A DNA stretch of 62,666 nt, counting the filler, from Sphacelaria rigidula (lineage: Eukaryota): assembly GCA_964200075.2 (NCBI GenBank). It is 9 parts of 9 records of this genome, joined end to end, with 100 filler letters (N's around TTAATTAATTAA, not from the genome) between each part and the next. Parts side by side here need not be neighbours in the genome. Positions count along the whole stretch, not along the records: positions 6,975 to 13,848 come from CAXNAA020017635.1; positions 13,949 to 20,822 come from CAXNAA020017636.1; positions 20,923 to 27,796 come from CAXNAA020017637.1; positions 27,897 to 34,770 come from CAXNAA020017638.1; 5 more parts are not named here. One strand, given 5' to 3'. Of this stretch, positions 1-62,666 are shown piece after piece. Position 1 is the stretch's first letter, and every line of letters starts with the position of its first letter. The notes under the pieces are model-generated. The model saw only the letters and a list, made by a program, of their open reading frames with translations. It searched no databases and had not been told where the DNA came from. The position numbers were made by a program, and so were the translations under genes.

Positions 1-2300
1 CTGGTCATCATCCAGGATCCACTATATACTCAATCGTGACGGCGTGATTTCGCCACAAATTCCAAATATTGGTACAAAATCTGTAAATTTATATATCTTC
101 AATAGAGTGTCCTCCTGTTCGAGGTAAATTCCTTTTCACTCGATTTGAATCGAGCGAAAAGGAATTCATTTTGGACAGCAGGACAAGCTATTCAAAACGG
201 ATCTTTTTTTCGCCCAAGTTATTTCGGCATAAAAAAGGATTGATTTCGAACAGCAGAAAAATCTGTTCAAGATCGATCCTTTTCCCGCCTATTTTTGAAA
301 TGAGCGAAAAAAGGATCTATATCGAACAGCTTCTTCTGCTGCGCAAATCCCATGCACACTGGCAGATTCGGAATTTGAACAGCAGAAGAAGCTCGAAATA
401 AATGTTTATTTTTACCTCCAATTCATCCAGAGATTGCGGGAAATTAGATTTTTTGCGAGCAGCGTCAGCTGTTGGGCAAATCCCGCATACTGCATCGTCA
501 CCAGCGCATGGGATCCGACACGCAGAAAACGTTGTTGAAAGGTAGTAATCCTGTTGCCCCCCAGTCCATGTGTACATGGGTTAAAGGATGAATAGCTCTC
601 AACAGCTTTTGCTGAATAGAGATCCCACACGTTGGATACGTGTGTATGTCCACACCTGTGCTTCATCTGAAACCCCTGGGAAGGCGTGGGAAGATGCTGG
701 ACGATCGGGTATACCTCGTCCATCTATGCACATTTTTCACAAAACCCCGTATTCCATCGTCTACCAACACGAACCATGTCAAGAAATTATCGTATATTAA
801 TAGTATATGTAGACCATCACCCCAAGATATATCTATACTCCGTATATATATCACCGCACCCAAATCGAACACCAATGAACGCACCCGCCCGCACAGCAGT
901 ATTATTCTGCCCAGCTATACCACCACAACCCCGCAGCAAAGAGCACGGGTTGGGCACAGGGATATAGACACATACACACTGCCGTGCGGGTGGATATGAT
1001 GTATTTCTCGTTGGTGGAAACTTGAGCACCTTTTTTCATGGTCGCGACATCGCGCGGCGACGACATACGCGGGGTGCGTATAGGCGGGTGCGAGGAACAA
1101 TAATCATCCGGCCGCCTATATTATGCATATACTGTACACACTCACCATATGCATGCTGCGGACGCACCGCGATATAACATAGTGCAGCATACAGGCCGCG
1201 TACGATATGCTGCACGTTGTTCAAGCCCTTTTCACGTCGCACGGTAGGTAGAGAACATACATATACATTGTCCCGCGCTGTCTGTACTGCTCTTTTCCCC
1301 TTCTCTTTCACGCCCTACTTACTGTGCTGCAGCAGCTGTGCGCGCAAATATGCTGTGGAACGCGCGTGAAAAACTGGAGTTTGTGACGGTATATAACACC
1401 CGCCCCATATATCGAAATAAGCTGCAGGCATCTACATTGTATACATAGCCAGTCATCTGCAGTACATGGCGCCGCACGTATAGGCACGGCGGTATAGCGC
1501 ACTGTCCCGCATGCAATGGTATTGTACAGTCCAGTACAGTCTATTGTTGTGAATATATATCCCGAGGACGCAGTATCAACCGAGCGATGAGATGTTTCAT
1601 TATTCCCTGTATATTGTTTTAGTTTCGTCGACGCGGGACTACGGGGTTTTAATCAGGTATATACATCTATCACCGAGGTCAATTGCGATCCCTTATCATG
1701 ACGTCAGCTGCAACAAAAGCTTGCGTGCAGTATGTGGGACTTGAACAGCTGAAGCTGCTCGCGAGCAACTTCTTTCTCCACCCAATTTCAGGTATCCTTG
1801 GTGGTGTACAAACTCCATCTGCTATATACAGTGTATATTGGATTATCTGTACAGCTGAAGCTCTTCGAAATGAATAATTTTCCCAATAAATTCCAAGTTT
1901 GGAATTAGGATTTATTTCGAATAAATCCTTTTTGCCCTATTCCAAGTTTGGAATTAGGATTTATTTCGAACAGCAGCGGCTGTCCAAATTCCAGATTTCC
2001 ATTACACTTGTGCCTCTAAAAACAATTCGGGGGATTTAAATGTTATTGACACGGACCTTCGAGGGCCCCAAAATTCAGAAGTACAAAAAACAATGCAATC
2101 CACAACGACTACCACGCGTAGCTCCGTGTGTAACCGGTTAACTGTATACGATGAAGCCGAGGGTTTGATTCTCCGTCCGACCTAATCAGTTCTTTGTTCC
2201 GCCAGTACCTTGCGCCCGCAGCTGCATGTGGAGGGTAGTGTTTGTGCATAAACACACTGCACGGCATTGCCAGCAGCGATGAACTATTCACGGGGCGGCG

Positions 2301-2403
2301 GAACCCTGTGATGCACACTATTCATGACCACTGTAGAGAAACCCTGTGGAGAGGAACCCTGTGGTGCACACTATTCATGACCACTGCATGGAAACCCTGT
2401 GGA
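2301..2403. repeat. Short tandem duplication (~53-bp unit)
   Basis: gaaccctgtg.tgcacactattcatgaccactg...gaaaccctgtgga occurs twice in tandem. Confidence 0.8.
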
Positions 2404-3489
2404 GCGTCCTGTGCTACGCTGGAAACACTGTACAGTAAAAGTCCCGCCAGAAACACTGCGCAGGGGACGTAAACTCTGTAGACCCCCTCCACAGGGTGCT
2501 ATCTGTCCACGTGTGTATGAGCCAGGACATTTCCACTTTGGAATTTATTCGAGATTTCTTCAGGGCATTGGAATGCAGCTATCGTTGCGCGATCTCACAT
2601 TTTCCATGAGTCGTTGCCATCATGAGGTAAGGGGCTCTGAATACGTGATTTGAAACCTGCTGATCGTTGAGCACAATATCAGCTTGTTCCATTTGCATTA
2701 CATGAAAGTGAGGTTGGGCGTCGAGACACGGCACAACTTGTGTGTGATGATGCCGAAACTTGGAGATTATGATCGTTGATACTACGGAGAGGTATAAATC
2801 ACAGGATCAGTGGCGCAAGCCGCTCAGGGCGCGGTGTGCATTGAAACGGTAGACACCAGCACTGCGCATGTTTCCTCATTAAACACTTGCTGTCTGATGA
2901 CGCTAAGAGCGGGTACGGCATCAGTCGGGCACGCAGCCAGCAACGGACCCGCCTGTCATCCTTATCATGAATCTTAGCACGAGTTTGAATGAACGCTTGA
3001 AGAACCCTAGCTGAAAAGTATCATTTAATGTCCTCTATATATCTGAGGGTTGGGGGTTGAACGTTCCCACTCAAAGTCGCTGGAAAGGTCTAGGTGAAGC
3101 GCCTCCCGCGCGCACAGTGGGATCTGCCGAGCACCCTCGCGGGCGCACCCGACGAGGGGGCGACGTTCCCTCACAGATAGTATCAGGATTTATGGGTTGG
3201 GCGCATGGACGGTCTCGCAATTACGGGAGGCGGGGGAGAGGGGGCTATTATTGTACTGGTTTCGATTGAGAGTACGACCGCATGGGAGCATGTACGTACG
3301 TGAATATTTTGGTGGTTAGCTATCTTTCATTTCGCCGGGGTCTTGCAGAGAATTTTTTATAGTCAACTACTCCGAACACTTGGGGGCTGGACCTTACCCG
3401 CGGATAGACCCATTTTAACCGAACGAGGGGGTCGTCACATCACCGAATGGCGGATCCTATAGATTTGGGGCTTTCGGTAAAATTGCACA

Positions 3490-5500
3490 CTCTGGACAAT
3501 AGACGGCATCTATTGCACTAGCAATAGTACCTGCTGCAGTAGATGCCGATAGTGTCGCTCATAATGGCCATCGATGGGCAAGCTCCTCTTTCTATTGTCG
3601 TCGGCAATGTCTACCGATTCACCAGTTTCCCACGATGTTGTCCGGGCAGCAGTCTGTTGTGGCCCTACACCGAAATCGATTGCGGCCGACCCAATGTATC
3701 GATGGATAGTTTTTCAAATCTACTGATTACGGTAATGGCTACCGATAGACCGCGTGTGCCACATCTACTGATGGCGACGACGGCTATTGACAGATTGTAC
3801 ACGAAATCTAGTAAGGACGTCAATGAATATCGATAGATACAAACTAGAATCTACTGCGGTATGCAACGTTTACCGAAAGATTTTTTCTGACGTCTATTGC
3901 CACACCTGACTACTGCCGAGATAGCCCCCCCCACAAAAAGTGCAATAGAGCCGTCCAACAAACCAGCTGTGATCCTACTATTGGGCTCGTTTGCAGCAAT
4001 TTCGCTCACATGAAAGGCGTGTAGCAGTCCGAAATCAGCTATAACGCCCAAATGCGTCGTGTCGTGAAACACGAAACCAGCTCTAACGGCGTTTATGATC
4101 ATCGCCCCCATGCACGTTTTCGGCCGGTTCCGGGGGGGGGGCTATCTCGGCAGCAGTCACCTATATCACCACACACTGCGTGTAGAGCATATTATTCTCA
4201 GTTAAGGAAAAAAGTCGCAGATGGACATGCAGTGGGTATATTACATGCCACTACTTGTTAATATATGACGTCACGTTTCTGCAGTTTTGGAACGCTCGTA
4301 TTTTGTAGGAATCCGCAATATGTGTGGACAAAAGTTTACAAGTAAGTGTTGTTGTTGGTGTGGTGTTGGTACTTTTGGTTGTCCATCTGATGGACATGAG
4401 CGCTTACAGGACTTTTGTGTGTGGGCAAGATGTGCTTATATACCCTGGACAATAGACTATGTGATAAAACATTGGCGCTGCAATAGCTCCGAAAATTTGG
4501 CTATCAATGTTCGTTGTCAGTCATAATCGACTGGCATCATTGTCTATCGATAGCTTCTGTAGGCGACAATAGATTCGAGACAAGGGGCAGAATGGATCAT
4601 TCCTATGACACTGGAGGGGCCACGTTATCTATCGATGCTTTTCATTTGTTGCAATAGGCGCTGAAATGAGGTCACCAATGTCGATTGCTAATCACAAAAG
4701 GATCTCCCACATGGCCATGGATACATATTGTCGGCCACAATAGGATCTGAATTGTGCCCACCAACGTCTCTTGAGGGCCACAACATCATCTGAATCGCGG
4801 CCGCCAGTGTATATCGCTGGTGACAATGCAATCTGACTCGCGGCCAACAATATCTATTGCTGACCACAACAGTAGCTGAATGGCGTCGCTCATAAGCTAT
4901 GTATGCACATTTTTCGGTGGAAACATTATTCTGCAGAAGCTCTGACCAGCTATCGCCTCACATAGTTTTGTGTTCATGTGTGAGGGGTATTGCCGTTGAT
5001 GTCATAAGACCACTGCAGTGGGCAATATATTTATCAAATCCTATCGTCGGCGTCACGAGCTATCGATAGGTGATCCCGACAACAATCGATTGGTAACGGC
5101 AATGGCCATATTGATATATACCCGAAAATGCATTGTTGGCGGCAGAGGCTACCGATAGTCAGCTCACCAAATCCATTGATGACGGGAAATGGTACTGATA
5201 GATGGCTCACCTAATCTATTGACGACGACAATGACTATCGATTGATGGCTCACCCATTGTCGGCAGTGACTATCGATGGATGGCTCACCAATCCTATTGA
5301 TTATAGCAATGGCTATCAATATATACATCCCAGGATCTTTTGCGGTATACGATTTCCATCGATGGCAAGTGGTTTTCATATTTGGATTTGCCAAAATAGG
5401 CTATCGATCGAAAATTGCGACATCTATTTTCCCTTGCGATACATATCAATAAATGTGTTCCACCATTTATCGTGGTCGATAATATACATCGATAGGTTTT
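3490..5500. repeat. Degenerate array rich in the ATCGAT/CTATCGATAG palindrome, with ~40-bp tandem units at 5160-5320
   Basis: About a dozen ATCGAT sites and many CTATTG/CAATAG words in 2 kb; repeated gatggctcacc units; no credible ORF. Confidence 0.6.
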
Positions 5501-6025
5501 CTCTCGCGTTTATTGCTCAACCGATGAACTATTATTGTGTCCATTGTTCAGAGTGTGTAAAATTGTAATGAAGAGGTGATAAGTTGTTCCAGGTTTCTTT
5601 CAATAGCATTGAGATTGCTTGTGAAGCGCAAGTATCATTATAATTGTTATGATTCGAACAGTGACAACGCAGTTTATTATCGCTGGTCGTTCAAACTGCA
5701 ACATGGGACAAATTGAACTCGAGACCTGCACACTAGTCCTGCCTACTACCCTCACGAGAGGCCTTTCAGTTGAAAGTCACTTTGCTGTTGCGTACTACTC
5801 CTAGCACTGCAGCATCGGGGAGGGCGGACGCTGTGAGTAAGCGCCATCCTAGCTCTTCTAGCCTGAACCCAACGAGAAATATCACCACGTGAAAAACGGC
5901 TGAGGCCTCGAGGTTCGGCTACACGCAGCACGGGACACTGCGAATGCTCTGTAAGCGTCATCCACGTGGGCTCGTTCTAAATGGAAAAACCACGAGGAAC
6001 TCACTGTAATGCGTGAGAGGACCAG

Positions 6026-6181
6026 GTGCTTAGAGGACCGCACCGCAGTTCAGAACACCTCAGGATCGAAATTTTCAAAACCAATCGTGCCAGCCCCTGC
6101 AACGACCACGCCGCTGACCCTAACCCTCACCCTCATCCTAACCATAGAGATGTTCGAATTCCGATGCGGTCCTCTAAGCAC
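6026..6181. mobile_element. MITE-like element with ~34-bp TIRs and an internal CCCTAA-like telomeric tract
   Basis: gtgcttagaggaccgcaccgcagttcagaacacct pairs with agatgttcgaattccgatgcggtcctctaagcac; internal ccctaaccctcaccctcatcctaacc. Confidence 0.75.
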
Positions 6182-6516
6182 GCGATCCTCTCACGCATCA
6201 CACCCACTACACAATCATGGACACAGACCTCAACAGCCGGGCTGAACAAAAGAAATAATACAAGTATCCGAGAACAAGATGAGATAAAAACAAAAGCAGG
6301 GCACGCCGCGCCTGAGTCGTGTCTTCAAGTGACCCACTGCCACAATGTGCACAACCGATTTGCTCTCGTACTTGCTGGCACGGTTTCAAACCTTCTAGTA
6401 TAGCTAAATTGAATAAAGGCACCACATGAATACTGTCTTACTCGACGCAAGTATTGTCATACGTGAGGGGGAATGCCAACAAGCACGCCAGGTACGCACA
6501 CAAGTGAAGCACTTAC

Positions 6517-6756
6517 AAAACGCGCGGCAGAACGTCTATGAAGTAGTTGATGGCCTCAACTTCGCTCTCAAGTTCTTTATCGCTCTCGGATATTCCACTG
6601 TCTCCTGGTTTCCTGTTTCCTTCCAAGACATTCAGGGTACCGGGTGGAGACAGCACCCATAGCTTGCGACCAGACAAGAGGGTGTTCCATGCGCTGGTTC
6701 CCATTGGGTCGATGTGCACGATACTACCGGAGCGCTTGGGTCCCACCAACAGCCAC
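6517..6756 (-). CDS. JMJD6: Internal exon of a JMJD6-like JmjC-domain 2-oxoglutarate/Fe(II) oxygenase
   Basis: RWLLVGPKRSGSIVHIDPMGTSAWNTLLSGRKLWVLSPP matches the JMJD6 JmjC core, including the HxD metal ligands. 240-bp exon bounded by acceptor ataaacAG and donor GTAAGT, same phase at both ends. Rest of the gene not identified. Confidence 0.88.
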
Positions 6757-6874
6757 CTGTTTATTGCATTTTGAGGCACACGTTTGTTTATTCACCGACG
6801 AGACAGGGGTACATCAGGATTGGAAATGACGAACCCCAACCCCCTACGAACCCTCTTTTTGGACCCGATTTTTC

Positions 6875-6974
6875 NNNNNNNNNNNNNNNNNNNNNNNNNN
6901 NNNNNNNNNNNNNNNNNNTTAATTAATTAANNNNNNNNNNNNNNNNNNNNNNNNNNNNNNNNNNNNNNNNNNNN
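6875..6974. other. Artificial scaffold linker (N44-TTAATTAATTAA-N44); also at 13849-13948, 20823-20922, 27797-27896, 34771-34870, 41745-41844, 48719-48818, 55693-55792
   Basis: Identical 100-bp spacers carrying stops in all six frames, recurring every 6,974 bp; 9x6874 + 8x100 = 62666. Confidence 0.99.
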
Positions 6975-7149
6975 GGGGGACAAGCCAGTGGGGTTTCGCC
7001 CACCCCAACCAAAAAAAAGGGGCACCCCCCCCCCCCCCCCCCCCCCCGGGGCCACAGACGGCGAAACAGGACAGGGATAAGAGAAAGATGTGTAAAAGGT
7101 TTTTGTGAAGGGTATGGAAACAGTGCAATGAGCACTGAAATGTTGGGAG

Positions 7150-7245
7150 GTCTCTCTATTAGGCGTAGGAATGGTGCTCCGTCTCGAAAGGGATGCGCGG
7201 TCAATGGTTCAACGACCAAGGCAAGCAACAAATGAGTATGCCCCC
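7150..7245. repeat. Dispersed repeat; reverse-complement copies at ~34690-34770 and ~40095-40180
   Basis: atggtgctccgtctcgaaagggatgcgcggtcaatgg...aaatgagtatgcccccc recurs on three scaffolds. Confidence 0.7.
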
Positions 7246-7285
7246 CTCCCCCCTCTTTCACTCCTTCCGTTCTTGTTTTACGTAG

Positions 7286-7522
7286 ATGGGAACCATGATG
7301 GACGATGCTGTTGGGTTCCTTGTTGGTCCCGAGCTCGTGCGCCCCGGAGCATCGTCTGCAACCGCCGTTGCCACCGCTGCCGCCGAAACTGCTGCCGCCG
7401 CAGCAGCGGCCGCCCCCCCCGCGAGGCCAGCACCTACAGTTGGGAGCGACGGCAGCAGGGTTGCGGCGGGGTCGGACGGACGAGGGAAGGAGGTCGACCC
7501 AGGAATACTGCGCGCCGAGGAG
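7286..7522 (+). CDS. Probable internal exon, Ala-rich low-complexity protein of unknown function
   Basis: Pyrimidine tract plus TAG acceptor at 7285, GAG|GTAAGT donor, 237 bp (79 codons, phase 0/0), GC-rich coding-like composition. Confidence 0.55.
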
Positions 7523-8474
7523 GTAAGTGGATCAACCGCCGTGAAATACTGGGGCAAGGCGAAAGCGGTCGATTTCGTCGGGTGAAATCATCTTGGTGGA
7601 GCTGTGCCCGGCGCGCGTGCCTTCTCAGATATACGGGTATGCAAAGTGATGGACGGGCACCTCCTCTGACCCATAGGTTGTATGTGAGATCAAAAGCAGA
7701 AACTATGCGCTGGAACGGTGCGAGGGGGAAATCTTCGCCTTCTTCAAGGAAACCTGTGACGTTTCCTCCAAGAGCCGTGCTCCCTTACTTCCCCCCCCCA
7801 CCTCGCGTGATGTTTTCGGGGGAAACCCTTATTCATCACAGCCCAAATTCGGATTTCTGACCGCGATTTCACCCCCTGATATTGATTTATAACAGCCCAG
7901 ACAACGTCAAATATTCTTTCCGAATAAAAGGTAGAGTTCTGACCGTTGGTTCCGAGCCAAATACGGCTGTGTCGCAGGTCGGGCAGCACCCGGGCAGCAC
8001 CTTCCCATATATGTACATATTCTGGATAATGATTTAGTACAGCGGCGATAAAGTGGAAAATAGTACAGCAACATGCGTAACCCCCCTTAACGCCCCCTAC
8101 GGCATTCAGTATCATGAACGCACCCCCCTCTCGCCGCTTTTTCCCGATTCGAAGGTTTTGGAGGTATGGCTTTTGGAAAATGTCGCTACGGGCCCCCTCG
8201 CCCCCTCAGTTGTTTTCCCTTTCCCGTTGACGGGGTACGCTTGAACGTAAGGGTGCGGATGTGCTACGGGATTGCCAAGGGGAATATGACAGTCAAGATA
8301 TCGCCATCAAGAACCGATGTTGCTGGATTGTTCCACCTCACACCATCGTAGACAAGGCATGCGGAAGCGAGAACACCGGTTCTAGTCGCCGTGGTAGCAC
8401 TGTGGATCCCCTCCGTCGTCCACCTGTGACTGTGGAGCCAGCGTGTTCGTCACACAAAGCAATCGCACACCGTA

Positions 8475-8521
8475 TGCATGCATGTATGTATGTATGTATG
8501 TATGTATGTATGTGTATGTAT
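8475..8521. repeat. (TATG)n microsatellite
   Basis: Direct reading. Confidence 0.95.
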
Positions 8522-9363
8522 TGGATCGCAGACTGCTTACTGCCGAGACCGGTCTTAGGTGTCTATCGTTGATTGTTTGGTTAAAATGCAAGGGGTCACA
8601 AAAGCACCGCCCATCATCGACACGAAATATTATGTTCCTTCCCCTGTACTGCAATTTTGTCGTGCACTCTTCTGCCCTTCGTGCGTGAACGCATGCACCG
8701 CTGCATGCCTCGTCCCTACTACTCCGCCAATGGCAGATGCGCAGGTGCCGCTGTTGTAATAACTGTGGTCTAACGATGTCGCGAAACGTATATCATATTT
8801 CGATCAAATTCTACCCCGAAATAATCTTTATCTTTACGTATTGATTTTTTTAATTGATTGATTTGGTGAATTGGTTGATTATTTATCGCACATTCGCTGT
8901 TCCCCCCCGGGATCCAGTCATGGTCACAAAATAGACGTACACAAGGTAAAAAAAGCGGAAACTCCTGCTGAAGAAAGTGAAAAAAACATAAAGGTGGAAC
9001 GGACAGAGTAGAGTGAAAAGAGAGAGAGAGAGAGAGAGAAAGCAAACACACCGACAAAGTAACAAAGTAACAAACAAAATAACAAACGAGACGAAGACAT
9101 TTGCTTTTTTTCCAACTCGAAATTGCGGGCCTCTGCAACATGGCCTTTGGTGGGAAAAAGGTCTTGCTCAAACAAACGCTCATACACGCGTGATGCCCAA
9201 ACGAAAGGGAAGAACAAAACTGGGGAACAGGTTGCGGCTCATCTTTTTCGGCGACACTGGTTCGGGTATGAGCTCTCACTCATGAACTTTACGGAGCGAG
9301 GCACCAAAGTGCAACATGCATACACCGGGAGGAAAGAAATACATCCAGAGAGTGAGATGTGAA

Positions 9364-9738
9364 GTGTGTTGTGCTGTCACCCCATCTTTTCTGGACGCCA
9401 CCGGTCTACACCTTTCGGTTCATATGGATGCATCAGCCAGCCGGGGTCACAAAGGAGAAAGCTCAACGCGGGAGTTTTTTTTTGTTGTTGTAATTCTGTC
9501 AGTACTCCACCGTCGTTGTGCCGCGCTTGCCTTTCGTTCTATCGCGAGAGGAGTTCAATGAACCCTTTCCCTCTCGTCGACCGTAAAGTCGAATTTTGTG
9601 TACCCACCACATTGCCGCTCTCCCCTGTTGGGCATGATGTGAGAAAAAACCCAGGTCGTGTGACTTCCACGTAGGTTCGAACCCACGACCCAACCGTCGA
9701 AAGCTTTCGAGGTTACCCACTAAGCCACAGGGAAAACC
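9364..9738 (-). mobile_element. tRNA-derived SINE family 1
   Basis: Minus strand begins with A-box-like (TGGCTTAGTGG) and B-box-like (GGTTCGAACC) motifs; body and CA-rich tail shared with 29424-29765, 47453-47622, 55246-55392 and 55793-56152. Confidence 0.8.
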
Positions 9739-10510
9739 CAGAGTATATACACATATTTATTTTCCTGGGTCAAACATCGCCGCCATAAGCTGGACGGGTG
9801 AAGTTAATCAAAACTGTGCTGCCTCCCCATGCCCTCGGCCACGCCCACCCCCTTCACAACACCGCATTCCTCTCTTCCTCAACTCAACCGGTATCATCGG
9901 CTTGGCAGGCACTAGCACTGGCGGGTATGATGTGGAAGCACATGTCGGAGAACAGTAACATCCCGACTTCGTCTTGGGGCATGGAAGGCGTTCCCCGCAG
10001 CAGGCGTATGTCCCAGACATCCTCTCACCCAGTCCAAGTGCTGGAAGATGGGGGGGCGGTGGCAAGGGCGGCGGCGGGCGGGACCCCGGGGTTACCGTTG
10101 ACACAGCACCGCGATAGTAAGTGGGCGACAAAGTGCTCCCTAATTTGTTCAGTTTATTTATTGATTGCATAACCACGACTGATTCAAGCAGGCGCAAAGA
10201 AAAGCTAATGGTTCGCTCGCTATTCAGATGTAATTCATCGTAGCGACTGTAGAATCTGGTGAAGTAACTGGGGTTTGCTCCCCTGAAAGCCCCCTGCCTC
10301 TGACTACGGGCTTCGGAACTACACAGTGGTAAGTTGTTTGCCACCCGTCAGAGTCGTGCAGTTATTTGAAGTAGTGCATTCTCTGGTCGTCAGGCTGTTA
10401 CAGTTATCCCGTATGCGTGCTTGGTTGTCATCTCATAGTTCATGTCCCCAAATTGACGTCATACAAAAATTTATTGCCGTTGTCGTTGTCGTTGTTATTG
10501 TTGTTGCTGT

Positions 10511-10569
<59 letters not shown>
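10511..10569. repeat. (GAT)n microsatellite preceded by a GTT/GTC-rich tract
   Basis: Direct reading; explains the poly-D/M/S ORFs in the track. Confidence 0.95.
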
Positions 10570-11084
10570 TTATTGTTCTGTTCACATAAAAACGGTCTAC
10601 GACATCTGCGCAGTACCTTTCAACTTCCGTACTGGGCATCTGGTGCGGACGCCTTTCCTTTTTTTTTTTATTGTGCCTGACTACACCCTGACTGGCTTTG
10701 TACCCGCTCAGAGTTTAGTGCTTGCATCTAAGGCCGCAGTGTTTTACTTATTCGCCGCTTCTTGCACATTTCTTCGCGTCGTGGGGACATTTTCAGCACC
10801 ATCGCGGTCCGGACGAAGGTCGAGCGTAGATTTGCTGGCAGGAAATGCTGCGGCAGCTACGGCGGAGGTTACATCTGTGTCAGGCCCCGCGCGAAGGTTT
10901 TCTGCCTCTCAGGTAAACCTGCTAAGTAAACGTTGAAGGAGCGCCTGGGATATTGATTCGCCTTTGGCGCCTTGTCTTCATGTGAGCAAACAACGAACAG
11001 CGCGTGAAGAAAAAACAAACCGCTGGTGAAAAGTCTCCCCTATCTCTCAGTTGCAAAGGTTTCAAGTTGTCTGTGCGGCTTACG

Positions 11085-11376
11085 CATTGGTCGTAAAAAT
11101 GGTCGTCTTACTTGGCTCAAGATTGAAAACCGATATCAGGATCTTTGAAGGGGCTGACGGTCCGAAGTACGCCTAGCTTGCTCAGAACGTGCTTTTGTCC
11201 CAATCGGCACCGCAGTCAAGTCTACCAGCAGCGCACACTTTACCTTGGGCAGCCCTGGCATCCCCTTAGCCCGAGAGTTCTCGTATGGCTCGGGTCGGCG
11301 TTAGGGTTAGGGTTGGCGTTGGCTCGAATCGTAAATTTCCGAGAACGCTTTTTGTCAACCATTTTTACGACCAATG
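11085..11376. mobile_element. Telomere-motif cassette element, copy A (19-bp IR CATTGGTCGTAAAAATGGT)
   Basis: Perfect 19-bp inverted repeats; core homologous to 27296-27624 and 30219-30524, ending ggtcggcgttagggttagggttggcgtt. Confidence 0.8.
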
Positions 11377-11904
11377 TATATGCACGACTCCACGTTGCCA
11401 AGGTTTGGAACAGCCATTGCCTTCCCCCGTTCTACGTTGAGGTGTACCGTCGGCATTGAGTATCTTTTATTGAGACTTCTAGAGAAGCTAAGCACTTTTG
11501 ATCATATATTTTCTTCGCCCCCCTCACGCCCCCCCCCGCACCCCATACCTCTCTAGGGCTCAGGAGGGTGTACCCTGGCCGAATGGAGTCGGACCCTCGA
11601 GGACATGGGGCTGTTCCGAAGACGCGAGGTCCCTCTACCGAGCGCTGTCGAGGTATAGACGTGCATTTCATGTTTCCGCACAGCGATTGGTCACCCTGTT
11701 GAGGCGCTACACAAGTTGACTAACGAGTCATGCTGCGGTAGGGGTTGCGTATTTGGGCCCAGATCTTTCTCATCCAGGGGCTCCTACCCGATAATATGGG
11801 TCAGAAAATTCCCGTTTTTAAAACTTATCGGGATATCCCGAGCTCCCTAGCACAATGGAATGCTAATCGTGTCGTGCTCCCACATGCGACTATGGTGCCT
11901 TGAT

Positions 11905-12199
11905 ATGGAGAATCTGGGATACGATTGAGAGTGAGAAGCTGTCGATTAATACACGAAATGGTGTCAGTTCCGAAATGTCCCTCCGGGCCTCATAGGCGAC
12001 CCGATACACTTTCTATGGTAGCTTGCCACTGAAGCCTTTGATATCCCTGAGTACGATATCGACGTGTAGCTGTAAGCACACGGCAGTGTTGCAGGCAAAG
12101 AGAAGCACACACGAAATGAAAAACTTGGTCAAGTTATTAGAGTAAATGATAAAACTCATTCTCAATCACCGCGGGACTCTCATTCTCACGAAAATATTG
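11905..12199. mobile_element. MITE family with CAATATTTTCGTGAGA-type TIR (partial copy)
   Basis: Reverse-complement homology to 59200-59505; a further fragment at ~41602-41744. Confidence 0.7.
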
Positions 12200-12979
12200 C
12201 TATATTTTACGGGCCGTTTTCGAAATGAGATGAAGGGTTCCTAACGATTCAAACCTCAGAAAGTATTTGTACCCCTCTAGCGTTGCGCCACTGTAACGCA
12301 GAGTTCGGGGTGTGACCCACTCCACGTCCCTCTCTGAACCCAACGGGCCTATTGGCGAGGCTACACGGTCGTGGGTTGGATTGACGGAGCCGAACAAGGA
12401 ATCGGTTAGAGACTTGGGCACAGCAAGGGTACATCGTACCGGTTTATAGCATTATATGTATAGTAAACCGTTGTTGGATGTTCTTTCCATGGGTGTCGTG
12501 TGCAGGATAGCGCACTTCCCGCAACCCAAGCGTGCTTCGAATATTTTACGAAGACGGCTGTAAATAGTTATTAGGTGTATCGGCGATCGTGCTCCAAATA
12601 CCGCACGCACCTCCTTCGATCATGCCTCTCTCAGTTCCTACCCGTACCCTCCTTTTATCATTTGGCCACATGCAGTGTCGGCCAGCTGAGTAGAGGTCCT
12701 AGCTCTGTTGTGATTTTATCTGCACATCATTGTCACGTTGTGACCTCGTCGCCGCACCTTCGGTGTTGCCTTGTTGATCAGCACGTCAAGTCTTTCCGTT
12801 TTGTGTATCTTGAGTACCGTCTATCTAATGACTGACGACCACGGCTGGATACCTCGGTGACCATATAGTGTGTGCGACAATCAAACCAATAATGGAACCG
12901 GTCCGTTAATCTCCCAGCATATGTTTCAGCGCCATCTGAGTGTTTCTTTTTTTTTCTAATTATTTGTCGCACTTTCAAC

Positions 12980-13272
12980 CCCTCTCCTTCCTCGGAACGA
13001 CTCGGAACGAGTCCGTGGTCTCAGAGGATCAACCCATCTCTCCCCGTTACACGCCTTGCATTTTTGTCTCTCGCACATCGGGTCAGCACTCCCGCGCCGC
13101 GTCAACTCACGTCAAACAAACGCAGTCAACCACTTTGTTTACTCACACGTTCTCACCCGCTTTCCACGGTGGAAATCAGATACTACGAAAGAAATAACCC
13201 AACGCATCGGGAATCGAACCCTCGTTATCTCCACCCTAATGGCGACAGTCGGACCATTACACCACCGGGGCG
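12980..13272 (-). mobile_element. tRNA-derived SINE family 2
   Basis: Minus strand has A box TGGTGTAATGG and B box GGTTCGATTCC; full-length homology to 26311-26592 (+). Confidence 0.8.
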
Positions 13273-14247
13273 CTCCGGCGACTGCAGCGCACAAATATAC
13301 AATTTACGATGGCAGGGTTTTACTCGTCCCCGCCCTCCCTGCACTCACTTTCTCGTCCTGGATAATCGCATATTCCGCGCGGTGTTCACTGCAGAAGACC
13401 CCGTCGGCAAGCGCACAGTCGGAGGCAGAGCGAATCTGCAGGCAGCTCGCGGATCTGGGCCTTCTCATACCCGTACGTGAGTGCTGAATTTTCTCGACAG
13501 AGAGACTTAGTATCTCGAGATGTCGTCGATGCACGCCTTCAGAAGTCGGCCCCGCAGCAGTTTGGTCTACTTCCCCCCCCCTCCCCCCTGGTGTTTCATG
13601 TACTCCTTCCGTCGAGTTTCCTTGAGCGACGAGTGATTCCGCTCATGTACTAGGTCCTGGGGAAGGTCTAGCTTGTGACCGCGGCTAGCTGCATAGCGGG
13701 CCACATGGCGTGCGATAGTCAATCAAACAATTCAATCGAAAGGTAGGCAACCCATACCCGAAATTCCGTCCACCCTGGAGTGATGCTACGGTAGGGGTAC
13801 AGAAATAATTTCTGAGATTAGAATTGTTAGGAGCCCCTTATCTCATCCNNNNNNNNNNNNNNNNNNNNNNNNNNNNNNNNNNNNNNNNNNNNTTAATTAA
13901 TTAANNNNNNNNNNNNNNNNNNNNNNNNNNNNNNNNNNNNNNNNNNNNGAAAATAAAGCAACTCATTGTAGGCTGCCGTCCAAATGCAAGATAAACAGTA
14001 GGCTTCGGGCCGAACAATCTTAGGGTTAGTACTCGAACATTGTGTGGAATACAGGAGCTGGGCCAGCCTACTATCGGTTCTGTATGCTGCAGGCCCGTTC
14101 TAAACTCAAATTTGATGGTTGAAATTTTAATTTCAGTACGGGAAATCGCTAGGGCATGATTAAACGAATTGAGATGAACATATAGTTTTTTTCATGAGAA
14201 AAGGCCAACAATCAAGATCCAGGTTTCAGTCAAATGTCCGTAACTCA

Positions 14248-14590
14248 TAATTTTTCGTCCCAAATGATATATTTTTATCATGCACTATTAGAGGTATCTC
14301 AAACTCGGCTTCCGGTATCCTGGTTTGTTTTGTTTTATTTTTTCAAGTGAAACTGATCATAACTTTTCGTCCCAAATGATGTATTTTTTCATGCACTATT
14401 AGAGGTATCTCAAACTCGGCCCCCGGTATCCTGGTTTGTTTTGTTCTATTTTTTTCAAGTGAAAGTGATGCCGATTCATCAGATGATGAGACCCTTTGAC
14501 CGCCAGGTCAGGTCCTCTTATGGATCGTACACAACTCAGAGCCAGCGAATGTACCAGGATACCGGGAGCCGAGTTTGAGAAACCTCTATT
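14248..14590. repeat. ~115-bp tandem duplication plus an inverted partial copy
   Basis: ttttcgtcccaaatgat...tagaggtatctcaaactcggc..ccggtatcctggt twice; inverted accaggataccgggagccgagtttgagaaacctcta at ~14553-14588. Confidence 0.75.
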
Positions 14591-15189
14591 GAGAGCGATT
14601 TCTCACATCAAATTTGAGAGTCCAACTCTCAAAAGTGAGGTGAAAACAGGCGATTCAGTGGGTTTAGTATGAAATCGTATGTGCGCCATATCTCGCGGTA
14701 GATAGCGAATGGCGTGAAGGTGAGGAAATCGATCGCTTTTCCGTGCTCCGTGTCATCCTCTGTTGTCCATATTGTTCGGGGTTTCATATAGAGTTTAGTA
14801 TGGACCCCATCTCCGTACGATGTAGGAATTGCTCGACACGGCGCGTAATCAACGAGAAACGTTTCGCTCAGATTTTTGAGCAGATGTGCATCTCTCTCCT
14901 GAATATACGATTGATACGTTATGTGGATCACGATCCCATTCGTCTGTGCCGCTGAAATATGGCTGTGAGAGCTTGAATCCGTCCTACACTGGCCCAGCTT
15001 GCACACCCCTCAGAAAACAAAGAGACGAATTATATAAGGTAACACGCCAAAGAGTGTCTCTCCGAAGGAAAGCCGAAAAATAACCGCACGAAAAAGCAGA
15101 GTCAACCCGAAGAATGCTACGAAAATAAATGCAACGTATGCATGCAAGAACAGGTTTTCCTCCATCAATCAAGGGTATCCCGCCACTCT

Positions 15190-15460
15190 TGACACTTTCT
15201 AAGATAGCCCCCCCCCCAAGACAAAACCCCCAAAACCAGACAAGAATTGTCACGAAGAAAATGGTCATACAGCGCCTGCTGTTTGGTTTCAGGGTGCATG
15301 ACGCGCCTAAAATGGGCGACATTGGCGAAAACGAACCCAAGCGTGGGGATTCCCAGCTTCTCGTTGTGCTCGGCTTTCTTCATGTCCATTCACCCGTAGA
15401 TTTTGCCTCCCAAAACCAGCCACTTTCTTTTGGGGGGGGGGGGGGGGGGGGGGCTATGGT
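15190..15460. mobile_element. MITE with TGACA(T/C)TTTCTA.GATAG.CCCC TIR, uninterrupted copy
   Basis: Reverse-complement homology to 59630-59819 joined to 61558-61628; carries a single TACAGCGC (15268-15275), the empty site of the hAT insertion. Confidence 0.75.
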
Positions 15461-16699
15461 TAAATTTTTTTTTTGTTCCCCTCTGCCCCCCCAACAAAAA
15501 AAAAAAGAAAAAAACCAAAGATCTTGATGAGCTGGGTTTACACATACGATCCAACGAACAAAATGCTCTGACATTGACCCATCGTATGTTGATTATCGCA
15601 CATGAACCGACCCGACATTAGTCCAGGCGTTGTCGCAAGACAGACGCGCTCAACGGCAATACACGGAAACATTCGCGAAAGGAAACTCGAAAATGAAAGA
15701 TGTGGAGAAGGAGAGACGAACAGAGTTGAGTGAGCACAAAAACGAGGAAATATAGGAAGACAAATGAAAAGAGAGGACAAAAGGGAAGATAGAAGAGAAG
15801 GAGAAAAAAAGCCGGGTCGAAATCTAGTGCTGGCCCCGGTAAAGAAATTCGGCATGCCCTTGCTGGACGGTTTCGGGTATGGAGACCGTATGTAGAGAAA
15901 AAAAAACAGAGAAGAAAGAAGGAGGCGAAGAGAAGGGAAGGGACGGGAAGGAAAGGGGAGAGGAGGAAAGGAAGAAAGAGGAGGAACACAGAAGCGGAGC
16001 AGAATATGAGCGGGAAACATCGCTCGGAAACATCGATAAAGTTGCACGCTTCGGACGAATCATCGCCGGTTCGAATAACCAAACCCGCGATTTGTCAGGC
16101 CTGATTTCTCAACAAAGAGGGAAAAGTTTACCGTTGGTGAGCAAAGTCTCCACGCAATGTTTGCGCCATTCCACGTGCCTGGGCTACGCGTATCTGGGCA
16201 GAAAACAAAGCCTGAGGATTCATTCGTACGGTACGACTAAATCGCATCAAAACCTAGTAATTTCCAGACGAATCATAAATTCGTCCGACCCTTGTGAAGT
16301 TGCAACCCAAGGAAACAAGTCAGCCCCCGGCAGAACAAGGTAGGTGTGTCAGTTTCCGTGCTAATCCTGTCCCCTCTTCATCCCTGGTTAGGGGGAAAGT
16401 AAGCCATTCTCGCGACTACAGTGATCTTCGATTATTCGTAGGCTATTGCTACTGTTGTTGTGCCAGCCATGTTGATCATGTTACAGTCCATAGCAGGTTT
16501 TTAGTTATGTTGGGGACAGTCTTACCTTACCTGTTTTCATGGGGGAAAGTGCTGGAAGTTCGTTAGTAATGCGACTTCACCGGCAAGCGATAGCGCGTAT
16601 GAGCTAATGAACCGCACGGTCGAGAGTATCATATTGACATATTTGCAATTCGAAAGGGAACAGTCGGTATCGAGTCCCACTATGAGACATTTCAAGCCT

Positions 16700-16700
<1 letters not shown>

Positions 16701-16749
<49 letters not shown>
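16701..16749. repeat. (CAG)n microsatellite
   Basis: Direct reading. Confidence 0.95.
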
Positions 16750-16753
<4 letters not shown>

Positions 16754-17972
16754 CTTCACAGCCGTCAACTTTAAACGTCCGCATCCCGCGAATGTCGACG
16801 AATCGAGAAAGACTGAGTGAGGAACTAGAAATGGTGCGTCTTGCCTCGATCTTTGCAACGGCGTTGATGCTCAGTGTCGAGTCCGAAAATTCGATTCAAT
16901 GCAGAATTGCAAACGGAGCAACTCGCGTTTTGGGAGTTCTGCTTTCGATTCACTCTCCACGACCGCAGCGCGCATTCGTGTAACACAAGACATGTAGACA
17001 AGACATGCATCGGAAAATCGCAGCCATTCCGTTTCCAACCATTTAAGCGATATGATCAAGACCATCTTCACAATTTGCCTGAAAACGGATCATGGACATG
17101 TTTGACAAGCTGCGCAATGACGAAGAAGAAGCTTGTGGAGGAGATCAATCGCAGGTAGCACCACCCTACAATCGAGTGACTCGCCTGCCGAGCACCACTA
17201 GCGAGCACTTGTAGTGTGGATCTTTCTCCCTCAGGTACTTGTGCATGGTGTATCTGCCGACAATGAGAGGGAGAGGAAGAGGGACGGAAAAGAGAGAAGA
17301 AGACGAGAAGGAATCAACGTGGGAATACCGGTAATTTAGTCTTACACTGGCCATTCTCGGCGTAAGGGAGAAATCTTGAACCAATCCCTCAAGTCTCACT
17401 ATGTTAACGAGAGCGGCCTGCACGCGGGATACGAATGCGACAGTTTGATGTACACTGCGGCACCGTGGAGCTCATGCAGAGAGCACGTGGTTGTCTGATG
17501 TGTTTCGATCCACTCGCGGAAGTAGGAACCTGTTTTCTTGAAAGCTGCTGGCAGTGGCAGGAACCCCATGTTGTCAGCCTTTTGATTGTAGATTGATTGA
17601 TTGTCGATTGATTGATTGTCGCACTTTAACTGACCCCCCAGGAGTCCAGCCGTGGGTTTGTGAACTGGGATTTCGATCGCGGCTCGAGGTGAACCCAGTG
17701 CACTCACACATTGATCACCCTCTTGATTTTTCGGGGCGTTGCCATCGGGAGGTACTTGAAGAGATCTGACAATTCGGTGCGCTCAGGCAGGCTTGCGTTG
17801 AACTCGATCCGCTCTGTGACACTCCAACTTCTCCGTCGGGCGTGCACGTCTGCTTCATGTGTTGTTGAAAAACATCGACACGCAGGAACAATTTATTGTG
17901 ACAAAGCAGGGTGTAGTATTGATGATCATTCCATGCTTGCGGTGTGCACATGCACTGTGGTAAACGTCGAAA

Positions 17973-18089
17973 AACCTCACCGATCAATTCGCGATGTACA
18001 AATGTACCATGGTAAGCGTAGCAAACCTCACCGATCAATTCGCGTTGTACGAATGTGCCATGGTAAAAGTGGCAAATCTCACCGACCAA
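17973..18089. repeat. 51-bp tandem repeat (2.3 units), in frame in minus-strand ORF 17715-18251
   Basis: aacctcaccgatcaattcgcg... repeated; encodes GE(I/V)CxxYHGTFVxRELI units. Confidence 0.8.
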
Positions 18090-18789
18090 CAGATGCTTCT
18101 CCTGGAGTATGGGTTCGTGAGCGCTCCTCCACTTGCGCTGCAGTGCTCTGTTGATCCCGTCACAGATGAAATCAACGTTTGCCGCCGAGGCTCCTGATAG
18201 TACTGCTGTATTTGGCTCTTCAATGAAGGATTTCCTACGCTTGCCTGACACACCGGTGTACGATAGAATAACCCGTTCGGTTGCTCACACTTTCATGTCT
18301 TTACTCACGGCCCCAAGTAAGCACCCACACATACAACGGTAGTTGTTGGGCTTCGCGCGCCGGATACCAGGAAGTAGTGGAAAACCGTGTTCACTGAAAC
18401 GGCAAGCCAATGATGCATTGCAAGCCGAGGCACGCGTTCCGCAAGGCTGATGGAGAGACTAACGTGCGTGGTGGAGAGGCGATGATGCTTTTGTCTATGG
18501 TACCCATGGACGCTCATTCTGATAACGGTGACAGCTGATTGGCGTCTGCGTAGAACTTGCCCGTGTGTGAAATATTCACACAGCCGTCGTATATACAGGA
18601 TGGCCGGGCGTCGATTGTTAACCTGTCGAATTCCTCGGGCACCAGTGGTGGTATCCGGCTACATGGCCCCTTGGCCAATCGTGATCGCGCAAATCAAGGT
18701 CGCCGTTTGCGTCATTGCATTTGGAAGAGGGTTGGAGCCTCTGCCCGAGACTGCCCCTCGCCGACTTACGTTTCTGTAGGATTGCTCAC

Positions 18790-18928
18790 CTTCAGCAAAG
18801 CCTTTGGTGTCGGTGCTGTTGTCACTCAGCATTTTTCTGCCTTCTTTGTGCACATTTTGCAGCATCCCCGCAAATTCTCCATTCTTCTTCTCAAGCTTTT
18901 CAGCGCAGTCTTCAATATACTCCAGCAC
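18790..18928 (-). pseudogene. Probable downstream exon of the KAP NTPase pseudogene
   Basis: ttCAG acceptor, G|GTGAGC donor, protein-like VLEYIEDCAEKLEKKNGEFAGMLQNVHKEG; same strand and scaffold as the KAP exon. No motif of its own. Confidence 0.35.
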
Positions 18929-19829
18929 CTGAACCCCCGCAACGATTGTCAAGCACGACATTAGTGCAGATCGAGGGCGGCGACCGGGGAGGGGGGGCGG
19001 CAGTGGTTCGTACTTTCTTCGTTTTCGTTGGAAGAGAATGCCGATCGAACGGCCACCCCGGCGCCTCAGTTAGCATCCGCTCTTGTTGATTCATTGATTG
19101 GTTGACTTCTTGTCGTATAATTGCTGATCCCGGAGAAACCCAGCCGTGGTAACAAGGCAGGCGGTCTCAGGGTTATGGACTAAATACTCCCTGGGAGCAG
19201 CTGGAAAAAGCAGAAGACAGCGAGAAACAGTACTGTCAGAGTAAAAATGTAGAAATGAGATCCAAACTAAACAAAACAAATGGAGGAAAGTAGGATAATC
19301 GCAAAAACGAGACGGCAACAGAGCGACAAACTTACTGCCCCAACCCGCCCGAAAAGCACTTAAAACTTGAACTTGCAACGGTCCTTTCCTGGCGTCGGAC
19401 ATGGTAGCTCCATGCCTCACACGCCTCAACGGACCCTTGAGATTACGAAACACAGTAATGAAACTATCCTGAGAATTCTTGGAGTTGGAACTAGATTGAA
19501 AAATGAGGAACTTGAGCTGCTTACATCAGGCAGTTTGTCGCTTGCGAGCTGATGCGGACGTTGGTTTTTCGCGACCGTCGCCATCTCAACATCTGCCCCA
19601 CGAAGCACATGGCAGAAGAGTCGGACAATGAGTATACATAACGATCAGGGCACAGCATTCACAGCTCCACTTTTACCTTTTGCGCGGTGCGAAACATTAG
19701 TTACATTGGACATACTGAGAAGCAGCGAACACAACACGCGAGTAGAGTATCAACTTCTTGGCTTTCTTGAAGCTCCGAGTCCAAGAGAATCTGCAGCACG
19801 CAAACACACTAACGAGGAGTGGTGATTAC

Positions 19830-20054
19830 CTGGGTGGTATTCTACACTGGGGATTGAATATCATATTTTTCACACTCGCCCCGGAGAACACACAATATAC
19901 CTACGAACGCTTGAAGCCGCGGAAGGGTGTTTCGAAACGTGTTGTCATCGCCTGTAAGTAACCCGTCCACCAAACGCTGTCGGCGCAGCCCGCTTGCGGC
20001 CGGTACGCTGAACGGTATGTGGATGATCTTGTCGAGGTATTCTCTTCCCGTCAC
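19830..20054 (-). pseudogene. KAP-family P-loop NTPase exon with an in-frame stop
   Basis: VTGREYLDKIIHIPFSVP matches the KAP GxxYLxKI(I/V)xxPFxLP motif; aatAG acceptor and CAG|GTAATC donor; TAG at 19842-19844. Walker A/B exons not found on this scaffold. Confidence 0.7.
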
Positions 20055-21245
20055 CTATTGGTACCGTCCATTGGGGGGAAAGTGAGGCCACGTGGGCAGA
20101 AACGATTGTTGGGACCCAGTGCCCCGGTGAATCCAATGACTCGGTGAAGCGACACTCCTCTTCCGTTTTTCTCTCAAATAAAGTCGAACAGTTCTCGCGG
20201 AATGACGGTGCAGGCTGACAGTTCACGAATGGACAGACAAAAACAACTACCTGAGGTCGCTAATAATCAGAATGCATATTCTTTTAATGTTCCCCATTTT
20301 TGAGTGCATCGACGATGCGGAAAGTCTCCCTTGTGGAATGTTGATGTCGGCTTTTCGAATGTATCCGATGCAGTGCGGCAACAGCCGAGGTTGTTTCTAG
20401 GCATTTCAGCTGCCAAAAAGTCACGTAAATTGCGGGTGTTTCATATACTTGCTGGTGCGTCACATTCAGCAACATCTTCTCGATTTTAGTAAAGTTTTTT
20501 TTTTTGTCGGAACGGGAGGTTTCCGTGATTTACACCAAGCCGAATCGTCCGAAACGCTGCCACCTCCCCTGAAAGCCCGTGATCTGACGGGAACTTCGGC
20601 GCAATCAGATTTGCAATCGGTCACGCTCTTGAAAAACGGACGAAAACGTGCAAAACATTTATTTTCTTTCTTGAACCAAGGGGCAACTAAAAAAGAAATT
20701 CGTGACACGTAGGCCCCAATCGAAAATTCGAGTTTTCGAGAGGGGGGGGGGGGGGCCCCAAGCCGGGTGCTCCCTTTTTTTTTGCCGGGGGCGTGGCGGG
20801 AGGGGACTGCGGCGTTAAGTAGNNNNNNNNNNNNNNNNNNNNNNNNNNNNNNNNNNNNNNNNNNNNTTAATTAATTAANNNNNNNNNNNNNNNNNNNNNN
20901 NNNNNNNNNNNNNNNNNNNNNNTCGTCACGAGTCGACTCATCATACTAAAATCAAGTAATTTTCAGACGAATCATTATTTGTCCGACCCTTGATACATTG
21001 CACCCTACTCGGCGCTCCATCTCTCGCGTATTCCTCTCCTCCCGCCGCTGCCGCATACACTTTTGTTGTCTTCTCTGTTTTACCCGGTGTCCTGAAACTC
21101 AATAAAAAAACTGGCCAATGGCCGTCACCAACATCGGATCACACCCACCGAATACCTTAAATCGGTCGACATCAACATCAAAGCGTCCACGCGGTGTTCG
21201 AGAAAATGGCGACGCTGCAATCTTGCTGTCGCGTGGCCGGAATAG

Positions 21246-21757
21246 GTCTTCCATTGGCACAAGTACTAGCCGGCACGGGTCTTCAGCCGACGAGAAGTCC
21301 CCCGATCATCGGCGGGAAGCAGCCGCCTACTCTTACCAATGACCAAGGCAGAGGTGGTGCTTTCAGTCAAGCCGGAAATTTGAGTGCCAATAGCGGCACT
21401 GGAAACACTCCTGGCGGTGGGGTTGGTAATGTTGGTGGTGTTGACCGTCCAAAACCGCGTCGATCAGATGGAGGACCTGAGGGGATGCCGACGAGGGTCC
21501 AAAACCGATCTGCGAACCGGTCCCCTGGTTCCGCACCGGGAGAAGCACCGCTAAGTGGTGGAGGAGCGGTGCAAGAGGGTGACGTGTCGTTGCGAAATGT
21601 GATAGTCGAAGAGCTCTGGAAAGTCGCCGTGGTGTGCCTTTGCGCGTTTTTCTTTGCCGTGGTGCTTCAGTTCTTCCGTGGTGACAATCCCTTGGGCTTG
21701 GCTGTAGAACGGGGTGATGGGGGCACTGACGAATTCGCGGGTGGTGATGAGTTTTAA
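21246..21757 (+). CDS. Terminal exon of a single-pass membrane protein (Gly/Pro-rich region, C-terminal TM helix, ends ...GGDEF)
   Basis: Open for ~170 codons after a candidate aatAG acceptor; hydrophobic LWKVAVVCLCAFFFAVVLQFF; acidic tail then TAA. Confidence 0.55.
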
Positions 21758-22159
21758 GAATGTTTGTCGATGAATCACTGGTGTTGATATTTTTGTTGCG
21801 ACAGTCCACTGAATCCATATTTCTCCGGACACGCGGAATTTTTTAGGCGTGAACGTTTGGCGTTCGAATAGCACCTTTCACCTTTCGTACTGATCTTTTC
21901 CCACTCAGGTTTGACTCATTGTCCAGTACAACAGCGGCAAGGCCTTCGATACTGCTGCGTCACAACTCGAAATCATTCAAAGTGTCCCCGAGTATTAATT
22001 AAAAACGCTGCTCGTGCTGCTCAACTGAAAGCACTAATTTGTACTACTGACTGTCCTCTTTTTATACCTCTCTCCGCAATCACGACTTTGACCGCTGATG
22101 TCCGCTAGAAATTGCACGGGGTCACGTAAACTGTTATAGTGCGACTCACAGCCGCCACG

Positions 22160-22369
22160 CGCCGGTGATCCAATATTTATCTTGTACCTTACACCACCTG
22201 GCAGAAAACGCGAGTTCGATTCCCGGTATACGCTTGATTTTTTTTTCCTGAAAAATGTATCTGCGCCCTTCCTGTGTGACCTACAACAGCAGTAGGCTGA
22301 TGCCCCCACATACCGAAAGGTGTAAACCGGCGTCCAGATAGATGGGATGACAACACGACAAACCAACAC
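22160..22369 (+). mobile_element. SINE with a different tRNA-like head but the family-1 3' tail
   Basis: B box gagttcgattccc at ~22212; tail taccgaaaggtgtaaaccggcgtccagatagatgggatgacaacac matches the family-1 tail. Confidence 0.6.
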
Positions 22370-22919
22370 GAATTAAGCCGATGTAAGTATATGGCTGTGA
22401 ACTGCAGAGACCAACCTACTGATGCACGCCTTACCGCTAAAAAACAAAAACGAGAAACACCAACGATCGAACTAGATTCTGTAAAAGAAAACTCTCTGTC
22501 GCAATTTGAACTCGTGACCTTCCGTCCCTATGAAGGTGGAATGCCCTGCCCAATTTGAGGAGTTTTAAACCTAAATTTTACGAGAACCTTTCACGAGCCA
22601 GTATTGTCGGGAACAGATTCCAATCCATCACGGAAGCTAACAGAGTCTCCCGATCTGAGCAGAATGGTGATGAACCAAAAGTCAGCGTCTCTAATCTGGG
22701 GGTGGATGCGAGAGTCTCCCGATCTGAGCAGAAGAAGGGTGATGGACCAAAAGTCAGCGTCTAGACATTCGGATAATAATTGCTCTGGTTTCCTCAGAGC
22801 TAGACGAAAAACATTGCCCATCGGACTGGGGTTCGAAAAATCAATCCGCCGGAGAAAATCGGATCAAGACGGGCTGAAATCGTCACACTTGTAGAAATAC
22901 GGACTGGTTGCCGTACAAG

Positions 22920-23328
22920 GCGGTCCTATTATTGTTGTATATTTGGATTCCAAACCACCTACAGTACAGCGCTGGACGCCAAGCACGCGGAGTAGCGCTT
23001 CTTGGACCCTGATGTCGAGTACTTTGTGTTTTTGGACAAGCATTTCGAGCCCTCTTCGCACGCAGTTATTTCACGTATGTATCCCATGAGCTGTCCGACG
23101 TGTGGAAAATTATCATACTGAGCCAGGATCGAGCTATAAATTGTTGATATCTCTGCTCTCCGCTCCGAGATCTTGGCTAGTGATAATGTGGGGGAGCCTG
23201 TAGTATGGCTGTAAACATCTTCGCTCAATAATGGCTCAGGAGCCGAAAATACCAGCGTACACACAAGAAGCTCGTGTGTGACAGTCCCGCCATGATCGCA
23301 TCAGGCATGATCTACAATAATGGGACCG
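22920..23328. mobile_element. MITE-like element with ~15-bp TIRs (GCGGTCCYATTATTGT)
   Basis: gcggtcctattattgt pairs with acaataatgggaccgc; lies between two copies of the foldback family. Confidence 0.55.
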
Positions 23329-23346
23329 CGCCCCTTATGAGCTTAA

Positions 23347-23804
23347 ACCCACTTTTATGGCAACGAATCCCGATTTTTACAAATAGGAGAATTTCAGCCC
23401 GTCTACAGGCGATTTTCTCCCGGGAATGATTTTTCGCACCCCAGTCCGTTGGGCAATGTTTTTCGGCTAGCTGTGAGCAAACCAGATCAATTCTCCAACT
23501 TTCTGGGCGTTGACTTTCGATACATCACCGTTCTGCTGAAATCGGGAAACTCCCGCATCTCCCCCGCATCTCCCCCGATTTGAAAAAAAATCGGGGGAGA
23601 TGCGGGAGTTTTTTTAGAAATGTGATAAACCAAAAGTCAACGTCCATAGAATCGGAGAAATGATCTGGTTTGCTCACAGCTAGCCGAAAAACATTGTCCA
23701 ACGGACTGGGGTCCGAAAAATCAATCCAGGGGAGAAAATCGCCTGTAGATGAGCTGAAATCCTGATATTTGTAAAAATCGGGACTCGTTGCCATAAAAGT
23801 GGGT
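23347..23804. mobile_element. Foldback MITE with ~185-bp arms; related half copy at ~22620-22915
   Basis: acccacttttatggcaacga... pairs with ...tcgttgccataaaagtgggt; flanks TTAA and CTAA. Confidence 0.85.
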
Positions 23805-26310
23805 CTAATCCGCTCACCTCAGGACCCAAACCTGAAATTTCAATATTACGGGTACGTTTCATCGTTCGTTCGATCACGGCGCTACATTTTGATTTGTACG
23901 ATGTGTTCTCGTCTTTTTCAACCAACGGAGACAGATTTCCCAATGTAAACGGAAATGTACATGCACATGAATGAGAGCTGACGATACAGTAGCAGCCGCA
24001 CGAAATGAGTGCTGTCGTTGCGGTAACGGACACGACATACACGAAGGAGGAGCACTGCCCTCCACAAACGAGTAGCGGATTAATCCGCAGCTATTCGGTA
24101 ATTTATGGCAGCAAGCAGCCAACCGGCCGATCCGATCTGGTCCTGCAGGTGGCAAGGAAGATCCATAATCCACGGCGTCATGGATCATGCATGTGTCATG
24201 TGTCATGTGTCATGTCCCTATATTCCGCCGCATTTTTGTTTCGCTGGGCGCTTTGCCAAGCCCCTTCAAAAATGCCGTTCACACAAACGCATCACCCGTG
24301 ACAGGGGAGGCACGTTGCTTACAACTATCCCACGCGCGTACGTAAACTGCACACCAGCAACGCTCTACTGCACTTCGCACAGGCATTCTGCGTCCCCCTC
24401 TCTCTGCAGTCGAAGTTATAGCCATTGGACGTGTGAGTGGAGACGTGATGGCTACTGATAACCCACCACCCAGGTACGAACACACGGTATTTTGTACTGT
24501 ACTGTTCTCCTGGAGAAAGGCAACTACTACAGCAGAGTATAGCACCGGTGGTTGTGCATGTACAGAAGTGAGTGTACAGTGTACAGGCAGTACAGTAAGA
24601 TTTTGTACTGCACTGTACTGGAGCCGACCGTTGACGATTTTGCTGGTATGAGAGTTTGGAGTTTGGATGGACTGCCGTCATAATCATGTAGCGAGTGCAG
24701 TACCCGGCGAACAGCTGCGTGTGGGCGTTGTGCGCAGCAAGCAGAGTATGTTCCCAATCCACCTGTGCATGCACAGAACAGGCGAGAGCGGGTCATCAAG
24801 AGCCAAGCTCCAAAGTGTCAATCAGGATTAAAATTAAAGCGCCAAAATCCTGAATCCTCCTGCTGCAGACTGACGGTGATGTATACCCAACGCACTTGAT
24901 CCTGAACTATACTGTTGTACGCTCGCTGTCTGTCCTGCTCACACTAGTTGAGACAGCACACCCGGCGGAATAGAGATCGCTGCACTCATCATACATCGAC
25001 ACTGCGACGACTCTTGACTACGGCGCACTGCTTTCGACTTTTGTGTGCCAAAACAGGAAATTTTGTGAAGGGCAGATCTCGAAAGTCTTGACAGTATTGC
25101 GGACGTTTGGCAAATCCGATGATTCCAGCTGGCGGGCGTGCGCAACAGCGGTCGTGAACGTGAGTTTCAGCTGCTCCGATCTTGGCCGCACGCTACATTT
25201 CTCATGGATATATTGTATTACTGCAGTTGATGTGATGTTACACATCCGGGTAGTTTGGTGTTCATCGCTTATGTGTACAGTACATGTCTAGTGTTGTACA
25301 ACAGTTCAGTCCCGTATTTGTATGGTGAGAGGTGAACCAGGATGTATAGTATACGTGCACGAGTACACACGACAGTATTTATTATGTGTATTGTTGTTGT
25401 GCCGCATTATCGTACTCCTGTAATGTACGCATACAGCATACTGGAGTAGTACAAGTACAGTTTTAAAGTGCAGGCATTCGAAAGAGGGGGCATGTGGATC
25501 TATTCAACGACGTGAAGGTACAAATAGGTATGGACCCCACTGCTTTCTATAGTACAATGAACGTGCATGGTGTTAGTATTCATGTGAGTGATCTCAAACG
25601 GCTCCTGAAATTTACGTTTTGCCACTTTTTTTTCACCCACTGAAATGTATATCCCACACCGTTGTGGCATTGCACAAGGGAGCACATCGCTGCCAGGCAA
25701 GTCGTGAGCAGTCGTGTTACTCACGTTGATCACTTACTTATTCGACATTTTGCTATCTGTACGTACGAATGTTCAATGTCCAATGTTTGCGTAGATATCA
25801 CTCCTACGAGTGCAGCGCCGGGTTGCTTGCCGCGCATTACCGTTTATCTGCGGTACGGTAGTCCTTCCTACTTCAACGAAGAATAAATGAAACCTGCACC
25901 CAGTATAATTCGGTCACCATCTAAAATTAAAGCTATAATAGTGGCAGGTGTCCAACCTAATTTTCCAGCGAACTTTTACGTGCCTGTTTTTCGGTCATAT
26001 CCTGTGTGCAATGTGCACATTCTCCTACTGGTGAGGGATTCAAGGCACAACATGGTATGTGACGTCAGAAGAACCCATAGCAAACGTTGAGCAGGAACGG
26101 GAAACCGGTGGGGCGATACTGTTCATTTCCCGGAGTCTAGAACAGACGGTTGCGGAAACTCGATTTACCACTGCGCTTGTAATTAACTGGTGTACGGGCG
26201 CACTGAACTTACACGTGGACGATGATGTGATGGATTATTTATTGATCGTGGCGTGATACCCCACTGGTGTCGCCGTAGTAGTCTATTTTGGTGTACAAAA
26301 CTGTAACTGC

Positions 26311-26592
26311 CGCGGGCTGGTGGTGTAATGGTCTGGCTGTCGCCATTATAGGGTGGAGAGAACGAGTGTTCGACTCCCGATGCTTTGGGTTCTTCTTCGT
26401 CATGTCTGATTTCCACCGTGGTGAGCGTGAGAACCTGGGTAAGCAAAGTCGTCAACTGAGTTTGTTTGATATTAGTTGACGCGGTTCGGGAGTGCCGTCC
26501 CGATCCGCGAGACCAAAATGCGAGGCGTATACGAGGGGAGAGGAGGGATGATCCCTTGAGAGCACAGACTAGTCGCGAGGAAGGGGAGGGGC
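26311..26592 (+). mobile_element. tRNA-derived SINE family 2
   Basis: tggtgtaatgg ... gtgttcgactccc; homologous to 12980-13272; purine-rich 3' end gtcgcgaggaaggggagggg. Confidence 0.8.
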
Positions 26593-27295
26593 TCAAAGTG
26601 CGACAAAAGCAAACAAGCGCTCGGGCCGCTTCTGAGCTAGTGTTCGTGTGTCGTTAACCTTGCGTATATTTATCTTGTAACCACGGCTGGATCTGTCGAG
26701 TATCAGTTAATGGGCGACAGCAAATCAATCTATAGTTGATCACGTATGGATGTGAGAAATGAAGCACCTGAAGTTTGAGGGATTGTTTTACACACTGTTT
26801 TTTAACTGGATTTTTTTTAAACCGCTTGATATATTGTGAGCTTCAAGTTTTGCACACCAGCTGGCAGGCGTGAATTTTCCGAGGCGGGGTTGGACGTGGT
26901 TGGGCAACTGGTTTGCAGATTTCATGCAATGGTGAAGAAGCCAGGATAGCACATGTATCGTGTCGCGCAAAGGGACGATGGCACAGCCTCCAGGCACAGC
27001 ATCGCGGGGACAGGAGACAGCGCTGAAGTCATCGGCAATTCTTCGCCGAAACGACCGACACTATCGTTCTCCGATTATTCCTCGCCATCGATGCCTTTCA
27101 CTTGAAACAACCGTGCAGAAGAAGCAATCTTACGCCTCGCGGATCAAATGTTCGCCTTTACACTACCCGTAAAAGACAACACGAGAGCTGGCGCTGCTTC
27201 CTCCCGTGGAGAGATTCGCGAAGCCATACTTGAAACCTCTTTCCGACGCGTGCTTCGAGAAGGGCAGCACGAAAATATGCTCAATATACACGGAA

Positions 27296-27624
27296 GACCT
27301 AAAGAAATGTTCGTACATAATGGTTGGTTCTCGATTTTACTTTATTTCAGCCTGAAGTAAGTTCTGAGAAAATTCATGTTTTGGGGGCAGGTCAGGTGAG
27401 CAGTAGATCCAGTTCGTCCAGAACGTGTTTGCGTCCATAATCGGCGCCTGGGCGTCGATTTGAGCTCTGCCAACGCACACTTTGCCTGGGGAACACCTTG
27501 CACCTCCCTTGCCCGTAGGTTCTCCTACGCCTTGGGTCGGGGTCGGGGTTAGGGTTAGGGTTAGCGTTAGGATTGACGGCACCTCTATAGTACCAACCAT
27601 TGTGGACGAACATTTCTTTTGGTC
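27296..27624. mobile_element. Telomere-motif cassette element, copy B (~33-bp IR)
   Basis: gacctaaagaaatgttcgtacataatggttggt pairs with accaaccattgtggacgaacatttcttttggtc; core ends ggggtcggggttagggttagggttagcgttagg. Confidence 0.82.
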
Positions 27625-27896
27625 CCTTTAATATACAACCGTGAAACAAGTTGTGGCGCCGCTTCCTCATTGTGGCCCGGTGCGGATTGTCACTAACTAA
27701 ATGTTGGGTTCCGCACTCCTCACCGGGTAAGGGTTAAGCACGAGACTAGTGAAACGAAGCAGGGGTCAAATAAAATTCTGTCGTGTGTGTGTGTCGNNNN
27801 NNNNNNNNNNNNNNNNNNNNNNNNNNNNNNNNNNNNNNNNTTAATTAATTAANNNNNNNNNNNNNNNNNNNNNNNNNNNNNNNNNNNNNNNNNNNN

Positions 27897-28150
27897 TCCA
27901 GAGACAGCAACGGCTTATACACTGCCTCATGGGTGTCTCACTATTTAAACACTACGTAGTACGATCATCACCCCTGTGCGGAGTTGAGGTTCTCCCACGT
28001 CGCACAACATGATCTAGCTCGACCACCATCATGGCTACCGCAAAAAAAACGCAAGTGCGCAAAAAAACGGTAACCTGTTTGCCTCGCTCACGCAGTGAGT
28101 GGCGTGTTTTGTAGCGCCATCGCCAACCGACGCCAACCCCATCGGGGGTC
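27897..28150. mobile_element. Internal fragment of the direct-repeat-bounded ~500-bp element
   Basis: Homologous to ~34390-34612 and, reversed, to ~54735-54986. Confidence 0.75.
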
Positions 28151-29423
28151 AATACACTTTTTTGTCTGTTGAAGTGTTTGCCGTATTATAATTGAAAGGT
28201 TTCGCTTGCTAGCGGAGGTTTGTGAGGTGACGACACTTTTTTTTTTTTCGTAAATTACGTGACACACCGGACTCTGAACCCAGTATCTTTCCAGTCACTT
28301 TTAAAGGCACAGCGAAGGAAGTAATGAGTCCTCCACACGGTAGCGTGCTTGTGATCTCCCTTCACCAACCTTCAACCGAAATCCCGTGGAGGGATGTACA
28401 TGTTGTTCCGTTGGGTACAGACTCAACAGCAAGCTAGGTGTGTATGGCACGATCTTTTTCTCCCCCTCGCTGCTGGTGTCGTATCAGCACAGCTACCGGC
28501 TCTGCACAAGAAAAAAAGGGTAGCAACGTGTTGGAGTAAATCAATATGCACCGTATGTCCAACCTGAGGTTTCGTAACTCCCTGACTCAGGTTTGAGCCG
28601 ACCCTGACTGCACCAGGAGTACTGAAGCCTGAGCTCCTCTTCCGCCAAAGCAGTCGATACCTGTGTGCCTTATGGAGGCTGCATACGTCGGCAGGGCGGT
28701 GAAATTGCGTCGAAATTTCGCTTTCAGCCTCCCTCTCTTTTTTTTTGCTCACTGAGGCATCGGGCTTATGTATTTGCTAGAGGTTGGAAATGGTTTGTCT
28801 AACCATTAACCAGTTGAAGGGTTACGCGTAGCGCACTCATTAATGAGTTAAATTTTACGTGATGATTTGGTTATCGAGCGGCGCAGCCGCGAGCCAAAAA
28901 GCCCCCCGTCGGAGGTGCACCCGTAGGATCCGTTGGACGCGCCGTGCCGGAGGCATATTTTTACGCGATTCGGCTTCGCTGAAGCCAAAAAAATGTCTTG
29001 AATTTGGGCCAATTTTTCTAGGGCTGCATATAGCATACATAGCCGGTAACGGTAAATAATGGTTTGAAACCGTTGTCCGAATTTTTCATATAACCATTAC
29101 TATTATCACCATGATAATGATACCGGTCACTTATAATCGGTATCATTTCCGAGCTCTAGTTAATTGATTTGATTGATTGTCGCACTTTAACTGACCCCCC
29201 GGGGGTCCAGCCGCAACTGCTTTTTTTTCATTCTGTCTTCGTTCTTATACTCGAGAGTCGTTAAGGGTCGAGTTTCACCGATTGTTCCTCTTTGGATACA
29301 TGGATCTTCCAGCAAACACAGCTGACTTCGTGCTAGATCCATGAACGTGAGGAAGTCAAAGAATATATAGATCAATCAATCAATCAATCAATCAATCGAT
29401 CGATCGATGGCGAAAATAGTGCA

Positions 29424-29765
29424 TGTGTGTGTGCTGTCATCCCATCTATTCTAAACGTCAATCTACACCTTTTCGGTATATCTGGGCGCATCAGCCGGGA
29501 TCACACAGGAAGAAGGTCAACACAGGAGCTTTTTCTTTTTTCTTTTTCATTGTAGTATTCCACCTTTTTATCGCAAGAAGGTTTCAGCGGCCCCTTTCCC
29601 TCGTCGACCATCAAGCCGAATTTTGTGTACCCAGGACATTCAAGCTCTCCACTGTTGGGCATGGTGTGAGAAAAAAACCCAGATCGTGTGACTGCACCCA
29701 GATTCAAACCCACGACCCAACCATCAGAAGGTTTCGTGGTTACCAACTGAGCCACCGGGGCGACC
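29424..29765 (-). mobile_element. tRNA-derived SINE family 1 (full length)
   Basis: Minus strand ggtcgccccggTGGCTCAGTTGG...gtGGGTTTGAATC; no paired acceptor stem; (CA)n tail. Confidence 0.85.
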
Positions 29766-30218
29766 TGTGTGTATGTGTGTGTGTTTTTTTGTCTCCCCTC
29801 GGCTTCCATAGCAGCATCCAGCGTTGCTGAGCGACCGAGCACAGCAAGAGCAAGCTCTCGATGGGTGATGGTATCGCGATCTCCTGTCTCCATGTCCGAC
29901 GACGGGCTACAATTTGAGAGAAGGTCGGGAACGGGAGTGCAGACAATCGTCAAAGACAGGGTCGAGGAAGTCACCGTGGTGAGTTTGTCGGGGGGGAATA
30001 TCTTTCGATACACCAGGATCCTTTCATACGGTACGGAGTACTCTCCCCATGAAATAGCACGCCCCTTGAAAACGCCCCCGGGGCGCAAAGGATTTCCATT
30101 TTTGCACTTATGTGTTGTAGACAAGAAAAGACAGACGTGTCGGAGAGAAGTGTATCGATGACATGTTGACACTATCACACGTTTTGGTCGTCACTTTTTT
30201 TTTTTCCATGTTCTCAAT

Positions 30219-30524
30219 GGTGTTTACCCCTTGACCGGTCAGAACTTTCCCGGATTTTTATTATTTGAATATGAGTGTAAACACCGATATTCGGATCTTT
30301 CGTGTGGTTGACAGCCCCGAGGGCTCGTAGCGTGTGCAAAACGCATTTTCGTTCAAATCGACGGCGCCGGTTCGAGCTCTGCCAACGCCACCCTTCGCCT
30401 AGGGAACGCCTTGCACACAAACACACACCCCTCGCCCGAGGGTTCTCGCTATGCCTTCGGTTGGGGTTAGTGTTTGCGTTAGCTCGAAATATTATACTTC
30501 CAAAAAAAATCAAGGGGTACATCG
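30219..30524. mobile_element. Telomere-motif cassette element, copy C (short IR TACCCCTTGA/TCAAGGGGTA)
   Basis: Core ccgatattcggatcttt...gagctctgccaacgc...gcctagggaacgccttgca...gcccgagggttctcg...ggggttagtgtttgcgttagctcgaa aligns with copies A and B; IR unrelated to theirs. Confidence 0.7.
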
Positions 30525-32491
30525 GCCAAGTGCTGAAGGCACCTCGATGTTCTCAGGGGATAAGAACAGTAAATCGGATATCCTCTGGGATTATAAGAGG
30601 GGCCGAATCTATACGTGGCCTTCAGATATTGCCCATATGCTTGTGCTGAGTATCTCGCTCGCCTGGTGAGGGATGTCCGTTTTGATGTAGAGGGTAATCG
30701 TGATTGAGAAATATTCGCCTCTACGGAGCGTCTCGAGGCTTTCAACGGATAGCCGGATTTCACTTTGACGTATTGTTCTGAACGTAGTACCTCGTTGGTA
30801 GATTGCAACAGTACAGTCAAGTTACAGAGTAGTATGCGCTATTTTCCTGCGAGCTCGTGTGTCAAGCAAATCGCCAGAGACTCCACATTACTGAGGACGC
30901 TTATTTTTACAAGAAAATTGAGCACACATTTTTACCGTGGGGTCCAACTTATCCTCAGCATGTAAGGCCGTTTTTTGGTCATGGTTTTCACTCGATAGGC
31001 AACCCATGATCCGACGGCTGGGCGTGTTACGCGTTCATCATGTATTTTGCTGCTCATATGAAACGGCCAAAAATTTGCAATCAAAAGAGAAGCCTTTTCC
31101 CCCTGTTTTCTCAGTGAAACGAGGTGATGGCGAATGCGGCGGTATCCTTGAACCGAAGTGTGGGATGATGATCTGGAACGATTTCGATGGTGTTTAGAAC
31201 CCAAATGCCTGGCGGAAACAAAGAAATGGTCCGAAGGTACGAAATCGAGCGGTATCTTTTTGAAGCTTGGGATGTTGAACGGACACACCACGATCGCAAG
31301 AACAAATGAATTTTACGTAACCCTTTTGGGACCGGAGTGTGACTACCCCGGGGGTGATTGCCCATCGTGAATCAACATCATTTTCACTTGGTCACGACTG
31401 AAGGTGATGCTGATTCACATATAGACCCTGCGCGTACCCTAGAGGTTCACCCCTGGTGACAGGGAGTCCGATCCCAAAAGGGTCAATTCGCTGAAAAACA
31501 GAGGTTGGCAATGGGACGCTTTTCCCCGACCGTGATGTTCTTTCTAGTCTTGCTTTCATGTTTTTTTTTTCTTCCATTTTTCGTCAGCGAGTGTCTTCAT
31601 TTGTTCACCTCGGGTGCACCTATCTCGTCACCTCTGCCGGTTTTCGTAACGGACCAGTCTATGCGTAGCAATCACTAAAAAAATAGTGAAGAAGAAAAAC
31701 CAGCAACGTTCCGCCGGAGCGCTGACGCGGGCGGTGCACTCTTGTCGACACGTGGATGGCCGGTGTGTATCACCTCCCACGTGATGGATCGCCATCTTCC
31801 ATTTTTCGTCGACGAAGGTAGACCTTACATGCCGAAGGGATCTCGCTCGCGTTTCCCGAGAAAAATTCCTAGCCCGCCGCAGTTTTGAAGGGAACCTTTT
31901 TTTCCAAAAGAAAAAAAAAAGAAAACGGGAGCTGAATTCAAGGTTGGCGTTATGCCCTGTTTGCTACGATAGCAGTAGACCGGCAAGGGATGGAAAACAA
32001 ATAGCACGAATAACCAAAAGCGCAGTCATGTCGTTGTCGACTCACTATGGATAACGTTGATTGATATGCGTGAGCCAACTTCGAGGATAGGGTTGAGGTC
32101 GGGGAAACTCTCGACGTTAAGCCACGTGCATCTCTCAGTATCGAGTACGATGGCTGTTTTTAGTTCACGCGTACGGTGCGGGGGGAATATGTGCATGTGG
32201 TAATTTCCATCTGTCGTTTTTTTTGCTTTTCCTCTCATTTTTTTTTTTTCAGGAGGAGCAAAAGGAGGAGCTGGATAAAGAGGAATGGTGGCGGGTCATC
32301 CTCCATAACGACGAGATTCACACTTTTGACTACGTTACACAGTCCATCACTCGGGTGAGGATACGGGTGCATTGCTGCTTCTGATGAACTATTATTTGCA
32401 AGTTTTATGCACACCCCCATGATCACTTTTAGGCTCGTCCGCATGTACTAAACTAGGTCGTTCGGTTCAGTGTGGTTCTTCGATATAATGA

Positions 32492-32681
32492 GGGCGTGTT
32501 CTATGACATGAGTTTTCGATCGAAAATGTGCGGTGGAAGACAAAGGTTCCGATCTGTTGGGTTGTAATTTCAACCATCCTCGAAAAGCTTGAAGATGGTT
32601 GAAATCACGGCCTATCAGATCAGGATTTTTTGTTTTCCACGGCACTTTTTCGATCGAAAACTCATGTGCTAAGACACGGCC
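32492..32681. mobile_element. 190-bp hairpin MITE, possibly PIF/Harbinger (Tourist-like)
   Basis: Near-continuous stem with a ~15-nt loop; termini GG(G/C)CGTGT; flanks TGA and TAA. Confidence 0.75.
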
Positions 32682-34172
32682 TAACCCACTTTTGGTATGC
32701 CTTGCCTTGAGATATGTGTCTTTACACCTATTCGTGGGAGACGAATGCATGTATATGGCCTGTGGCTTGGTTCGCGTGTTGGCCGCGTTTCACGCAGTCC
32801 GTCTTCGCCAAGGCGACCACAGCAGTGTGTAACAGGGGTGACAATCCGTCACAATACACACCTTTTTTCACACGGTGGACAACAGATTTCATTGTCGACA
32901 AGTTTACTGCGGGCGTATAGCATTGACTACTGTCTAATGCAATAGACTGTAGATTTCATGCTGTACGCAAGTCATGTTTTGACACTGCAATCTGTTGTCA
33001 TTATCCAGAGCGTGCATTTTTTCGCGGTACATGCTGACAGTGGCTGTATACAAGGTATGAATGCCCCCCTTGGTGATATCTGGGTGGGGGCAATACGCAA
33101 CAGCTGCTACCGGCAGTATAACCCCCCCCCCTCCCCCCGACAGCTCATCATTTCGAGAGAGTTGTCCAGGGGGGATGAAGGTTTCGAAGGTTACATATTG
33201 GGTATTTTGAAAATCGGAGTGTAAGCACCCAAAACTATGGTGCAGTATTACTATCGTACTCCACCTCACCACAGCCTGAACAGTAGGTTACATTGTCGGA
33301 AAAAAAAGTGAAGTACGCCCAGTATCGACTATTGCGTCCATTGCATTAGACCAAATATTCTACACTGTTCGCAGTACACTTGTTGACAATGTAAAGTATC
33401 GTTAATATCCAGGGTGTGCACTACACCCAATATGTTGGGTGAGCCAAAATAGCCGAGCATCTACTCTCCAGATACTACAAAGTCAGGAAGTTTACCGCGT
33501 GTTGTATCGACTATTGCGTCTATTGCGTAGGAATCAATCACACCCTGGACGAGAGATTGCATTGTCAGGAAGTGCACTGCGTATAGTGTTGACTATTGCG
33601 TCTATTGCAGCAGACAAGAGATTTCACACTGTACGCAGCACACGTTGTGACAGTGTTCTCTATTGTCAGTAGCCAGGCGTGTAGAATAAACGAGAGAGAT
33701 GTTTGTGGCGGCATCGTGCGGGGAATGTTGACGAGCGATGTACAGTACAGCAGCGCTATCGTAACCTTGCCGCGGATCTCGAGCGTGGAGAAGTTGTACT
33801 GGAAAATAACTGAATCTGTGCTAGTGAAAAATTGATTCCTTGGGTGCGTTCGCCTCTTGATGGTGTAAGGTGGCCGTGTTGTGTTGTTCACGTTGTCGTG
33901 TGCGGCAGTCAGTACGCCCGTGCGTTTTTTTTTTTAGTAGCTTCAAAAACACTTTTTTTTTTGTCATTTGTCACTCGCGAGTGACACTTGGTTTCGGTAG
34001 TGTTTTTCTCCTTCCGGCTCCCCAAATCCATTGTTGGAAAGTACATGGTTTGAGGGGTTGAGTATAGTACTCGGGTCCTCTTGTAGCGTTCGCCCAGTGT
34101 ACCCAGGACGGGTTTGGCTCAAGTCTGGGGTGTACCCATAATCATGCGTGCCATAGTCATCCCACCATCGAC

Positions 34173-34662
34173 CTCGCATCTCCACAAAGCCGTGACGAAG
34201 CACGTCGGGATTTCGCCGGGCTATACTCGCACTCAATCACCAAGCGCGAAGCACCGTGGTGTGTTCGGCGAGACGCATGAAGGGTGAGCTGCATCCTGCT
34301 AAGATTGTTCGGCCCGAAGCGTACGGACTATCTTGCATTTAGATGACAGCCTACAACGAGTTGCTTTATTATGTGGTGTTGCCACTGCCCAAGAAAGCCA
34401 CGGCTTTAACACTGACTGCCTCATGAGTGTAGTACGATCATCCCCATTATTGCATTGTGTGGGGTGAGGTTCTCCCACGCCTTACAGCATGATCTAGCTT
34501 GACTATCATGGTTACCGCAAGAAAAAATCGGTAATGTTGTTGCCTAGCTTACGCAGTGAGTGGCGCGTTTTATAGCGTCATCGCCAACCGACGCCAACCC
34601 CATTGGGGGTCCACCCCTACGAACCCGGGACGGAGCACGCCGGGTTTTAGCCGGACCAGGCT
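34173..34662. mobile_element. ~500-bp non-coding element bounded by ~47-bp direct repeats
   Basis: caaagccgtgacgaagcacgtcgggatttcgccgggctatact and cgaacccgggacggagcacgccgggttttagccggaccaggct; whole unit repeated in reverse at 54683-55194. Confidence 0.8.
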
Positions 34663-34935
34663 GAAGTCGGGAGAGAGGGGGGGGGGGCGTACTCATTTAT
34701 TGCTTGCCTTAGTCATCTGACCATTGACCACGCATCCCTTTCGAGACGGAGCACCGTTAATGCTCCTAATNNNNNNNNNNNNNNNNNNNNNNNNNNNNNN
34801 NNNNNNNNNNNNNNTTAATTAATTAANNNNNNNNNNNNNNNNNNNNNNNNNNNNNNNNNNNNNNNNNNNNGGCTTTTGAGTTGAACCTAATTTTTGTTTT
34901 CAACCCCATTTTCGAGAATCGGCTGTTAAAAGGTT

Positions 34936-37900
34936 GGGGTCCTAGGAGAAGAACCGATGTTAGGAATATCGGGTGTCCGTTCGATCACCAGAGTGTTGGG
35001 GTCCTAGGGGAAAAACCAATCTTGGGAATATCGGGTGTCCGAACGGACGCCAAAATTGTTCCGGAATTGTTCATCCCTCCGGGACCCCAACACTTCGTTG
35101 TTCGAAATCCAAATTCCTATGGCGTGTAGCAGTCGTCGAAAGACATCAGTAGGTGGAGAAATGGAACTATATTTCGAAGATTTGGTGTGGATACGAAGAT
35201 TTGAGTTCTCGGGGTTCTCATTCCCAACAGAAGATCTATCCCCGATTTGTAAGATTGCGTGTTTGTAGCTATTACTGTTCTGGGGTGTATTTCGACCTTG
35301 CAAAGACGGTTTGGTCCCCGCTGAGATTGAGCGTACACACAACTGTCTTTGTTCGACAGCTTTAGTTACCCATTTATTTGCGCGAAGGGCGATCATGTCC
35401 GAATGTTCAACATCGGCGCCCTGCATGCAGTGAGGGCCTGTTGAAAGTCAGCCGAACAACTAGAACATGGGACGTGTCTTGTCTCACTGTACTGCAGCGC
35501 AAACACACTCACTTCCGCTCTCATGTGCTGTTCACACGGTATCTTACAAATTGGGGATGGATCTTTTATTGGGGATGCAAACCCCGGAGATCTGAAATCT
35601 TCGTATCCCCGCCAAATCTTCGAAATATGGTTCCATTTCTTCACCTCCTGATACCTATTGACAACTGCTACACGCCATAGAAATTCGGATGTCGATCACC
35701 GAAGTGTCGGGGTCCTAGGAGAAAAAACAATTTTGGGATATCAGGTGTCCAAACGGACGCCAAAATGGTTCCGGAATTGTTTATTCCTCTGGGACCCCAA
35801 CACTTTGGTGATCGAAAACCAAATTTCTTTGGCGTGTAGCAGCTGTCGATAGCTATCAGTAGGTGAAGAAATGGAACTATGTTTCGAAGATTTGGTGTGG
35901 ATACGAAGATTTGAGTTCTCCGGGGTTCCCATTCCTAACCAAGGGTCCATCCCCGATTTGTAAGATCGCGTGTTTGTAGCTATTACTGTTTTGGGGTGTA
36001 TTTCGACCTTGCGAAGGCGGTTTGGTCCCCGCTGAGATTAGGCGTACACACAACAGTCTTTGTTTGACAGCATTAGGTAACCATTCATTTGCGCGAAGGG
36101 CGATCATGTCCGACCGTTCAACATCGGCACCCTGCAAACAGTGCGTGCCCGTTGAAAGTCAGCCGAACATCTAAAACATGGGGCGAGTCTTGTCTCACTA
36201 TACTGCAGCACAAACACACTCACTTCCGCTCTAATGTGCTGTTAACACGGGATCTTACAAATTGGGGATGGATCTTTTATTGGGGATGAAAACCCCGGAG
36301 ATCTGAAATCTTCGTATCCACGCCAAATCTTCGAAATATGGTTCCATTTCTTCACCCACTGATACCCTATGACAACTGCTACACGCCATAGAAATTCGGA
36401 TGTCGATCACCAAAGTGTTGGGGTCCTAGGAGAAAAACCAATCTTGCGAATTTCGGGTGTCCGAACGGACGCCAAAATGGTTCCGGAATTGTTTATTCCT
36501 CTGGGACCCCAACACTTTGGTGATCGAAATCCAAATTTCTATGACGTGTAGCGGTTGTCGATAGCTATCAGTAGGTGAAGAAATGAAACTGTATTTCGAA
36601 GATTTGGTGTGGATATGGAGATTCGAGTTCTCCGGGGTTCTCATTCCCAACAAAAGATCCATCCCTCAATTTGTAAGATCGCGTGTTTGTAGCTATTACT
36701 GTTTTGGGGTGTATTTAGACCTTGCGAAGACGGTTTGGTCCCCGCTGAGATTAGGCGTACACACAACTGTCTTTGTTTGACAGCCTTAGTTAACCATTCA
36801 TTTGCGCAGAAGCCGAGAGTCATCCTACGATAGGGGGGGGGGGGATTTGGGCCATTTGTTGCTCGAATTTTCGAGTCAGATCGTCGTTGAAAGCAGCAAA
36901 GGTTGTTCGAACAAGCTCGTTGTCGATCAATAACGCTCATCCATACCGCCTGACACCGTTTGGAACCAAATACAAGCGCAACCCAAGTGTGGAAGGATGT
37001 CTGACACACTTACAAGCCTCATTTTTCGTGCAACCAAATACCCCCCCCTTGCGAGGACGGTTTGGTCCCCGCTGAGATTGAGCGTACACACAACTATCTT
37101 TGTTTGACAGCGTTAGTAAACCATTCATTTGCGCGAAGGGCGACCATGTCCGAACGTTCAACATCGCCACCCTGCAAACAGTGCGGGCCCGTTGAAAATC
37201 AGCCGAACAACTAAAACATGGGGCTTGTCTTGTCTCACTGTACTGCAGCACAAACACACTCACTCCCGCTCTAATGTGCTGTTAACACGGGATCTTACAA
37301 ATTGGGGATGGATCTTTTATTGGGGATGAGAACCCCGGAGATCTGAAATCTTCGTATCCCCTCCAAATCTTCGAAATATGGTTCCATTTCTTCACCTACT
37401 GATACCCTATGACAACTGCTACACGCCACAGAAATTCGGATGTCGATCACCAAAGTGTCGGAGTCCTAGGGGAAAAACCAATCTTGGGAATATCGGGTGT
37501 CCGAACGGACGCCAAAATGGTTCCGGAATTGTTTATCCTTCTGGGACCCCAACACTTCGGTGTTCGAAATCCAAATTTCTATGACGTGTAGCAGTTGTAG
37601 ATAGCTATCAGTAGGTGAAGAAATGAAACTGTATTTCGAAGATTTGGTGTGGATATGGAGATTCGAGTTCTCCGGGGTTTTCATTCCCAACAGAAGATCC
37701 ATCCCCAATTTGTAAGATCGCGTGTTTGTAGCTATTACTGTTCTGGGGTGAGTTTAGACCTTGCGAAGACGGTTTGGTCCCCGCTGAGATTGAGCGTACA
37801 CGCAACTGTCTTTGTTCGACAGCTTTAGTTACCCATTTATTTGCGCGAAGGGCGATCATGTCCGAACGTTCAACATCAGCATCCAGCAAACAGTGCGGGC

Positions 37901-38090
37901 TCGTTGAAAGTCAGCCGAACAACTAAAACACGGGACGTGTCTTGTCTCACTGTACTGCATCACAAACACACTCACTTCCGCTCTCATGTGGTGTGGCTAT
38001 CACTGTTCTGGGGTGTGTTTAGATGTTGCGAAGACGGTTTGGTCTCCGCTGAGATTGAGCGTACACACAACAGTCTTTGTTCGATAGCTT
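34936..38090. repeat. Composite ~711-bp satellite: ~270-bp monomer plus ~444-bp MITE (35533-35974, 36244-36687, 37284-37726)
   Basis: g(g/a)gtcctagg.gaaaaa recurs at ~35000, 35711, 36421 and 37461; each unit has ~180-bp inverted arms; interruption at ~36811-37045. Confidence 0.92.
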
Positions 38091-38769
38091 CGATTTACAA
38101 TGTCCTTGAAATGCCTGCATCCACCATTCGTCCAATACAGAACGGAGTTCTGGTATACACAAAGACTGCCGTGTGTAGATCAGCAAGGGCTTGCAGTGAA
38201 ACTAATGCGCGTGAGTGGTGGGTTTCTATGCGTGTTTTTTCCGGGCTGGATGTGAAGGTGCAGATCTGGGTCGAATCTGTATAAACCTGCTTGTCGATAG
38301 GCCTGGGGACTGGTCGTGATGGGGCCAATCCCCTGTTGAAGTGGATTGTGAAAAAGGGGAACCCCCTCCGTTAAAAAGGGCTCTAACAGCTCTAGCACTT
38401 TCTCTCCTTCACGCCGGCAGCTCAGATGCCGCCCAAGAAGGCGAGTCCTATCACTCTCCATTGAAGGCGTCTGTCTCTCCTGTCCCTTTTCCATTACATT
38501 CCAATGTTAGAAAGGATTGGAAAATTGGAAGCGCGATGCGAAGCAGAGCGATCTATCAATATCAATATTAGGATATTGATATGGTCGATACCTGTTTCAT
38601 TTCATTTTTTACCGGGGGGTGGTAGATAGCACACCGTCCCACCGTCCATCACCCCACTGCCCACCGCCCCGCCACCCACCACACAACCACTGGCTGCAAA
38701 CCACACCGGTCTGCAACATGAGCCGTCTTCAGACTTCCGGCTTCATGAAAGGCGGTAGCGCAGAGCCTG

Positions 38770-38853
38770 CGGTCGATGTTCCTGCCGAACCGTTTGTATC
38801 TGTGTCTGCTACGGTCGACGTTTCTGCCGAACCGTTTGTATCTGTGTCTACTA
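38770..38853 (+). repeat. 42-bp tandem duplication inside a possible low-complexity exon (ORF 38619-38939)
   Basis: Encodes VDV(P/S)AEPFVSVS(A/T) twice; coding status unproven. Confidence 0.6.
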
Positions 38854-39261
38854 TGGCTGCTGCTGCACCAGTGGCCGCCCCAGTGCCCTTAACCAAGAGC
38901 GGAGAGAGCGGGCAAGCAGCGTTACCCGCGAAGGTTTAGGTGTCTGGAGAGTATACTTCGTCGTGTAGCCGACAGGAAAAAATTGGACCTATGCTGCCGA
39001 CTTATCCCTTGTTTGATACAGAATGGAGGGAAAAAAAAGCGAGCGCGCAGTTGGATTCATCATAATTTATCGCCCAGTTCCGACGTTTGGCGCGTTTGTT
39101 CTTGAATAATGAGTGGATTCGCAGTGCGCAGTGCGCAAAGCCGAGGTAAACACCAAATTCGATAAAAACATTACGGAATAGGGGCCGCGAAAAATACTTT
39201 GGTATATCACCGGCTTGAACAACACACTAACATGCATCACACCTCGAGTTGTGATCAACTA

Positions 39262-39681
39262 AACAGTGGATTCTCGAGAATGGGGTTGGAAAAAAAACGA
39301 TGTTCAAGTCAAAAGCCGTGCTTTCCTAACCTAAATTCATGACAAGTGACTTTCATATGGTCCATTCCATCCCTCTCGACCTCCCCAAAACTCTTTCGAG
39401 GGCTTCTAGCCTTCTGTTCCCCCAAAGATCATGTGCGAAAAAACGATTTTGGGGACAGCAAACGCCTTTTTTTCACCTCGAAATCGAGGCAATGGTGTGC
39501 TTTCGCACATACCATTTGGGGGAACGGACGGCTAGAAATCCCCCGAAATAGTTTTAGAGATGTCGGGAGGGATGGGGTGGTCCATATAAAAGCAATTTGT
39601 CATGAATTTTAGTCAGGGAAAGCACGGCTTTTGAGTTGAACCTTGTTTGTTTCTTAACCCCATTTTCGAGAATCCACTGTT
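39262..39681. mobile_element. 420-bp MITE with ~100-bp TIRs and a 4-bp ACTA target duplication; terminal fragment also at 34871-34928
   Basis: ACTA|AACAGTGGATTCTCGAGAATGGGGTT...AACCCCATTTTCGAGAATCCACTGTT|ACTA. Confidence 0.85.
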
Positions 39682-39861
39682 ACTACCTCTTTTCCGGCTT
39701 GCCTCTTGCATGATGAACCATTTTTGTTGCATCGAAGCATCACGCCGCGTGTTGTGCCGCCCCTTCTATGATGTCAGATAACAAATAACAAATCACACAC
39801 TGGTGCTGCTGTACCTTCATACAATCAGACGTGCACCCACTACGGGTTAGGTTGCTAGTGT

Positions 39862-40059
39862 CAGTGTAGTACCGTGAGGTCTTGCAAGCTGTGTCCCCAC
39901 CAAAACAGCCGTATCGTATTGTATCGAGTATCGGTATCGAGTATCGATACGTATCGGGTCATTTTCCGCGTCTCGAACAAAATATCGGTATCGACGTCTT
40001 GAGGTCGATATGATGAAAATAGCGTATCGAACTGTTTTTCCGTTCGATATTCAACACTG
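39862..40059. mobile_element. Possible hAT-type MITE with GTATCG internal repeats
   Basis: CAGTGT...ACACTG ends and many gtatcg/cgatac words; TIR short, no clear TSD. Confidence 0.4.
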
Positions 40060-42117
40060 CATTGACCAGTCATCGCGAAATACATGAGGGGGGGGGGGCG
40101 CACTCATTTGTTNNNNNNNNNNGTTCCCACTCCTAATAGAGACACCTTCAACATTCTGGCGCTCATTACTTTCCTTCCGTAGCTCATTACGTTTCTATAC
40201 ATGAGGGGGGGTTGCGCTGCATTTCCCGCGTGCGGGAACGTAAGTTGCGGCATATGTGATTACCTGGGCGACACGGCACAGCTCGAGAGATTTACGAAAG
40301 AGAACATAACAGCATCACTGTAAAGGTTCTGCACATGGCCCCTTGACGCGGCACGGTGGTGGCGGTATCCGCAGAATCGCTCGGTGCAATCAGGAGCGTC
40401 ATGCCGGTGAAAGTCTGGAGCGACATCAAGTGTGGGTGTGTCGCGGGATATTTCGTCGACTGACACGAGGTTCACGACAGCGCGTTTTTATTATGCGAGC
40501 TGGGCGAGCAGAAAATCGCGCATTTGCTTGTGACACCATAACTGATGAAGGCTATCAAATCAGCCATACTTGAGTACATCGGTGTGACCTGCAGACCAAC
40601 TTCGTAACGCACGGGACCGCCGCTGAATAAAACAAAATCGAAACAAAATGCACTGCATAATGTATCAACTAGCCGGCGGAACAAGGAGATAATCAAATCC
40701 GTCGAGATTCGAACTCGTGATCTCCATAACTGGAGTCAATTGCATCACTTGGGTGAAAGAAGCGCAGCCGTCTCACACGAAAGGTTGGACGCTGCGCCAC
40801 ATTGCTGGAGTTTTTGCCCGAAATTAAACCAGGATCTCCTCCGCACAAAGACGCACAACTACACTAGGAAGCCCCCGTATTTGTTGATTTTCACTGAGTG
40901 AGTTGTATATAGTGGATCCTGGATGATGACCAGGGGACAAGGGCATCCTGTGGATGATGACCCTTGCTGTGGGGCCCAGGCCTGATGGTAGGCTACAGGT
41001 TTCACTCCGAGATAATAATAATGTGGTGTAAAGGCTGACAACTGAGAGCCTTGAGGCTAGTGGAGCTGGGGAGTTCCTCAAGTACTAGCAAACCTGCTAG
41101 CGTCACAATATCGATATTAGTGCTAGTGCTTGGGCGTGCTAGTAGATGCTATCGTTTGACACTGCTAAAAGTTTAGCAGGGAGAGTCTGGAAAACTTATG
41201 ATTAGCTTCGGGGCCCAGGGCTTCACGGACGCGTGAGGAGGCTTCAAGCTGAGGCAGCTGCAAAGGCGGCTGGCCCGTGATTGATCCAGACTGGAGACTT
41301 GCTGGAGCTGCGCATGGCGGGTTTTTATACGACCCCAGGGCTGTGTTGGAGCGGCGAAGACAGCAGGTGTGATCTGAAGTTCGAGAAGGTTTTGAGAGAT
41401 CTTCGATTTTCCGCTCAAGGATGTCGACCACGGAGGTCCAGCTCATAGAGCCAACGGGAACAACCGTAACCTCAGTCGTTCTAAGGAAAGAGTTGCAGCC
41501 GCCCAGTTACGGGAGCTTGTATTTTGAGGGTGCCTCTTGATCGTTTTACACGAAAAACATGGAATATAAAAGGAGGGTGGAGCATGCGAATGCAGGGGGT
41601 AACAGTGTTTTCGTGAGATTGAGAGTAGATGATGCGATTGAGAGTGAAAAGCGATCAATCAGTGAATGGATCGTTTCAGTTCCGAAATGCACTTTCACGA
41701 GGCCCAACATGCTTTCTGCAATAGCTGGCCACCGAGGCCCTTGANNNNNNNNNNNNNNNNNNNNNNNNNNNNNNNNNNNNNNNNNNNNTTAATTAATTAA
41801 NNNNNNNNNNNNNNNNNNNNNNNNNNNNNNNNNNNNNNNNNNNNGAAACATGTAGTGCCAAAAAGGGGGGCTGGGTCAATCGTAAAGAGCCACTCATCCA
41901 AAAGTAACACGTCAGGTCCTAATTCCTTGGCCACGCGCTGAGCGTGTACCTCCAACAGATCCTTACTGCAATCAACATATCGGGTATACTTTCAATAACA
42001 GAACTGTATCTCTTATATGCCCTTCACCCATATGTCATAATCCAAGCACTATATCTATTTCCAACTCATTCAGGCCTGTCCGCGTGTATCCAACATTGAG
42101 TGTGAGTATACTCGATT

Positions 42118-42658
42118 ACACGTTCCACCTCGACCTCTTTGTTGGTGCTGGCTCAGGGGGCAACGGGGGCGCAGAGGACGGTAGCGGCACATCCTATACC
42201 TGAGGCGTACCGTCATGACCTGGCGCTGTTGGGAAGTTCGCGGGAGTATCCGTGACGGTGTGGGCTCTTGGCTTACCGACCGGTCACTGTCGGGGGTCCT
42301 TCTCCAACCCGTGGAGCAACGGAAAGCGAGGGTTCCCTGTGGTCATGATCCACAGTAGAATAACTATGCTCGACTAATAAGGGGCCCGATACCCTGTGGG
42401 TGTCTGGGCTAACCTGTACCCTACGTTGGATAGCTGTAGGGGCAGCAACACAATACCGCGAGACAGCTTCTCTCTCGGTATGTGGGCACCTGCAGAAGAC
42501 GTGGTTTCCCACCCCGATGGTCGGGGAGGAGGAGCTAGCTACCAACAGTTGGGACTATGAAGTGGTACACTAGAGTGATCAATTCTAATGATGAAACAAC
42601 ACAATTCTTCACCGTGAGGGCTACACCCACGTGCGGTTTCGCGGGATCGTGCCTGAGT
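42118..42658. repeat. ~540-bp high-identity direct repeat of 48178-48718 (offset 6,060 bp); possibly a long LTR
   Basis: Line-for-line match with only scattered substitutions; the second copy runs into the scaffold end; a more diverged ~100-bp sub-copy at ~47947-48047. Confidence 0.9.
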
Positions 42659-43859
42659 GGGACCCTTGACCCAGGACTGATCGAACCCATTGTACCCACA
42701 CCACAAGCTTGAGCTAGCGCCGGCCGACGATATCTCAGTTTCGGGGTGTGGGGGCAGTGGCCGCGTAGAATCAACGGGGACCGCACCGTCTTGGTGTTCG
42801 GTCACGAGCCGCCGTGGCTGGCTTGGGTTCATTCTCGTGGAACGATAGATCATCAGAGGCTGAGGGGAAATTTCCTTCAGGCTGTGGTTTTATCTTCTGT
42901 GTTTCTTCTATTTTTTTTGTATCAAGCACCGGGCCTGCTAGCAAGTACAGAGACTGATACCGTGATTTCGGGTGTGGTCGTGAAGGCATGCGACCACCAT
43001 TTTATACTCCAGACAGGTTTCAGTGAAAATTTGTCGGGTGGTACACGGAGGTGTTAGAACAGCGTTTTCGATGGTGCGCAGGGCGCGAATTTCTGGGCTG
43101 GCTACGGTGGTACTGGATACAGTCTGGTGTTTAAGGGAGCACATGGGGCTGCTGGTAAGGGCGTTTGGAACCTTAGCAAAACAACCTGTGGGGCCCTCAC
43201 TTCAGAGAAGCATGGCGATGCAAGTTCATCGATGCCAACTATTTGATGGTATCGATTTTGAAATAATGTAGTGGTTTTAAAACAAGATACCACTGCATTA
43301 CCGGTATGCGTTGGAGCGATGTTTGTTACGCTGGGGGGAAGTTCAATACAGTTCGAGCGGTATGTCGAGGAGGTGTATGCAATACATGTCTTGACATACA
43401 GCTAGTGGCACATGGAGGAACAACCCGGAATTGAAAAATACAGTCAGTACCAAGTTTCCCATACTTCACCAGCGCTCTCTCGAATTGCACCCTCACTACG
43501 AAAGTGGGAGAGCGGGACGTTTGCATGCTGGTGTACTGTGTGTGGAAACTGAGATACTCCAAACCGGAGAGCCAATGGCTAGAACACGAAATCGATCCAA
43601 GCACCACAACTTGTATGCGCTGCTTGAAAGGGTATTTCGTGATTGAGATAAAGATGTTCGATGGACAGACTACGGAACACAAGCGGCTACACATCCCCAG
43701 CATGCTGGGCTGGGTGACGCATGCTTCAAGGTGTACTGGTGTCGAAAATCCATGCGAATAAGAAATCGCACAATCAGGAAGCGGGGCGCACACCTGCAGG
43801 GTGGAAACAGTACTGCCGCTGAAACCCTGTGTGGGTACAACACTTGTATGAAGTGGATC

Positions 43860-44580
43860 TAGACGGAATTGACCCGCAAGCTTCGGTCGGCATCTGAAAT
43901 GTTGCTCCAACACGAGGGTTGCGCGAGAAAAACGTCACCTATGGTACTTAACCGGGAGGGCAGTACTCGTGTGATGAGCTCAAAGGAGAAAAAAGGCGAC
44001 CGAACATCGTTTAGTGTTACAGACTACTGCGTCGATGGCCGCATTTGTCTATCGATCGTGGTCCAATTCGGAGACGGTGTTACTACCGTAGTACATATGT
44101 CCTGTAGTGCCGAATTACCCGAAGACATGTACGTATTCGAGAAGATGTGACACTCGACTGCAGCCGTATCACATGCCTGCGACAATTCAAATGAAACACT
44201 CCGGCGACGAAAAGATATCGAGTGCAGGCACACCTATCGCTGAACGGATCGTGGTGCGGGGTTGGTGGGTCGTATCGGAAGCATGACAGAGATGTACCAT
44301 GGGTACGACCCGTCTCCAATTTACTGTACTGTAGTGCAGGGTATTTCAAAGCGAGCACAAAAAAAGTACTCTTCCGTTCGTGCACCAAGTGCAGTGTTTC
44401 AAGTTACCCTGCGCACTACAGAAAGTTCAGAGAGAGTTCAGCACTGGAGAGTATATGGAACCAAAGCATTAATAACCACAACATCGGTGTTTCGGCCAGG
44501 ATATCGATTTGATCACGACCGCGGGCATGGGCTATGGAAACTTGCAGGGCACAGTGGATAGGCCCCTCGAAAATACTAGT
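43860..44580 (+). pseudogene. Probable pogo/Tigger-like (DDE_1) transposase remnant
   Basis: Across frameshifts: GI*NVAPT (like IxNxDxT), EGSTRV...DRTSFSVTDYCVDGRICLSIVVQFG, SSYPAH (like DxxxAH), GNLQGTVDRPL (like LQPLD). Motif order fits but decay is heavy. Confidence 0.4.
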
Positions 44581-47452
44581 AGATCCGCCAGTAGATGGGA
44601 ATTGTTGACAGCGATGCCGAAAAGTGCAGCATCCAATGCTACCACGAAAAAAAAACACAAAAACGAAACAAAACGTACATTCTGGATGGAGCATCGTCCA
44701 TGGCAGCAGCACGTCTGCCGATCAGAGGCTACATGCGTGGGCACAAACAATTTGGTGTGAGAACTGCGGGAGGAAACAATTTGGTTCGTCTGTGCTCATG
44801 TGTTGCGTTGTGGGGGGGTTTTATTTGCCAAGGGCATACACGAAACACCGGAAAAGGGGTGCTTGTGTCTTGCTGTTGGGCTCATCGTTCGTGGGTCCAC
44901 CACCTCAAGACACAACACAAAAGTGCACACACAAACGTATGCAATGTGCACATGTAACGGAAACAGGCCACCCAAGAACGTGCACAGATGTGTGCAGTTA
45001 CTCCGCAGGTGTACATAAAAGACAGTGAGTAGATACTCCGCATGTTCCCATGAGGGAGTGGAGGAACGGAGCAAAATGACTACTCCACAAAACCGAAAAA
45101 AGTGTACATGTCTATATATCAGCAAGGCATCGATGCGCTGCCGCTGAAGAGTGCCATACACAAACTAACCTCGGCGTTCGCGGCGAAGTGGTCGGGTGGT
45201 GGCTTTCTCCCACCACGACCCATCAATATGGGTAGCGATGCTGTGATGTCGTGGCATCACAAAAACAATCAAGCAGAGCAATGTACAGCAAATAAACTGT
45301 ACCAGGTACTATATATTGCTCCGCACGCATGGAGGGCGACTCCCACACTGGAAGGGTCTTGTGCTGCACACACGGGTTTTCCAGGCGTGCGCGAACAAAC
45401 TGAAGGGGCAAGGGAATATGGCCGGTGCTGATATAGAAATAGAACGTCGAGAGTGGTGTAGAGTGCACACCGTGAACAAAGGTAGTGTAGTGGCGTACGA
45501 TGATGATCCCCGGTGCTCTGTACACACAGACCTCGCAGCCCGCTTGGGGCGTTTTTGTTCGGACCTGAAACCAGTTGTACACGTACTGTTTTGCGCCGGA
45601 AACGGGGCAGACAGCAAGGGAACGATCGCAGATTGTGCAGAACCCACAGAACTAAAGCACACTATACACAATAGCGAGCGCGGAGGTGCACACTGATGCG
45701 ACGATCGTTACTTGTGTCGGCGGCAGTCAGGGGTGAACGTGTGCACAGGAAGGAGCTCCAAAGATGAGAAAAAAAATCGTGCAGCTGTAACAACAGCAAT
45801 CCCGCAGGTGGGAAAACGAAAATGCTTGGGACTGAAAAAGTGCGACTGACAGTTATAGCACGCGCAAGATACGCACATAGGCACGGCTGTCAATACAGTC
45901 GACACGACACACCAGAAAACGCTTAATGTAGGCGGCACAGCAGTGCGCGCTAATACTGCAAGTGTTACTGCTGCGGGCGGCAGTCCAGAGCAAACAAGCG
46001 TACAGAAGCGGCACGAGGGAAAACAAAGAAATGACCCGTGGGCGTGAAACAGACCCTCACGGAAAACAAAATGTAGGAGATATCCTCAGAGGAGCGCAGA
46101 AAACACGTTGCAACCCAGTAGGCAGCACACAACAAGAGCTTGATCGCTACAAGCTGAAGCCCCATATATTTTGTACTTAATCCCAGCTGAAGCCCCATAT
46201 ATTATGGACTTAAAGCTAAACGTCTTGGAGAAGGCAGCCTCAGTCCACCTTTACCCTGACGTTCTCACGAACAGAGGCTCAGCTGTGAGAGCTAGGTTGC
46301 AAAGCGCTTAGCAGAGTGCAGTAAATCAATCCAGACCCAATACTGTGACAGCAGCAGTAATCGAATCCAGGTGTCCACACAAACAAAATCGATTATCTCT
46401 TTCTAATTCACAATACGAACCGGAGCCAGTAGTTTCCCCAAGACCACAACTCTCCAGTAAGGACTCACTTGGAACTCAGAACAACGGCGGCAAGGCTGAT
46501 GTTATCCTGGGCCCAAAGTGAAGTGAGCTCAGATGCGCTCGGGTCGATGGTGTAACCGCCTTACGCAGGAAATATATCCACATCAAATCATAATACAATA
46601 ACCAAAGAGCAGAGATCCTCCATCCAACGAACGTTCCTGGAACACTCTTCATTGTGCACATGATTATTCGATGTGCAGACATCAGCCATACTGTATCTCC
46701 CATCGACTATCCAGAACACATTGTATATTTATATCTTCCAACAAGCTGACGACCCACGGCAGCCGACCAAGAGTCATATCCAACGTTCATTTCCTCCGAC
46801 ATCCGATGTACACAGCGCCACGGTACCTTATCGATGCCAGTTCTTTCAAATACCATAACAATAGCCCACTCTAAAAGGTGAGCATGCAGACTCTAGCTTC
46901 GAAGGCTCACGTTTTACCATCATCTCCCACACCACAAAAAAAAGAAAAAGAGCGAAGAACTCCCGCAGCATGATAAGTAATGGAGTTCCAGCCGCGGCGC
47001 AGGGTCCATGTGGTTGCGCGATCGGCCAGGCTCTGGTACACACCGAGGAGGCGCTTGGTCTGTCAACCACAACCTATAAGACAAACAGGTCACCCGGACG
47101 GTCAAATTCAACCCATCAACATAAAAAAAAACTGCACGCCGCCGATAACATTTGCGCGTTAGGTGGATGGTCTCACGACCAACACTCTGGAAGCCCACTC
47201 AAGCCGGACTATTCCTCAGACAACGGGAACTGTTTTATCCTCAGTCGAACGAACATCAAGGAGGAGCGCAACACTCGCAAAAGGATATCACGCTAATCGA
47301 TTTCAAGGGGCCCGCCAAGGCATAACGATCAAGAAGGCATCACTTTCAACATTGAGATAGTCCATGCAAAAACTCATACCGGTGGAAAGACCAACGAGAG
47401 AGCTCGCAGTATATGATCTCGGAGCGGCAGCAGAGGCCGATTGAAGCTCCAG

Positions 47453-47622
47453 TCCCTTTCCCTCGTCGACCGTCAAGTCGAATTTTGTGTACCCACGACA
47501 TAGTCGCTCTCCACTGTTGAGCATGATATAAGAAAAAATCTCAGATCGCTCCGGGAATCGAACCCCACAACTCAACCATCAGAAGGTTACGGGGTTACCA
47601 ACTGAGCCACCGGGGCGACCGG
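47453..47622 (-). mobile_element. SINE family 1, head half
   Basis: gggaatcgaacccc...accatcagaaggttacggggttaccaactgagccaccggggcgaccgg. Confidence 0.8.
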
Positions 47623-49787
47623 AACGAGGCTGGTGCGGGGACATATATAAGGAGAGGTCTACGTGGAAGCGGAGCCGAAGCATACTTCAACGACTGGTTG
47701 GGTACTATATCGATGCGGAGACGTCCGAAAAATTTGCTGGCGTCCGTTTTTCACAAATACAGCTTCCTGTCCGAACAGATATGTTGAAACGCAACCAGCT
47801 ACGTTTTGCCCCACAAAACATGGAATGCCGTGGCATTGGGTAGATCAATCAAAGCCGAGGCAGAAGGTCGTGCTATGAGGTGCTTATCGTTGAAGAACTG
47901 AACACTCAATCGTTAAAGAGTAGAACCTGCCCGGAGCTACCGGAGGTGGAGCAATGGAAAGCGAGGGTTCCCTGTGGACATGATCCACAGCGGAATAACC
48001 TTGCTCGACTACGAAGGGGCCTGACTCCCCGTGGACGTCTGGGCTAACAACTTGGAACTACAGGGGACGAATCGTCTTTTACCCGCGTGAGCCTGTCGTG
48101 GTGTGGGGTCGCCAGTGGCAGACCCGCACGTCGACGCGACAACGAACCGACAGCAGGTAGAGTGGACTTGTGGCTCAACACGTTCCGCCTCGACCTCTTT
48201 GTTGATGCTGGCTCAGGGGGCAACGGGGGTGCAGAGGACGGTAGCGGCACATCCTATACCTGATGCGTACCGTCATGATCTGGCGCTGTTGGGAAGTTCG
48301 CAGGAGTATCCGTGACGGTGTGGGCTCTTGGCTTACCGGCCGTTCACTGCCGGGGGTCCTTCTCCAACCCGTGGAGCAACGGAAAGCGAGGGTTCCCTGT
48401 GGTCATGATCCACAGTGGAATAACTATGCTCGACTACTAAGGGGCCCGACGCCCTGTGGGTGTCTGGGCTAACATGTACCCTACAGTGGATAGCTGTAGG
48501 GGCAGCAACACAATACCGCGAGACAGCTTCTCTCTCGGCATGTGGGCATCTGCAGGAGACGTGGTTTCCCACCCCAATGGTCGGGGAGGAGGAGTTAGCG
48601 ACCAACAATTGGAACTATGAAGTGGTACACTAGAGTGATCAATTCTAATGATGAAACAACACAATTCTTCACCGTGAGGGCTACACCCACGTGCGGTTTC
48701 GCGGGATCGTGCCTGAGTNNNNNNNNNNNNNNNNNNNNNNNNNNNNNNNNNNNNNNNNNNNNTTAATTAATTAANNNNNNNNNNNNNNNNNNNNNNNNNN
48801 NNNNNNNNNNNNNNNNNNCCTCCCCGACAAAGGCGGGGCGGGGGGCGCCGGGTGCGCGCGGGGGAGGGGGGGGGAAGGGGGGGGGGTCGAGCAAGGGGTC
48901 ACCAAACGCTGCGGAGCAACGCCTGGCGAGCAACTACATACGGCTAGTGGTCAAAGCTCCAACATCCGACCTGAAACAAGTAGCGTTATATTTTGAATTT
49001 CGTATCCATGCAAAGCCCAGCGTACATACGTTGATCGGTGGTGGCATTAAAAATTCATTTTTTGATGGACATAAGAAGCCCAAAGATCATGATGGTGTTG
49101 CACTCTTGTACTACGAAAGCGATAATTCGAAACTCAACTCTGTGAAACCGCGTCCCCCTTGATCCGGGAGAACTATCTTTCCTGCCAAGTCGGTCGCCTA
49201 AGAATTTCTTCCCGGGAGACAAACAGGGCGTGTCAGGTCGTAGGCAGTGTACCACATATCAGGACGCTGGACTTTCATTGCAGCGAAGCCTCGACTGCTA
49301 CTTTGGTCTTTCTCAATCGTCTCGTCTGCGAAGTTTTCAAGCAAGCAAATCTACAGGGAACTACAGCACATCCGTCGTGATAGCATACGTCAAATGTTAC
49401 GTGTAGCTTCCCAAACTAGACTTCCTCGAGCGTACGAGACGGCGGAGAGATAGCAGCGATCAGATACTCCGCTTGCAACGTCGACAAAGATGGCCACACG
49501 CACTGGCTCGAGAGCACCCACGACTTAGTTATGATCCACGCGTGCGCCGCACATACCCACCAGTGGGGACGAGTGCAATCTTTTGGGCCCTGGCTCTGCT
49601 GAATAAGGCTATGATGAAAAACATGCTATCAGTAGTATCGACTACTTGTTCCTTCGACCCCTCACCTGTTTCTGCCGCATCGACCCGCGACGGTTGCTAC
49701 ACAGCAGGCTAGTTGAGGTTGACTAGAGGTGTATTGTGCGGTTATGTCCCCCCTTCCACTCAAAGCGTGCGGTGCGAGCTTGCTTCG

Positions 49788-50560
49788 CTAACCCCTCCCC
49801 ACTTTTGTAAGTGTTTGTACATGATGTTTGTTCAGGACGGGGGTGTGCTGGGGAATCCTGGTGTGTATTGTTACTCTTCTGCTGATTGTAAGTCGGTAAC
49901 TGGCGTGTTCCGGTTGTTCGCTATATCCCTTCAGGGATCGAATCTTCGACTTTGAATACACGTCTTTCAAGAGTACAACAAGGTCATCCCCTTGCCGAAG
50001 GTAGAATTCACAAGAACATCCCTCAACACGAGCGATGAATACCGGAATAGGAGACAAACAATGGCGAATGTGCCGGGGGAGGTTGGTGTATCTGCGATCG
50101 TACATCGATGCGACGTTGAAGTGGGTTGATACCTCGATTTGCAGTTTGTCTATCGCGAAAGAGGATGGTCAGTTGATATGGTCCACATGGTAGTGTTCAA
50201 GAACGGTTCGATGGTTTCCAAGGTTATAAAAAGTCGCCAGATTTCACGACGACATATATTCCCCTTGCCTTTCGCCAATCTTGTTCACGTTGCAGTTGTT
50301 GTCGATAACCGGTTTTTCTCCGACATCGCCGTCCGCGGCACCGTCGGCGGGGGGCGACGGGGGAGCTATCTTCCTTGTCGCTGGTTCTGGTGCTGGTTCT
50401 GGTGCTGGTTCTGGTGCTGGTTCTGGTGCTGCTGGTGCTGGTGCTAGAGAAGTCGGCCCCTTTCCAATCTATGAGGATGGAGGGGGTTGCTGCTGTTGCT
50501 GTCACCGATTCCAATCCGTCTCTGGAGTGTCAATATGGATATACACGTGAAGAGAGTGTG
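49788..50560 (-). pseudogene. Degenerate intronless ORF with (PEPA)n linker, product unknown
   Basis: One frame stays protein-like for ~250 codons, broken by isolated stops (for example 50169-50171 and 50244-50246); a 12-bp tandem repeat at ~50380-50445 encodes APEPAPEP. Confidence 0.45.
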
Positions 50561-52821
50561 TGAACGGATCGGCCGAGACAACGCAACTATGTCACCCTGC
50601 CGAGTTGACAGACATGGACTCGACCAGGGTACCGCAGCGATCACGAGGCTACTGCAAATTCGGAAGCGAAACGTGTACTCGCTCGCTTTTTGACATCATG
50701 GTCGGGTACATGCACTACATATGCTGTCATCTGCACCTCATGTATGAGCACGATATGGGCAGGAAATGAATGCCAGTTCAGCAGTTGCAAAGGGGGAGGA
50801 GAGGGGGGGGCGGCATTCAAGCGGAAGAGGCGTTGAGCAGTACACGAAAGTATGGCCAATTGCCGACGAGCGTAGGGTACCAGCAATCCGGGTATTTCAT
50901 TCTTTGTTCTTGCTCTCACCGGTCCGGCCACCAGACTCCACTCCCTCCCTAAGCTCCGGGAGGAGAAATCCCAACCACTCATCGCCATCCGGCCTTCAAC
51001 AATTCAGTACGGCAATATGCAGTAGCACGCGCGCGGGTGCGTGGTTGTGGAGCGAGCAAGCAGGGCGGTCGGTCGGTCACAAAACTTGCGGCGCGACAAC
51101 AGCGAGGCACGCAAATGAGCGGCGCATGATGACTGTTGCGTGAAAATGAGTAGCGAGCGGGCTCAAGGTTGAGTGAGGGAACGAAAGCAAGACAACAGGG
51201 GATACCAACTTCGCAGAAAATTGCCAGATACACGAAAGTAGGCACAACCCGCCCGGGCGAAGCTTCTTCTAAGCATTGATTTTGCTCCTTTGGTTCCCGG
51301 ACACTGCTGTGCTGTGATAGCGTGGGTATTATTTATCTTAAGTGTTCAGGGTCGCGAGACATGAATAGAGCGTCATTGAGGGGCGAGAGATATGATTTGG
51401 CCCGGTAGGTAAACATACACATAGCTCTACGTCTGTTGCCTTTTTTGTCCCACACTTGAAGGAGTTACGAGCTTACCGGTCATCGCGGGTGCCACAACCA
51501 CTACTTGCGGGGTGTGGACCCTGTAGAGATCTGCCTAGATTTCATGTAAAAGATTGTCATTCCTCCTGCGCGATACACCCGGTTGCCTTTCTGTGTTCCC
51601 AATACTCGTTGTGCTACGGTCAACGAACAGGTCGTGCCGCATCTGTCGACTGTTGATGGGGTCTTTCTTTTTCGGAACAACTATCGTTGAGTTGTGATGT
51701 TGTGCGTTTTCGAGTACGGATTTTGAGCAGAATCCGAACTGCGTCTTGGGACTAGGGGAAACGATGGACGTCAGCATAGAACACACTGCCCGACGACAGA
51801 AAGTCTCTTTCAATCAAGTTTTAACGTGCTATGCGCCCGCTGGTGTTTTGCGGTCATGACTCCACCACCTCCAGTATTCTAGCTTTTCAGATAATATGCA
51901 GTGCCTCTGGACCACATCAACCGTGACGTTATTTCTGAACAACAGGGACGGTTGAGAGTGTTTATTTTTTTAATCTCGAGAACTCGCTGTTGCTCTAGAG
52001 ACGGAGCAGCAGCGACTTGGGGGTGTTATTCAACTTATTTGAGGGTAGAAAACGTTTTTTTTCATGTTCAATGCCACGACAACGCACAACTGTTTCCAAG
52101 GGGTGTCCAGGCGCAATATATTCACTGTGTTTATGAATACCGATGATGAGAAACACAAGGTATATCACCCTTTGATAGCCAGGGTGGGTCGTGTGGGTCG
52201 TATACTCGGTTTTCAAGCAAGAGCAATGTCGACTACTACCGACCTTCAAAGCTTTTTCTGCTGAAAGAAAGCCCATCATTACACTCGTAATAATCGACAC
52301 TGTTTCTTCAGAGATCTCCGAACTTGTCGGGACTGGCAAGGTACCGGATGACTCTCGAATGCTTGCGAGCGCCACGGCGTACGCACAGAGCAGCTAGTCG
52401 AAGTGCTGCGTCGCAGTTAATTTTTCTCGGGTTTCTTCGAAAATGAAGCCTCGGAGAAGAGATGAAGCCGGTTCGTTTTCAAAAAAGTCTGAACGCAGAG
52501 TCCGAAGCTCTGAAAAAATCTGTCGTCTCCGAGAAAAACAGTGTTGTCGACAATGATAAATGGCCAAAAAATGAGCTTTGCTCGACATCCCGGAAAAGCA
52601 GCCGAGACACCACACAATCATTCCCCATCGAAGCGAGGAGGAAAAGGACGTCTCCGTCGAGGGCAGCCCCGTTTCTGTTGCCACCTTTCTTTCAAGAGAT
52701 CGCTAACGGGTGCCGTCCTCTCGACCATAATACTCCCGTCTTGACGACTTCAACATATGCAATTATTACTTCAGGCCACCACCCTGCGAGACTTCTCCGG
52801 CTTACCTGGAGGTGTGTTTGA

Positions 52822-52905
52822 CTTCAGCTTGAACTTTGGACTATATTGTCCTCGGCTTGAACTTGGTGTTATACTGCCTTCGGCTTGAACGTTGTATATA
52901 CTGCT
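52822..52905. repeat. ~28-bp tandem repeat x3
   Basis: c(t/c)tc(a/g)gcttgaac...tata(t/c)tg three times. Confidence 0.75.
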
Positions 52906-54131
52906 TATCCGGGACTTTCAGCGACACTCCTCGTTTGCAGCTAAAAAACACCCCTTTAAAATATTCGTGAAGGGGTAGGAGTCACGCCGCCTTTTTTCGC
53001 AGGCGAGGATGCTCACTGTTTGAACCGCCGGCGTTTCATGTTTCATGGCTCGAGGTTTTGATAGTACTCCTATTGTAGTGCTGCTACTGCAACGTCGAAA
53101 TGCAAATATAGTGAAGAAAGACTGTGCACCGAGCGAGCGTTTTCAAAACGAGAGCACAAAATTGCCATCATCTGATGATAAACAGAAAGATCGTCACTCA
53201 CTCAGCAATAATATGAGATACAGTACGTCCGCCTCCGCCGATCCATCGAACCCTGAACTGCCAGCTCCTCCGTGATAATTGTTGGTGGATGCCATCGTTG
53301 TCGCTTGTTTTTGTACTGCATTACGGAGGGCAGTGGGGGGGGATTTATTTTGTTTGTGCAGGACTAGAAAACATGGTACTACTTGACCGTTGCAACCCTT
53401 TCATTGACCACGGCGAACTTGCTGCATGGGAAGCAACACGCGCCCATCTCCGTACAAGCAGCTACAGTAGTAGATGTACAGTAGTATCTATGCGTCGGTC
53501 AGTTCAATCCGGGCGGAGCACCACAACATGGATCACTGATTAGCACGGGAAGGTGTCGTTGCAGAAATACCGGTACCGTCGCCCTCGTGGCAAGATCGTG
53601 CATCTTCATGACGGCTTTGGAATGTTTTCCACAGGGTTTAATGGACCACGTCGTCGTGAACCGAGACGGACATGGCTGAAGATGCTGGTATGTGCGGGTT
53701 GTGCACGTACATGTGCAGACGGCAGGCGTAAGTTGCCGGCGATTGTCCACGATTGACAGCACACCCGCGCTTGCAATTTCACGCCGACATAGGCGACGAC
53801 TGGCTCTGTGTGTATTAGTTACACTACACCCTCCTTCCCCGCCACACCGAACGGCGCTGGTACCGATGTATCCCTTTTTCATTCATAGATACACTGCACT
53901 CACCGGGGGACAGGCTTTGAGATGGAGATCGATGAGTTGTGAACAAATGTGCGGGGGGGCGAGCATACAACCCACACCTCGTTTTTGCTCTGATTTCGGA
54001 GGGTGCATCAACCAATCAATCAGCGGTCATGCCCTGCATGTTTTGACGAGGAGACTGTACCTGCCATTCCCGGCAGACAGCTATACTTTCATAGTAAAAC
54101 ATAGACATTTCGATTGACTGGCACACTCTCA

Positions 54132-54202
54132 GCTAGCCTGTGACCACGGAAGGCGTCCGCATAAGATGCCCAGTACCAATGTACCGCGCAGATATCGGAA
54201 CG
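54132..54202. repeat. Dispersed ~70-bp repeat; copies at ~56258-56328 and, reversed, ~10600-10658
   Basis: gctagcctgtgacc.cggaaggcgtccgcat.agatgccca.tac.aatgtac.gcgcagatatcggaacg. Confidence 0.75.
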
Positions 54203-54682
54203 GCTTTTAATGTGAAGACAACAACAACAACAACTCTCAACGCGTGGAGTTGACGAGTAAAGCGAAAGAACTGCTGAACGACGAAAACAGAGAATCGACG
54301 GTAGCCGATACGAACAGAAACATACTGACATGCGACGAGCTCGTTGGCAAACATGTATGTATCTATACAGTCTCCTCGCGCCATCGTGACATGAGCATCC
54401 TGTCGGCAGTGGAAGTACTGTAATTCTCCATTTATTTGCACTTGATTTCAGCGTCGTGTTGGAATATCCGCCGCACACAACATGTTGTTCCTCATTCCGA
54501 TCAAAGGGCGAGCAAACAACAAGGGAATTTACAAGTCAAGGACGCCATCTTATTGAAGAGGATGAACCTTGGAAACCTTCAGGAGCATCGAAATGTTCTC
54601 GAAAACAAGGCGCAAATGCACTACCCGGCCGTGATGCGCGGCCTCGCCAACCCAAACAAAAGTATCCCCCCGCAGTTTGCAA

Positions 54683-55194
54683 AGTCTGGTCCGGCGAGAA
54701 CCCGGCGTCCTCCGTCCCGGCTCTGTAGGAGCGGACCCGATGGGGTTAACGCCGGTTGGCGATGACGCTGTACAACACGCAATTCACTGCATAAGCTAGG
54801 CAATCAAGTTACCGACTTTTTTTCTCCGCGCTTGCGCTTTTTGCGGAAACCATGATGGTCGTCGAGCTAGATCATGTTGTGCGGCGTTGGAGAACCTCAA
54901 CTCCGCACAATGAGGATGATCGTACTACGTGGTGTTTACATGGTGAGACACCCATGAGGCAGTATATAAGCTGTTGCTGTCTCTGGAAGTGGCGATAACA
55001 ATCAAGCAAGTCATTGCAGGCTGTCATCCAAATGCAAGATAATCAGTAGGTTTCGGGACGAATAATCTTAGCATGTAGGTCACCCTTCATGCGACTCGCC
55101 GAACACACCACGACGCTTCGCGCTTGGTGATTGAGAGCAAGCCTGGTCCGGCGAAAACCCGGCGTGCTCCGTTCCGGCTTTGTAAGGATGCGAG
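54683..55194. mobile_element. Second full copy (reverse) of the direct-repeat-bounded element
   Basis: agtctggtccggcgagaacccggcgtcctccgtcccggctctgtagga and agcctggtccggcgaaaacccggcgtgctccgttccggctttgtaagga. Confidence 0.82.
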
Positions 55195-55792
55195 TTCAAC
55201 GGTAATATGATTATATGGCATGCATGATCATGAGTACACCTTCACTCCCTTTCCCTCGACGACCCTGACGTCGAATTTTGTGCAGCCACGAAATCGTCGC
55301 TCTCCACTGTTGTTGGACATGACATGAGAAAAAAAAGCAGACCGTGTGACTTCACCGAGATACGTACTCTCGTCCCAACCATCACGAGGTTTCAATGTGG
55401 GTTCAGGTATTTTGTGATGAATGATACTCGAAAACACCGCGATCGCCATTTTTCTTGGTATGTGTATACGTCTGTCTTGGTTGGGTGGTAACACTCAAGA
55501 CGGCCAGAAGCTACAGCAGCAGCAACAACAACTGGACAACGGAATCAGCATCCTTCGTGTAGTGGCTCTCGGTGTGCCAACATAAACAACTACTCTGTGA
55601 ATCACCGCCCCCCCCCCCCCCCCCCCGCACCCCAGCGGGAGCGACAGCGCCCACAAGGCGGGCGCAGACCGAGGCAGCGCACCCGGAACGCCNNNNNNNN
55701 NNNNNNNNNNNNNNNNNNNNNNNNNNNNNNNNNNNNTTAATTAATTAANNNNNNNNNNNNNNNNNNNNNNNNNNNNNNNNNNNNNNNNNNNN

Positions 55793-56152
55793 CCCCGGTG
55801 GCTCAGTTAATAAGCTCGTAACCTTCTGATGGTTGAGTAGGGGGGTTCGATTTCCGAAGTGACCTGGAATCTTTTTTCACACCATGCTCAACAGTGGAGA
55901 GCGAGCATGTCGTGGGTACACAAAAATCGACTTAACGGTTGACGAGGGAAAGGGACTGCTGAACCTCTCTCGCGATAAAAAATAAAGGCAAGCACCGCAG
56001 AAGGAAGGTGGGGTATTAGAAGCAAACCAAAAAAAAGAAAGCTCCTGTGTTGACCTTCCTCCTGTGTGACCCCGGCTGATGATGCGCCCACATATACCGA
56101 AAGGTGTAGACTGGTGCCCAGAATAAATGGGACGGCAACACACAACACACAC
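55793..56152 (+). mobile_element. tRNA-derived SINE family 1
   Basis: ccccggtggctcagtt...ggttcgatttcc head; shared body; tail ataccgaaaggtgtagactgg...gggacggcaacacacaacacac. Confidence 0.85.
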
Positions 56153-58775
56153 AGTATTATTCATCCCTGTTTTGCCTGTGTCGCGTTTTGTGCGTTTTAA
56201 TCTAGATCTATTTTGCTTTTTGGTTTTGTTTGATTTCCCCATACCTTATTATAGGTAGCTAGCCTGTGACCGCGGAAGGCGTCCGCATCAGATGCCCATT
56301 ACGAATGTACTGCGCAGATATCGGAACGTCAAGATGGATTGACGACGCCTCGGTACATTATGGACGCACGACGTCAACCATCTGCTTTCAATCCTCCCTT
56401 CTCGGCGATCCGTCTTTTATTCAGCAGCCTTAGCTGCATCATAGCAATATTCTCAAGCGAACGACCATGTGAAGCGTAGGCGTGTGTTCCCTAGATCGAG
56501 GTATTGCATGGTCACAGGCACAGTCCAGAGAAGCACGGAGATTTGGTTTTAAAGTTTGATTGATATATGGGTAGATGATGACCTTGACGTTATTAGATAA
56601 TGGCTAAAACTCAGGCTTACCTAGAGTTCCGGGAGAAGCGGTTTGGTTCGTGGACGGTGCACTTGCTGCCTTCTGGGATAGTGCTCCGAAGCTCTCGCAC
56701 CTATGACTATGCGTGGCCTCATGTCGGTATTACTGACATCACCACTGATATTGCTCGGACTCGCCAATTGTCCACCGAGCGCTCAAGCTTTTCTGGTTCC
56801 TACAGTTCTCAGAAGGTATGCCGGCTTCTCTCAGGGCAAGGACCGGAGGATTTTCTGGTGTTTGTTGCTTGCCCTACGGAAGCAGTGCAACGGGGTGCCG
56901 ATGGATTGACGTATAGCTGGTAGACGGCGTCTTTGTATGAGTGTGACTCGAGCGTCGTCTTGCGTGCCATTATTGCTTGACTTGATTTATAGGCATGCAA
57001 CAGCACAGCAGTTGAGGGTGCCGCTGGCCATGTCGGGGTGAACTGACTCTAAATGGCACTGTCTGTACTGCACTGTACTTACTGTACTGTACGTACCGTC
57101 TGTACTTGTGTACTCTTCAATTTGCTGCACACGATGCTGAAGCACTCCGGTGTCGAGGCACCAAGTTGAGATTGTAGGCAGCTTTGATCCCTCTTTGTTA
57201 TGCTGCGCACTGCTGCAAAACCCCGCCGGTGCCTTTTCAATGTACACGACAGTTTAAGCACTATTGGATTTCTACAGCACAGTAGTACTTGGAGCGCCAG
57301 TACAGCACTTTCGAACATGTGGTTGTACCCTGCCGTTCGAACATCAACTTGCCTTCGACGTAATACGCAACTTGCCGTGGGCGCGCGGGGATGGGGCGGT
57401 GCCGTGGTGTTCTGACCAGGCCGACTGTCGCCTTCAACGAAGCAACAGTCCCACGCAGATGGACAGTAGAAACTTCGATGGAAGGGATTCTGGCGGGTCT
57501 GTCAACCGGGCTGTGCGGAGAGCAGGTGAGTAAACTGACCCGTCTGCATGTATTCGTGAAACGGTCATCGTGTGAGGGTTCGCGAGGGTGTAGATTCTTT
57601 CTTCACGTGACTGGTCTCCTCTCGTCTTGCCCGTTTCGACTACTCGGGAACGGACCCCCCTTTTTTATAGGTTAAGAGCAATGAATGGTGCACATATGTC
57701 ATGGCGGATCAAACATAGCTTACTAAAGAGAGTATCAGCCCACCCAAAAAATCGAGAGCACTGCTACGAGTGAATGGCCAAGGAAACCAAGATGCAAGAG
57801 AGGCCGAGCTCTAGGTTTTCGGGGATTAGTTTGAGTGGAGTACAGTATCCTGCGAGAAATGTAAAAATAATACTGAACCGCCCTTTCTCTGGGGGATGTT
57901 TCTTGCTCCCAACTTAACCAGTGCAATCTTACGCCAAAAGAAAAAACACATTTTTTCAGCACAGAACTTGACCTTTGGTCACCCCGGCACGCACTGCTGC
58001 GTCGCCCCACCTCAGATCCAGCGAGATGTGCTTGTTGTCTGTGGTTGTCAAGAGATGTGGGCGGGGTTTCAGTGCCTTGCAGTGCCTACAGCGCGCGTAC
58101 TGCCGTGTCTCTCAAGCTGAACACCTCTACGGGCAACACGCCGATGCATTCCGCACAGTGTGAGAGAAAATAGACGAGTTACATCTCATATGCATGAACT
58201 CACGGTGCACGATTTTCTGGGCCGCAGGGGAGCCGCTGTAAGGGCTTACCCCCGATTTTGCCGAAATCTAGTATTCGCGTCGTTCGGGCCCCCAACAGAA
58301 CCGGACGTCTCGGCAACAGATGCACTTGCTCTCTGTGATGTGCCCGACTAGTGCTTCAAGTTTCATGGTGGGTCTCTCCGCCGATGTGGACAAATTCACA
58401 TGCAAATATACGATCAAAGTGTGGGAAAAGGCACGAGACAACCGTAGAAAGATGTATCAGGTGTCGTTGCGCCGTCCCACGTACGGAAACGTACTCGCAG
58501 CATATCTGTTCTTCCTCGGCAGCACGGCAGAAGTCGGCAGATTCGCACGAGGATTCAAGACAGCGTGACAGTCAGGGTTTGGTAGATGGCCCTTTGACGC
58601 TTTTTACGGTTGCATTGGTATCGGAAGCATCGTTCGTTGCAAACAAATGTGTCGTGCAGGTTTCAAATGGTGCAACAGTGTGGGTGTGTTGCGATCTTCG
58701 TCGACTCGAGTCATGGGTTAAGACTGTACATTTTTATTCATTTATCGTATGTTTCGCAATCTCGCGGACGTTTAA

Positions 58776-58873
58776 CCCTTGGACCGCAAGATTAGTCTTT
58801 CTTGATCATGCATACTTTTTTTCACTTGAAATTGATGCCGATTCAACAGAAGACTAACCTCGCGGTCTAAGGG
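58776..58873. mobile_element. 98-bp piggyBac-type MITE
   Basis: TTAA|CCCTTGGACCGCAAGATTAGTCTT...AAGACTAACCTCGCGGTCTAAGGG|TTAA; a TTAA duplication with CCC/GGG ends is the piggyBac signature. Confidence 0.88.
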
Positions 58874-59199
58874 TTAAGACTCCCCGATCGAATTCGGCCC
58901 TTTCGTTCTCAGAACAAAGCACCTTGAAGGTTCAGAGAAGCTGATTGTATGTAGATAAGTGTTACCAGCCACGACAGATTGCACGGGTGTGGCCCGTACC
59001 CATAGCCAGGTACTGCGATCTCCGAATTACTACATACAATTTATCCTTGAGGAGGACAAACGAATGCTGCAAGGGACGTGTGTGACAGGCATGGTAGCAA
59101 GAGCACTGCCCCTCTAGGGTATGAAGGTCCGTACTAAGTTCCGAACGTGGTGTTCTGTGAGATGTGCACGGAAGTGGGGGATTTTCTTTTGGCATACAA

Positions 59200-59505
59200 C
59201 AATATTTTCGTAAAATTGAGAGTTTTAGCGGTGGTTGAGAGTGCGTTTTATTATTCGCTGTAAGTTGGTCAATTTTTCATTTTTTTCGTGTGTGCTTTTC
59301 TTTGCCTGTGGCATAGTCGTGTGCCCACAGCTACACTTCGATGTCCTACTCAGGGATATCAAAGGCTTCATTAGCAACCTACTGCAAAAATTGTGTATCG
59401 GGCGTCGTTGAGGGGCATCTCAGACCTTGAGCATTTCATTCACTCATTGGCCGCATCTCTTTGTCGATCACATCCTGGATTCTCAATCTCACGAAAACAT
59501 TATTG
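59200..59505. mobile_element. MITE with CAATATTTTCGT.AGA.TGAGA-type TIRs
   Basis: caatattttcgtaaaattgaga pairs with tctcaatctcacgaaaacattattg; homologous to 11905-12199. Confidence 0.75.
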
Positions 59506-60272
59506 CACTACACCATACTCGCGGATGTGTGTCGAACATTGCAGTGCGGTCCTTACGCGTAGTACGGGGGTGTGCTCCGAACACTCCAGGGATGGCTCCG
59601 AAGGGCATTCGCCGATGAGTACCTTTATTTGACATTTTCTACGATAGTCCCCCCCCCAGAAAAAGTGCCTGGTTTGGGTAGGCGAATCTCCATCGAAATC
59701 GAAATCGAAAAAGTCGAGCACAACGAGCAGCTGGGAATTCCCACGCTTGGGTTCGTTCTCGCCAATGACGCCCATATGAGGCGCTTCATGCAGCCTGAAC
59801 ACAAACATCAGGCGCCGTCTAGGCATTAGCTCCGTAAGCCCGTTAAAAAAAAAAAATAGCATTGTTTTTATTTTTTAATAAGCTTTCTTCCCTTGTTTTA
59901 TGCCCCATCTTAAGTTTTTTTCAGCGAAAATATGCGTACTTTATGCGCCCCATTCGCGTCCTTGTTGTGGCGTTGTGGCAGTATCCCCTCACGAGGCGCA
60001 CCTTCTAGCATGAGGAGAAGACGACAATTTTGGTATTCGAAGTTTTACAAATTGTTTTAAATTGAAAAATAGGACTTTTCTCCGATGATTGAGTTTGAAC
60101 GCCACCCCAAACTACCTATCGAAACAACGTGTCCGCACTACGTACACACATGATACATGACGCAGCAGTGGGTCACTTCAACCTCTGGACACAGGGTATT
60201 GCAGGCTTTGGCCCCTCGCCCGGCAAGCTTCAAGCTACAAGCTAACGCCCCCACCCCCCCGATCATCTACCA

Positions 60273-60630
60273 TCAGTCGACATTTGAAATCGTGTCAAAC
60301 TTCCGGCTGCGGTTGTACTTGAGCATAACCGCGGCTTCGATGCGGTCACCTAACGCCCTCTCCTCGCGGGAGTCCAAAGACCCCCTCAAAAAGGAAAACA
60401 CTCGCTCCATAAATGCGGACAATGGCTGAATAAGTACGATGTCCATCGCCACGTTATACCAAGTGGAAAGCCTTGTTTTGTTATCGTCCTAAAACGACAG
60501 CAAACCGTAATTTGAGTGCGCGCCCGAGGCCGCGACCAAAAAGTCACCCTTCTCGGACAAAAGGCCCGTCATGACCTCGGGGGTCACGAAGGGAAAACAG
60601 CAAGCTGGCGGACCTCCTCCCCGGTGTAGC
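60273..60630 (-). pseudogene. hAT transposase C-terminal dimerisation domain remnant (not in the ORF track)
   Basis: Manual translation: FPFV...LLSF*DDNKTRLSTWYNVAMDIVLIQPLSAFMERVFSFLRGSLDSREERALGDRIEAAVMLKYN; fits the hAT W..P.SA..ERxFS motif; TAG at 60489-60491 sits where Trp is expected. Confidence 0.85.
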
Positions 60631-61031
60631 CTGTACGGTGATTAATATACACGAAGTCGATGAGCTAACGCTGTAGGTTGTACGCTGTTCAATGTACAAT
60701 GGGCCCCATGGCACAGCTTTTGTACAAAGTATTGATTACATTTTTCGATTCAACATGGTATGAAATATATGAAACACAAGCAGAAACATTTTTCGGATCA
60801 GACCCGCAACCATAGCAGTTTGGAGTATTGAAGCCTGTCTTGTGACGAGTGACGAGTCACGCCATAGACCATAGAGAGCACTTTCAGACAGCTGATCCAC
60901 TGGCTGCAGGAGGCGCATGAAAAAATATCGCAATTTTATGCGCATTTCGAGCACATCATAAGCTTTTCAAACATTTTGAGCTCTCTTCAAGCTTTTCGAA
61001 AAAAAGCTTCGAAAAAGAACTTATTTAAGTC

Positions 61032-61495
61032 TACTTTTCATGTATAAAAAAATAAGAGTTGTTGAAAAGTGCATTTTTGACTCTTCTTCGTCGTTTTTCC
61101 CCCGAAAAGAGCGCTAGGCGGCTATTGACACCTCGGAATGACTTGCTCTACTCGCTGAGGCGGTTCCAGAGCACACACGCATTTCCCGTAGATCACGGTT
61201 TCGTTTTCGGCCATACTTGCATTTTCAATAACAAACGGTCAAATTATTTGAAAAATGTAAGTTTTCCCCGTGTTTTTAGATAACCTGACCGTTTGTTATT
61301 GAAGATGCAAGTTTGGCCGAAAACGAAACCGTGACCTACGGGAAATGCATGTGTTCTCTGGAACCGTCTCAGCGAGTAGAGCAAGTCATCCCAAGGTGTC
61401 AACAGCCGCTTAGCCCTCTTTTCGGGGAAAAAACGACGGAGAAGGGCCAAAGATGCACTTTTCAACAACTTTTATTTTTTTATACATAAGAAGTA
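61032..61495. mobile_element. ~464-bp foldback element (arms ~220 bp) nested in the hAT element
   Basis: Long near-perfect inverted repeat; produces the mirror ORFs 61059-61283(+) and 61244-61468(-). Confidence 0.9.
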
Positions 61496-62666
61496 ACCTA
61501 AGCCCGAGAACCCCAAATTAAGCTGAACCTTAAGCGCGCTTACGGAGCTAATGCCTAGCGCTGTATGACCATTTTTCTCGTGACACTTTTGGGCTGGTTT
61601 TGAGAGGGGACTATCGTAGAAACTGTCATTTGTACCTCAGTATGCACCATAATTCAAGTCTATATACCCGAAAGAGTACAGCCTGGCATTTTTCTCGTCG
61701 CGTGTTGGCCTCGGAATGCCTTGTGTCGCGGAAGTATTGCGCGACATGCATCATGCCTGCAGAGTCAAGCCTATGGGATGGGGCGTGGCTCCACGCATCC
61801 CTTGGCGTCGTCTTCATCAACAATATACCCCTCGGGAAAGAAGGCTGCCACTGACGACATGCGTCTTTTTATTTTCTCATGAAATAACTGTTCACTATCT
61901 GCTGCCTTGAGCCCTGCGATTTAGAACCTGTCTCTCCACCATCTCTCCGCGTAGCCCCCTAGCCGTGGCCGTGATCCGAACGAACAGCGAGCACGACACA
62001 AAGCGCCGTCGCCACGATCGGCTGAGCTCCGGTGTCGTTCCATAGCCGGCGATGACGTGTCTGCGACCGCACCGCCAGCAAGAGCGGAGGCCCAGCAAGC
62101 CCCCCATCACCGGCTCCGTCACAAATGCCGCAAGTGTCTACATGCACAAAGCTAACCATAATGTCAACCACAGGCGCCTGATTCATTGACCATGATGAAA
62201 ATGAACACGGGACGCTGTCTGGCGCCATTCCGAGCTTATAAACGTAATACGAGACTCCCTTCCTCATCCGCCCCTGCGGGCACATGAGGGGAAATGTTCC
62301 ACGCAACGGCAACCGTGAGCCGTGATGGCAAACGATGGAATGAGTGTGAGTCGTGGTCAGATCATGTCTCGCGGATGTCACGCAACACGATGCTGCCGAA
62401 ATCGCTCACGTTTCGATCGCTACAAGAGCGTAATTACGAGGGAAGTCCTCCGCAAGGACATGTTGAAACCACTCTACTGTTTGTGTTTTCTGCCCCCTGG
62501 CCAGATCCGTGATTCCATCGAGCTGGCTTTCAACCACCCGCCCGCGCGTTTGGAAACCATATGTCGCCCGTCTCCTTTTCAAAGATTGCCCCCCCACCCC
62601 CGACAACATTACAGAAGCTAACCCTCCTTTTTCTTTAACCTACTGTAACACAGCCCGGACATAGAC

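Follow-up and report, generated by a model that had tools for sequence, protein, structure and literature searches.

Dispersed inverted-repeat elements of Sphacelaria rigidula with a well-kept middle and an internal telomere-like array

Three dispersed copies of one family

Three elements, designated A, B and C, are probably ~330-bp non-autonomous class II elements (MITEs) of a family that would be old yet recently active. They resemble miniature transposons of the cut-and-paste type whose middle is unusually well kept, and not a new type of system. Each lies on a separate piece of the window, the whole stretch of DNA that was analysed from the brown-alga-like stramenopile nuclear genome of Sphacelaria rigidula (62,666 nucleotides, nine pieces of 6874 bp each), and the family analysis is based on these three full copies (Table 1).

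An earlier note on this DNA had reported three ~300-bp elements with a common core on three scaffolds, and BLASTN and nhmmer confirmed them at the positions it named (3 of 9 pieces). Pairwise BLASTN identity is 71% over 155 nt for B and C (E 5e-15), 75% over 95 nt for A and B (E 7e-13) and 78% over 67 nt for A and C (E 2e-7). A profile built from A, B and C returned the same three copies only from the window, plus three hits with E values of 2 to 5.2. Homology is not confined to the core, as had been proposed, but spans the entire element; the core consensus quoted at the time is essentially the sequence of copy B.

Table 1. Positions of the elements and their parts in the window
Feature	Position	Strand	Remarks
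Copy A, whole element	11063..11397	+	Bounded by direct repeats; 335 bp, assuming a 9-bp duplication; both ends begin CAA; IR ~42 nt with gaps
Copy A, alternative bounds	11063-11393		331 bp, taking all 13 nt of the repeat as the duplication
A left flanking direct repeat	11050..11062	.	GTTGCAAAGGTTT; candidate target-site duplication; 12/13 match to 11394-11406
A right flanking direct repeat	11394..11406	.	GTTGCCAAGGTTT
A left IR arm	11078..11103	+	26 nt at 88%; inner 19 nt (11085-11103) perfect, 19/19
A right IR arm	11358..11383	-
A conserved core	11183..11292	+	CAGAACGTG up to start of hexamer array
A telomere-like hexamer array	11293..11322	+	Degenerate: GGTCGG CGTTAG GGTTAG GGTTGG CGTTGG
Copy B, whole element	27291..27629	+	339 bp between 8-bp direct repeats
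B left flanking direct repeat	27283..27290	.	AATATACA; 8/8, 5 nt from each IR arm
B right flanking direct repeat	27630..27637	.	AATATACA
B left IR arm	27296..27331	+	36 nt, 89%; homologous to A arms
B right IR arm	27589..27624	-
B conserved core	27419..27533	+
B telomere-like hexamer array	27534..27574	+	GGGTCG twice, GGGTTA three times, then variants; sole perfect GGTTAGGGTTAGGGTTAG of the window
Copy C, whole element	30217..30546	+	330 bp between 9-bp direct repeats
C left flanking direct repeat	30208..30216	.	ATGTTCTCA; from 30205 extends to 11/12 as TCCATGTTCTCA
C right flanking direct repeat	30547..30555	.	ATGTTCTCA; from 30544 extends to TCGATGTTCTCA
C left IR	30225..30234	+	TACCCCTTGA; 10/10
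C right IR	30510..30519	-	TCAAGGGGTA
C conserved core	30337..30458	+	Contains 10-nt CA-rich insertion
C telomere-like array	30459..30482	+	Decayed: GGTTGGGGTTAGTGTTTGCGTTAG
Element D, foldback-like	6005..6202	-	198 bp; 57-nt arms, 84% (48/57), unrelated to A, B and C arms
Mini element	11777..11850	+	74 bp; short IR around ~38 nt homologous to C left subterminal region, p=0.002 versus C

Flanking direct repeats and element ends

All three copies are flanked by direct repeats that look like target-site duplications. The repeat is significant for A (12/13, p=0.0005 in 40-nt flanks), B (8/8, p=0.0165) and C (9/9, p=0.002), giving p=3e-6 by Fisher's combination, while just one of 11 other inverted-repeat (IR) pairs of the window reaches p<0.05. 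The statement that there is no consistent target-site duplication was thus wrong: the repeats sit 5-27 nt outside the IRs then recognized, and the element ends therefore lie further out. The lengths defined in this way are nearly equal in the three copies. Outside the direct repeats, the flanks show no homology between copies (E 0.2 or more), and the terminal nucleotides adjoining the duplications are not conserved among A, B and C.

A 9-bp duplication is compatible with all three copies (A 8/9, B 8/9, C 9/9), as is one of 8 bp (A 7/8, B 8/8, C 8/8); since the matches differ in length (B 8, C 9-12, A 9-13 nt), the duplication length is not fixed. Duplications of 8-9 bp fit hAT or Mutator. Under the MITE reading, a transposase supplied in trans would insert each copy via a staggered cut, which would leave target-site duplications of ~8-9 bp, compatible with hAT or Mutator-like enzymes. 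Copy B has a second, asymmetric direct repeat of 15 nt (14/15; 27189-27203 and 27654-27668), which the MITE reading leaves unexplained.

It is most improbable that the copies are not mobile at all, that is, remnants of an old segmental duplication or a conserved non-coding element near genes. The core is conserved, and a ClpS-like exon is found 1.6 kb from C and a JmjC exon 0.3 kb from element D, as such an origin might suggest; against it, homology ends at the IRs with unrelated flanks beyond, and each of the three copies has a flanking direct repeat of its own and occupies a different piece of the window.

Inverted repeats

The IRs of A, B and element D were each matched by none of 500 shuffles, and the extended IR of C by 10 of 500; inside 37-nt end windows, C gave p=0.001. 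The IR of C is weak: apart from the perfect 10-nt pair, there is a weaker IR of ~45 nt that extends to the ends in a different register, at ~65% over ~23 nt (hand count). The arms of A and B, described before as only distantly alike, are clearly homologous (p=0.001-0.003 versus shuffles), e.g. TGGTCGTA-AAAATGGTTG versus TGTTCGTACATAATGGTTG. About four paired arm positions differ between A and B (hand count from the alignment), and the arms co-vary within copies. The proposal of differing IR types on one core stands for an A/B type and a C type, not for A and B as separate types. Full interchangeability of the IRs is not supported: A and B have homologous IRs, and homology from one IR to another can be detected.

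The earlier note proposed that mobility depends on the core plus any hairpin, for example by a rolling-circle (HUH) or recombinase mechanism; it was assessed here as a mechanism that may act through a single-strand hairpin and makes no target duplication. Such a mechanism can appeal to the two IR types on a common core and to the folding of the whole element, which is dominated by the terminal stem (z -2.1 to -5.6). Helitrons are not known to make a target duplication; their ends read TC...CTRR, and a short hairpin lies on the 3' side. Like Helitrons and Helentrons, the present elements include hairpin-forming sequence, are short non-autonomous derivatives and show weak constraint on part of their ends. 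Unlike them, they lack 5'-TC...CTRR-3' ends and a short GC-rich hairpin next to the 3' end, and flanking repeats of 8-13 nt occur in all three copies, with 8-9 bp compatible throughout. Furthermore, the homology between the A and B IRs implies that the IRs are not arbitrary, and a scan of 329 distinct stop-free frames (at least 50 aa), out of ~790 in the window, turned up neither an HUH nor a tyrosine-recombinase domain. Mobility of this kind is very unlikely.

Conservation and mosaicism of the core

The earlier observation that conservation is higher in the core than at the ends was confirmed. In 30-column windows, mean pairwise identity in the core is mostly 0.55-0.74, with one dip to 0.48, versus mostly 0.30-0.48 at the ends, rising to 0.54 just left of the core. 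This better-kept middle is one of two unusual features of the elements, the other being the mosaic make-up of the copies, and speaks against the MITE reading, in that recognition of terminal repeats by a transposase predicts the reverse.

The core shows neither coding nor structural signals. None of the six frames stays open in all three copies, the core has no period-3 substitution pattern, and protein searches with a frame of A and a frame of C (the latter against 1.84 billion representatives) returned 0 hits. There are 0 tRNA genes, and a search allowing E values up to 10 found no Rfam match within the elements. A structured core is not supported either: outside the terminal IR, folding is no better than in shuffled sequence, with z -1.1 to +2.2 as DNA and, as RNA, -0.1 to +0.8 for A and B, only C reaching -1.6 to -2.5.

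Judged by sequence comparison, the copies are mosaic, B having its IR in common with A and its core in common with C. In the core, identity is 83% for B-C and 64% for both A-B and A-C; in the left arm it is 65% for A-B and 38% for B-C. Relative divergence differs between left part and core (heterogeneity p=7e-6), in a test with three taxa in which site patterns measure branch lengths, not topology, and end alignments are poor.

An alternative is that the 130-180-bp core plus array is itself a selected or cis-acting unit, passed between IR backbones by recombination or template switching. Such a unit might bind a host, transposase-derived or telomere-repeat-binding protein, or be a regulatory module, and the termini would need only complementarity. 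The conservation gradient, the mosaic pattern and the co-varying arms are all in line with this idea. In addition, the insertions look young, judging by the nearly intact direct repeats, yet the cores differ by 17-36%, so that the differences lie between active lineages. Element D and a mini element hold pieces of the family in other IR brackets, in line with the interpretation in the earlier note; family fragments within unrelated IRs are not predicted by a simple MITE model. On the other hand, the mosaic pattern comes from n=3 sequences with the alignment limits given above, neither structure nor coding hints at what is selected, and G-run content varies among A, B and C (by eye). The array decays, C retaining one GGGTTAG, which implies that telomere-protein binding is not conserved. 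On balance we consider a selected core unit possible, though rather unlikely.

Under the MITE reading, the same observations would follow if the source lineages of the copies were long diverged and the two arms within each copy stayed mutually complementary while their sequence drifted. Segment exchange between lineages would then give B its combination of A-type IR and C-type core. The conserved core could be explained if an element of 330 bp of the hAT or Mutator kind consisted almost wholly of subterminal transposase-binding regions. A candidate binding site is the repeated hexamer SAGAAC: the three copies, 1000 bp in total, contain it nine times versus 1.24 expected, for a motif picked post hoc and with two of the sites at homologous positions. 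An autonomous copy with the same ends was not found in the window.

Telomere-like arrays

An 18-mer of three repeat units matched the window 11 times with at most three mismatches, versus 0.06 expected, and these matches fall into four loci. All four lie inside IR-bracketed elements (A, B, C and D), supporting the suggestion that the family seeds interstitial telomere-like sites. TTAGGG repeats had been reported in all three cores: arrays are indeed present in each, but C lacks a perfect TTAGGG dimer and has only GGGGTTAGTGTTTGCGTTAG. Because the array occupies one and the same place in the alignment of the three copies, it was inherited and not inserted three separate times. The GGTTAG-type hexamer array is probably an internal microsatellite from the family ancestor, now decaying or slipping (about 5 to 8 units).

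Alternatively, telomerase might have added the array at a break inside an ancestral IR element, or, more boldly, the minus strand might be a mobilised copy of a telomerase-RNA-like gene. In the brown alga Ectocarpus, telomeres consist of TTAGGG repeats (PMC11541908), and in vertebrates telomeric repeats are described at breaks, sometimes with flanks derived from telomerase RNA (PMC8537989, PMC2246262). The array of element D lies in a foldback loop. By eye, the minus strand begins, in A and B, with an AT-rich TATA-like box at the right border, followed by a leader, template repeats of the CTAACCCTAAC type, a conserved stretch of 180 nt and then, again in A and B, a T-run. The single aligned position of the array in A, B and C argues against a telomerase origin. 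As for the RNA gene, three diverged copies with duplications are insertions, the 'template' has three or more repeats and is decaying, the minus-strand motifs are not conserved in C, and Rfam gave no telomerase RNA match at E up to 10. In the accessible text of PMC8287931, a telomerase RNA candidate is given for just one stramenopile genus, Blastocystis, and the terms 'brown alga', 'Ectocarpus' and 'diatom' are absent. Either version of a telomerase origin has a very slight probability.

Comparison with known systems

The usual hAT end motif is YARNG; the termini found here lack it as a common motif, and only the 3' end of A, CAACG, fits. MITEs of the hAT type are short non-autonomous hAT derivatives, such as the Drosophila Mar family (PMC3517528) and the Brassica BniHAT families (PMC7385995). 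The elements described here are likewise a few hundred bp long, non-coding and dispersed, with IR ends and a duplication readable as 8 bp. They differ in that conservation is lower at the ends than in the middle, the A and C matches exceed 8 nt, and there is no autonomous partner in the window. The window does contain a hAT-related peptide (60276-60488, minus strand), whose only Pfam match, Dimer_Tnp_hAT, lies below the curated cut-off (E=0.055) and which is 70% identical to a Sphacelaria protein matching the same domain at E=0.0028. As a link to hAT, this amounts to a sub-threshold Pfam match without shared termini.

Mutator-like elements and their MITEs generate duplications of 9-11 bp, their IRs vary between families, and chimeric, fragment-carrying elements occur. 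A 9-bp duplication suits the present copies, but their arms are short (10-42 nt) and the same 329 of ~790 stop-free frames (at least 50 aa) gave no signal of a Mutator-type transposase.

Telomere repeats within mobile elements are familiar from ciliates, where Tel-1 of Tetrahymena is a telomere-bearing transposon. In Oxytricha, TBE is an IR-ended DNA transposon carrying the host telomere repeat (10.1101/2025.03.17.643836). The combination of IR ends with a host telomere repeat is common to both cases, but the ciliate repeats stand at the extreme termini, whereas the present elements carry a degenerate array in their interior, 60-75 nt from the right end.

Short interstitial telomeric sequences, inserted at double-strand breaks (PMC8537989, PMC2246262, PMC7215372), are also short imperfect TTAGGG runs at internal chromosomal sites, and such a break insertion may have been the source of the array in the ancestor or in element D. 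Unlike those sequences, the array is inherited within a repeated mobile unit, not inserted site by site. A brown-algal repeat with embedded telomere motifs is known from Ectocarpus, a 98-bp satellite of the subtelomeres in which each monomer holds three TTAGGG motifs; motifs of this kind have been proposed to seed telomere healing (PMC11541908). Compared by description, that satellite is tandem and confined to subtelomeres, whereas the present elements are single, dispersed and IR-bounded, with no tandem copies in the window.

Element D and a mini element

No significant flanking direct repeat was found for element D (p=0.79). Its loop combines a telomere-like array (6114-6143) with the TCTC-TATGG lead-in and the AGCG ending of the family. 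In the mini element, the arms TACCCGATAA and TTATCGGGaTA take, by eye, the positions of TACCCCTTGA and TCAAGGGGTA in C, and we read it as a putative 74-bp deletion derivative with a C-type IR.

Anatomy and boundaries of the three elements

Three full copies of about 330 bp, designated A, B and C and each carried by a different piece of the window, were located where the earlier note had placed its elements, with between-copy BLASTN E values of 5e-15, 7e-13 and 2e-7. Their inverted repeats are real, amounting to 19/19 in A (extendable to 26 nt at 88%), 36 nt at 89% in B and 10/10 in C. The repeat of C is weak: it comprises 10 perfect nt, and its extended form was matched by 10 of 500 shuffles. 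Homology had been thought to be confined to the core, the better-conserved middle of the elements; it runs end to end instead, as local alignments reach well outside the core (A-B, 11079-11384 versus 27299-27637; A-C, 11060-11345 versus 30204-30506), the B-C alignment beginning at the inner edge of the left arm of B. Likewise, the inverted repeats of A and B, described as only distantly alike, are homologous in all four arm pairs (shuffle p=0.001 to 0.017). No relation to the A/B arms could be detected for the arms of C or for those of D, a foldback-like unit (shuffle p≥0.14).

Contrary to the view that there is no consistent target-site duplication, a direct repeat flanks each copy a few bases outside the strong inverted repeat, with a combined p of 3e-6 for the three copies; as a control, p<0.05 was reached by 1 of 11 other inverted-repeat pairs of the window. 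Taking the direct repeats as target-site duplications, the element lengths are 335 (or 331) bp for A, 339 bp for B and 330 bp for C. With these boundaries the weaker inverted repeat extends to the extreme ends, and CAA starts both ends of A. A 9-bp duplication is compatible with all three copies (A 8/9, B 8/9, C 9/9), as is one of 8 bp (A 7/8, B 8/8, C 8/8), the match in C running to 9-12 nt; three copies do not fix the duplication length. The only control pair to pass, at 56009-56241, may be another transposon insertion. Around B there is also a second, asymmetric direct repeat, separated from the inverted repeat by 93 nt on one side and 30 nt on the other.

Features of the window
Feature	Position	Strand	Details
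A	11063-11397		flanking direct repeat GTTGCAAAGGTTT / GTTGCCAAGGTTT; p=0.0005 in 40-nt flanks
B	27291-27629		flanking direct repeat AATATACA on both sides; p=0.0165 in 40-nt flanks
C	30217-30546		flanking direct repeat ATGTTCTCA on both sides; p=0.002 in 40-nt flanks
D	6005-6202	-	198-bp foldback; unrelated 57-nt arms, 48/57 paired (84%); 85-nt loop
Mini element	11777-11850		74-bp inverted-repeat unit, 0.4 kb downstream of A
Second direct repeat around B	27189-27203, 27654-27668		TGGCGCTGCTTCCTC / TGGCGCCGCTTCCTC, 14/15
Control inverted-repeat pair	56009-56241		25 nt, 76%; 11-nt flanking direct repeat ACCGCAGAAGG / ACCGCGGAAGG, p=0.0115
hAT-like peptide	60276-60488	-	71-aa stop-free fragment; Pfam E=0.055, sub-threshold
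JmjC exon-like fragment	6516-6791	-	Pfam E 9e-5, slightly under cut-off
ClpS exon-like fragment	32121-32381	+	Pfam E 3.6e-7
Large near-perfect palindromes	61032-61495, 23343-23808, 39262-39681, 32491-32682		
Tandem array	34980-38090		unit of ~0.7 kb, copies 90-94% identical
Dispersed family of ~370 bp	9364-9732, 29415-29760, 55793-56158, 47450-47620, 22295-22363		five pieces, 73-87% identity
Dispersed repeat of ~300 bp	12963-13266, 26319-26607		79% identity
Inverted-repeat elements with AACAG(T) ends	32878-32999, 33279-33403, 39262-39681		
Microsatellites and homopolymers	10511-10569, 16700-16749, 7025-7047, 15432-15453, 48860-48886		perfect (TGA)x20 and (GCA)x17; C/G runs of 22-27 nt
Spacers between pieces	6875-6974, then every 6974 bases		N44-TTAATTAATTAA-N44
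Gap internal to one piece	40113-40122		10 N

Searching the window with a nucleotide profile built from the three copies gave no other convincing member. No homology was found between the flanks of A, B and C, flank matches having E≥0.2; a larger repeat unit around the elements was thus ruled out by non-homologous flanks whose small matches are at chance level.

Class of the elements

The A/B/C family shows the testable features of a MITE: dispersed full-length copies, inverted repeats, target-site duplications and no coding capacity. Flanking duplications and inverted repeats, together with small size and the lack of coding capacity, argue for a non-autonomous cut-and-paste element. A coding exon or captured gene fragment was considered for the long stop-free frames that cross the elements (110-122 aa) and rejected, each of the frames being broken in at least one copy. 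The A/C frame alignment has 32% identity, a period-3 substitution pattern is absent among the copies, and searches with the translations gave no significant protein relative (13 candidates in one search, 0 in the other).

The possibility that the core is an RNA gene or a ribozyme was rejected on the basis of Rfam, ARAGORN and folding tests. At the gathering threshold Rfam had no match in the whole window; at E up to 10 there were 4 weak matches in 27200-30600, none within B or C, and none in 11000-11900, while ARAGORN predicted 0 tRNAs. Folded as DNA with the terminal arms removed, the core and inner region gave z of about -1 to +2 against dinucleotide shuffles; folded as RNA, only C gets to z of about -2. 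The covariation term of RNAalifold was just -0.88 kcal/mol, three sequences being too few for usable covariation.

Helitrons, the rolling-circle elements with an HUH enzyme, make no target duplication, have a 3' hairpin and the termini 5'-TC and 3'-CTRR, and insert between fixed nucleotides. The suggestion of such a mechanism is not supported for A, B and C, which carry duplications and have ends of another kind. A SINE or other retroposon, which would have a Pol III head (tRNA, 7SL or 5S-like) and a 3' tail next to the duplication, was rejected as well, given 0 tRNAs, no Rfam match in the elements, an internal array and 3' ends that are not A-rich. The foldback class, in which long arms fill most of the element, was rejected for A, B and C, whose arms take up just 10-42 nt of ~330 nt, whereas it fits D, with two 57-nt arms in 198 nt.

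Movement of A, B and C would be in trans, by a transposase making a staggered cut, and the 8-9 bp duplication length suggests a hAT or Mutator-like enzyme. hAT elements have an 8-bp target-site duplication and the end motif 5'-YARNG; Mutator-like elements duplicate 9-11 bp. The ends found here (A, CAAGT/CAACG; B, CGGAA/AAAGG; C, ATGGT/CGAGG) fit YARNG in 1 of 6 cases. No autonomous relative with the same termini was found in the window, the inverted-repeat sequences being present in A, B and C only. One stop-free fragment of the window, the hAT-like peptide, resembles the C-terminal dimerisation region of hAT proteins. Its identity is 70% with a protein of Sphacelaria and 55% with one of 800 aa from Ectocarpus that has no Pfam domain. 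A hAT-related gene that has diverged or been domesticated could be its source, and nothing in the window ties it to the termini of A, B and C.

Conservation profile and mosaicism

As the earlier note had observed, the core is better conserved than the ends: mean pairwise identity is 0.55-0.74 over most of the core and the array (the degenerate telomere-type hexamer run to the right of the core), with one window dipping to 0.48, versus 0.30-0.48 over most of the ends. Within each copy the two arms agree, yet they differ from those of the other copies; between A and B, about 4 positions are changed on both arms (counted manually from the arm alignment). Because the duplications are nearly intact, the insertions appear far more recent than the divergence of the copies, and the differences between copies therefore lie between source lineages, each then still active.

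Relative divergence among the copies also changes along the element, giving a mosaic signal. In gap-free columns, core identity is 83% for B-C and 64% for both A-B and A-C; left-arm identity is 65% for A-B and 38% for B-C. Site patterns of the left part and of the core differ (p=7e-6), although three sequences show only changing relative divergence. The simplest cause is exchange of segments between lineages, but the ends align poorly and this contributes.

One reading of these data is that the family remains mobile although the termini drift freely and need only complementarity, while core and array are kept and swapped between backbones, so that the cis-acting part of a cut-and-paste element would be its middle; we consider this improbable. 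On that reading a protein derived from a transposase, or one that binds telomere repeats, could dock on the core, and the element, if that were true, would be a vehicle spreading such sites through a brown-alga genome.

On the more likely reading as an ordinary cut-and-paste element, the transposase would read subterminal sequence besides the terminal repeat, as is established for Ac/Ds. In 330 bp this takes in nearly the whole interior, and it may partly explain why the middle is conserved. The three copies contain 9 SAGAAC hexamers where 1.24 are expected; the motif was picked post hoc and is a lead only.

Only the inverted conservation profile and the mosaicism could open a further line, and a modest one. 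Should both persist across hundreds of copies, they would bear on the extent to which a transposase reads the sequence of a small DNA transposon and on the origin of new MITE lineages by recombination.

Telomere-like arrays and related units

Telomere-like arrays are far above chance in the window, with 11 matches, spread over 4 loci, where 0.06 would be expected, and all 4 loci in the 62 kb lie inside units bracketed by inverted repeats. The telomere repeat of Ectocarpus is TTAGGG (PMC11541908). No perfect TTAGGG dimer is left in C. The three copies have the array at one and the same aligned position, 60-75 nt in from the right end, which excludes an interstitial repeat inserted by telomerase in each copy. 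The most plausible reading of the array is a microsatellite within the element that was inherited and now slips and decays. Candidates for its ancestral acquisition would be slippage or telomerase action at a break; the latter is described for vertebrate interstitial repeats (PMC8537989, PMC2246262).

A subtelomeric satellite of the Ectocarpus type was likewise rejected on grounds of organisation: that satellite forms tandem arrays of a ~98-bp monomer, whereas here the elements occur singly and tandem repetition is limited to the hexamer arrays. The telomere-bearing transposons of ciliates are alike only in carrying a host repeat, which is terminal there. Searches of open-access full text turned up no published stramenopile or brown-alga MITE that carries telomeric repeats in its interior; two pattern scans of a bacterial and archaeal genome collection gave 0 matches, as expected for a eukaryotic repeat.

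The loop of D holds a telomere-like array with the lead-in (TCTC-TATGG) and the ending (AGCG) of the A/B/C family; no flanking direct repeat was found around D in the same flank test. The JmjC exon is 0.3 kb away from D. In the mini element, about 38 nt are homologous to the left subterminal region of C (p=0.002), and manual reading of the arms reveals complementary differences in the same placement (TACCCGATAA/TTATCGGGaTA in the mini element versus TACCCCTTGA/TCAAGGGGTA in C). Judged from this sequence, the mini element resembles a C-type element that has undergone an internal deletion, which argues that the C-type inverted repeat is a second real type and not a chance match.

An A/B/C-type MITE family would account for the interstitial telomere-like sites of this genome. 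This helps in annotating the repeats of brown-alga-like genomes and matters wherever internal TTAGGG runs are taken as evidence of chromosome fusion.

Gene content and other repeats

Since the window consists of nine joined pieces of 6874 bp, distances between pieces are meaningless. At a G+C content of 47-51%, the sequence shows no depletion of CpG (observed/expected 0.99), whereas TpA is low, at 0.72. The Pfam scan covered 329 distinct stop-free frames, with ~460 shorter ones (50-73 aa) outside it. No credible domain was found in the 150 longest frames, whose two weak matches (E 0.0065 and 0.0099) are far under the cut-offs; the JmjC and ClpS fragments, both from the next 150, are the sole exon-like matches among the frames scanned. 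The best named relatives of the JmjC fragment, from Ectocarpus, Pylaiella, Scytosiphon and Tribonema, have 53-58% identity across most of the query; these relatives, in brown algae and Tribonema, are JMJD6-like. It follows that the host is a brown-alga-like stramenopile, its genome having short exons and much non-coding DNA.

The window is rich in small inverted-repeat elements and palindromes. The large near-perfect palindromes, one of which has 223-nt arms at 90% and an 18-nt spacer, mark the genome as rich in foldback elements; palindromes of ~440 bp are also contained in the unit of the tandem array. The three inverted-repeat elements sharing AACAG(T) ends may be a separate MITE family, and ACTA is found on both sides of that at 39262-39681. 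One copy of the ~370 bp family ends 0.45 kb upstream of C, and the ~300 bp repeat occurs on the pieces that carry A and B, without adjoining either element. Perfect microsatellites and C/G homopolymers are present at five sites.
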